63,611 nt of DNA, filler included, from Lenisia limosa (GCA_001655205.1; 10 parts of 10 records of this genome joined end to end with filler, not necessarily neighbours in it); one strand, 5' to 3'; counted from the whole stretch's first letter, positions 1 through 63,611 are shown. Made by a program: numbers and translations. Notes: generated by a model not told the origin, from the sequence alone.

Positions 1-235
1 GCTTCTGCAGCACCGCATCCCATCACTCCAGCATATGGGTGGGTGATACAATAACGTATTTGCATATTCAAAACAAAAAGGCACCAAAACTGTTGCACAT
101 ATCCTAAAAGTCAAAATGTTTGGATAAATATTGTATGAAAAACCAGTAATTTGTGGAAGGTGTAATCGACACAAATTTCAATTGAAATAAGCTAGAAAGT
201 AATGAATCAAATAAGGAAAGCCAAAATTGGTTGGC

Positions 236-3200
236 TCACTTCAAATCCCTCTTGAAGAGCTGGTTCTTCTCTACAATTCTCTGATATTCTTCACATCTCA
301 AGGCTTTCTTCCGGATAAACAACCCAGCGTTTGTCAGAGAATCCTGTTAAAGTGACATCAAATGCTGGAAATGGTGTAATAGTCCAAAGCTGGTTCAAAA
401 GAAGATGGTACTATTTCAATATCAAGATTCCTTGATATCAAATGTAAAATCAATACCACATTGTCAACCACAATTCTCTCAAATACAACATTATGTCTGA
501 TGCAACTGACAAAGGCAAAAGGGTTTGACAAAGTTCTATCATTTCTTATCTTACTCCTGGGTTCTCACCTTCAGGAACGCTGAGTCATCAACTACAGCCT
601 CTGAATTTGGCGATATTTCGGGACTGTTCAGATGTGGTGCCGACACCGATCGGGTCAAACTAATGGGTAAATAATGGGAAACTTTGGGAACAGTAAAAAG
701 TTCTGACTTTTTATGAGAATATTGTGCTAATTGTATGAATCATCTCATTTCGACAACAACCCTGAGTTTTAAATCGTCCTTTAAGATAACTGAGAAGACT
801 TACATATGTACCGTATACTCCAGGTTCTCAACTTCATGTGATATTTGCGTAAGAATAGTATGAGTACAACGATAATTCACAGATCTGGTTGTTATTAAAT
901 ATTATCATCCAATGTGCGCATTATTTGTTACACGAACCTTGGTTTAGTGTCACTCGTAGCGGTCTGCATAGCCTGGCTATATTCCTCCAGTTTGGTCTTT
1001 GATTCCGCCAGGGTCATTTCAACAGACTTGTTGTCGAGTTTCTTCCTGGTGCTGATCGCTGCACTTCCTACGAAGGTAATTTGAATCCCATATGTGAATA
1101 ATTACATGACCAAGCATAGGTTGCTTCACTAGGATACTCAATTCGTAGAGATCTGAGAGCAAAGAAATGGAAGTATCAAGAAGACATTGGTTCTATCTTC
1201 TCATATCATTCGTTATTGCTCGTTTCTCTCTTAAACAGACACAGACAAAAGGAAAACCAAGAGCACAGGGAAAGTAATAACCAGCTACCATTGAGGGATA
1301 GTCCGCACTGTAACGGCATCAGGCACGAGTGCCTGAAATATTAACTGCTGATACGTAAAATATCCATTACATTGCCGTTTACACCAACAGGTCTAGCTAT
1401 TAGATAAGGATAGTGATGCTTCACCCAGTAAGTGTTACAGCTTAGAGAACAAAACCATTTGCGTTTATGACGCACAATTTATGCAGCAACTGTCAAACAT
1501 AACCCTTGGTAAAATCCATAAGTTCAACTGTTAAAGGTTGTGGTTGGGGAAAATTGTCACGGAAAAAACTTTCGGTGACGTCATATTTTTCCTACTTTTT
1601 ACGAGAATTTAACTAATTTTGGTCATGATGAAAATCATAATTGTTGTTCTCTTATCTCAATAATAATTACTTTTACTACACTAAATCTAAATCACACAAG
1701 TTACGCTCGTTTACGGTTCTTTTTGTCTTTCGAACGAGCCAGGTTCTCCAAGACAATAATGTACCAAACAGTCGAAGGAGCTTACTTTACAATCTTCGAT
1801 TCCGAGCGAATGAGAGCGATGAGATGAATCACACAGTACGCCACGAAGATAACCACAATGAAAACGAAGGGAACTAGCAACTTATATTTGAACATGGTGA
1901 AAAACCTGCGTGGATAAAACAGATAATACATGTATAATATGATGTACTATTAGAACAGTAGAAATGTGATCAGACACAATGGTGAAAACAAAAATTTTCA
2001 AAACACATTGATTGTTTTAAATATTATAACGCTCCAATTAAGGGTGACATTTGACAAACATACCCAAGTTGCGCCTGTGCTGAGCACTCAGGGGCAGCAA
2101 TATCCGCTAAACAGTCAAAACTGTCAACGGTTCATCCCAATTATAAGGTTCTTTTTATTGACGACATATACATGTACATTTATACATTGACCAATAATAA
2201 GGAATACACCACCTCAAACGATTTAAGATTGCCAATGACATGAGGTTGAAGACTCGGGTCACCTCATCAGGCCAGTTCATATCAATTTCAGTGAAAAGCG
2301 AAGTCAACTACTTCTGTAAGATACAAGGAATAGGACTCATTATTACAATCGCCTGGATTTCAAAAATCACAGATATCAAAAAATCACATAGACGTTGTAT
2401 AATATATATTATTTACACAAAGCCCCTCGCCCCAACCTGGATATAAAGAATGCCAATTCGAAGGGCGTCCCAGCGGTTTTGAAGAGCTGGCCGGAAGAGG
2501 AACACAAAGAGGAGCCCAACAGCCATGACAAGAACTATAGCCACCACAAATAGGGCGACCTATTGGGTAAACACCAAATAGAGATAAGATATCATCAGTT
2601 CACAAGTATTCGCTCTTGTTTTTACCCATTTGGTCAGGATCTTTGTGATATATACTGATTTATTATTTTTTTCATATTCCAAATAAACCTAATATAAAGG
2701 CAAAATGTGAAATTCGGCGCAAAATACAAATATAATCAACAAGATATGTATCCAAAATAAAAATACAGAGACTCACGTTAGAGGCAGCAGTACACGGAAG
2801 GCATTCATGGCCAAACTGGTAGTATCCTTCTTGGCATGACGAACATACAAAATTCTCATGACTATGCAGTAAGAACAATGACTGGGAGGACGTCTTGTCT
2901 TATTTGGATTGAAATTGGGTGTTGGATAAAATGACAATCATTTGCCTTCCCATAACAAGGCAAGGGTTATATTGATAGAAAACAGAGAACCNNNNNNNNN
3001 NNNNNNNNNNNNNNNNNNNNNNNNNNNNNNNNNNNNNNNNNNNNNNNNNNNNNNNNNNNNNNNNNNNNNNNNNCACGCAATGAAAATATCAAAAGCGTTG
3101 TTGGACCTGAAAGACGTCAAACGCAAGGCTGATGTGGGGGTGTGGAAGAAAACCCTACGAAAACAACATCATTCATAAAATTGCTACCCCCAGAAAGAAA

Positions 3201-6200
3201 TTGAAAAGCATAAAAAAACTCGGTTGGATCAAATTTTACAAGCCGAATTTATTTTTTAAGCTTCTATTACTGTATAATAATGGCCAAGCAAACCATGTAC
3301 CCAACACCACGCTCGTATTAATCACTTGTATATCTCCATAATCCCAACCCACTTTTAATACACCATTATCCCAATACCCACTTATAATATCCGTCATCTG
3401 CAATGGGGGAAGAGTCTCCTCCCGCACATACTCCTCCAACAGGACACGCCAAACACTACACATGGTCATGGATGGTGACAAGATGCTGTAATTTATATCA
3501 TATCGATATATGTACATGTATATACCATAAAATTGCATGATACATATATTTTGTATTTATATACATACATACATATCATTATATATACATGTATATACTA
3601 TATAGATCACACAAATATTGAATTAGAAAATAACCTGAAAAATGCAGAACCACATTGAACTGAATTGATCCCTTCTCCCACTGAGGTGGTATTGAGTTTT
3701 CCATTGCTCATTTGAGGCAGATAGAAACCATCAATGCATCTACAGTCATTCTTTGACTTGCTTCTTTCCCCTCCTGTTGACATGTATTTCTAGATCGGTT
3801 AAAGTAAGGTTTATGAAACAAGAAATAATGAAGGAGTATTTGGTCAACGCTTTTCACAGTGTTTATAATATCAAAATGTCAGCATAATCTTAAAAAAGTA
3901 TTTCAACGAATATAGCAGCCTAGGTTGGAATCCCGTACCAAAGTTATATTACTTTCCCTTGTGGGAAGAATAGATCCGCCTCTTTCCCTCATGATTAAAC
4001 ACAATGACACAACACAATGAGTTGAAGACAATTTGCTACATAAAACATATCCTTTTTGCTAAGTGGAAATGGTTCAAAAAAGGTCACATCTTCTCTGGGT
4101 CACTGATGATCCCCATTCCCCCTGACCCACCGGGCATGAGAGACACGCGTCAAGGTCATAGTGTTCGGAGTATTTCCCAGGAATGCAAGGGTTACACTGT
4201 CCTCCATCACCGTTGCTGGCAAATTGCGTGCCTGTGTGTGTCATACATAAGCATAAGGGGGGTGGAAAATGGAAACAACGAGTTTTGTAAACACTGCGAC
4301 TATGCTTTAAAGAAAACCTTTCAAACATAGTCTAAATGGCAAATATAATGTCTGAGGCAATGGAGCTTTCACTCCAACTGAGTAGCAATTAATAACAATA
4401 ATCATAGTGACTGCCATGAAGCTTTTCAAAACAATCTGCTTGACTAGCACTCACGGTCAGTCAGTATCCAGTCTCCATACCTGGGGGGCAGTAACACGTC
4501 ATTTCATCAGGTTGCGAAGGCCGTTTGCTGAACCCGAACTGCAGGGGTCAGGGTTGATTAAGTGGGGTTGGTGAACAATCTAAACCCCTGAAACAGAGTG
4601 TAAAGAATAGTTTATTCAAATATTCAAGTGTCCAATCATCTGCTTAGTTTGGACAACAATTCATGAAATAAGTTTTACTAGTCACATCCTGGGAAGCATT
4701 GAGTTTATTGATTATTCTGACCGGGTATTAGAGGATTTGCTAAATGAATAATTATCCAGGCTTCAGAATCATTATCCACTTTTCCTTAGTTAGCATGTCC
4801 TACCGAGCACGTGCAGTTGAGGACAGACGTGCTGCCTTCCTCCAATGTGGTCACTCGGTACCCCGGACACACCGCACATATCGACTACAAGGTCACTCTT
4901 ATCAAATCCATGCTTTTGGCAAATGGGGAGAGACATGAAGCTGTCCAGGGAATATAAGACGTAGCATTACCTTATCCGGGAGTGCTTTGTAGTACCCGAG
5001 GACACAGGGCTCACAGACTCCAAGCACAAGGTTCAGCTCATAGCCTTCAATACAACTGCATGTCTGCACAGGAGTAGCAATCAGAGATAAATATGCGTGA
5101 GGGAGGTGATTCAAGAAAAAAAGCCATCGCTCCACACACCGATGCTAGGTCAAAGCTTGGGTTGACTGCGTGGCTAATGCAGGGTTCACACCGTCCGGAT
5201 GACAAGTAAAAGTCTGGGTGATGAGGATTGCACCGTCACCATAAAGTTCCAATAAAAGACCCAGTGTAAACAACAATGGCGTGTATGGGATGTAAACTAG
5301 ACGTACCAATAGGGCAGACACAGGGCGACTCGAGGGCCTTTGTGGAGTTCGGGTTGGGTACAAAGGAGTCGGCACAGACACACAGGTCAGCTGAAACTGA
5401 CGCATTAGCCGATGTTGTCATGTGTAGCGGACAATCCTGGCAGGCATCAAGACCAACTGTGTCTGGGGGCGATAAAAATGGTTACAGATTATACCGCAAT
5501 AATGGGTGATCAAGTAGGATGGGAAATGGGATTGTATAATATTATACATTAAGTTTACAAGTGAATTTATCTTAACATCCCATTTACCTTTATAAGTACC
5601 GCTTGCACAAGCCAGACACAGACTTTCAGTGTGACTGTACGTGTATCCCTCCATGCAAAGACAATCGCTGTCAACGCTCGATGGTGACTAGTGTGTGACA
5701 CAGATGGAGTACAAATTTGGAAGGGAAGCGGGAAATATTTGAGGTTTATGCATCCACATCCATTATTCAACCTCCATACGTAAACGGAGTGTTGCATCAT
5801 TTCCGAGCACGGGGCCGCGAGTATCGGTCCCTGATTGGATTAGTTGTATGAGTAAAAATCCTCTTCCCTTCACCAACAATTTCTATGTCGCATTCCATGT
5901 CTCCGGTCGAAGTGACTGTTACGACATACTGCACAAACTGCCAGCCTTCAAACTAATGTGTCACAAAAAGTAAGAAAATAGAGTTGGTACAGAATGTCTG
6001 TGAAAGTTGTTTTCATGAAACACAACGGTATGATGTCCTCCTCACTCCCCTTCACGTACTCGTAAATTGTCAAACACCACCAATCCGTTTGCATCAGACG
6101 TGACCGTCAAACCAGAAGATCTGAGAAGTAAAGCTTTTCTCTTGATTCTAGGAAGTGTTTCTATTTTTACTTCCTTCTTAGTCCCACCTTCGAGGAGGCG

Positions 6201-9200
6201 GGTTGATGGTGGCAGTGAACGTTGTCCCCTCAACTGGCCAAGATATATTGGCTGGCCGAGTCATAACCTGCATAATAGTCAGGTATTGGGTTATAGATAT
6301 TATATCTCACTCACCTGCAGCGTGGGAGGGGGATGGAGCGGTACAGACGCGAGGGTAACGTTCGGCTTAGGTCCTGCTAATTCGGCGTAATAGTCGCCAA
6401 TGTAGTGAAACGTCGTCAACACAGGTGACACTTCCTATAGGCTTCAGTTGGTCCAGAAATACCAGGAGTAAATACGTATATGGATTGTTTTTGACAAAAA
6501 TGTTCAATTTGTCGGAGTATAATTGTCTCTATGGTATCACCACTCTATTTTATTGAAATAAAACAAGGAGTACCTGGCCGAAGCCGTCCATACCATCACA
6601 CCAATAAATTAGTACCTGGCCGAAGCCGTCCATACCATCACATTATCAAAGATATTGACAATAAAACGCCTACATATGCACTCATTTGGATGTAAAAGCT
6701 CTCAACAGCTGGCAGCGTTCTAAATGGGATTGCACATTCGAAGACCTGAATTGTAACGCCGAATTGGTTTCGTGTTAACATTTGATATAATATTCATAAA
6801 ACTTCGCTTTGGCTTGGTCCCAATATACTACTTTATCAAAACCATCAGTACCATACATTCATAATATGAAGTGATAGACAAAACTCAATCATTTATTGCA
6901 ACTTTGAAGAGTAGAGAAATATAGTTAGCATTTACAAAAAAAGTTAGCATTTCACCATCAAACGTAACAAATATGCAAATCCATATTAATGTTAATACAA
7001 ACCAACACGCCAAATAACCAAATACCAAGGGGGTGACAGTCGTAATTGGGACAGTAGTGTTTCCAAACACACACATCGTTTGCGAGCTATCGATCACATT
7101 TTCCGCAACAACCACCTGTGGTGGTGAGGTGACAAGTTCCTTTTACAAATCAAGATGGCCGAAATACAGTATGTTGAAATTTAAAACAATTACATCTCAA
7201 ATATTCAGAAAAACTGTGTGGTTGAAATCAGTTGCAAACTACGAACGCAAAAGTAAGCAAATTTACCTATTATCAAGGTTATATTTTACTGCTACAAGTG
7301 TTTTGAGCCCCATTCATACAACAGAGGTATCTAGACTGATTAACTTGGTTTCCTGGGGGGCAAGAGCAACAAACTTCACTCCAGGTGAGTACTTCAGATT
7401 TTTAGTGTACGTCGTCATTGTACCATCCTGAAAATATGACGTGTCATTTCCAGAATGTTATGGTGAGACAAAATGTGTAGAAATGAAAATGAGTAACTAA
7501 CTGAAGCTAACACCGTATAATAATCTCATATAAAGCGTTCAAAAAAGAAATTCAGGAAGCTGGGCAAAAAATCTAATACCATAAACCCACCAAAAGACTA
7601 CCGAACCAACCTTAAAAACAGCCGAGTTGGAAATAACAAGCTGGAATGATTTCATACGTGGCCCTAAGTCCCCAACATTGACCACTCCATGGGTGCTGTT
7701 GTAGACACTGATTTGGGTCTAAATTGTGTGTTACTTCACACTAGCTCTAACAGTTTTAATTTGACCTCAAAATTAAGACGCCGTGTGGTGAGTGGATTGC
7801 ATATGAATAAAAGAGGAACTCATATTACGATATATCGTATCATAATACCTCCCAACAGGTTGATTGAAGAACAACGATTTGCCCATTCTCTTCGCCCGAA
7901 ACGTCAGAGATTGGGAGTAAACCACACCTTCAAGACCAATGTAAACCTGGTGTTTTGAGGAAAGGTGGTTCATTTATATCTTATACACAGTCAGCTAGAC
8001 AAGACTAACAATTCACATAACATATCATATATTACATGTATACATTTTTAAATTACCTTATAACTGTAGGAGGAGTTGCAATAATACATCTAGACTTTAA
8101 TCCCATCGTCCCTGCATACAGCACTTCCTTTCACCCAGCTAGTGGTGGACACTGAAGTTATGACTGGCAGGCCAACAACAGACACATTGAAAGTAGGAAA
8201 GTCAGTAGTCAATGCCACGCCATTTTGTTGAAAAGCGATTTCGTACTAAATGGTAAGGTATGGAGAACTCTAGAGTAACACACAAATAGTGAAATGGAAA
8301 GTAGTTTCACAATGTGTCGCTCACTCACAGCTCCGTCCAAAACAGTCATAAGCCAGGTGCCAACTGTCATATTTTTCCCACTAACGTTTCCAAGACCAAT
8401 CATTTGGGTGAGCGTTGTTGACAGAACACTTCGATGGCCAAGGCAGGTGTAAACAGACCGTTTTTTCTTGGAACCATCAGCTAAGGTGTCTTTGACGTTT
8501 GTTCTGACAAACGAAACTGATGTTTCGGGGTCCATATCCGATGGTAGCTGGGGGTGGGACATGAAATGATAAACAAGCAATCTACGACATTTGGTGCTAT
8601 GGCTCTTTCTAATTTAAAATAACAAAGCATCAATCAGAAACAATAGAGCAATTATACTTGAAGAAAATCAACATTTGACAAAAGTTACCCCCCCCCCCTT
8701 TGAAAATAGCTTACATCTGTGAAATCAAGGACTTGAAAAACCACTCCACTGCTCATTAACAGGCCTGTAATCGACGATTGTAACTGGTCACAAGACGCAT
8801 TGATGTCGAACTTGATGATCAGACGGAAAATGAAGTGATGTTTATGAGAAAGTGTAATAAATATGACGTATTCAAATTTGTAGTGTATTTCACAATGATT
8901 GGGTAATTGGAGCAATAACTTCAATCTACAATGTATTCAAAATCGGACTCTTTATGTCCTATTATAATATTCTCAAAGACAGCATTTAAAATTTGGCACT
9001 TGGACCGTCCTGCTGACTTATAGCTTACCTCCCACTCCATGGCATCTGGATTAAAACCCGCAGAACTGACTGAAACAAGAGGCAGCGGCGAGAAGTCTGG
9101 ACCGTTACACTGCAACACAATAGCGGTATGTAATATATAGACATATTATAACACTACCATTTAATCGTGTATTACATGTATTATAGTGACCGGGATAAGT

Positions 9201-12200
9201 CTTGACCGATTTGTGATGTGATTTCCCAAGGAAAATCGGTCAAGACCTATCCCGATCACTGAAAACAAGTTGAAGAGTACATTTATTACCACTTCCCAAA
9301 AATGAAAAAAAAACTATCTGTTGGTCGAAATAAAAAGCAACTGTTTATTATGAGTGACCATATCAAATTATGACGATGTACAATCATAATAGAGTACAGG
9401 CCCGCCACCCACCAATAATAGCGGTTGTGGTGTGTTCTGTGATTGATAATTGGCCAATACTAGATGACAGAATGCCCAGTTTCGGGTTTGTCACAAACGC
9501 TTCCGATGACGGAACCTCAAAAGTCACAAATAATGGTACATGTGGAAATGGGCTTTCAGGGAGGATCATTCGGGTTTTTAACACCAATACTATAGCAAAT
9601 GCTATGCCAACAGCAACGGTAGAGAAAAGCAGTATACTATGGGAGTTCCTCCTACCAGGCCTCCTTTACCGGCAGCGGCCGAAGTCATCCACTCCCCATC
9701 AGCGCCAATTATATGCATGTGTCCAGGGGCTGCGTAGACCTGAGAGATGTAAAGATTTTGAGAAATACCAGATCTATATTTACAGAAGAAAATATTTGGA
9801 AACTTTCAATAAACTTGGTGCATGTATGAAAGAGAGACTGTACTATGGATTCGATAAAATAGGAGAGCTAAAACAAGGTAGTATTATAATGATGAAAATG
9901 CAACACAAACAATTATACCCCCAAACATCTCTGATCAGTGTCGAAGCTCCCGTGGGGGCAGCCCAGGGCCCCGCAGCATGCCCGCAGAATCCCGACCCGG
10001 AGCAAATGGTCCGAATGTGTCCGGTTGCTGACGGGGGAGGGTGATTGTAGCTTGTTGCAACCATGGTCTTTGAAGTGACCCCACATCCCTCCATTCTCCA
10101 CCCCAGCACTCCACCATATCAACACCCCCCACCATTCCAGACAGCCGCCGCATTTGAGGTGGCTACAGCTCGGGACACAGGCATGTCCAAAGTCAGCGCT
10201 ACCAACTCCAATACTGGATCAGGCATTCCTGGGAGGGGGGGGGGATGAACAGAGCATTTGAACCAACCACCCAGGCATTTGGTATCTAGTAAATTGGAAG
10301 TACATCTTCCAGGAGAGCATAAAAAATGACAAGACCAACAAAGCGACAACAAAAACTAATATCCTGGTGGTAATATCGTGAGAATGATGACTATCCTCTT
10401 ATACACGATATTAATTTTGAAATAAGGAAAAAAAGTAATGTTCTTACTGGCCGAATCCGTCCACACCATCAAGCTCATAACATATCATATTTATATAGTT
10501 ATAGTATGTATTATGGCTAAAAATCTTTTATTAGTTTGACTACGCATATATAATTCCATCATACCAAGAAAATAAAGGCTGCCAGCGTGCTTGCCCCACA
10601 CAAAAACAGTTCCGTTTGAATTGACCGCAATTCCACCTTCTTCATGGAGGGAAAAAGAAACAATCTTTGGTGTGAAATAAATGAAGAAGTAGATACGACA
10701 GATGTCACGATGAAAATGGAGACAACACAAGCTGAGGCTCACATTGGTTTTGACCTTGGTGAAACTCAAAAGATTTCCTGAAAAGTCATTAAAATGAAAA
10801 GCAGACAATCGTGTTCAACAGAATATTATGGAATATCATTCCAAGCAAAATCAAAAGAAAACAAGAACGAACCTCCGGAGTGCGGAATCCCTCCGAAGTC
10901 TCCTTTTCCGGCCACGAAGAAGTCACCATTATCTGGGTGGTTCACATGAAGAGTTTTCATAAATAATGTGCTTAACTGTAACTCGCAATAGATGATGTAT
11001 GCTGAATAAATTGTTTTTAATAAATTCACCTCTTTAGTTTGATAAAGACACTTGCATACCACTAAGAACAGCAGACGTTGCCGATGTTATAGCCACATCA
11101 ATCATCTTGCTAGTCCCAGTCTGGATTATTAGATGCTGTAGGGACAAAATGTTGTAAAACTGGTCCGGATAAACCACGAATAGAGACAAAACCGCGTATC
11201 CTGCGTGATATTTATTCATTATTATAAAAGCTGTTGTTTTGGAAGCAAGAGAGCCAATGTTGATGATCATATTATATTTACCAAAATCTTCCTGAAAATC
11301 TGGTAAAAAGCAGTTAAAAGATGAGGTCAGCGAAACTTTTTGTTCGGAAATCCGTGACAATTTTCTGGGTTGGCACCCTGTACATCATAGATGAGGCAAA
11401 TATAGCTATAACACACATGTATAAACAACCCGTTTCCTACGTTCTTAGGAATCAAGAGATTGTTTGTATTGCCAACTGCAGCCTACAGTATCAAACGCAC
11501 TCCTTCAAATGGTCATAAAAACAACTGATTTAAGAAAGAGTAATACCAAGTATTGACCTTGCCCCGATTCGCGACATACCTGACCAAAATCATTGCGACC
11601 ACAGGCGTGAACCGTACCTCGGACTAAAATGTTAAATGGATCCAAACGTGAACATTGAGATAACAACGAAGAGTTTGTAACTTTGAAGTTGTGGTGAATT
11701 TATTCTCAAATGTCGCCTTGATCGACTGCTGTATTTATGAAACGCAAGTAGTCATCATAACCTGTTGATCGGTTAACATTGGATATCGGATTGTAAATAT
11801 ATGCTGTCAAATATGTGTATTGTTAATAATCACCTAGTGCGTACATATCACCACTCAGTGTACATATATAACCATTCCACAAACTATTGATGAGCATTGA
11901 GGTGTGTGAATGGGCAATTAGGACAGTTGGTGGCATAAAAGCGGAAATTAGTTCAACTGGCCTGGAAGGGGAGGGGGAGTAAAATTGGATAATTTATTGA
12001 ACAAAAATAGCCTTAAATCAACTCTGTTGGCTGACAACAAAACAAAAAAAAAGCACAGGCCAGTCGCTTCTGTAGCACAGGTTGGGGGGGGGGGGGNNNN
12101 NNNNNNNNNNNNNNNNNNNNNNNNNNNNNNNNNNNNNNNNNNNNNNNNNNNNNNNNNNNNNNNNNNNNNNNNNNNNNNNNNNNNNNNNNNNNNNNNNNNN

Positions 12201-13113
12201 NAAGAACTAATTTGGTATTAAGTAAAATGAAATCTTCAAAATGTGACTGACAATATAGCTACATGTTAATTACCCATCATATTGATATGATATGGAAAAA
12301 AAATGCAGCACATACATGTACATATCGATATATGTAAACGATCAGATATACTATACTATGATGTGCTACAAAAAGTACAATCCTATAGCCCTCTAACGTC
12401 GTAAAGATGGCATCACTGGGGATTTGGGGGACGGCTGTATACATAGGGGATAGCTGGCCGTACTTGTTACTGCCAATACCCATGATTTTACGCGATTCTA
12501 CACATATAAATAGGAGGAGGATCCAAAATAGTACTACTACAAAATTCCATAGACTATCTATTACGATAACAAACTCGTAATCGAGAACAATAAGCATAAA
12601 TATGACTCCAATGAAATGATAGCCAAAACCCCACCAGTCAACCAAATGGTGGATATATCTCCAGCAGCCACCATAACAACATTGTCAGACGACAATTCCA
12701 CTGCAGAAAATACAAAAAGTGCGCAATCCTAAGAAGTTCGTTATTTAATATTTGTGTTACATTGAAGGAGATAAATTAATCAACTATCCCGCCTTGCAAC
12801 TATCAAGGCAGAACATGTCATCAGAAAAGCGGGCTAATTTCAGGGGAATTTTGAGCATGAGCTTGAAATGACCCGTAGCAAAACCCAGTATAAACCGACC
12901 GAAGGGTCAGCTTGGCTTCCTAATGGACAACACTCCGTACATCCGGCTTCACGTTGCTGCCCAAAGCCCACCAGTGACGCTGGATAGTGTGGTCACCGAA
13001 GAGAGAAGATGACGTCATACTGTAAGATGCAATCCAGGCTTACCGTGGCTCCCAACGTTTAGAAATGCTACTAAGATCAAATATATGGCCAGGAAGGACG
13101 GTGGAGGCCGCAT
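236..13113 (-). CDS. Large multi-exon secreted-ectodomain multi-pass membrane protein: signal peptide, RCC1/BLIP-II-like repeats, GCC2/GCC3 (ephrin-receptor-like) Cys-rich repeats, C-terminal multi-TM region
   Basis: Hand-spliced minus-strand exons. ATG at 13113 gives MRPPPSFLAIYLILVAFLNVGSH (signal-peptide-like). RCC1-like pieces: SLVGFGQ, VVMVAAGDISTIWLT, KIMGIGSNKYGQLS, NGTVFVWG. Cys-rich pieces: CLACASGTYK, CEPCVLGYYK, CAVCPGYRVTTLEEGSTSVLNCTC, CNPCIPGKYSEHYDLDACLSCPVG. TM exons: VALFVVAIVLVMAVGLLFVFLF..IGILYIQ|LTSLFTEIDMNWP and PFVFIVVIFVAYCVIHLIALI. Last exon ends ..FKRDLK* at 236. Full exon chain not resolved; could be more than one gene. Confidence 0.75.
9185..9261. mobile_element. 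Copy of the Tc1/mariner-type MITE in an intron of the large membrane-protein gene
   Basis: tagtgaccgggataagtcttgaccgattt...aaaatcggtcaagacctatcccgatcactg palindrome. Confidence 0.8.
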
Positions 13114-13794
13114 AGTGTCAACCTTGAAGTTGAGAAAAACGCTTTTGGCTACTTTTGGGGCCAAATTATTGACCAATGAACCGATGATGGAAAGGCTGGA
13201 AAAGTGGATGGTCAGGAGATGATAAGACCCACATTAATTACATTAATTACATGGTTTTTTGAGTTGTCAGCCCACCCCCCCCCCTTTCTCAGCCTTTTCA
13301 GTAATAATACATTGGTGTTGTTGAACATATAGAGACAGCAGAGAGCAAGTTGAGAAGTTGAGAGAAAAGAAACATTACGTATACAGATTATTATTCCTTG
13401 CTTCAACCGAACACCTGACCTGTCACTTTTCTGTTAATGTTGGGCTGGTTTTACCTTAACAATATCACCACCGTTGTGAATTGAATTGTCGATCCAGGTT
13501 TAATCACTTGGGAGTACTTTTCACATGTTTGGGTTCACTTTACCATCTCGTTTACATCATATCAACTAGCTATCTGAATTGATGAACAAGCCTCAATAGT
13601 ACTCCGATACGCGATACAAAAGTCCAGATGCTCAAACCTCAAATGTCTTTGGATCTGGAAAGAGTCTTTAATACGGATTATTAAGCTTGGTACATAGTAT
13701 TGATATGCAGATATAATATATAGTATATATCATATAGTTTATATTATTGGGCCTTTGCTTGAGTTACCGTTACTTTGACTCATGAACCAGACCA

Positions 13795-16642
13795 ATGGGA
13801 AAGCCTGTATGTTGCCGTTGTGGAGGCAACGCTAAGGTCAAAAGACCAAAAACTGGAGAAGCTGTAAGCTGGTGATGCAAATTGCATATCTTAATTATAA
13901 TTCATATACACATCTTTTGACCGCTTTAGGTCTGCACAGAATGCTTCTTCTTTTTAGTTGAGGAGGAGGTTCACCACACCCTGACCCACGGCAAAATGTT
14001 CAAAAGAGGCGAAAGGATCGTGATTGGAGTATCTGGCGGCAAAGGTAAATATGGATAAGCAGGAAGTGGAGTATTAGTATTACACTAACCTTTTAAATAG
14101 CGGGCAAGGCGGAATATGATACGGATCGATAGTTATAAATTTGAGCTGTCGAAGTGACTCACCCCTTAGACTCAACCGTGCTTGCGGAAATGATGACAAT
14201 TCTTAACAAACGCTATGATTATGGTCTGCATCTGCTTCTTCTCTCCATTGATGAAGGAATCAAGGGTTATCGAGACGGTTCACTTGAGGTGTGCCTGAAC
14301 TCTGTTCTATAGAGGCGATTATGATACTGGTTTTAGATGTTCTATGAGAGTTCCTTCTTTTTGAAACCAAAATGAAGCCTTTGTTCCTGAATTAATCAAC
14401 ACAAACTTGACCCTCACAGACGGTGGCAATCAACCAGAAGGATTACGGTCTTCCTCTAATGGTACTGTCATTCCAGGATATTTACGGCTGGTCTATGGAC
14501 GAAATCGTATCGCGTGTCGGCATGAAAAATTCATGTAGGCTATGTGAAGGAATTGTACAGTTATCATGATATGTCTTGTTTTTGGAAATCATGTTGCAGG
14601 TCTCGATATTGTATTATTTGCTAACTCTTATCAAATCACAAGGATTTATCGGGTGGGAAGGCTTTTTTGTTGTAGGGAAGCCCTATTTATTACATATAGG
14701 CACATATTGCGGCGTGTTTAGACGGCAAGCTTTGGACCGAGGAGCAGCCATTCTCAATGCTAATAAGGTAACTGCTGCAATTGGTGTAGTATTACATGTG
14801 ATTTTCAGTGTTTGTTTTTGTTTTTGTTTTTCTGTATAGTATTGATACGCCTTAGGTTGCCACTGGTCACAATGCGGATGATCTTGCTGAGACTGTCATG
14901 ATGAACTGTGGGTGGTGTTAGCTGGGTTCTTTGCTTTTTAATGAAAGCTGGATGCTTCTGTCGCATACACTGAGGAAAACGTGATTGTGATCTTTTTTGT
15001 TCGAACCAGAGTCTAAACAATGAGGAGGCAACATTGCACCTTCAGTATACTCTCTGAAACAAAAACCATCTCAAGCATCTTCGAGATAAACAGTTGAACT
15101 AATTCACCTTTTGTAGTGCTTCGTGGAGATTCAGCAAGGTTGCAAAGATGTGCTGCCTTGGAGACCGCGTCGTCACTAATGCCCCGTGTGAAGCCGTTTA
15201 AATACACCTATCAGGTAGGAAGGGAATATTTATTTTGCTAGACAGTCCTTTTTTTGTATTAGGCAAAGTATTGCTGCTTTTTTAACGTTCTATTTATGAA
15301 ATCAAAAAGCTGATCTTGATAGGTCAATCCATTTGTTTGACAATGTATAGAAGGAGATTGTTCTCTATGCCCACTACAAAAAGCTGGCATACTTTTCAAC
15401 TGAGTGCACCTACGCTCCTGAGGCTTTCAGAGGTACTATTAGAGATTTACTAAAGGTTTGCCATTTGGTATTTTAAAACCAAGAAATTTCATAGTTAACT
15501 GAGCGCACATTATGCTCCTACATATTTTGAACAAGAACAACCTCTGATGCCTTCTTTGACTCATAATAATCTACATTCTGATGATGTGGGATTACACCTA
15601 AGGTAGCGTTTTACAATATCCTACTTCCACCCTACTTAGAAACTGGAACGCCACTCTTCACGGGCCGTTTTGGACATCATTCACTCCGGAGAGGAAATCG
15701 CCCTCAACTCTTGGAGCCAGCCTGAAAACATTACAATGGGTAGGCGGGTTACCGATTTCTTGGGTACGCGACGGAAGGCAACAATGATTAAGATAGGTAG
15801 CACATTCTTAGGCGTCATTTCAAAATGCATTTTGATTTGGGGCATCCCCATTGAACCATCGAATGTTGTTATATTCTGCATTACCGATACCAATATCCCT
15901 CAGCTATTTTGATTATTTTACAGGACGATGCATCAAATGCGGCTACGTGTGCAGTGCCAAGGTGGGTGTTCACAGAGCTTTTTTATTTTTCATCCAAATA
16001 ATTTGATCCTGAATACTATTTCATCGTGCATGTAGGTATGTAAGGCATGTCACTTGGTCGATTGTCTTGCAAAGGGAGATGCACGCGCGGCCGTTCACGC
16101 CTATCCTGTAGGGCATGGTGTTAGTAATGTGGAAAATATCGGTAATAGGCAACAGTAACTCATGGGGAGGAGAGTAAAATAACGTCCTCTTTCATCATGA
16201 TTGATAATGAGTGTTGAGTGCTAATTGTTTAGATCGATATACATGTTGTAGCTTCCACTATTTGAGATGATAAGACGTACAATTATTAAAGATAGCATGC
16301 GCTATTGATTTGAGCTTGTTATGATAATATATTAAGCACTGACGTGTTCAGGAGTCGTGGAGCAAGCAAGCCTTGACAGCGGCGGCGGCGAGTGGTTTCA
16401 AGGACCTGCCGGATTGGTGGGGCGTGGCGCGCACTGAGACGCGCATTGCCGTCTTGACACCAGGCTCGGAGGAGGTTGGGGGGGGAGTGAACATGGAATG
16501 TTTCTCTTAATGTATTTTGTTGATGACCACATTATTTTCCATATAGACTACCCACAGATACTGATTCATGTAGGTTGACACTCGGGACCTGAAGGTCACC
16601 ACTGATACTGTTCCCAAGGTTTCTGGAAGAAAGTTTTCATGA
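13795..16642 (+). CDS. CTU1: Cytoplasmic tRNA 2-thiolation protein 1 (CTU1/NCS6), about 12 exons
   Basis: Spliced translation: [19 protein letters not shown]|[22 protein letters not shown] (PP-loop SGGKDS)..[96 protein letters not shown]|VCKAC. All junctions GT-AG and in phase. Confidence 0.95.
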
Positions 16643-17143
16643 AGCTTCAATCTTGGTGTGGGGGTGTGTCACTTCACACCATGCTGAAGAGGCATGCAGA
16701 AAGCTGTGCCCAGAGTTCGATAAATGATGGTGAATAGTTATTCTATAATCCAATATCTCAGCGTGGCGGCTTCTGCCAGATATCCTTGTTAGATTTCTCA
16801 TCTCTCACACACCAGAGGATATGGTATTTTTCATTAATACTCTCTCTGTTCTTCTTAATCCCACTAGTTGACTCAGTTGGTCCCTGTTAACTATGATAAG
16901 GGTTTGTTATTGTTAGTATCAATATAGTACACTTGAATTGGAAGTCCAACTTGTCATTGGGATTTAAAAATCTTTTGTCACCTTTTCGTAATCGTAATAT
17001 TGGGTACAATTTGATAGTAGGAAGGCATGGGAATGCAGATATCGATATTATACCGAACGGAGTGATCCAATGGGCCTTTCTATTAAAAATGGAGTCTAAT
17101 TAAATATATTAAAACACAATGCTCCCAAAACAGCTACCATCCC

Positions 17144-19999
17144 CTAGTTCATCATTCGGTAAATATAGGCCGCAATCCCAAGGATAATGCAAAGCATGAT
17201 CAAATCTACAGAGTTTATACCCCATGATAATGTTTGAGGGTTTGCAGATAACTTTTCAAATAATAATGGCAAGAGTTTCAAAACGTTCAAAAGGATACTA
17301 ACAGGTGGCAAGAATACCTTTAACCATACCTCCCTCCCCTTACCCATAAGGAATTTGTCGCCTTTTCGTACGCGGTTGAGAGTTTTCTTCATTCGTTTGT
17401 TGAGGTTCTTTAATTCCATCTCAGTCTTCGTCATGCCAGTCTCAATGTCCTCAATTAAGTTGTCTTGGTGATCTAATTCCTGGAGAGGATGAGGGCCATA
17501 CATTGATTTTCAATAACAATAGGAGTGAATCCCGACAACCTGCTGCATTTCTTGCGCTACGTTTTTGAGGCGATGGACGCCTACGCTGATATCATCAAGC
17601 TCATGCTCAATTTCTTGGTTCTTGGCATCCAACTGTGCTGTAGGGGGGAAGATGTAAAACAAATCATCGTATAGCGTCCCAAAACTACCTCCATACTAGC
17701 ACCCAATTCAGAGTTTCTACCTCACAGCCTCGTCATCTACTTACTTCTTACTCCGCAAAACCAACATATTGAAACAAATACTACTACCCTGATAAAGCTC
17801 AAATTATATTGAATATACAAGCCATGCCTACCCCCCTTACAAAGTCCAGCCATCACTTCTTCAGGAATTGGTTCAAGACTGGTTTCTTCAGGATTGTCTG
17901 ATACATCATTAAACAAGTTCACACCAAATAAAAGAAAAATCCTTCACTCTGTGGTTTCATTTTGGTTTAGTAGCGAACGTCCTCCCACCGTAATTATTGG
18001 GAGACGTAGTTTCTCCTCCACCAGCAACAACAGGATTCATTGCGATTTGCGGACGATTCGACTTCACAGTAAACCTGGCGTGTGTGAATTATGCGTGCAA
18101 TGTTGAGAAGTGTAAAGCAACACCGTTGGTAATATCATACTATTTGGAGATGAACTACAACCCTTTTGATTTTCATTGTTATTTTCAAATGAAACAGCAT
18201 ATTTAACAAACTTTTTTCTTTGCAGTTCTTCAACCTCATGAATGTGGTCCTTCACGATGTTAATCTGAAGAGTGAACAGCCTTAAAAAAAATCGCTTGCT
18301 AATTACCCTTTCTAGTTTAACAAAAGTTACATCATTAAAACGCTGCCCCCCTAACATGCTCTTGTTGCACCTTCAGTAACCGAGCTTTCTCGGGCTCTTT
18401 CGACTTCCTCCACTTCTTACTTAGTTGACTGTGAATGAGGTCAAGCTCTTTCGCTTGATCCTAAGAAATAAAATTCAAGCAATCTACTGAAGGGTCCGAA
18501 TCCAATATGGGTGGCTAATACTCGGTACAATCAAGATAGGGTGATATGAAGAGGGATAGGGCTTGTAATATATACCATCCCCAGACTAAGATATTGACAA
18601 AAGTAGTGTTGTAAAAAAGATACAGAGAGTGACGTTGGGTTATAATTCCCCTCATCCCTCACAGTATTTCACAGCAAAATAATCACACGATAAAATATCC
18701 ACAACGTAATACCTTCGATTGGCGGACCAATGTTCGAATCTAAAGAGTTAGAAAACCGCAATGGCATGATATATGCAACAATTGTAGTATTCTATATTCC
18801 ATTCATGCATACTTATTGAAATGAGGGAAACAACATAGAGTCTGCTTGAAATGACCCCTCTCACATCGACCCCCCCCCCCTCCAACCTTCGCATTAGCTA
18901 CCNNNNNNNNNNATCGTGATCCAGCGTTTGTTCTCGCGGCGTGCCCCAAGATTGGTTGTTCCTCTGTATTTGTCGGGCCACCTCTGAATTTTGCACGACA
19001 TGTTGCAAGCTGTGCATTGCCTGATATGATGCCGAAGAGGTATTAAAACTTACTTTATAGGTTGTATATTTTTTCTGGTATAATATACTGTATAATATAC
19101 TATGATTATTTATATTGTATCATATGTAATAGCTACATATCATATATAATTCTTTCTTTTGTTTACTAAATAGCCTTGAATTGAGTGAAGTGCATACGCA
19201 AAATCCGTACACAACCCGATCCTATGATGATAGACGCAAATCGCGCGGAATAGAACGAGAGTTAACCGCAAAGAGACAGCGTGATTGTTCAGTATGGTTT
19301 CCTTTCTTTCTTACCACCAGGACGAAGAAATTGTTGCAGATTGTGAAGCTGAAGACACCAACAATGATCCGGTTCATGTTGACATCCCCTTGCCTGTTCC
19401 TGTATGTTTCATTTGCTTCGCTTATTCTTGCTTTCAAATATTGATTGTGCTTTGAACCTTGCCTTTTCCATATCTGACACGCCACATTCGGTTGTTAAGT
19501 CAACCTGCGGCTCATTGAAGGTTCTTCGCAGCTACTACTGCAATTCTGCGTTAGAAACTATGGTGCCTGTTACCTGTGGTGGTGGCCACTGTTGCGACAT
19601 TGTTCCTTCTCCACACAAGTACACGGAGTATCTGGTGTATTCCGGTATCTCGCGCCTTGATCTTGGTCCTTGCCTCCCGGAGCTGATTGGCAATGTCTCT
19701 TTTGATGCGGGTGAAGTCATCAACCTTGGGAGGGGGGGGTGAGAATGGGAAACAAATGGATAGAGAGCCCCCTTGATCAAACTCAACCCTCTNNNNNNNN
19801 NNNNNNNNNNNNNNNNNNNNNNNNNNNNNNNNNNNNNNNNNNNNNNNNNNNNNNNNNNNNNNNNNNNNNNNNNNNNNNNNNNNNNNNNNNNNNNNNNNNN
19901 NNNNNNNNNNNNATTAGCATTATATTTCCACTTGACTGCAACTTCCCTACTTCCACACTCCTGGCGGATGTACTGCAGCCTTCGCATCATATCATTCAT
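17144..19999 (-). CDS. SYP7: SYP7-family (Qc) SNARE/syntaxin, multi-exon
   Basis: Exons: MNDMMRRLQYIRQECG; VDDFTRIKRDIANQLREARTKIKARD; VANAK|IRTLVRQSK|DQAKELDLIHSQLSKKW; IVKDHIHEVEELQRK. SNARE motif QLDAKNQEIEHELDDISVGVHRLKNVAQEMQQ|ELDHQDNLIEDIETGM..RVRKGDKF. C-terminal TM DLIMLCIILGIAAYIYRMMN*, resembling plant/protist SYP71 (IDIILLCIILGIAAY). Junctions near the gaps at 18903 and 19793 unresolved. Confidence 0.8.
18913..19401 (+). CDS. Partial spliced exon chain of an unknown gene, antisense inside a SYP7 intron
   Basis: Three in-phase GT-AG exons (18913-19039, 19174-19291, 19321-19401) read RDPAFVLAACPKIGCSSVFVGPPLNFARHVASCALPDMMPK-S-LELSEVHTQNPY..RQRDCS|DEEIVADCEAEDTNNDPVHVDIPLPVP. The C-x4-C...H-x3-C spacing resembles a zinc finger. 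Start lies in a gap; end unknown. Confidence 0.5.
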
Positions 20000-20013
20000 C
20001 GTGAGTCTTTGTT

Positions 20014-20400
20014 CTAAAAGGTCAATTCTGAGAGAAGTGTAGGGGTTACATCTGGTTTTGAGCGTGAAGAACTAATAAAAACCATGTTAATAATACTTTT
20101 AGCATATTTATAACACTGTACAATTTGTAGACATAGAAAAGAAAGCTCAAGATTATTCCTCACAGTGGAAAAGGATGTGTCACCAATTTTCCTGAAACTG
20201 AGAAGCTTGCGTGCCTCTCTCACTTGCCCAACTTCTTATACTCTACTCTTAAGGATGTTGCAGATGGTCGGAGGTAAATAGCCGTGTAGTGAATCTGTTC
20301 CTTGATAACTGATCTACTCCACTTCTCACACTTCTCTTTCGCTTCGTTTCACTGCATCCCTCTATTCACGCAGTCGATAGTCTATCTAATATGGAATGAG
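20014..20400 (-). pseudogene. Possible decayed Tc1/mariner-type DNA-binding HTH fragment
   Basis: Stop-interrupted frame ..YLPPTICNILK..VREARKLLSFRKIGDTSFSTVRNNL, reminiscent by eye of paired HTH segments of Tc1/pogo transposases. Confidence 0.25.
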
Positions 20401-21532
20401 ATGAAGCTTGGATGGTGGAGAGCAAAAAAAACTTAAAAATCGAAATCCATCCAAAAAATTAACACTGCCAAAAGATTAGAGAATTGTAGAAAAGAAGATT
20501 TGATAGACACATCACTGTCAAAACAGACAAGTAANNNNNNNNNNNNNNNNNNNNNACCATGACTAAGAAAGGCTACTTTATGAGTAGGAGTACTTCTGGT
20601 GGATGGCCNNNNNNNNNNCCATGACTAAGAAAGGCTACTTTATGAGTAGGAGTACTTCTGGTGGATGGCCTTCGCCCTCTCAGCGTTGAGTTGGAACTGG
20701 TTATTGGTAGTTCCTGGAGGATGAATATCATAACTCTTTGGCTGTATGGAGGCGCTCAGCTAGATCCCAAAACAATATGATTAAGACATCCTCCTACTCC
20801 ATCTGGGGTCATATGTTGCAGTTATAGCAGAAGGATACGCGCCATGGGTCAAGGTAACGTTCTAAAATTATCACCCAACTTTTGACAATGGCCACACTGT
20901 AGGTTGCCCGGAACACGGGTTGATGAAAAATGGTATTGGTCTTCATAGGCAGCAAATGGGAAAGCACAACAATTTTAGGGAAGCTCATTATGTCTCTTGT
21001 CAGTCCCTCACACTTTCCATGAACTGGCAATACCCCACATACTTGAGGCTTTGGTTCACTAACGGGGTCTCTAGCCCTGGAAGAGTAAAATACAGCATTT
21101 AGTAAAGGAACTGACCGTAGCAAGGGTAGCAGAAGTTCAAGAGAACTTAATGTATATGATATATAGTATATTATATATAGCAATGGAAAATAAAAAATAA
21201 GGTTGAATCTGGTCCAAGCCGTCCACAACATCACGCTTTTAAGAGATATTGGATGATAGTATACAATTAATTCACCCAATCATTTACCTAACAACTCTGT
21301 GCACATAACTTTCTGCGTGCCTCCCTAACATACACGATATAGCTATTATTTGATATATAATATGGATTATTACACTATTACATGACTATGACAAAGTGTC
21401 CTTGTTTTGAATNNNNNNNNNNNNNNNNNNNNNNNNNNNNNNNNNNNNNNNNNNNNTTAATTAATTAANNNNNNNNNNNNNNNNNNNNNNNNNNNNNNNN
21501 NNNNNNNNNNNNAATAGTCAACCTCACCATAT

Positions 21533-21590
21533 ACAATAGTCAACCTCACCATATACAATAGTCAACCTCACCATATACAATAGTACAATA
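21533..21590 (+). repeat. 22-bp tandem repeat (aatagtcaacctcaccatatac) x3
   Basis: Direct inspection; lies next to a gap. Confidence 0.9.
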
Positions 21591-21639
21591 GCCCCTTCTC
21601 CCCCATACATTAGCACCGCCAACCGCAGACATTTCGAGG

Positions 21640-21735
21640 TGTGAAATCTAAAAAGTCAGCATCAATTGGGCATCATGCAAGTACTGTCACAAAGAGAGAG
21701 TAGTAACAACCGAAAGGAATAGGGAGTACTTTGCA
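21640..21735 (+). pseudogene. Possible BED-type zinc-finger relic of a hAT-like transposase
   Basis: Frame reads WASCKYCHKERVVTTERNREYFAC*PF (CxxC..TxR..E..C pattern) with a stop; no intact ORF. Confidence 0.3.
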
Positions 21736-22554
21736 TGCTGACCTTTCCGTTCGGCGAACACACATCAGTGGAAGTGGTGGTGTTTTCCAGCTTGATTGAA
21801 AAACGATCTGGTGTGTAAGAAAGTTGTGGAAAAGCAATCCGGTATCAATGTGAAATTGAAGAGTGGTCAAAAATCGGATTTCGCATGTCCCTCACATAGT
21901 AGTAGATAAGGTAAACACACCCATTTAATAAGTGAACCATTTATAATGATACAGGAAACTATAACGCACCAAAAAGGTAACACCCTCCCTCCCTCTGACC
22001 TGTTTGGAGGTCTTCGAATACACCCGATTCGCTTCGAACCTTTCAGATTAGAAAAGGATGAACAATACTGAGGAATATTTAATATTCAGGTACTTGAGAC
22101 ACGAAAACTGCCATTCATCACGTAGTATGTACATATATAATATTGCTCCGAGAGCAATTCAATTTATATACGGTATTGATGATTGGAGCCTTTTCCTAGA
22201 CAATTGCCAGTTTCACCCAATTCAACTACCCACCTCCTTCGTCATAAGTTCACCATCAATCCCAACGACTAATGGACTGCTGCCACTGGAGAAGGGGAAG
22301 CAGCATGCCCATAGAAGGGCCACAACCATTGTTAACACCTTAACTTGAATGGTCATTGTGGGGGAGGTGGGTGGTGCGTCTTAATAGGTTTATATGAACG
22401 CGATTGTAAATTATTCAATTTCAACAAGTCGTCAAGTCAGAAACGTTTGGAAGATTGGAAGGAAAGGCAAGGAAAAATGCAAAAGAAACTCAAGATCTCT
22501 ATGATCAGGTTAATCCTCTTCCAGATCCGTAAGAGAATCCTTAGGCCTCTTATA

Positions 22555-25500
22555 ATGCTGTTATATATTCTGCTATTGTTAACAGCACTTGTGAGCGGTG
22601 GTAGCGAGTTCAAAATTGTATGTAGGAAGTGGTAAAACTATGTCTTTTGTTTTATATTTTCTTCATTTTCAATTTTCACATTAGCTACTTGGGTGCTATT
22701 GTTTAGTACATCCACGAGTAAATCATATATATATTATATATAGTAAATAGTAGATATATTATAGATAGTATGTAAGTATGTGCTTTTTTTGGAATATCGG
22801 CATAGTATCATAATTAGCTATGTGTATCACACATATGGCCTTTCGAATAATACTAATATGTCATATGATATGATATGTATTATTTTATGATATATGATAT
22901 TTATGTATATGTGATTGACACCACCCACTAATATGCAGGAAGTCTTACCCGGACATTCCTTAGATGCAGCCTTGGACAAGATATTCCAACTCAATCCACA
23001 TGTTGGTGGGGTTTCAATTTGGAGTTAATTTGATAGCTTGTTGTGGGGATAGCTGTGTATTTCTTCATGGAAAATCCCAAAAGTCTCTGCTCTTACATTT
23101 GAGCTATCTTTTTCAATCACAAATGCTTTGATTGTCTCCACGATACTTTTTTGAACCGAATCTTTTCTTCATGTACTGCAATAGTTGGGTAAATATCATC
23201 CTGCTTTCTAATAGAAACGTTTCTGCAAAATACATACAGTCATAAAGCTGATAACCCAGGTCTTCACGCTTGCGACAGTAAACCTAGCTGCAGGTAGCTT
23301 TTCGTGGGCGGGATATCGTTTTCCACACAGTTGTGATACATATTGACCCCCATGTTTTTTTTTTCAAAAGTTGTTTTGACATTTCTAGGATCCGAGACCA
23401 CCACACCTTATCAGTACCCGTAATTCTCAAGGGTGCTGGAGTTGGTCAAAGTGAAGTCAACTTCTCCCACCATGCTTCCGGTATGTGGTGTCTGAGACTA
23501 CATTTGCACAAAAGAAACATAAAAATAGCAAGATCAGAGATTCAAGCAAAATGATGCGATACCATAGATTCAAGCAAAATGATGCGATACCATAGATTAA
23601 TATCCTATCTCACATTATAACATTGGCAGGCGTTCCCAACTTTTTTCCTTGTTTTGTGCTGGCTCAACAAACTCTTGGTGACAAGTCTCGAGTCAAATTT
23701 CTCAGCTTTTAGACCTTCGTGATAACGGAATTCACTTAAATCGTGGAATCAAGGAGTCAACCTTCGAGGATATTTCATTCATGTAAGCTTGAGGGAGGGG
23801 CAGACGGATTCTGAAACATATTTTTACATTTGATTCTCATATACTCATATCACATTGTCTATCATACCGATATTTTAAATGCTTAAACAATGACAGACAT
23901 TTACTTGCTCAGTGCGGATTGTGAGAGCTGTTCCTTTCTCTACGCCGAGAGCAGCTTCACCATCAAGGTATGTTAATTGACCTTTTGATGCTCAATTGTC
24001 ATCTATTTTAGTACAATCTCGTTCATTTTCACCTGGCTTAGGACTGTGAGTTTGATTTCGGCAGCAAGCAGAGTCATTTTGGCGGAGTTAGTGACATTGA
24101 AAGCTACACTCTCATAAATACAAATGTAAGAGGCGCTCTCTCATTGGTCAAAATTTGTGTTTTTAAGTAAGAACCTCACTGTTCACCTTCCTAACTTATG
24201 TGCAATATTGTTACAATCTAACTTTCAAGATGTCTGAGCTAACAACCCTAGTTTCTCGGGTCGAATTCAGTCGAAGTTAGTATCCAGGCTGAGAGCGATA
24301 GCTACGCTAGCACGCAGGCCACAATGGTGGGCTGCGAGGTGACCGTCATGTGCTCTATACTATAATTCAATATCTCATATAAGCATGATAGTATGGACGA
24401 CTTTGGCTGAATACTACCTCTTTGTTTTCACCTCTTTAATACTATCTATTATGTATTTCAAAACGTATGAAACCTTCGTATATTGTGTTAACCCGAAAGG
24501 AAAATGTGTTCTCCGAAGTGACTTTCAGAGCCACTGCCCCCAATATGACAGTTTGTGGGTTGAGCTACTTTACAGGATTGTCCGATCATGTTCCGTCTAT
24601 GATATTTTCATGCATTATTAGCAATATGTATACATGTACCAAGCTCTACAATATATGTAGCTTTTCTGTAAAAGGGTATTAATCACTGTTAATTACAGGT
24701 ATAGGTCTCTGGGATGCGATTTGATGGCTCAAGTGGGCAGATTTTGTGAGCCAGGAGGGGGTGACCTCTGTGACTATTATTATTATCCATAGTGGGTCAT
24801 CATACTATTTTATGAATGTGTGATAGTTTTCATTAGGGATAGTCACACTACACTTATTGTTTTGTTTCAATTTTCTGACTTTCCAGGCAATTGGGTGCCG
24901 CGAACGGGACTATTTCTGACATTACCTTATCCGGCCATCCTGGCATATTGTGTCGAGGGGACATATTTGGCGTATGAAAGGATGGATCTTCTGGTTGATG
25001 ATTATAATGATAATTCCTCCATTCTGGCTCTTTTATTGACTGACAAAAGAGATAAACATCCGTGCTGTACCCCAGTTCCAAATTTACTTCATTTTTAACC
25101 ATCTACAAGTACTTACTCACTCACTCACGTTCCGCTAGGGCTTTACAGTTGGCCATATCATCACCGAAAACTGTGCAGTGAACCTCAGTCCAGACTTCAC
25201 AGAACAGTGGGTGGGGGGGCTGTTGATCATTGTTACTATATTTGGCTGATGGTATGCTATTGAGATATCATACATTCATGGCCACATATCATATTACACA
25301 TAGCATTTGTGGGATGGTGAGGAAGAAAAAGTGTGACCTCTTCAGCCACATCCGCGCTGGGAAACCCATTATTGTTGACACCTTGACCTCAGTAATGGAT
25401 GAAGCTCTTCCACTTGAGCTGCATGGAGAGGTTGGTCAGAGCCTTGATGGAAAATGCTGTCTTATTTGAAACATATATACAGTACATATCATATATCTAT

Positions 25501-26300
25501 TAGTATATCATATAATTATGATATTTATACTATGCTGCTTCTTGAAGCTGATTATAAGAAAATCAGTCATTTGAGGGCCTCATGTTTAGATTTGATGTTT
25601 CGGAGTTTAACACTTGGTGCTTGGTCTTCTTATTTGACTGCTTTGTCTTGGTATAGTATTTGATGACATAATTTTTTCTTTTTCTGATTTCTACAAGAGC
25701 CGAATCCGTCTATTGCGTTCCACTGCTCCTTGTGACGAGTTCAGTGGGTTGGTTTTAATTTAAATGAAGAAATAGTGATAGTCCAAGTGCATAATGCCTG
25801 AAATAGAAGGGATCGATCACTCTATTACTTCAGTCTGTCATTGACTCTGCAAATATCCTATCATCATTTTTATGTTATATCTTTTAAATATTTTTGGACA
25901 AATGTTTGACATCAGCATATCTCATTTTGCAATAACATATTCTGCCTTATTCGCTGATTCATGCAGTTGTCGGACACATTCGCTTCGGCAAAGGATCCGA
26001 TTGGTACATTGTCGACATCAATGAGGCGCAACTCTCAAAGTGCAGTTCTTTGTAGGCAGGGCTCTTAAGCTGAATATATTTATATTTAGGTCCTGGTTTT
26101 CAACAACACTTCGTCTTTCAGCTTAAATCTACTTCGGTTTCTTAATATCGATTGGATTTATCAAAACAATACTATTATATTTTTGAAGACCAAGTATTCA
26201 CTCTACTTAAATACATTTAGAGCTTATTGTGATCCTAATTCCTACGACTATGGCAGGGGGCGTATAGACGTTGGTCTTATTACCAGAGTAGGCGTGAGGT
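22555..26300 (+). CDS. Multi-exon putative secreted protein of unknown function (possibly beta-helix-like)
   Basis: ATG 22555 gives MLLYILLLLTALVSGGSEF (signal peptide). A chain of GT-AG exons follows: EVLPGHSLDAALDKIFQLNPH; IRDHHTLSVPVILKGAGVGQS; ADCESCSFLYAESSFTIK|DCEFDFGSKQSHFGG; QLGAANGTISDITLSGHPGILCRGDIFG|GFTVGHIITENCAV; HIRAGKPIIVDTL; VGHIRFGKGSDWYIVD. 3' end uncertain. Confidence 0.5.
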
Positions 26301-26774
26301 TTGATATTTTGTTCTACACACCAATGCGTAATTTTCTTCATAAATTACACATTACAACGCTACAATTATATGAATATGAGAATATGATACCATATTATGA
26401 AAGCACAGGTATTTGTAGGCTGATACGCTCTTCGTCGATTTATATGCGCTTTTCAAGTCATTTCACTCCCAGGACGATCCCTCCACACCCCTATGCTACC
26501 CCAAGGAGATTTGTTCATCTTCACATTTGTAATGATGTTAGGTTATGTGTAAGCTACATGATATCACTATTTGTTTTTTTCACTGGGCTCTCTCTTTGGT
26601 TTAAAAAATAAAAATGGTTCATTGCGCATTATGTTAAAATTAAGACAAATGCAATAAGTGCAGACAACCAAGCATATATATCTGGAAGAGACAAATTAAA
26701 ATTAAATTAATATATCGCAATGTGTTGCTCCAGTTGAATTAACTACTTAGAGAAGGATTATAAGGCATGCCCTA

Positions 26775-27075
26775 TTAACCCGCTCAGAAAAATTGCATTT
26801 TCGCTTAGTTTTCGCGGAAAAAAACAGCATTTATTTTCGGGGGATTTTCGCGGAGTTTTCGCGGAAAAACAGCATTTTGGCGGATTTTCGTGTAGCTCTG
26901 TAACATTTTATTTCCCATTGTTTGTTGAAATATGAAACATTACCACAAACGTCAAAGCTGAGTCAGTTAGCTTCGCAAGATATTTCACTACACAAAACCT
27001 GCCTCAATTCCCTATTCTTACCTATGTAGCGGGTTTCCCAGAAATTTCCGTGAAATTCCGCGAGAAGAGCTGCGC
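26775..27075. repeat. Cluster of TTTTCGCGGA(AA)-type motifs with a weak inverted counterpart
   Basis: About six TTTTCGCGG/TTTTCGGGG/TTTTGGCGG copies at 26795-26890, and an inverted-like AATTCCGCGAGAA near 27055. Confidence 0.6.
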
Positions 27076-27545
27076 AGCAAAAATATATTCAAAGAATCCA
27101 GTTATTAGCGAAGACAATAATTCAGAAACAACGAACCATAACTTGAGACCAACATCTGTAAGATATACATGCATATGCCTCCTGGTCAACCCTTATTGAG
27201 TTTGAGAGGAGTTTGTGTTTATTGGTTGGTTAATTGTTTTTTTTTTACAAAACAGTGAAGTAGGATTAGATATTTATACAGGAAAGTAGTAGTGACGTAC
27301 GGTGCACTTTTGTGATGCCAGTGGACGCGCAATATACTTATAAACTCTGGGAGCAAATCTCTGAGTCAGCCATCACAATAAATACCACACTCCCTTTCAT
27401 GAAGAAATTGAGAAATTGAAAATGGATACCAAGATTGGTGCAGAAAGACTCATGATATGTCATAAAATAGTAGTGTACATTAAATAATCAATTAAGAAAG
27501 CAAGGAATAAACCATCACTTAGAATACCATCACCACTGTGAAACC

Positions 27546-30500
27546 CTACAAAGGGTCCGTGATACCGCCAGACGTAATTTCGAAACCAATTTCGTCATCT
27601 GGACATTGTTTCCCCAAAGGTAATTGCCTAATCTAAAAACGTCATCTTCATAAAAGACAACTCACCCTAATATGCCTTGAGTTGTTGGCTTTTGATTTTC
27701 GCAGTTGTATCCTAAAAAAAGTCAACAACCCATCAGCCAGTTATTCAGGAGAAAACAGTCGTGTTTTTATGTGAGCACACTAACATCTCCTGAGCCCTAA
27801 GTTACTTCAGGGTGTGAAACACTAAGTTACTTCAGGGTGTGAAAAGGCCAATTTTCCATGTTGGGGTAACCAGGTACACATAGTTGAGGTAACCAAGTGC
27901 TCATCCCTATCTACTTGACATATCATAGTAAATAATATATATATATATTATATCATACTCACATATATACACTGCATCTTGTATGCTGTGTATGGGGGGT
28001 GGGGCAAAAGAGAAGATGAAGACATTGATGAAGACTCACCTTGCTGTACATGACTTTTTCATTACTCCCTCGAACATGGGGCGAACCTCATCGCCTAATC
28101 TCTGGTTTAGATCTATGATCAATTAGGGTCCGTTAAAAGAGTATATGAGATTCAATAAATGGTGGTGGGTGTAGAAATGAAAATGTACTGTCACGTTTTG
28201 TCAAGTATAATTTCCTATGTATGTTCAAACAGAGAATGTCAGTGATAGTGAGGTGATTCCAAAAAAAAAAGTTGAAAATGAAGCAAATGATTATGATCCA
28301 AAAATCAATTCAATTTTGCTCATTGACCAAGACGCTGTTCCCTTTTACGGACCAGCTCTTGGTCAATACATCTTTATTCCTCATTCCCACCAGGGGTCCA
28401 TGAAACGTCCTCTTGAGGCTTCGACTGATTGGCTTCATCATTCTCATTGGGCTAAATTGTAAAGAAGGGTCATCTTAAACATAGATATTATCTATGATTA
28501 CCTGCATATACTCACTCGAGAGTAAACATGATACATATTACGATAAATGATACACCTATTATATTTTATCATATGTATTAGTACATACCTATGATATATC
28601 CTATGATGATATTGAAAAATCCATTTCCAAATTGTTTTTAAAAAAATACTTAATGCTGATGATGCTATTTGCCCATCAAACCTGAGTTATGCTGTATTTT
28701 GGCTTTGGTGAGCCGCCAAATCGAGCTGTTACCATGTTGCACACAACAACCGCTATGTCAAACTGAATCGTAAAATAACGACGTCATACGCTTTAGTATT
28801 CTAGTATCTGAAAACACAAAATCAAAATTGATGTCTTGATCGGGATTTCATTTTTTTTTTTGAAAAGCAAAATACTCGTTCATTGGGCCCAGAAAATATT
28901 AAATTAAAAGAAATTCCTCGTTGTACACTTACCCTGCAAACCTTAGTTGCGAGTCCTTGGAGGGTTTCCAGATATTTGAAGACTTTCTTGGATCGCTCAG
29001 ACCCAGTCTCATCAGAGCGCTCTTCTCCCCTGATCAGCCCTCCAACGCTGTCCAGAATCAAGAGCGAGTGTCTGGGGGGTGGGTTAATGGTCATTTCTGA
29101 AATACCCAAGGCTATAATAAAAAAACAAACGAGAGAGCAACATTTGATGATATATATAGAGATGAACAATAAAACTCGGTTGTGTCTGACTGAAGACGTT
29201 CAACCATCACGCACGCTGATATGAGATATTGGATAAGAGTAAAAAATCACCCAATCATTTGCCTTACAGCTCTGTGCACACAGAGTTCTGCGCGCCTCCC
29301 CAGCTCCCCAGCATATATTTCTTTCAAATTAGATTGACGTCTATGTATTGCCGCCTTTATAAACGTAATACACCGTTATTTCTCAATGCTACCCCCCCCC
29401 CCCNNNNNNNNNNNNNNNNNNNNNNNNNNNNNNNNNNNNNNNNNNNNNNNNNNNNNNNNNNNNNNNNNTAATAGCTGTTCGAAATGGGTCGACGAGAACG
29501 CCCGCGCGCACATAACATTAGAGAGCATCACCCGCTCAACAAGGTTGTGTCTAAGGGGTTGATTCGAATGTATCTTGAATTTTCATTGATGCCTCAAATC
29601 CTTCTGAACATTGGCCCTTTCAAAAAAGGAAACAGCTCCATAGAAAGACATAACACGTAAAAAAGACTACGTGAGTCCCATACCTCTTGCCAAGCTCAAC
29701 AATTCGTTTGGTGCTGAATATTGGCGATGAATGAATGACCACCACTGCCCCTTCCGAACCGCCAAGTAATTCTGGCATCTACTTCGGTCAAAATTGAAAC
29801 TACAGATTGTGTGGCAACTCCCATTGGGAAAGAAAAGCACAGTAAAGATCTATTGAAGATATGAATGCATATGATAGAATTTCGAGTTGGTCTTACAAAT
29901 TTTACTGAGTGGAGTAGATATGAGACCTGATATTACAGTCTAAAAAACAATTGTAAAATATTTAAAAGTAACAATATATCATATGTTGAGAAATGAAAAC
30001 AGTCATTTGATAGGAGGCCACACCCACCTGTCCGTGTACGCATGCCTGATAACACAGCTGGCTTTTTCCTGTCCCTGCTTCTCCATAGATCTCAGTCACA
30101 CAGCCTTTAGGGAAACCTCCTACAACAGTAAAGCACCTCAATAATGTTGAAATTCCTAAGCAAACATCAAACATACATACCATTGTCCCATAATTTATAC
30201 TCGGATCCTGAGGATTTATTTTCATTTAAAATAAGCAGCTGAACACCACAAGAACGCTAGAATTCAAAAAAAGAAACACCAGGAAATACAACCTTATAAA
30301 ACAGGAAAGACGCAATTCCAACCCCTCCCCCTCCTACCGTCAAGAGCCTCATCGAGACCAACAATTCCGGAGGTGACATGGCCTGTTGGCTGGATTGTAG
30401 ATGCCACAGAGGGCTTTGGTGCTCTGAAGGGTTGAGTTTTGCTCTTTCGCCTTTCATATCTTTTGGGTCTTTTCACATATGACATATAGTCTGTAAATTT

Positions 30501-31070
30501 AATCATATCACCTCGTATGATAATGGGATTTCCAACAAATTGAACACAAATAATCGGTGACACACGTATTCTGCTTGAATTTGCCACCTTCATTCTGGTT
30601 AACTCGCTTATACTCCGGTTTCTTCACTACAATGGCTTCGTCGTCTGAGCCTGAAATCAATAATAAAAAGACACGGGGTTATGTATGCACAAACAGAGAA
30701 ACACCTTCATCATTCATTCTATGACTTCCCCCATATGTAACTATTCAATGAATCTGAAGCCACCACTAACCTTATTGTCCACCCTCATCATCCATCCACA
30801 CCAACTTTCTTGATCATTTTCAATCAATCTGTCAAACTCGTCATCATCATTCGGACGCTTCAGCTCAAGCCGAGAGGAGGGCTGAAACCTTGATGGGTGA
30901 TAAAACGCGAAAAAGGCCAAAATTAGACATACCAATTTTTGTCATTTGTTACGATTAGCAAATAGTATATCAAGATGATGATAGATCGTGAAAATGACAA
31001 TATCCCAATCACCCACCCACCCTGAAAATGCCTTCTTAGAATCAGGAGCATTCTCTTTTGGATCTGTCAT
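27546..31070 (-). CDS. RAD51 paralog (RAD51B/XRCC3-like), multi-exon
   Basis: GHVTSGIVGLDEALDG|GFPKGCVTEIYGEAGTGKSQLCYQACV (Walker A); MPELLGGSEGAVVVIHSSPIFSTKRIVEL; SLLILDSVGGLIR (Walker B); FDIAVVVCNMVTA; GFEITSGGITDPL*. Putative start MTDPKENAP at 31070. Exact paralog not assignable by eye. Confidence 0.85.
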
Positions 31071-31455
31071 TTCTCCAGGAAGCTATTTTGTAATTTCGTT
31101 GACGCTCAGCACTTCGTCCATAAGATGATATGTTTCTGTCAGGAGCAAAGATAGAAGTTTGTCGATGTTTGCCTTACTCTTCTCAATTTGTGATTTTATA
31201 CTTGTTTTCCAGTTTGTTGTGTGCCTGTTGTTGAATAGAGGAATAGAGGAGGAACAGAAGAGAAGGGAACTGGAAGGGAAGGTTGCCAAGGAGAAAAAGA
31301 AAAGTCGATCTCCCCGATCTTCCTTCAAAAGCGATTTTTGTTTTTGGCTAAATCCTCTTTGTTTACATTCTTTTAGCTAGAGAGTGTTCGAAGTAGCTGA
31401 ATTATTGAGGGCATAAAAGTGTAGCTTGAGTAGTTTTTAGAAAGTTGTGTCCAAG

Positions 31456-33649
31456 ATGCCTCCCTTCACCGTTATCCTCCCTCGGGCGGTCATTCAAATC
31501 TTACAGAAGAACCAGGTCTTTGAAGAGTGCCATTTCGAATGTAAGTTGTCCCCCGCTTTCACCACGCTTATAATGTCTAATTTTCTGGGGAAACATTGTA
31601 GTGGCTGTCTTGCATAAAAGCACACACAACTTGTAGCTGCCAGTCTTTTGTACATCTTTCTTGTATCCTTTAGTGTTTCTCGCGGTGATCTNNNNNNNNN
31701 NNNNNNNNNNNNNNNNNNNNNNNNNNNNNNNNNNNNNNNNNNNNNNNNNNNNNNNNNNNNNNNNNNCAGTATGGAGCTGCGAGTTGACGTTCACCATTGC
31801 AAAGGAAATGTTCAGATTCACATCGGAAGAGTCAACCATGAAGAAGAAGGTGAGAGGCGATGTGGTTATGTGATGTTGTCATTGAAGGAATTTGTTGACT
31901 CCAAGTTTCTCAATCAGAGTTAGCCACACTTGCCTAATTGCTTGTTTTGCCTTTCAACAATTTGGCGTCCTGGATGGATCCTGGGCTTTTCTATTTCATA
32001 CGTTCCATTCGCGCTGTGGAAACGACTGGCCTAGGCTTTGTTTGTTTTGTTGTTATCCCCTCGTGTGTTGGCAGCCAACAGAGTTGATTTTGGGCTTTTT
32101 TTTTGTTTCATAAATTTTCCAATCCCCCCCCCCCNNNNNNNNNNNNNNNNNNNNNNNNNNNNNNNNNNNNNNNNNNNNNNNNNNNNNNNNNNNNNNNNNN
32201 NNNNNNNNNNNNNNNNNNNNNNNNNNNNNNNNGCGATTCCCTGAGCTCATTGTTCTTCTGCCCTTCTATCATCGGTATGATCTTCATCCCGCTAAATCCT
32301 TTATCGTTAGTGGACATCTCTCACCAACCACAGGCCCACTTGCATCCTCCCTCCCAGGCCAACCCAAGAAAAAGATGGTGAAGGTTAGTGGGGGGATGAA
32401 AACAATCTCTCACCTTCATTATTTCTGAGTTTAACTCCTTTCATCACCTTCATTATTTCTGAGTTCAACTCCTTTCATCACCTTCATTATTTCTGAGTTC
32501 AACTCCTATCACCTGCATTATTTCTGAGTTCAACTCCTATCACCTTCATTTTGTAGAAACTGAGGCTGAAGTGAAGAGCAACAAACGCAGGGCCCCAGAA
32601 GGAGAAGCCCCTGTAGAAGTTCCTCTCAGAAAGTACTCCAAAGTGGGGGGTATGGATTGCGTGCCAATTTTAGGAATCTATAATAGGGATGGGGGCTTTC
32701 TTTCAACTTTTGCAAAGCCGTTGAACCCCTATTCCCTCATTTTTTATTGTCTTTTTGGTGGGGGGTGATTTATACTCGAGTCTTTCCCACTCTCTTTCGT
32801 TATCTTCTGTCTGCAGTATTTGACGATATAGACCCCCCAGAAGTGCCGCCTCAAGAATGGCCTTCATTACCACTTCATTGTAGACGGCATGACCTCCCCA
32901 GGAGTCGTGGGATACTTCCTGAATTTGCAGTGGGGGTGGTCAAGCAATTTGCAGTGGGGGTCAGCAATTTGCAGTGGGGGTGGTCAAGCAATTTGCAGTG
33001 GGGGTNNNNNNNNNNNNNNNNNNNNNNNNNNNNNNNNNNNNNNNNNNNNTTAATTAATTAANNNNNNNNNNNNNNNNNNNNNNNNNNNNNNNNNNNNNNN
33101 NNNNNCCTGGTCCGATTTGAGGAAGCAGATTCCGACGTCGGCAGTGCCGAAACAGAGACAGTGACCCGGTCCCAGGCGTTTAGCTTGTATGGGGATCTCA
33201 TAGCGTGCCCCTCCCTCCTTACCCCCAGTGATGAGAAGCAACTGAGCTGGCTTCTTTTTTTATGGTTTTCAAGCCCTTATGTGTTTTCAAATGTTTAGCT
33301 AACAAGTTGTTTTGTGGAGGGGGCAGTGTCTCACAAATTATTCCGTTTCATAATTCTCCAATTTCACCCCCCCCCCCAGATGGGATGGTGCCAGTGNNNN
33401 NNNNNNNNNNNNNNNNNNNNNNNNNNNNNNNNNNNNNNNNNNNNNNNNNNNNNNNNNNNNNNNNNNNNNNNNNNNNNNNNNNNNNNNNNNNNNCGGCCAT
33501 CCGGGCGACGTCGAATCCGAGGGCATTGATGAGGGTATGCGGTTGTGCCTTCTTTTTGACTGTTTTAAATAAGAAAATTGATTTTTCCTTTGACCGCAGT
33601 AGATGTGGCCAGCTCTTCAGTATTAGACAGCCACAGTGCTGTTGAGTGA
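31456..33649 (+). CDS. Multi-exon protein of unknown function, weak chromo-shadow-like segment
   Basis: Exons MPPFTVILPRAVIQILQKNQVFEECHF; RFPELIVLLPFYHRYDLHP; ETEAEVKSNKRRAPEG; TPQKCRLKNGLHYHFIVDGMTSPGVVGYFLNL; LVRFEEADSDVGSAETETVTRSQAFSLYGDLI; ..SHSAVE*. Interrupted by four gaps. Confidence 0.5.
32410..32550 (+). repeat. ~33-bp tandem repeat x4 (tcaccttcattatttctgagttcaactcct..) ending at a 3' splice site
   Basis: Direct inspection; the last unit runs into ttgtag|AAACTGAG. Confidence 0.9.
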
Positions 33650-33906
33650 GAGGTATATGGTTTTTCAATATTATTCCGTTTTTCTTCTGTTTTTGAGAGC
33701 ACACCCTAAACACAAAGGTTTTTTGCTCCGTTTTGTTTTGTTCTGTACAACAGCAGCTGTTTTTATGAATGTATCGTTAACTGTGATTATCAAAGTCAAC
33801 ACTTGAGTCAAAGTGAGTGTCATATGGTTTGTCACTTCGGTCACAACTCTTCCTTTCCTGGAATGACTATCTCTACTGATGAAGCATGTTCTGTGTGAAT
33901 CATAAT

Positions 33907-36900
33907 ATGGCGGCGAAGCCGAGACGAAGCGAATGTCTCCATGATGAGAGTGAAGGTGGAGGACACGGACAAGCTACCAAAAACAGTCATCACGATGGGA
34001 TGGCAGAATATCCGATTAGTTCTGATTACTTTTGATGTGTTTGCAATTTTGAAAAAAAAACAATGCCCCTTAAGCACCCAAACACCATGGAACATCGTAC
34101 CATTGGTATAAACGAAATTGACGAAGATGTACATGGAATAGAAGCTCTTGATGATAAGGCCAAAAAGAAGGCTGTGAGCTCTTCTACCCTTGTTGATGAT
34201 GATTTTGATAATAAAATTACTAACCCGTCCAGCTTTTCAAGCTTTCGAAGGCTGAGGAAGCAGTGCGCAAGATCGGTATGGGATCATATCGTCTTGATCA
34301 TATCGCATCACTGTCTTGATAATGGACCGTGTTAACAACATAGGAATTGCCCATGCAGCCACACAGGAAGAGGGGCCCTCCAGAAAGGATCTTCTCAATG
34401 AGGCGGTTCTCGAGGATTCCAAGACCATGGAGTGGGTTCTTTATCAAAAAGGAAATCATGCTTTAGCTTTATCAAGAAGGAGATTGAGCATCTCCGCAAA
34501 GTCATCCCTGCGGACATTGTCGAGGCGCTGCACCCTTTAATGTGTCAGTTCTTGATCCAGTAAGTGGGTAACAGGTTGTAATTTTATTTCTCATAGGTCA
34601 CATCATTCTTTTTCTCCAGCATTCTAATAATTGAATTGTTACTCGTGTGGCATCTCATTGAGTCAGGAAAACCAAGCACAAGAGGGCCTTCCTTGAAGTC
34701 GCCTTCCCTGCCGGCTATCCCTCTAATAACCTTGTTGTCACGGTATGCTCATAATAACCGGAGAAGCTTGCTTGCAATAATTCCCTTCAGTGTGTATGAA
34801 TAATTATCATGGAATCCCTTTCATTGTTTTTTTTTTGTTTTTTGCAGTAAAGTCTCCCTGAAACTCGAATCCGTAATAAACGACAGCTCTAACTTTCAGA
34901 TTAAATCGAAGACTATCTCGGAGACGGTGTGTCTCAAAATTAAAGCAGCATGTGAGAAGGCGGTCAATGAGCTGAAAGGCAAGATGCAAGTTGAGGCAGC
35001 CGTTAAGGTCGCCAAGGACCTCATATTCAATAACAAGGTTTGTGGGTAACGCAAAACTCTCCATCAGAATCATTTTCTTTTTCTAGTTTGCCTTATTTTG
35101 ATTATTTATATCATTTCATATCACTTTTAGTTGATCATGTGCATTGATGAGTTGATGTCAATCAAAAAGCATTTTGTCAAGAAAGGAGTAAGCAATGGTT
35201 TCAGCATTTGTACTATATGACTCTTTTTTGTTTGTAACGTGGGCTGTTTGGTTTGAAAAGTCTGCCTGTCAAAACTTCTCTATCATCCATCATCAGTATA
35301 TTCCCATCTATGAGTGCGAGCATCCAATAACCCACATTTTCAGGATATCCTCAAGATGAACGATAAGACAGGTGTAGTCAAGATGACGTGTAAAGAAAGG
35401 GGATACTTCTACACGTTGCAGCTCAATATCCCTGATGAGTACCCCGCTGAGGTTTGTTCCAGTAGTTCTCGATAATGGGTTGGTTGGTGTGAAATAGAAC
35501 CGAATCTGAGCGCAGTGAAAAGATGGTGCTTTTTGTTTAGATGTCCTTGATTTGAATTCTGATGATATTGCCTTACCTTTTAGAAGCCGGACCTCTTGAT
35601 GCAAGAACATAACTTCACTCCTACTGCTGAACGTAAATGGGGGTTGAAAAGTCACACTATCTTAGCTGCATTCATTGACCGGATGTGTAACATTTCATTG
35701 TTTTCTTCGGATCTTTCCTTTTCTCTTGATGGCTTAATTAGAACATTATTTCATTTCGACGTCAAAAATACCACTTAGACATTGCCATATCTAACTAATC
35801 AGGGATATTCTGTGCACAGACTGAGGAAGCGCTTGTTGTGGCTCACAGGAACATCAAGGCTAAAAAGAGGAAATCCGACGTGGGTCTTTATCACATACCA
35901 ATCTCATTTATCCTGCCACATGCAGTGCTTTTGTTTCATCAAGACCGGTTTTCACTCTCAACTGTTTTATCATAGAGTGTAATTGGGGGGATTGTAACTG
36001 ACGTACTTTAGCCTGACCCAGAGCCAGCGCCCTGCATCAAAGAGACATTGGCGTTCTTCAGTGCCGATCTGGGTGGGGGGGGAGGGCATGAGCGCTTGGA
36101 AATAGGGTATTACTGCGTGGTTTCTCAAGGAGGGCTGTTCATTCGCAGTATTAGATTTTATGGGTTTTAAAACAACTTATGGTAAGGAACTGATTATGGT
36201 AGTGCACCGATGGCCTCGAGAAAAGTGCCCGTATTGCAAGAAAGACAGCATCGCGTCAAATCCTGACGAGGGTACGGGGAAGCCTTATATTGATATCAAA
36301 ATGGTGTATTTCAGAGCACAACGGTAAAAGTAGACGTATTGACAGTTTAGCGCGGAAGGTACCTCGGGAAATGAGAGCCGAGCGCATCCTCTGTGGCCAC
36401 TTGTTCCATGGCAAATGCCTAGACTCCTACATGTCTCAACCACCCTTCCCACCAGGCGGCAAGACATGCTCAATATGCAACGAAGTGAGCATCGAATCCT
36501 TCGCATATTCACTGCCGAGCTTCAGCCAATACGATGCAAACAATTCATAACGTCGATTCTAACTATAAGGACTTAGTGGACGGCTTCGGCCAGATAGAAC
36601 CTTGTTTTTTTGCATCTCTATTGAATAAGGGCCTGATTTTGAAAAACGGCATTCATCCCCTAGGTGGTGTATCACAAGAAGTACAATCTGGACGCCTCGG
36701 CGTTGGAGAGACGATGGGCGTTCAAGGAGGCCAGAATCAGGGAGGTGTTGGACGGTGGGGGGAGGGGAAATAGGAGGCCAGAACGTCATCGCTACCTTTC
36801 TCTTTTCAGTTAAATGGTTTTCAAATGAGTCACCCCCTCCTCCCCGTTTGTTTTTTTAGTGTGTTGTCAGCCAACAGAGTTAATTTGGGCTTTTCTGTTT

Positions 36901-37108
36901 CATAAATTTTCCAATTTTACTCCCCCCACTCCCTCTTTTGTTTATGGAGTTTCAGATTATTCGGTTCGTGATTTGTACCTTTACGCCACCATCGAAATTT
37001 CCTTCATTTTACTCCCCAGTGTCGGAGTTTCTCAACGTTGCTGACGAGCATCGCATAGCAGACGTTGACGTTGACGGCGTATCAAAGACAGTTTCCCTCA
37101 AGCAATAG
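33907..37108 (+). CDS. RWD-domain (two RWD-like) plus RING-finger putative E3 ligase
   Basis: RAFLEVAFPAGYPS and FYTLQLNIPDEYPAE (RWD FPxxYP-type motifs). C-terminal CPYC..ERILCGHLFHGKCLDSYMSQPPFPPGGKTCSIC (RING-H2-like), then YHKKYNLDASALERRWAFKEARIRE and ..SLKQ*. GT-AG junctions. Confidence 0.75.
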
Positions 37109-37224
37109 GTTATGGTATCATGGTGCATAAGGCTGAAGTTTCCCCATGGTGGTAATACATTGTACATATAGTGCGAGGCATAGAAAGAACATAACAAGAA
37201 AAGGAGCTAACGGGGTACCATACG

Positions 37225-40206
37225 CTATGAGAGAAGTCTCTTTTCCTAAACTGTTAAGCCGCAACGTGTGCGTGTAGCACAAAAGTCTTTCCATGTCTCC
37301 AAAAAGATAGCAAGAGTAGCCTAATCCACACCTCTTCTCTCCTCTGTTTGCCCTGTCTGTAAGCCTTGACAATCTTCTCCAATGCATGAACCTTTCGCGA
37401 TTCAATAACCTAAAAAAAAATCACTTCCTCACAATACCTCCACCAATATGAACATTAGTCGCTCCCCAAGAACACGCCCCCCCTCTCTTCGCTCCTACCT
37501 CGGTTCCTGTTGACAGCACTTGGAGCGATGCAAAGAGACGAGCCTATACGGTCAAGACATTCCAACACTATTGTCTCGTAAAGTACATAAGCCAACCTGC
37601 TTGACTCTGAGAAGCTCATCAAACTCCTCTGGGAGGGCGCCCGTGATGTTTAGGGCTTTTCGCATCACGGCCGTCAGGAGCGGCAGGAAGTGCACAACCA
37701 TCTCCCTCCTCCCTAAATAGTCAACACTCTGCGTGAACGTGGCTCCAAAGAAAGGTCAGGCACAGATTACCCGACAACATCTCAAGAGTGACGCATCAGT
37801 GCAGGAAATAACACCGAGAGCTCAACAGCATGATAGATAGTTCTCATGGTGAACTACCCAACGAACCTGAGAATGTTCCGACGAAGACCGGCAGTTGGAG
37901 ACTNNNNNNNNNNNNNNNNNNNNNNNNNNNNNNNNNNNNNNNNNNNNTTAATTAATTAANNNNNNNNNNNNNNNNNNNNNNNNNNNNNNNNNNNNNNNNN
38001 NNNGCCCCCCCCCCACGTTCAGCTTCTGGGCGTTGAGATTTGCTCCATGAGAGATGAGAGTTTCCACCCCACTATGAACGTATTTGACCGCAACGTGCAG
38101 GGGAGTTGCTCCCTTGGGTGGGGGAGGGGAGTAAAACGAAGGAAATTTCGATGAAGAATATATTGGCGTAAAGGTACTTATCACGAATCGAATAATCTGA
38201 AACTCCAAACAAACAAAAGCCAGATGACAAAAACACAAAAACAAGCCCGAGTCAGCCTTTGAAGAGTCCCACCACCGCTCAAGGTAAATAAATTTTATGA
38301 CATGTATAATGTTACCTATTCTGTACTACCAAAAGGCATCTCTCCTATCCTGAATAAACCTCAAAATATGATGGTGGTTTCCCGAATAGGGTATTATCAC
38401 ATTTTAGTTTATTCTCCCCAGTGAACCCGAAATCTGAGACGAGCCATAGAAGCAGCATACCTTATTGTTCTGTGCGTTGACATCAGTACCGACTTTAAGC
38501 AGAATGTCGAAGGAATGTGTATTCATGGGGTGACATGCGAGATGTAAAGCAGTAGAACCCTAGCAAATCAGCATCAGGTGACAAAGTGATGCTGGATGAT
38601 CATAGAGAGTATTGTAACGATTTACAAGAGGCACTCAACAGCCAACGATAGGCAAAATCAAGAGTAGTTTCTGTATCAAATAGTAAGTATACCAGTAAGG
38701 TTTGGAACAGCCACCCACATCTTCAGCCTTGGAATTGATGTCTGAACCAGCAACAAGAAGAAGATTAATACAGGCTTCTTCTCCGCAAAAATAGGCCTTA
38801 TGCAGAGCCGTGAATCCCTGTGGAAAGATCAATACACAGAAATAAGTCAGGAATTACATATGTACAATATCATATGTATATTACCCATACACGCAAGCAC
38901 ACACACCCACCTGGGCATCCTTTACATTTGTATCGACGTTCATTTTGATGAGAAGGCCAACCACATCGGTCTGGCTGTTTTCAATAGCTGTATGAAGGAG
39001 GGGGCTGGCCTAAGGTGTAAAGAACGTACAATGTGTAATAATTGGTTTAAATGCGGTAGACATCAATATCGTTAGATTGAGGAATACAGTATACAGAAAT
39101 AAAGCAGAAGCTCACATCTTCACTGTTGAGAGGAACGTCAGGAAAAGATTTGATTAAATGTTCAAGAACCTGGGGATGCCCTCCGATAGCCGAAAAGTAC
39201 AGTGCATTGCGTCCCTAAAAAATAATTAAAATGGGGGGGGGGGGGGTCACAANNNNNNNNNNNNNNNNNNNNNNNNNNNNNNNNNNNNNNNNNNNNNNNN
39301 NNNNNNNNNNNNNNNNNACAGAGAACCCCCTACCTTTTTATCGGAAATATCTGGAAGAGCAGCCGATGCTATCAAAGTGCGGATGACGTCCATATAACCC
39401 TTGGAGCAAGCCAAGTGAAGAGGCGTGATGTTCTGGGGAGGGGGGGGGTGACTCGAGTCTCTAATCAGTTAAAGATGGAATTTCTTTCCAATGTTTGATG
39501 TTTGGCCGTTTCCAGCAAAAGCAAAAAAAAGAATGTTTCAAGAATTGCACAATGGTGTTTCATCTCTCCAAAACCAAAGATTGTTCTCTACGAGAAAAAA
39601 CCATTACCCCTCAGCCATATCCCACATTGACGTCTTTGGCGTTGACGTTGGCGCCTTTCGCGATCAGAAGACATACAATGGCAGTGTGGCCGTTTTCACT
39701 GGCAATGTGCAGTGGTGTCCAGTCTTGAACCTAATTCGGTAACGGATGTTGGTAAACTGTATTCGTTTCACTGGGCAACTGAAGGAAGAAATTAAAATAA
39801 TCCTCCTTTTAAGCCCCCCTAACACAAGGTCCTTCAATAAGAATACTTCTACGCTGCCAGGCAATCTGCAAAGGTGAGTATGTTGAGAAAACGTTGATAG
39901 AATTTGTCGCGACGAGAAATAAAACAAGGTGGCATCTGGCCAAAGCTTCCCACACCATCACGTTTATATGAGATATTGGATTATTGAAAACAACACTCTG
40001 CATACAATAGAATAGTTACGATGGAATAGTTATGAGGATCAATTCTAACACCCCCCCCCCAACATCTTGCTTCTTATACGAGACCTCAGCCCCATCGTCA
40101 AGCAAACGCTGTACAGCTTGAGCATCGCCGGAAGAACACTTCTCGTAAAGCGTCTGCCGGATGTCAGTGTACAACGCCTCACACCATAAACTTCAGTTTG
40201 AGCCAT
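37225..40206 (-). CDS. Ankyrin-repeat protein (about 7-8 repeats) with helical C-terminal tail
   Basis: Exons: DWTPLHIASENGHTAIVCLLIAKGANVNAKD; ITPLHLACSKGYMDVI; GRNALYFSAIGGHPQV; SPLLHTAIENSQTDVV; GFTALHKAYFCGEEACI; GSTALHLAC; GATPLHVAVKY. Start MAQTEVYG at 40206; ends EKRLLS*. Confidence 0.9.
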
Positions 40207-40407
40207 CCCTGAAACAGGAAAATAAGAGCAGTCAGCTCTCCCCTGCTCTCTCCCCTCTTCATACCTGACTGAGTCCCATGGTTAAAGGCGAAAAAGGCAA
40301 GTAGTTTTCAAAAAATAAGTCAGTTCCGGCCGCGTAAATTCTTTATTTGCAGTCTGTCATATCATTATTTTACCGTGGTGTTATCTTGCTGTCCACTCAC
40401 GCCCAAC

Positions 40408-42228
40408 TCACGCCCTGTTAAAAGCCTGTCTTTTGACTCCTCCCCTGCCTGAGACGGAAACCTATCACTTTCCAAAGTAAAGTAAATATTTCGAATTTTG
40501 CATTTCCCATTATTATAATTGCACTATTGCAAAAATCTGAAAGTGTAAATGTGTGAATACTTCTGAAGTTCGTGCGTGTCCAAGAGAAAAGAATGTGTTT
40601 GAGGAAGTCTTCATTCTTAAAACACACAGAACTAAGTGAATATTGATGAGTTGCATGTAAGACTAGGGCGAAGCGCAAAGAGTCATATCTGGAAGACGGA
40701 ATGCAAACGCTGGGACTTCTCTCTGTGAAAAATCAGTCAAAAACGTTAGAGCGTTAATGCAAGCATGTAGGATTAATCAGTATTAAGAATTTGGGATAAC
40801 TCTTTCCCAGTCTTGTGAAGACGGGTTTGATGTTAATTAGATAAACCGATAAGAGTATACAGCATTGTACATAGGAATCTGTCTCCAAAAATTCTTATAC
40901 ATACATAGCTAGCCGGAAGACGTAGGATTTTTCCTTCGTGCTTTTCCAAAAGTTGACAATATTTTCTTTCGGCAGCACTTATGTTACAGTTTTTACTTAC
41001 ATAAAAACATAAAAACATATGATATGTATATCGATATATATATATATCAATCCTTTTTCACGGTAAAGCGAGGTTCTGAGAAGAAAATCATTTTTGCAGA
41101 AACGCTGCTCCACAATATCAAGTAAAATACAAGTATGAATTAAAAGCACCCACCAACCTCAAGCGCTACAGACTCACAGACGAACTCGTCATCCTCCATC
41201 GCATAGCACATCTGCACGGGAGTGCCTGCAAGATGAGATCTGATATTTCGGTATTTCAAAAGAGAAATACAACTATCGAGGTTTGACACCTGAAAAGCCC
41301 ATTGCACTCCGCCCCCAATTAAAAAAAGTGATCATAAAATGAAATCCATATTAAATATAGTAATCCCTTCCCTCCTCCTCATACTATCAATAAGGTTGAT
41401 ATACTGTCTAATGATGAAGTGACTTCCTGAAACAACCAGACTTGCCTCATAAATTTCGGTCTGTGGATTGTTAGATATATTATTCAATGTAAAAACCAAA
41501 AAGCCATATCGGATATCGGATTTCTTACCAATAATGCCTGAACCGCATCATATGGAAATGAAGGTCACCTATGACAAATTATCCCAACTCCCCACCAAGT
41601 GTTCCTTATAAAAGGCCAACTCTCCGGTTGAGTAGTGTTTCGCTTCAAATTCAGTAAAGTCAGCTGTCATAGTAAGAACAGGATACTCATTCCAATTCAT
41701 ATTGACTATATCTCCGCTCACGCTGGCTGTCAGTCACGCTACAGTTGACACCACCATCCACTCCGCTGAAGGTGTAAATTTTAGAGTCTTGGATGTATGA
41801 TGAAGACGCCATTTGCCCTTCAAGCGTTTGAGTAGTCATCATCTAGAATTGTAACATCTAGCCAAGACAGACCATAAAGCCATACCCGCGCGCGCCAACC
41901 TTGCTGTTGAAATATGCTCTACCGAAAATAGATGATTCATCTGCATTGCCGTCACGAACATAGACCAAACTAAACTCCTTCGGGTATACCCTACGAGGTC
42001 AAGGAATGTGACCTGTGGTTTATCGACAAATGAATAAATAACATATAATATACATAGAAATATACAATGACCGGGTTCTGGCTTTAACTTAACAATAAAT
42101 AACTCTCTTAAAATGTTATATCTTAGCAAATACACCCCCTCCAACCATAAATCACCCTTTTTGGCTGCAGCCATAACAACAAGAGTGAGAATGACGGTGT
42201 TGAATAAGGCCCAGAATGATTTCACCAT
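40408..42228 (-). CDS. Multi-exon putative secreted protein of unknown function
   Basis: MVKSFWALFNTVILTLVVMAAA (signal peptide); exons SYIQDSKIYTFSGVD|ASVSGDIVNMNWNEYPVLTMTADF; TPVQMCYAMEDDEFVCESVALE. 3' exons uncertain. Confidence 0.45.
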
Positions 42229-43141
42229 AACTGTGAGGGGGGGGGAGTAAAATGAAGTAAAACGAAGGAAATTTCGATGAAGATATTGCTGTTAAGGTAC
42301 AAATCACGAACCGAATAATCTGAAACTATAACAAACAAAAAACAAGCAATAACAAACACGAGGATCCGAGAATCTAAAGTGTGTTGTGTGATGGTGCTTC
42401 AAAACACCAACATGCACCCTCCAGGTGCTCCATGTGATCAAAATCAAAAAAAAAAAAAAAAANNNNNNNNNNNNNNNNNNNNNNNNNNNNNNNNNNNNNN
42501 NNNNNNNNNNNNNNNNACAATGATTTCCCTCAGATATGTCATATTGGAAAATACATATCATATGGATTTCGTATGGTTTACAAAGATGGAACCGGATAGA
42601 GAACCAACATACCTATATACTACTTATCAACCAATAAAAAAAAAACTGAAAAAAGTTCCACTTAAAGGAAAGGATGGGTCGAGGGTAGCGGACCACAGTT
42701 GTTATGCGATTTGCATCTCTCTCCCCTGTCCTCCTCCTCCTGGGTGTGCGTTTTCTGCGCTGTTTTTCATAGTAGTATAGTAGTATGAGTCTGGCGTGAG
42801 TGATTGAAATGAAAATAAAATCCCATCAAGGCCTCCATTCTCCAGGCACCGGCGGAGGTGTAATAAAACTCTTCAATCGCTCTCGCTCCCACACTGATTT
42901 TTGCACCAGTTGCCCAACTGACGTTGCACTGACGCTTTATTGATGCTGACATACCTCCTCCCCCCAACCTCCGAACACATCTCCCTCTGATCCTGCCTGC
43001 CACACCTACTTCACTTACATACATACCATAATTAATTAGTTTACTTGTGTACTGCCAACACTTTGAACACAAGGACACTACGCATCAACTCCTCCTGCAA
43101 TCCCACTGATCAGTACACCACCATCACTTCAGAGATTCGAT

Positions 43142-46100
43142 ATGGCATTTCTTGCCCCATCTTTCCTCGACTCAATCTTCAAGGTTTGTTGGACTGGAGG
43201 AGAGGGATAGAATAAAAACACTCCATAACTTTAACCCCCCCCCCCGCTACTAGTATAAGCCACATTTTGTCATATTTGCATTTGCAAGGTGGGTTATTTG
43301 CTTCTTCTAACATCTTGGTGTTGTGATATTGGATTTGATATTCTCCTTATCCTTTCGCATTTTCGTTTGCTTATTCCATTGGCAGACTGACGGCTTCCCC
43401 ACATCCACCACTGCGGATCAGACTGACGTTGAAGCGGTGAGGGGGCAGTAAAGGACGTTTCAGGTGCAGGATTTTTAACTTGGTATTATAATGTGAAGTG
43501 TTGCAGTTGTAAAACTTAAATTGTATTATTCGAAATGACTGAGATTATAATGATGATGATATCTTTGGCCATATTAGTTACAGATCATTAATCTTTTTAG
43601 GGTGTTCTCAAAGAATTTGAATCGTTTGAAGATCTAGCTGATCTTGAAGAAAAGTAGGTTTTGAGCGGTACATCTTACATCAAGTATTAGATTATTTCCC
43701 AATAAATCTTCAAATAGTGCTAGCATATCGATCTATCATATCCCATTACAAGGTAATGTCATGAGAGTACATCTGTTTTTCTAACACCGCAGTGTCAAAT
43801 TGTTGCGGACCAAGCACAGGGGCTATGCAATGTACTGTCTCACGGCACCCTTCGCTTCCTATATGGAATCTCTATGTAAGGGGTTTTAATTTGATATGGA
43901 ATCTCTATGTAAGGGGTTTGGGGGTTTCAATTTGATATGGAATCTCTATGTAAGGGGTTTCAATTTGAAATGGAATCTCTATGTAAGGGGTTTTGGAATC
44001 TCTATGTAAGGGTCTCTATGCAAGGGGTTTTAATTTGTCCGGTGCCTCCTTGTATCTTACCTTCCATAGCGGCTAGCATGCCGTGGTTGGCCTTTTGGAG
44101 TTGTCGAACACTGGAGTTGACTGGGGGAATTCCCGACCACCTCGTGGATAAGTAGGTTGGTTGTATGTTGTGCCTCCCATAGAAAGTCGTTTAGATTAGA
44201 TACATTAGTTCTCCTGTTTATTGATAAGTAAAAGCCCGATATTATTGCATATGTTACTGCTGTCAGAGTTGCGGCACGGGTTTTGTCCTTCGAGAGCCCC
44301 ACTGGAGGCTTTGGCGGTGGCGTGGGGCAGGTGAGAAGGGGGTCTTGAGGGCTGTGTATTACGGAATTTTTGGTACCCGGCTCCCAGCAATTGGCTGCAA
44401 TGTCACTTCTCAGGTTCCGCATATTCTGACTACATTCTCCTCAATCCATTGTCTGGCGATGGTTAAACCTGAGGCACTCCTCCAAGTAAACCGGTAGGCG
44501 ACTAGGTTGTCACCGTTATTATTATTGTCTTCTGACATCACCCGCGATACCATATCTCAATAACTGTTACAGGACTGCGTTATACCGTTTCCTCAAGAGC
44601 TGCAAGCATGAATGTGGAGGCTTCATGGCGCATCACAACGGAGAAGTAGACACCAGGTTTGGTGTTCATGTGTTATTGTGATAGTATCCTTTCGCCCTTA
44701 TACTCTATTCTACCACTATATGAATATGTATGTCCTTTTGACAGCCCCCCTTTATGATATTAGGATAACATTTGGTGCACTCTCCACTGCTCGGATTATG
44801 AATCTGCTCACTGAAGAAATCACAGAAGGACTCTCAGATTGGCTGGTTAGGTAGATGGGGATGCCTTCTCATTTGTTAGGCAATATGTAGCTTGATATAA
44901 TTATCCTTTTCTGCCGTTATGCGTGAGATATCACTGACTTCTTCAGCTGCCAAAACTTTGACGGTGGCTTTGGTGGAGAGCCCTTCAACGAAAGTCATGG
45001 TGGTTACACGTACACGGCTCTGGCTTCTTTGGCTTTGGTGAAGTCCTTGCATCGAATTGACCTTCTTGCCGTTACAGTAAGCGTCGTTCGAACAATGTGT
45101 ACCTACATTATCTGCTTATTGCTTATTTTTTCTTGAAAACCTACCTATGTAGATTTACTTTTTGATTTCATAGAAATGGCTTGTTGACAGACAGTACTCT
45201 TTTGAAGGGGGTTTCAATGGAAGACCTAATAAACTAGTGGACGTCTGTTACGCATACTGGCAATGTAGGGGATTTGAACAGTTGTCCTTGAGATTCCACA
45301 TATTACCCTCATGCTGAAGTGCACTGCGCTTGCTAATCGTAAAATTTGTGATACAATACCCCATTTCCCTTGTTTGGTTTTGACAGTCTAGCTGCCTCTT
45401 TCCCAATCATTGATCGTGTGTTGCCTCAAGAACATTTACCAAAAGGTGAGTTCGGGTTCTTTGGTAAAGCAAGTGCAGGTGGGATGTGGTCCCGAAAGGT
45501 GTTCTTTTCCTTTTTTTTTTAATATATATTTGGACTTCCCTTCCCTCCCAAGACTGTTTTACCTTTGTCTCAGATCGGTCCACTTATTTTTTTTTAAAAA
45601 AATCCCTGAATAATCTTCACAGAAATCTCTTGTCAAAACAGGAGTATGGAGGGCTCATGGCTTTTCAATCAGCATGCCCTCCAGGTCAGCCATCTCAGTA
45701 ACCAGGCATTTCAGTATATTTCTTTCTCTGCTGTGAATTTCCCTTCACCAGAACAGCACTACATTCTCGTCGCGAGCCAGGTGCCAAAGGGAGGCTTCAG
45801 AGACAAACCTGGAACGTAGGGGAGGGGGAGGGAGGCTTCAGAGACAAACCTGGAACGTAGGGGAGGGGGAGGGGATATTTCTTTTGGATTTGAAAAAGTC
45901 CTATTGAAGTCACACNNNNNNNNNNNNNNNNNNNNNNNNNNNNNNNNNNNNNNNNNNNNNNNNNNNNNNNNNNNNNNNNNNNNNNNNNNNNNNNNNNNNN
46001 TCATCGCCTTGATTTTGATAACTATATCTCATATAATGATATAGAAAAATAGTAGATGATATTGTAATTGGATTTACCATTACACCATTCACATTATCAG

Positions 46101-46776
46101 ATCAAGAGATCCCTACCATACCTGTTTTGGTTTGTCCGGTTTGAGCATTGCCCAAGCAGCTCGAGGTTCTTTGGAAGCTGCTGATGGTGGGGGGGGGGGG
46201 GGNNNNNNNNNNNNNNNNNNNNNNNNNNNNNNNNNNNNNNNNNNNNNNNNNNNNNNNNNNNNNNNNNNNNNNNNNNNNNNNNNNNNNNNNNNNNNNNNNN
46301 NNNNNNNNNNNNNNGGGAGGGCTCTACTCTATTGTCTATCAACTGACCAGCTGCAGGAGATTGGACAGATGTTGATTCAGAGGGAAGCAATGCTTCAGGT
46401 GTGCTGGGTTCTCTTTGTTTTGACTTTTGACGAATTAAACTTGTCCTTCACCAAACTCCAAATTCCATTTTTCAGTGTTTACCAATATGTTTACTTGGTA
46501 AGGGTTTGCTGCTAAAAGGTAGTATACGATGGCGGATTTGACGGAGTAGCCGGAAGTGAGTCGACATTTATCGACGCGTGGTGGCAAGGTGATGGTGAAT
46601 ACGCCTGTCAAACAACGACGTTCAGTGAGGGACGACAAACCGTGACCGGCATTGCGACCAACGCTGTTGTAGGCCTTACTCTATCCCTTCTTTCTGGAGC
46701 TGTTGATCTTCTTCTGTCTTATTCTTCAGCCAGCGACGCACCCCCTACACATAATATCACCAACTGCCGTGCATGA
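43142..46776 (+). CDS. FNTB: Protein farnesyltransferase subunit beta
   Basis: [16 protein letters not shown]; ASMPWLAFW (human W102/W106 equivalents); [12 protein letters not shown]; [14 protein letters not shown]; [22 protein letters not shown]; [25 protein letters not shown] (Zn ligands D/C); GGFRDKPG|[18 protein letters not shown] (Y361/H362 equivalents). Confidence 0.93.
43860..44030 (+). repeat. ~32-bp tandem repeat x5 (atatggaatctctatgtaaggggttt..) spanning an FNTB exon end and donor
   Basis: Direct inspection; the first unit overlaps coding TATATGGAATCTCTAT|GTAAGG. Confidence 0.9.
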
Positions 46777-47062
46777 CGCGATGTGTCTCTTTGAGGACGT
46801 AACTGCTCCCGATATGTGATGCTTTCTGTTTCTCTGATGGTCTTCTGTTGTTTTAGTGTATATATAAAAATAAGGTACTAGGTTGTTAAGTAATATACAT
46901 TGTTTTATTATGACATATTGGAGGTGGANNNNNNNNNNNNNNNNNNNNNNNNNNNNNNNNNNNNNNNNNNNNTTAATTAATTAANNNNNNNNNNNNNNNN
47001 NNNNNNNNNNNNNNNNNNNNNNNNNNNNCCCCCCCATACTAACCCCATAAACCCCCACATAC

Positions 47063-49713
47063 TAACGTCGGAGTTAGCAGCATTGATAAGGTCCGCAACC
47101 ACATCGTGGGAGCAATCTGAAGGAAAGTCAAGAAAGGACATTATATCATCTCATATATAGTACTATAATGAAATAAAAAATATGTAGAAATGATGGGAGG
47201 TGGGAAATGTCTGGGTAAGTGAAGGGACAATACCATAGATGCTAATATTATTATACGATTAAACATCATGGGAGCAATCTGAGGGGAATTCAAGAAAGGG
47301 TATTATTTCATATAATAAACAATATGTTGAAATGGTGGGAGGTAGAAGCAAACTAGGGGTGTTTCAAGAGAGGATAGAATTTCTAATTGTGTACTATTTA
47401 CAATAGAATATCATACAGTTTTAAATAATAAACCAATATGAGAAGACTCTTTCAGCTCCCTGGCCGCAACAAAGACTCCATCCCCCTCACCAAGCATTCT
47501 CTCAATGTCAACAACATGGAAAAACACCATAATTTTAATGACCAGGAGCGCGTCGTCTTTGGTTCTGGGTATGGTAAATTATAATTGCAACAAGGTTTCA
47601 CTTCGGTTCGAAAAAGACCTACACAATATCGATAGTTTTCCTTACCTGACATCGGGGACATTGTAGTACATAGAGTCGGAGATGGTACGCAGAGTTTGGA
47701 ACTGGATATGTTAGATTTATACGACTCCAGGAAATTAATTTTTAGGAACTAATTAACAAAATTGTATTTAAAGTGTCTTAAATGGTTCACAATTGGATGA
47801 GATGTAGCAATGAGAAATTAAAACAAAAAAAAACAAGGTTGTATCTGGCCGANNNNNNNNNNNNNNNNNNNNNNNNNNNNNNNNNCAATCATTTGCCTTT
47901 CAACTCTACGCACACAGCTTTCTGTGTGCCACCCCAGCATATACTTATACATTATTATATCATATGACCGATAGTATAAACAAAAACAAAACAGAACACG
48001 CAATTACAATAACGCTCCCCACCTTAAGACCATTGGGCACTTTGCTGGTCTTTCCATCAACTGAGCCATGCCACGAAAACTGGTGGGCCTGAGGGAAGGA
48101 GGGAGTAAAATTGGAAAATTTCTGAAACAAAAAGCACAAAATCAACTCTGTTGGCTGAAAACACACGAGGGTTGATAACAACAAAACAAACGAAGCCCAG
48201 ACCAGTCGCTTCAGCAGCACCGCATCCCATCACTCCAGGCCAGAGGGAGAGGGGGAGTAAAAATGAAAAAACAGCATATCAATTTTGTCAAAATTTTAAC
48301 AAAATATCACCTCCTTTAAACCCAACAATCATTAGGGCTTCACTTCGGTTCGAAAAAGATCGGTAAATAAAATATCGATAGTTTTCGAAGATTTATCGAG
48401 AAATTCAGTCTTTTTTCGAACCGAAGTGAAGCCCTAAATAGCATTCCCCAACCCCCACCCATTCCGAGGGACTAGGGAAGAACACAGCGGGGCCATGGAT
48501 CAGCCGTCTCGTGACGTCACCATCCTTCTCAGTGTACACCACAATACAGTACCTGAGGGGTATGATTATATATTATAGCAATGAGAAATAAAAAAATAAA
48601 GATGTATCTGGCTGAAGCCGTCCACACCATCACCCTTATAAGAGATATTGGATGATAGTATAATATTAATGCACCCAATCCTTTGCCTTACAACTCTGTG
48701 CACACAACTTTCTGCGTGCATGAGAAGTGTGATTCTAACAATATGTTCCTGGGGTCTCCCGTAATCATATATTATATGACATATAATACTATATATCGAT
48801 ATAGGGCTATATGCATATGATATTACTGACTACAAACATATCATATTATTGCATATCCAGTTAAGCCCCACCCCCACCCGGAAGAAACGTTAATAGCAGC
48901 CTTAAGCGCAATGTATTCGTGTTCTGTGGGGNNNNNNNNNNNNNNNNNNNNNNNNNNNNNNNNNNNNNNNNNNNNNNNNNNNNNNNNNNNNNNNNNNNNN
49001 NNNNNNNNNNNNNNNNNNNNNNNNNNNNNNNNNNNNNNNNNNNNNNNNNNNNNNNNNNNNNNNNNNNNNNNNNNNNNNNNNNNNNNNNNNNNNNNNNNNN
49101 NNNNNNNNNNNNNNNNNNNNNNNNNNNNNNNNNNNNNNNNNNNNNNNTAGCCAGAAACTCCTTCTGGGACGCGGACACGAGACGCAGGAACTGGTACTTA
49201 GACCCCCATAAATGAGGTCGGGCTGGGCCCTCCACGTAGGTGGCACGACCGTTCTTCTTCCAAATAAGCTGGGGGGGGGGGTGAAATTGGACAATTAATG
49301 AAACAAAAAGCCCAAATCAACTCTGTTAGCGCGTAGGTTTTGTAAAATTAGATAATATATGTAGTACATACATATAGTATATAATATATAGTACATATAT
49401 AATGACCATAATAAACCTTGACCGATTTCCTCTATGAAATTCACAAGGAAAATTGGCCAATACTTATCCTGGCCATTGTATATAGCTACATATCATTGTT
49501 TGTATGAAACAAAATCCCAAAGAGCGTGGGGGAGGAGGGGTATTATATATATATAAAAAAAAAAGAGCATGGGGGGGGGTGCATGCTCTCCAGAGTTGAT
49601 TTGGGCCCTTTTTTTAACAACATATCATTGTTTGTATGAAAACAAAATCCCCACCCCACCCACCACAGCTTCACCATCCTTGACAGTCAAGTGGCCATGC
49701 TTCGACTTTGGTG
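47063..49713 (-). CDS. Major-vault-protein-repeat / SPFH(band 7)-like protein, partial (3' part lost in the gap at ~46930-47030)
   Basis: Spliced: LTVKDGEAV|LIWKKNGRATYVEGPARPHLWGSKYQFL..SQKEFLA; EHEYIALKAAINV; YCIVVYTEKDGDVTRRLIHGPAVFFPSPSEW|AHQFSWHG; FQTLRTISDSMYYNVPDVR|TKDDALLVIKIMVFFHVVDIERML|DCSHDVVADLINAANSDV. The repeated V-x-GP motifs and an SPFH-like C-terminal part were recognised by eye. Confidence 0.7.
48089..48270 (-). mobile_element. Intronic repeat family A (introner-like), most complete copy; other copies at 1-31, 11962-12080, 32004-32134, 33300-33379, 36859-37020, 38113-38240, 42231-42365, 49269-49330, 51223-51275, 58915-58979, 60125-60229
   Basis: Shared GAAGCGACTGG..TTGTTTTGTTG..CAGCCAACAGAGTTGATTTTGGGC..TTTCATAAATTTTCCAATTTTACTCCCC..AG. 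Subfamily: GTTTCAGATTATTCGGTTCGTGATTTGTACC..ATCGAAATTTCCTTCGTTTTACTCCCC..AG. Confidence 0.8.
48333..48436. mobile_element. ~100-bp MITE with TAGGGCTTCACTTCGGTTCGAAAAA TIRs (hAT-like termini); full copies also at 58304-58403, 58759-58858, 59425-59522; partial copies at ~47594, 49895, 50275, 50737, 51567 and 63529-end
   Basis: Near-perfect ~25-bp TIRs, with the conserved core AATATCGATA..GATTTATCGAGAAATTCAGTC shared by all copies. Confidence 0.85.
48575..48720 (-). mobile_element. Intronic repeat family B (~150 bp); other copies at ~6571-6640, 10445-10475, 21175-21330, 29150-29310, 36575-36625 (opposite strand), 39905-40000, 47805-47945, 51085-51140, 53035-53225, 54075-54180
   Basis: Shared + strand text GCAATGAGAAATAAAAAATAAGGTTGTATCTGGCCGAAGCCGTCCACACCATCAC..ATAAGAGATATTGGATGATAG..CACCCAATCATTTGCCTTACAACTCTGTGCACAC. 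Confidence 0.8.
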
Positions 49714-50449
49714 CTGCGAAAGTAAGAGATCAATCGTAATGATTCTCATTAACTGTTATACTTATAGGTGAGAATGAGAGTTATCGATATTTTGATGATG
49801 TTTTTCAACGTAGGGAAGCCCTAGTATGTAAGGTGGCCGGGGTGGATGTAAGTTAAGTGAGAGAGAGATACCCTAAGGACATCCTCCTGGTCCCAAAAAA
49901 GACTGAATTTCTTGATAATACCTTGATATTTTACAATGACCGTGGGGAAGAGAAGCCACCAAAAAAAAATAGAGAATGTTTCAAATATTTATCAGCTTTA
50001 TAATGGATCTCAAACTCACCATTTTAAGAGTATTTTGACCCCAGGATTTTATTTTGTTTAGTAGATATCACATAATATATAATCTCTCATCTGAACTGAC
50101 CCAAGATCCAAAAATTTTTGTTTCCAAAATAGTAAAACTAAAAAAACACGGGACACTATAACTTGTCATACNNNNNNNNNNNNNNNNNNNNNNNNNNNNN
50201 NNNNNNNNNNNNNNNTTAATTAATTAANNNNNNNNNNNNNNNNNNNNNNNNNNNNNNNNNNNNNNNNNNNNTTAGGTTCCAAAAGAGTTCAATAACTATC
50301 AAGGATTTATCGAGAAATATCGAGGATTTAACGACTGTTCAGTCTCGAAATGAAGCTATCTATGGCCTCAATATAATGGTGTTATATAATCCTAATAGAA
50401 ATCGGTAAAGAAAGTGTTTCAAACCTTTGTTGTATGACCGCAGATAGGA

Positions 50450-52745
50450 TGAGGAATATTGACTCCGAATTGGCATGGACACGGACTTGTCTGATCACAA
50501 CTAGATAAGTGACAGAGTGCCACTGGTATTGGAACTCTTATCTTCGTTCATCATTTCGAATGGAAAGTAAGTCATATCGAGATGGTCAAATCACATGTGG
50601 ATATTGGTCAATATACGGAAGGGTAGTTGTCCAATATTGAGACAGATATCATATGATATCTATTTTCTGCCAGACCGACCCATGGCTTTTTTGGTTTTTA
50701 TATCTATTAGATAACCGGCTTAACATCCACCATCATTAGGGCCTCACTTCTGTTCGAATAAGTCTTGTAAAATATCGATAGTTTTCTAGGATTTATCGAG
50801 AAATTCATTATTTTTTGTGATCTTAAGTGCAGCCAAGCCATCATTTAGAACCAAATTATCGCAAACCATGACGCTACTGCAAAGTGCCCGCATGGTTGGG
50901 TGAATTTCGAGGGTTGCTTGCAAATTGCATGTCCATGACAATTCTGAATAGTTAAAGATGTCAATTCTGGAGATCACAAGAGAGCAACGGTAATTTTGTG
51001 ACATGTCAGTATGTTCGGTTTCAAGTTTAAATTCCAAGCGATATATCCAACTTTTATTGTTATTTTATAAGGACGAGAAATAGAAATTAGGAGTATTTGG
51101 GCGAATCCATCCACACCGTCACACTTATAAGCGATATTGTTAAAAACGAAAATGTTTAACGAACCTTTGTGCATTCTCCATGAGTGTCACACTCAAAAAG
51201 ACAAGGAGAAGAGCATTGCGGGCTGAGGGGGTAAGTAAGAGACAAAGAAAGTTGCCCAAAATCAACTCTGTTGACTCATTAACAAAGTGGAGCATTCTCT
51301 TAAAAAGCGAACAAACTATCGCTAACACGATTAATAAAAAAAAAAGATCCTTCATGAAACAAGAAATCCAAACGCTGGAATACAAATATTACAAAAGTAA
51401 CAACACATAGGAAAAACAAGAGAACTCCGAGAACGTTATTCCTGGTACAGAAGCCAACCCCCCACCGTCTTATCAAGGGTCCAGTTGAAGATAGGGGGGT
51501 AACGGAAGAACGGCAGTGCGGACACATCAGTAACCAATCTATTATGTGAGAGACTTTCTTTTTTCTACCGAAAGTGAAGCTCTAGTGTTGAACCCACCAT
51601 CAACCGGCCCTTTGTTCGATTCGTCAAAAGCATCTACTACCTAAATAGTTAATTCAGTATTAGAAGCACGTTCCTTTCAATATTGCCATATATAAGTCAC
51701 AATTAATGGTTACGGTACCCTGTATTTCAACGTGTCATTCTTCTTGAAAACAAACCAACATAACAGCAATTAGTGTGAAATGTACATTTTTAAGACCTTT
51801 TTCCAGCACGGCGATTTTGAAACAAGGTGCTCGTTTCCAATGATCACGAAGCCTGACCTTGCTCTTGAACCTAATGGGGGTTATATAATGGTAATGGGGG
51901 TTGTATATAATTAAATCCATCTTACATGAAACAACAGCACGGTTCTCTAGTCGTAGAAATTCGGTCAATTGGGTGGTTCGAGTGAGGCTCAAAATGATAA
52001 TCTGTGGGAGGGGTGTGAGGCTTGGGGGGGGGGGGANNNNNNNNNNNNNNNNNNNNNNNNNNNNNNNNNNNNNNNNNNNNNNNNNNNNNNNNNNNNNNNN
52101 NNNNNNNNNNNNNNNNNNNNNNNNNNNNNNNNNNNNNNNNNNNNNNNNNNNNNNNNNNNNNNNNNNNNNNNNNTCTTTCCTGAGCTAAGCCGTAGGTAGA
52201 TCCAAGGATCACACTAGCGATCAGTCCACATCATCATGTTATCAGGGATCTTGGATTATATAGTCTCAGAATGAAGTAATCTATCATGTTTATAATTAAT
52301 GTTGATATTATAATAGTGAAAGATTAGGCTTCGTGATCATCGGAAACGAGCACCTTGTTTCAAAATCGCCATCCTGGAAAAAGGTCTTAAAAATGTATAT
52401 ATATTTCATATTAATTGCTGCATTTCATATTATAAGGGATATTGGTTAATAGTATCAGAGTGCAGCCGTCCTCACTATATATAATTAAAACCGCTGATAA
52501 CACAAAACAACAAATGTTCCCCAGATATATGGTCCAAATGTGTGTTTCTGTTGTCTCAGATTGAAGACTTATTTGTTTTAACAACAAAGCATAACACGTT
52601 CAGATATGAAGTGGCCAGGGTCAAAGTAACAATTATACGTAATTTCCGAAATTGGGTAAAATTCCATGTTCCCAAATAACTAATTACCCACAGCTTCCTC
52701 TTTCTTCCCCAGGATGGGAGGGGGAGGACTGGCGTCGGGGAGGAA
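50450..52745 (-). CDS. Fragmentary exons of an unidentified gene
   Basis: GT-AG bounded exons LVTDVSALPFFRYPPIFNWTLDKT (~51455-51530), RNALLLVFLSVTLMENAQ (~51165-51222) and PPPPILGKKEEA (~52690-52730); linkage unproven. Confidence 0.3.
51764..52420. repeat. ~95-bp inverted-repeat pair (51764-51854 / 52326-52420)
   Basis: cagcaatt..acatttttaagacctttttccag..gattttgaaacaaggtgctcgtttcc.atgatcacgaagcct and its reverse complement, with few mismatches. Confidence 0.85.
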
Positions 52746-52922
52746 AACACCAGCAAAAATACGCCCTTTGAAAACTAACAAAATAGCACCATGACACACA
52801 CGTGGTTGGGGGGCGGGGCNNNNNNNNNNNNNNNNNNNNNNNNNNNNNNNNNNNNNNNNNNNNTTAATTAATTAANNNNNNNNNNNNNNNNNNNNNNNNN
52901 NNNNNNNNNNNNNNNNNNNACA

Positions 52923-54035
52923 CCGTATAACCCCCCCCCCCAGGCTGTATGGACAGAAAGTGACGAAAAAGAGCTTCAAAGGCTACAAAGCGCTATGAAG
53001 GTGGTTCGAAGATTTATATGATATCGATATTTTGAGAGATGAGAAATAAAAAATAAGGTTGTATCTGGCCAAAGCTGTCCACACCATCACGCGTATAAGA
53101 GATATTTAATTATAGCATAAAATTAATTCACCCANNNNNNNNNNNNNNNNNNNNNNNNNNNNNNNNNNNNNNNNNNNNNNNNNNNNNNNNNNNNNNNNNN
53201 NCACACAGCTTTCTGGGTGCCTCCTTCATAACAAATCTGACTAGTTTGTAGGGCATTTGCACATTCGGAGAGGACCCTGAAGAGGAGAAAGCTAGGAGGA
53301 TGAGGAGACGAATGGTGGGAATGGGAACTGTTCGGTTTCAAAAATTTCCCAGCCAAGATAATCCACCCTCACAACACATATTACACACACACACACAACG
53401 CATGTGTTTTATTTATTTCCCAAATTTTTATTCATGTACCTTATTCTTGCACTCAAGAAAACAATCATTTCTCAGGCAAGAAAAGACCAAGTGGAACGCA
53501 GGCAGTTGCGGAAGAGGCTGAATCACGAATCTGAAATCCGCGGTAGGTAGTGAGATTTCGGGGGGTTTACTTTTTGCTTTGGGCTTGGTTTTGAGTATTT
53601 CTTATGATATTTTTTTGATTGGTATAATTGGGATATAGCTCACTCTACCCCAGAACAAATAGTTATGGAGAGTAGTATATCGTATGGTACATAGCTTTCG
53701 ATATATCTTTTCATGCTTTTGCTGAATGTGATCAAAGCCAATTCACGATTTTAACGTTTTAGCGAAATTTTAACGTTTTAGCGAAGTCACGTGACCGGCC
53801 ATGGGCCCAACCCGCAGCAGCCCCCCATGAGAAATGGGGCGGCGGCCAGGGGGCCTTGGATTTCAGCTTTGAAGAAGAGTCCCAGCGGGCCAAAGTGGGA
53901 AGTATATTATTTCATTTTTTTGTTTTGATAATATTATCCATTCCTACTTTATCCATTCTTAATTAATATTATTTCAGACGCGTGACAGGCGACTAAAACC
54001 TTGGGAGATCAAAAAAACGAAAAAACCCTCGTTGT
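52923..54035 (+). CDS. Fragmentary exons of an unidentified coiled-coil-rich gene
   Basis: Exons AVWTESDEKELQRLQSAMK; ARKDQVERRQLRKRLNHESEIR; APHEKWGGGQGALDFSFEEESQRAK; TRDRRLKPWEIKK, each with AG/GT ends; flanked by gaps. Confidence 0.4.
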
Positions 54036-54494
54036 GGGGGGGGGGAGGCTTCGGCCAGTTACTTCATTTACATATAACAAGGCTGCGTCTGGCTGAAGCC
54101 GTCCACACCATCACACTTAGAAAAAGATGCTTGATTGCTAGTGTTATATTAATTCACCCAATCAGTTGCCTTACACTCTACATAAGTGGCCGAGTTTGGC
54201 CTTGACCGCGTATTTGGCCTTGACCGCGTATTTGGCCTTGANNNNNNNNNNNNNNNNNNNNNNNNNNNNNNNNNNNNNNNNNNNNTTAATTAATTAANNN
54301 NNNNNNNNNNNNNNNNNNNNNNNNNNNNNNNNNNNNNNNNNGAGCCACATATACCTTGGTAATGAGGGAAAGCGCCTTCAGTTGCAGACCCAGTGCTACC
54401 TGGAAAAGTCAAACTAACAATTGGTATTAAATTTAGAGTACAGTTTAATATTAAATTAAAATTAAATGCAAAAAGCAAAGTCAAATTATATATC

Positions 54495-55110
54495 TCCTTG
54501 ATTGACTTCGTTGCCAAGTCCTTTGTCATCCCAATTGACGCCTCTGACGATTCTGCCAAGGCAGCCTACGTGAAAATTTCCAAACAACGGACCAAGTCTT
54601 CAATTCTGTTTGGTGGTGACAACTTGCTAATATTTCGGCGATAGGTTTGCTGTCACTTTGGTTTACATTATTCCAAACAGTCTGTCAATCTTCAGGAAAT
54701 AAGAAAAACCCAGCCTCTCGCTTCTCAGGTGAAGTCAATCGACCTCATTCAGGGCAAGATCGCCTCAGTGGTGTGTGCCACACGTCTCGCATTACTAGTG
54801 TGGCCAGCTTGGTGGCCTGGAAGGTCTTCAAAAATGCATTCCATCTTGCACCTGTTGGCGTGTTTCTTTTTTTATTATTATGTAAAACCATTCATTGTCT
54901 ATTTCAGGGTTTTTGACATTTTCAGATGTGCAAGCAGTAAGTAAAAAGGTGATTGGTTCCTTGGGACTCCACGCTCCCGTTTACCGCTTGTCTTCAAGTG
55001 GCCGACCAATGCCCGAAATGCTCTTACTCTGAAGGCCACTTCCCACCCCAGTATCCCAAAATGATCATACACCTCTTGAGATCTTCCAATCTCGCCCAAC
55101 GTCAGTATGT
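54495..55110 (+). pseudogene. Possible decayed non-LTR reverse-transcriptase fragment
   Basis: SSILFGGDNLLIF (compare RT LFADDLLIF), then HFGLHYSKQS and QLGGLEGL in shifting frames with stops; similarity judged by eye only. Confidence 0.25.
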
Positions 55111-55617
55111 TTGGTGTGATAGTATTGTAGTTTTTTAGTCTCATGTAAACATGCTCTCATAGTATTTTATGGATGAGTCTCCTCCCTCTTCCTCTATGCT
55201 TCTCATCTTTTGTTTAACAATATCGTCCAGTTTGATGGGGTTTGAAGAACATTTTCTTAAAACCTCCACTATGCAGACTCTCGCGTTAACGTGAAATTAA
55301 GTAAATTATTAAACTTCGATTACTCAGGCGAAAACAATAAAAGGTTATTATAGTACAGTTAAAGTAAGATAAGATTAAATTCTTCAATTGATACTCAAAT
55401 AAAGTTAATTTAAGTAAAATGAAAGTAAATATTTGAAGTAAATTGAAGTTAAATTGAAGCTGCATAATAAATAATTGAAAGTTAAAGTAAAATATAAGAA
55501 AAAGTGCCCTCAACCCAGGATAAGTCATGACCGATTTGCTATAATTTCCCAAGAAAAATCGGTCAAGCCTTAGACTGGTTACTCTATATCAAGATTAACC
55601 CCCCATCCCCCCCACAG

Positions 55618-58600
55618 TGGCGATAACGGACTGGGCCGCATTGGTTCGGTCCAGGTTATCAATGCAGTTGGTCCGGATAATGCCAAATTGGCGGCTCTGC
55701 TGAGACTGTCCAGNNNNNNNNNNNNNNNNNNNNNNNNNNNNNNNNNNNNNNNNNNNNTTAATTAATTAANNNNNNNNNNNNNNNNNNNNNNNNNNNNNNN
55801 NNNNNNNNNNNNNTTTACTTTTTACTGAGCTTGAAAGATTTTTTCAAGGCTTCTGCATCTGTAAACCTAACCAAATAGATTTTGCATTTAATCATTGTTT
55901 AGAATTCCCCAATTACTCAAGTCTCTCCGGCAGCTGTTGCCCGGCAAGCAAAGAAAGCCAAGTCAGAAGTAGTGGATGAGGTCCACGAGTCCCGGCCAAA
56001 ATTTGGTAGGCAGCATTTTTAACTAAATGTTCAATGTGTTTTTTTCATTGGTTGTCATATCGGCCTTCATTTCGGACATATATTTCTAGATTCCTAGTGA
56101 ATAATGGGATAACATATCATAGATATACATGTAGTTTATATGTGAGATGTCATATAGTATACATATACTGGCGGTCATCTTAATTATTTTCCCGTGATAA
56201 ACTTGTTCACCCAATTTTGTTTTTTGGAAATTTAATAGACATGTACAAGGGGAATTTCACGTAGCACAAATTTGACAAGAGGTTGAGACGGTATACCAAG
56301 GGATATACTGTCCAAAATTTTGAAAACCTGACACTGATTGCCAATCGTTCTAGCAATTTTATAAAACAAAACAAAATGATATCGAAGTACTTTTCACAAA
56401 CTCTTTTTCCTTTCATATCATTAATTGATCTACTATGTCTTATACTATACAGTGACTGGGCTTGACCGATTTTCTTGGTGATTCATAGTAAATCGGTCAA
56501 GACTAAACCCGGTCACAATATAAAACTATGTAGCTATGTAAGAAAAGGAATAATCCTTTCCAATACTTTTTGCGTCCAGCAAGCAATGGAATGATCGCCT
56601 TAAAGGCGAACTTGATATTGTCACGATATTCACCCTAAGGCAGGTAACACTCAATAAAGCCGAGGATATGTCAGCAAAATCCCGACCCCCCCCCTCTACA
56701 CAATCTATCTATTGGACTTACAAAAACTATATACCTTGATAGCAAGGTCGAAGTCATGAAATTGGTAGAGCACTTTATGCAGGGAAAACAAGCGGCCTGA
56801 AGGGGTATCCCAAACTGAGTAGCCACTGGCCACTTAGGGAATGGGGGATTTGGCAAAGGAGCGGACGTCATCATTGGAGTTTTAAAATCTTGAATTAGAA
56901 TAATACACATACAGAACTTTGTTAGTGACACTCTAGCAGTATTAAGGATCACCATCCTCCAATGATTCGTATGCCCATGCTCATATGAAGAGAATAATGC
57001 AGAAGAGCCTCAAAGAGCACACTCGAAGCCATGGAACCCAGTATGAAAGAACAAATATTTTCATTTTGTAGTATATCCCAAGAGCAGCTGGCCAGTATCA
57101 TGAGGCATGTTCTATACTCTGTTTCCACAGAAGTTATCAAGAAGCGTATAAAAACATGTGGCTTTTCAATTGACAAATACTAGCCAATGGCTATTCCTGA
57201 CAAGTCCTATGGCCCAGGCAAGGCTTATCGTTTCCCAGACTACCCCGACTCGTGTGACTCTGAGTACAAAGCATCCCTCTTTTCTGAAGCAAACATGTCA
57301 GCTCCCCCAGGAACTGTCAACTTATGCACAATGTCACCTGCTGACATCACATTCCAAGTGGAGGCTTCAGAACGGGAACAGGCCGACGCCAGGACGCAGC
57401 TTGCGGAATGCCCCGTTATTGCTGAACTTGGAGATGAGATTTCCGTTGCCAAGCGAGCATATTCCACTGCTTCAACTGCTGNNNNNNNNNNNNNNNNNNN
57501 NNNNNNNNNNNNNNNNNNNNNNNNNTTAATTAATTAANNNNNNNNNNNNNNNNNNNNNNNNNNNNNNNNNNNNNNNNNNNNGATTCGATGAGCTGGCCCG
57601 CGAGCGATCTTGAAACGTAGTTCTCAAATGCTTCGTCCTGGACAAATCAATCTCACCCTAATTTGGCCATCCACATGTAATTTCTTTCAGGTATTCGGAT
57701 ACATAATAATCTCTTTAAGGCAGCCACCAAAACAAGGTCTGTTTTTTTTTCTCATTAGTTACCTACAGTGACCGAGATAAGCCTTGACCGATTTTCCTTG
57801 GGAAGTCATAAAGCAGCAAATCGGTCATGGCTTATCCCGGTCACTGTATATCACATAGCAGATTCGGTCAAGACTTATCCCGACCACTGTATATCACATA
57901 GCAACTCGGTCATGACTTGTCCCGGTCACTGTAAATTGCAAGCTCCACAGTGGATAACACCGCCGCCCCCACCTCATCCACGTCCACGATGTCGGCGAAG
58001 TTGACTTCACCCGGCCGGAGGACCACACCCCTCGAGAGCTTTTGCTGCGTGGTAAAAAAGGATATGGGCAAGGATATGCAGGAAAGTCGACAACAATCTT
58101 TGAAACTCTAGATAAAACGCTACCATATGATATAACATCAGAAGATCATTTAAAGCGATTACAAATCTCAGAATTATGTTCTTGAAAATGAAACTGTAGT
58201 TGTAAAATAATAGACTGTGATTGTATTCGCATCCCTTTTGAAAAGCTATGAAAAATGATTGCTTTTAGGGTGCATGTATGAGAGCCTTCAATAAAACAGT
58301 ATGTAGGGCTTTACTTCGGTTCGAAAAAGACCAGTAAAATATCGATAATTTTCGAGGATTTATCGAGAAATTCAGTCTTTTTTCGAACCGAAGTGAAGCC
58401 CTAGTGGTTAAGCAGTAGCAGGGGGAGGTGGTTGGTGTTATTTACAAGTCCCGAAAAATGCCTAGAAAGGTAAATAATGCGTTCATAGTTTCCAAAGCAA
58501 CTAAGGTAAATAATGCTGACATAATTCCCAAGGCAACTAAGGGATCGTCAAATGGCAGGGGAACGTGGGTTTGTTCGGTCGGGGTATTTGGGGGGGGGGG

Positions 58601-60273
58601 GTCTNNNNNNNNNNTGTTTCATGAATTTCCTTCCTTTCACACCCGAAGGCCTTCACACGTTTTCCCTCGCGCAGCTGGTGCATTTGCACGCAGTACAATC
58701 AGCGGCTGTTTTTCTTCCTGTCCTCACAGTGGGAGGTATATATTATGAGGATGGTTAATAGAGCTTCACTTCGGTTCGAAAAAGACCGGTAAAATATCGA
58801 TAATTTTCGAGGATTTATCGAGAAATTCAGTCTTTTTTCGAACCGCAGTGAAGCCGTAAGCAGTTATCTGTTACTACGTTTGGTTTTCAACCTATTTTTT
58901 AAACAATAGAAATGTACGTCAGCCAACAGAGTTAATTTGGGCTTTTTTTTGTTTCATCAAATTTCACTCCCCCCCCCCCNNNNNNNNNNTTATGATAATG
59001 CTCGTAGAATTCCGTTGCAGTTCATGTCCTTTCCTCAATTCTCCCCCCGGACTTTTCCATCAGCCAACTTTCTCAGTTCACAGCGCTAATCAGGTCGTCG
59101 ATAATGAAACGTGGGGGTGCAGGAATCAGGTAGTCGATAATGAAACGTGGGGGGGTGCAGGAAAATATAAAAAAAATGGGAGGAAGAGGAAGAGGAAGAG
59201 AGAAAGAAGAAGATGAAGAAGAAGGAGAAGGAAAATTGGGGTAATATGTAACATGATGGGGATGGCTGAAAGAAGAATACATGGTATAAAATGATGGGTG
59301 ATTATGTAAGTGCCGACAAGTTATGACATAAGTCTCAATAATTTGAGTTTAAAGGAGAGAAGAGATCTTGTATTGATAATGAAACGTGGGGTGGACAATA
59401 CATGGTCTCATACAATACACTAAGTCGATTCACTTTCGGTTCCGCACCTGTAAAATATCGATATTTATCGAGGACTTATCGAGGATTTATCGAGAAGTTC
59501 AGTAACCGAAAGTGAAGCTCTAACACTAAGCATCCCCCCTCCTCCATAAAAGCCACACTCACAACCTCCAGTACTCACACAGTCAAAATTTCCTCTATCC
59601 TGGGACCTTGGTGTGTTTGACGATGATTTTGACGGCCTTGAAAAGGTAGTGCTAGGGAAGTAGCGAACGAATCAGGGGGTGTAGCGAATGAAAATACTAT
59701 ACTCCCAAGAATTGTACGAATCTTAGGAATTTTGTACTTAGGGGTCAAAATCGTACTTGGTTTACTGAAAGACTGAATTTCCCAATAAGAAGTCCTCGAT
59801 AAATATTGCTGTTTTGGCAGGTATTTCTGCGTTCCCTCTCTCGGGATGAACCCCATGTTATCTTCATTATTTCGCATAAGTTCCCTACTACGACACATCA
59901 TCAACACAACATGGTAAATCTATACAATACGTTTAATTCCTAAGTCCCAAAAGGGTTTAAGGTCTCTTAGTAACATTCCAGTTGGAAAGTATGGCAATGG
60001 AGGCAGCGGAAGGTCCTGCGCAATTCGAAGCAAATCGCCTGGCTAAAGCCCTGGTTGAGAAAACTATCACCATCCACGAAGCTGCTATGGTTTGCCGAGG
60101 GTGTTGGGGGAGTGTACCCTCAGGATTGGCCTGGGCTTTTCTTGTTTTCAACAGTTTATTTTGGGCTTTGTTTTTTGTTTCATAAATTGTACGCTGGAGT
60201 GAGGGGATGCAGTGCAGAAGCGACTGTCCTNNNNNNNNNNAACTCTCTAACGATCATGTTGTTGCCATGAAGT
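55618..60273 (+). CDS. Multi-exon gene(s) of unknown function, gap-interrupted
   Basis: Plausible exons: GDNGLGRIGSVQVINAVGPDNAKL; NSPITQVSPAAVARQAKK; KQWNDRLKGELDIVTIF; ORF 57187-57480; GLHTFSLAQLVHLHAVQ; HVLSSILPPDFSISQLSQF; DLGVFDDDFDGLEK|VFLRSLSRDEPHVIFIISH; LESMAMEAAEGPAQFEANRLAKAL. May be two genes. Confidence 0.35.
57766..57846. mobile_element. Tc1/mariner-type MITE (~80 bp); related copies at ~9185-9261, 49412-49490, 55517-55575, 56451-56520, plus partial tandem copies to ~57932
   Basis: TA|CAGTGACCGAGATAAGCCTTGACCGATTT...AAATCGGTCATGGCTTATCCCGGTCACTG|TA: ~29-bp TIRs beginning CAGTG, with TA flanks. Confidence 0.8.
59425..59522. mobile_element. Copy of the TAGGG-MITE flanked by an 8-bp direct repeat (ACACTAAG)
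   Basis: acactaag at 59417-59424 and 59523-59530; the left TIR is degenerate. Confidence 0.65.
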
Positions 60274-60391
60274 AGAGGTTAAGCCAGTTTATGTTTATGA
60301 TTATGTGTTATTTGATTATGTAGTAATTTTTCTATCCCATGGTCATGATCTTCGGAAGTTTCAGTTTCTATGATTATCTTCCAAAACTCTA

Positions 60392-60538
60392 CACTAAGGC
60401 ACATCGACTTGGGAGTCTTGTGACAACGGTGGAATTCTCGTGGTTACATGGAAATCCCACAAAATTTTATGGAAATTCGAAGAGATTTTGGAATTCCCAA
60501 ATAATAACAGGGAATCCCAAGTCGATGCGCCGTGGTGT
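60392..60538. mobile_element. ~147-bp MITE with ~20-bp TIRs and TA flanks
   Basis: TA|CACTAAGGCACATCGACTTGGGAG...GAATCCCAAGTCGATGCGCCGTGGTG|TA. Confidence 0.7.
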
Positions 60539-61859
60539 ATCATCAACCATTTCGTTTTTTCTTTAAAGTGGGAGTCCACTTACAGGTATACGGAAATTAT
60601 CCTCAAAACCCCCACCTAAGTTTCCCCGGTCCATCCGAGGGTCCAGTCTAAATGGAAAATGAAAAAAGAATCACTGTATGAAAGTCAAAGAACACGCTCC
60701 ATCGCAAAATCCATCGTTTATTCTTTGCCGGTGTTTTTCATACATACTAACTGGCCAACGTTCCATGGTGACAACGACTGGACATTCCATGATATTTATC
60801 CCGGAGAGCTTTAAGATCAAAGCCCAGGCTGTATGAGGAAATAAAAACTTGATTATCCTAAGGATGATCAAAGCTCCAATTAAACACAAATCACGATAAG
60901 ATACATGATGATTAATACAAATTCAAAATAATGAAAATAGAGGAATAGTTCTCGAGAAAAACAAATGATTAATCAAGATCATGAGGCGCCTTTTGACAGT
61001 AAATATATGTTTTTTTGTCAATTTTAATCGATTAAGCCTCTTGGGTGAACAGTTAGGCTTTTATTTTTTATTGTTTTCAAAAATAAAAACATTGTCGGTC
61101 AATTAGAAATACATTCCATCCATGTTGATAGCACTCCTATCAAAGAACAATTGCTATGCAATCTGAGTTTGGTACACTGTCGCCCCTGCGTTGGTAAGGA
61201 AAACAATAGGAAATCAACAGTTCCGTTCAGATTGACGATAACAATAAACATATATAGTATATCATATATATATGTATATAAATATAAATATATATATCAC
61301 ACCGTTCATAAATATGTGCAAAATGCCGATATGCGTGCAAAATCTGGTTCTTCCTTCTTTATTATGCTCTGAGTCACGTTTCTTCGAGACAGTGTGCTGA
61401 AATAGTACATATGAGAGTTTTTCAAACGATTACCAGGTTATTTTTCAATACAATTTAAAAAGAGAAGAGAAAAAATATAATAAAGAAAAAAACGAAAAAA
61501 AAAAACGACTACACCTGGGTTGTCTTGTTCACATGTCCATCAGTTTGGTGATGGTCACCCATTTATAANNNNNNNNNNNNNNNNNNNNNNNNNNNNNNNN
61601 NNNNNNNNNNNNNNNNNNNNNNNNNNNNNNNNNNNNGAGAACCCCCTCTTCAAAATTTTAGTAATATTTTTTCATGATTTTCGAAAATTTTACATCTTGA
61701 TAGTTTGAAGAGACGGACAACAACAGAATCTATTTTGAGGTTGGTTTTGGGATCAATCTCTATGATGTCAGGTGATTGACATTGATTTTCTAGGATGGTA
61801 TGGTGCTAATACGCAATATTCGTATTATTCAAGGTGGAGCGAAGCATGCAAAATGGAAG

Positions 61860-62750
61860 GGTTTACAATCAGATTTTGAGGGCGATGTCGTATATTAACA
61901 AAGCATGTGAAGGAAAGGATGGCATTGAAGCTGATGAGACAGGAGTCAAAGAATGATTTTACGCCCGTGAAGGAATTGTTGAATTTTACTTAAGTGCTTG
62001 TCTTTCACTCCATGATGGAGACAATGTATCAGGTTGGAAGACATTTGGTTTGTAAAACTGTAGATCTTGACCTTTCCAAAAAATTATCAGAAACACTTGA
62101 AGATGTGAGTGAGGAAGCACTACTAGGTTTCAGCATTGATGTCAGAAAAGCTTTGGAAAGTATTTCTGCAATTATTTGCAACAAGCAAAAAACAGGACTA
62201 TGAAAGCGGCTCGAGTTCTCTCTGGATATTATCTCGAATCTACCCCTGATGCCAGTATTTCTCCTCGTAATATCCTGTTCTCTGATGAAACAGCGTTTAT
62301 GGGAAAATTCTTTGGTGACTTTGAGGGTAACCCCCAAATGTCATGTCTTACTGTGCTGTCTTTGGCTGGGGAAATGTGGGTGGATACCTTATTGGTGGGG
62401 ATGATATCGCAGACCAAGCTGTGGAAATGAACAAAGTAGAAGGCGCTACAATGCACCACACCCATCCATTGGCCACTGGAACCTGGTTTAAGTCTTCATT
62501 GGACCGTATTGGAGGATGGGGGAGTGATTTTGATGAATCAGGTGAAGATCGTAATGTATTAGCTCCTTCGAAACAGGTGATTGAAGATGACAAGGAATCT
62601 CTATATAAGTGTGGTGGAGTGTCAAAACCAGCAATGTTCTCAATTCCCACATATACTGCCGCTATCCGAACTGTTTCTGTGGATCGCTCTAGTCGTCCCA
62701 GCAATCCTGTTGGCAATATGACGGATGGTCATAGCATACTCCTCTGAGGT
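61860..62750 (+). pseudogene. Degenerate pogo/Tc1-mariner DDE transposase
   Basis: Intronless, frameshifted and stop-containing coding-like stretch: ISPRNILFSDETAF (first catalytic D-type motif), SYCAVFGWGNVGGYLIG, FSIPTYTAAIRTVSVDRS (compare P-x-T..D near the third D). Confidence 0.5.
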
Positions 62751-63214
62751 ATGACTAAACGAACAATTCACATTCTTGCTGTCCCTTTCATTCTTTCAAG
62801 TGTTTGGTCTTCTTACCGGAGTTGAACCTTCATTGACGTCTCAGCATCTTCAGGTTTGTAAATAGTAACCTCTAATTGTAACCACAGTCCAATGACTCAT
62901 ACGTCCATGCACATATAAAAAAACTCATGGTTGATATGCTCAATTCACATAGGCGCACAGAAGGTAACAAGTAAGAAGGCTCCGTTAACTGTCACGTTCT
63001 TCACAATTATTAATGTATGTCAGGATATCCCAAGAGCAGATGTCAACATGCATGCGGTCTGTTTTCAATAAAGTCAACAAAGATGTCATTCAGATGAGTA
63101 TCAAAAATGTGGATTTTCATTGACGGGTTATTTTGTGTAATTCGATCTAGGTACAGGTGCACTAGCGGTCAGGGTAGAAACCACAAAAAAAAACAAAACA
63201 AGAAGTGCACGCTG

Positions 63215-63246
63215 AAGAGGAAGAGGAAGAGGAAGAGGAGGAGGAA
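63215..63246 (+). repeat. (GAAGAG)n microsatellite; a similar purine tract lies at ~59180-59235
   Basis: Direct inspection. Confidence 0.9.
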
Positions 63247-63528
63247 AATAACTCTTCTTAAACAATACACTTTTGATTCACAAAACTTCGAAACTGTAAA
63301 ACAAAACTGTTGTAAGAGGTTTAAACTGATATGGGGCTGGAACGCAACGAAATTGAGACAAAACAATACTCTGAACAAGAAAAAGTGCAAAACCAGATTT
63401 TGCACACATATCGGCATTTCACATATTTATGAACGGTGTGATATATTTACACAGATAATCAGGCCAAAGCTGTAGACACACTGATTATATCTCCACGTTA
63501 CCCCTCCGCAATAAAGGACCCCGAACTT

Positions 63529-63611
63529 GGGCTTCACTTCGGTTCAAAAAAACTTGGGAAAATATCGATAGTTTTTGAGGATTTATCGAGATTTTCAGTC
63601 TTTTTTTCGAA
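63529..63611. mobile_element. TAGGG-MITE copy truncated by the window end
   Basis: gggcttcacttcggttcaaaaaa...aatatcgatagtttttgaggatttatcgag..ttcagtcttttttcgaa. Confidence 0.85.

Follow-up and report, generated by a model that had tools for sequence, protein, structure and literature searches.

Family A, a non-coding repeat of roughly 150-170 bases present in high copy number, forms sense-oriented 3' parts of introns in unrelated genes and is the pyrimidine tract of working acceptors, three of which are verified and one of which (38113) is supported indirectly. The original prediction had presented it as an introner-like family, either acceptor-donating or intron-generating. The pattern is real and unusual, but it is narrower than that claim: the acceptor-donating part stands, whereas an intron-generating role is not supported in this window, where no copy spans an intron and the 5' ends of the introns are unrelated. 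Family A is thus an acceptor-supplying repeat and not a demonstrated intron generator. Our preferred reading, held tentatively (probability about 0.45), is that it is a non-autonomous element that colonises the 3' ends of existing introns, probably beside C-rich acceptor tracts, and does not create introns.

The window (the whole 63,611-nt stretch of DNA that was analysed) is a eukaryotic scaffold that is dense in introns and interrupted by 40 N gaps. Searches with blastn and nhmmer gave family A matches down to E 1e-37, and a profile search placed the family at 13 loci (about 12 copies had been predicted), which amount to 1394 bp or 2.3% of the window's non-N sequence. The end motif of the family has 7 matches with at most two mismatches, against 0.17 expected by chance. 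Two subfamilies with a common 3' end had also been proposed, and both were recovered: A1 and A2 differ in their middles and share the TTTTACTCCC end, while the sequence from this end to the AG varies between loci. The only complete A1 copy is 150 nt long (48238-48089, minus strand) and A2 reaches about 168 nt (38280-38113, minus strand); the alignable parts of the A1 copies show roughly 65-90% identity. Exact scans of metagenome, viral and prokaryote collections for a 21-base A1 motif, and of metagenome collections for a 22-base A2 motif, found no match.

Abundance was judged from the assembled contigs of a DNA run (X1), which contains 0.99 of the sampled words and may be the source of the window; for RNA, the assembled contigs of a poly(A) run (X2) from the same study were used. 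Across 47029-50171, X1 depth was 18-29 where the sequence is unique and reached 602,868 within A1, and 21,841 X1 contigs matched this interval, spread over three repeat families together. X1 contig depth on family A is about 10^4 times that on unique sequence, a rough figure that is not itself a copy number; combined with 13 loci per 63.6 kb, it suggests that the family has thousands of copies, of the order of 10^4. As depth is greater in mid-element (about 600,000 at 48167, versus about 115,000-172,000 near the acceptor end at 48122-48136), many copies may lack the common acceptor end. Variation in the length of the T-run could also produce a lower depth at this end. Eighteen DNA contigs (three X1 joint rows) cease matching at 48238, which points to a fixed 5' end of A1 at this position.

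Two proteins from a public transcriptome collection, P0001 and P0002, match window exons at 100%. According to Pfam, P0001 is a Band 7/SPFH protein (its gene had been labelled MVP-like) and P0002 is an RWD-RING protein, the look-alikes of which (Atlas) are RWD-RING proteins across many eukaryote groups. P0001 defines introns 49663-49269 (395 nt) and 48458-48089 (370 nt), both of which have family A 3' ends. The former ends in an A1 3' fragment (49269-49330, minus strand), and its predicted acceptor is confirmed by the agreement of P0001 with a spliced RNA contig (1474 nt) that opens an exon at 49268 (piece 49148-49268), directly past the A1 end. The latter ends in the complete A1 copy; the acceptor predicted at 48089 is fixed by P0001, and the RNA bin depth agrees with it. 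Directly upstream of this copy is a stacked module, an older family-end remnant with a pyrimidine tract but no AG (48239-48266, minus strand). The last RWD-RING intron, 36755-37019 (265 nt), is defined by P0002 and is likewise stacked at its 3' end, with an A1 3' part without a terminal AG (36846-36936, plus strand) upstream of an A2 part that ends at the acceptor (36937-37019, plus strand). The P0002 junction bears out the acceptor predicted for this gene, at 37019, one base before the 37020 originally given. In the ankyrin gene, an A2 copy (38113-38280, minus strand) ends at the acceptor of a 348-nt intron (38460-38113), both flanking exons of which have Pfam Ank matches. RNA depths over this gene are flat (2.68 per 298-nt bin) with a loose end at 38016; this indicates a spliced transcript and is consistent, indirectly, with the acceptor predicted at 38113. 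Positions 38126-38280 are also matched at 95% or more by a contig from a different locus. Protein or RNA evidence defines 31 introns, of which three finish in family A sequence and the other 28 do not, a share that is inflated as the set comes from four genes picked for carrying copies; within this set, the acceptor of one P0001 intron is duplicated, and the second of the two (47118) was assigned manually.

Splicing removes family A, in sense, from the three verified introns and the indirectly supported one, and there are two exceptions to this rule. The first is an A2 copy 2 nt before the ATG of a predicted secreted-protein gene (42231-42346, minus strand). The main RNA contig (740 nt) crosses 42145-42321 without a joint, contrary to the acceptor predicted at 42231, and the copy is likely retained in RNA as 5' UTR. 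Since contigs drop rare forms, a minor spliced form may exist. The second exception is an A1-like fragment of 24 nt (49591-49614, plus strand; E 0.0024), which is antisense to the Band 7 gene. This fragment lies near the donor of intron 49663-49269, the 3' end of which is A1, and the intron carrying both pieces folds with a z of -7.6.

For the remaining loci, the predicted acceptors at 11962 and 51223 are plausible. The A1 copy at the first (11962-12078, minus strand) has a C-run and an assembly gap upstream; the exon that follows, used as a protein query, gave no match at E up to 1, and Pfam searches of two pieces gave no support for the RCC1/7TM label of the gene. The A1 fragment at the second (51223-51280, minus strand) is a profile match. 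A decayed A1 copy at 33229-33396 (plus strand) lies behind an acceptor-like tract, and the acceptor predicted at 33379 was not upheld: the bases past its AG match the start of another unit, so that the sequence there is likely a next-unit start, followed by a gap. Two other plus-strand A1 copies run into assembly gaps, one at 32011-32134 and the other, a 3' fragment assigned to an assumed host strand, at 58917-58979 (a 10-N gap). The former had been thought to contain a donor near 32004, which is ruled out as it aligns to an internal element position; the better predicted donor, and thus the predicted intron start, is near 31851. At 60124-60230 (plus strand), an internally deleted A1 unit behind an acceptor-like CAG is followed head to tail by a second unit from 60189 and then by a gap, and no acceptor was seen in these tandem units. 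The start of one further A1 unit is truncated by the window edge (1-35, minus strand).

At 12 of the 13 loci, the copy has the sense orientation relative to the assumed host (binomial p 0.0017). Host strand is verified at six loci, five sense and one antisense (the 24-nt fragment at 49591), while at the others it was taken from donors and reading frames judged by eye. At the verified loci, the statement that copies are always sense holds apart from this fragment. In a weak strand check, AT skew supported the assumed orientation of the host at 10 of the 13 loci and contradicted it at the verified locus 36846 and at 58917 and 60124. Such a bias could arise if family A were an ordinary non-autonomous transposon inserting without regard to splice sites, with purifying selection keeping the sense copies that lead to a real AG. 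A second family in the window, family B, is equally sense-biased (3/3 verified hosts) and stops short of the AG, with 17, 42 and 100 nt left to the acceptor; this fits a general filter of this kind and counts against our preferred reading. The two families also share a ten-base start motif (defined after both had been seen), the introns of the window are short (57-435 nt), which would make misplaced tracts costly, and a TSD signal is absent. Against selection alone, the 13 loci include neither an antisense full copy nor one that is clearly intergenic. Furthermore, head-to-tail stacks behind acceptor-like tracts (36846/36937, 48238/48266, 33229/33380 and 60124/60189) suggest repeated insertion at like sites; one tandem junction is also present in DNA contigs from elsewhere. 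We regard selection without targeting as possible, though somewhat unlikely.

Whether family A makes introns can be judged from how much of each intron it occupies. In section 15 of PMC9860276, introners are recognised by similarity near both intron boundaries, and partial matches are treated as secondary insertions. Family A makes up the final 62, 150, 168 and 175 nt of introns that are 395, 370, 348 and 265 nt long, respectively (the last 16-66% of each; three verified, one indirect), and the complete A1 copy begins 220 nt past the donor of its intron. An intron consisting of the whole element was found at 0/13 loci and among 0/31 verified introns. When the last 60 nt of seven A introns (four verified, 38113 indirectly, and three predicted) were compared, the mean pair score was 34.4 (21 pairs), versus 13.7 for 378 pairs from 28 other introns (two of 30 were omitted as shorter than 75 nt). 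For the first 60 nt, the scores were 15.1 in A introns and 12.7 in the others, which is background. The sole high-scoring 5'-end pair of A introns is due to an unrelated palindromic element. The four verified A introns (38113 indirectly) are longer than the 30 others (p 0.004), and G-rich donors do not set A introns apart (p 0.15). Under uniform placement, the joint chance that family A would end within 20 nt of the acceptor in all four is 1.3e-4.

The ages of the host introns were also considered. In the ankyrin gene, each exon of 32-33 codons encodes a single repeat and the phase-0 introns fall at an identical point; A2 is found at one of the five acceptors examined. As the intron position is common to sister repeats without A2, it probably predates the copy. 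Both Band 7 junctions are neutral in this respect, with no residues gained or lost in a comparison with 149 homologs. The outcome is close to the alternative that the original prediction had itself set against its claim, namely a repeat that colonised pre-existing introns.

A true introner lacking TIRs and TSDs, of the fungal ILE or Micromonas IE type and about 155 nt long, might still account for these copies if whole-intron copies lie elsewhere in the genome and those in the window had merged with older introns at the AG/exon boundary. The unit at 60189 and one DNA contig begin with GTACGC, which is donor-like and is followed by G-rich sequence as at real donors here, and the unit length matches that of typical introns of this genome. 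For Micromonas, the available text of PMC3879977 describes IEs that have merged or nested as well as remnants within canonical introns. Other starts (35 and 48238) lack a GT, however, and the absence of whole-element introns, together with a full copy that starts far past its donor and the lack of the similarity at both intron ends described in PMC9860276, makes this explanation doubtful.

The TIRs, TSDs and autonomous partner that the original prediction had proposed looking for were not found. The ends of the complete A1 copy share only 3 to 6 bases, which does not constitute a TIR, and no locus-specific TSD was detected at nine loci (permutation p 0.55; the copies are old and the power is low); a MITE or TIR transposon is expected to have both. 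No autonomous partner was found, in that the 150 longest of 162 window ORFs (N-free, 72 aa or more) gave no Pfam match to a transposase, reverse transcriptase or Rep/helicase. The tandem units and the lack of a TSD would fit a Helitron-type element, for which a subterminal hairpin and terminal motifs are also expected; the complete A1 copy has no stable fold or hairpin (z +1.4), and no Helitron-type terminal motif was matched. With regard to a tRNA-derived SINE, no tRNA-like head was found: ARAGORN predicted no tRNA genes, and no A copy had an Rfam match at E up to 1. Five weak miRNA-type Rfam matches all fell on the unrelated palindromic element.

At 6/15 element starts there are at least eight C in the 12 bases just upstream, compared with background rates of 1.1% for intron windows and 2.5% across the window as a whole; this test is only partly independent, as three of the six tracts are older family A copies. 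Three of the 15 starts come directly after CAG, and nine have no upstream C-tract. Homology-primed insertion by retroelement enzymes is a generally known process. If family A colonises intron 3' ends as we favour, a new copy would be inserted at an older acceptor tract, in many cases an earlier copy, or immediately behind it, guided by likeness between the C-rich end of the element and the target. The older tract would be displaced upstream and would usually lose its AG, and selection would likely remove copies that are antisense or open a cryptic acceptor. Colonisation of this kind is favoured by family A ending at verified acceptors, by 3' ends that are alike while 5' ends are not, and by the shared ankyrin intron position. 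Evidence against it is the read-through of 42231 in RNA, the antisense fragment, the partial origin of the C-tracts from older copies, the lack of a locus-specific duplication, the starts without a C-tract, the lower depth near the acceptor end and the lack of a partner enzyme among the window ORFs searched.

No transposon at all would be required if intron 3' ends were copied between genes, whether through ectopic gene conversion or through excised introns being reverse-transcribed with priming at other acceptors, so that successful acceptor regions would spread. The window copies are anchored at the acceptor end with varying 5' cut points, and several different modules are stacked within intron 36755-37019. 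The two longest A1 copies both run AG and then GCC into the exon, and the GCC-encoded residue of P0001 is rare in homologs (5/146). The GCC sign is seen at only 2/8 AG ends, however, while the fixed 5' boundary at 48238 in many contigs fits a discrete element and the depth maximum lies mid-unit, so that we consider such copying very improbable. A variant in which excised intron RNA ending in the A tract and AG is recopied at other acceptors by sequence likeness is rated as distinctly unlikely. Were it true, neither a promoter nor terminal repeats would be needed for the spread of family A, and thousands of constitutive 3' splice sites would descend from one or two repeats that are repeatedly overwritten. 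When our preferred reading is taken together with selection alone and the copying of intron ends, it is quite likely that family A is a secondary colonist and not an intron creator.

As described in the available parts of PMC9860276, PMC12130899 and bioRxiv 10.1101/2020.10.14.339549, introners resemble family A in being non-autonomous, sense-oriented intronic repeats in unrelated genes, and some classes also carry a 3' splice site. In such cases (PMC12130899; Polarella ILEs, bioRxiv 10.1101/2020.10.14.339549), the donor comes from a target duplication and the element is the intron. The introners of these sources create their intron and show similarity close to both of its ends, whereas family A has no common donor end, TIR or TSD. 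The accessible text of PMC3879977 reports 463 IE remnants in Micromonas that have lost both splice sites, 32 of them inside conserved canonical introns, as well as nested or merged IEs, and that of PMC4540971 gives a sense-only, reverse-splicing model. Like family A, these IEs occur as sense repeats in pre-existing introns and near UTRs and merge in tandem (PMC3879977, PMC4540971), and the reverse-splicing models require no TIR, which family A also lacks. In the parts of these sources seen, however, the Micromonas remnants are a minority beside thousands of whole-intron copies, whereas in the window all A copies seen cover only part of an intron, and they hold the working acceptor. The available portion of PMC11282704 contains no closer parallel.

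A literature search for repeats that target or replace acceptors returned nothing relevant, most subscription papers being outside its reach. In 3' splice sites derived from Alu and other SINEs, a pyrimidine-rich stretch of the repeat serves as the polypyrimidine tract, as in family A. Alu typically makes new alternative exons, from antisense copies; in contrast, family A stays within the intron, and the acceptors it serves appear to be constitutive and lead into conserved coding exons.

As introner surveys set repeats that match only part of an intron aside as secondary insertions (PMC9860276, section 15), an acceptor-replacing family would be missed by them. If the pattern holds across the genome, a few percent of the acceptors of this intron-dense eukaryote would rely on a single repeat, as estimated from its density in the window, and splice signals would turn over without intron gain. 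Thousands of sites would then be available at which reverse-splicing or homology-primed insertion could be tested against selection.

A second repeat family, B, of approximately 160-170 nt occurs at some 14 loci in the window, among them 48570-48719, 47802-47941, 21172-21325, 29151-29315, 36570-36621, 39901-39993, 53028-53134, 54070-54177 and 16689-16806. It has a start motif in common with family A, the repeat that forms the 3' ends of introns. In all three verified hosts (those fixed by protein or RNA), family B lies in sense orientation and in the 3' half of the intron. Depth in assembled DNA contigs (X1), a rough contig pile-up rather than a copy number, reaches about 315,000 over family B.

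The same measure rises to about 700,000 over a palindromic, MITE-like element of 100 nt with long inverted ends, found at 48337-48436, 58304-58403, 58759-58858, 50737-50836, 63529-63611 and 47594-47640. In two introns this element starts 22-24 nt downstream of the donor, and its Rfam matches were weak, of miRNA type and all below threshold. A further dispersed and partly palindromic repeat, D13, is present at 9214-9260, 49431-49477, 55537-55583, 56471-56517 and 57799-57930, with a tandem arrangement near 57800. Short intronic tandem arrays with units of 31-34 nt were located at 32410-32553 and 43846-44010, the latter overlapping a donor of the prenyltransferase-like gene (labelled by eye).

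Elsewhere, Pfam matched a Rad51-like domain (29965-30225, minus strand) and, below cut-off, ephrin-receptor-like cysteine repeats (4077-5481, minus strand) and RSN1_TM (19133-19441, plus strand). The 100-base gap at 21413-21512 and eight similar ones carry a fixed 12-base linker mid-gap, and adjacent segments may therefore be artificial joins; five family A loci adjoin other gaps.

Intron 49269-49663 folds far more strongly than shuffled sequences (z -7.6). Its middle holds another palindromic repeat, and base pairing is possible between an antisense A-like piece close to its donor and the sense-oriented family A segment that lies at its acceptor.

Among verified introns, G-runs follow many donors (e.g. 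36073, 41595, 48022 and 48877) with and without family A; C-rich acceptors are a property of family A introns and not of most others. In the Band 7 gene, the acceptor and first six codons of one exon are duplicated (47262-47310 and 47100-47150, minus strand), and the downstream copy is the one used in full by the transcript-derived protein P0001. Finally, a short C-rich acceptor-like motif is common to 36827 (plus strand) and 39454 (minus strand), the former being the tract immediately upstream of the A1-subfamily copy in the RWD-RING intron and the latter an ankyrin acceptor. This motif is possibly a third module.
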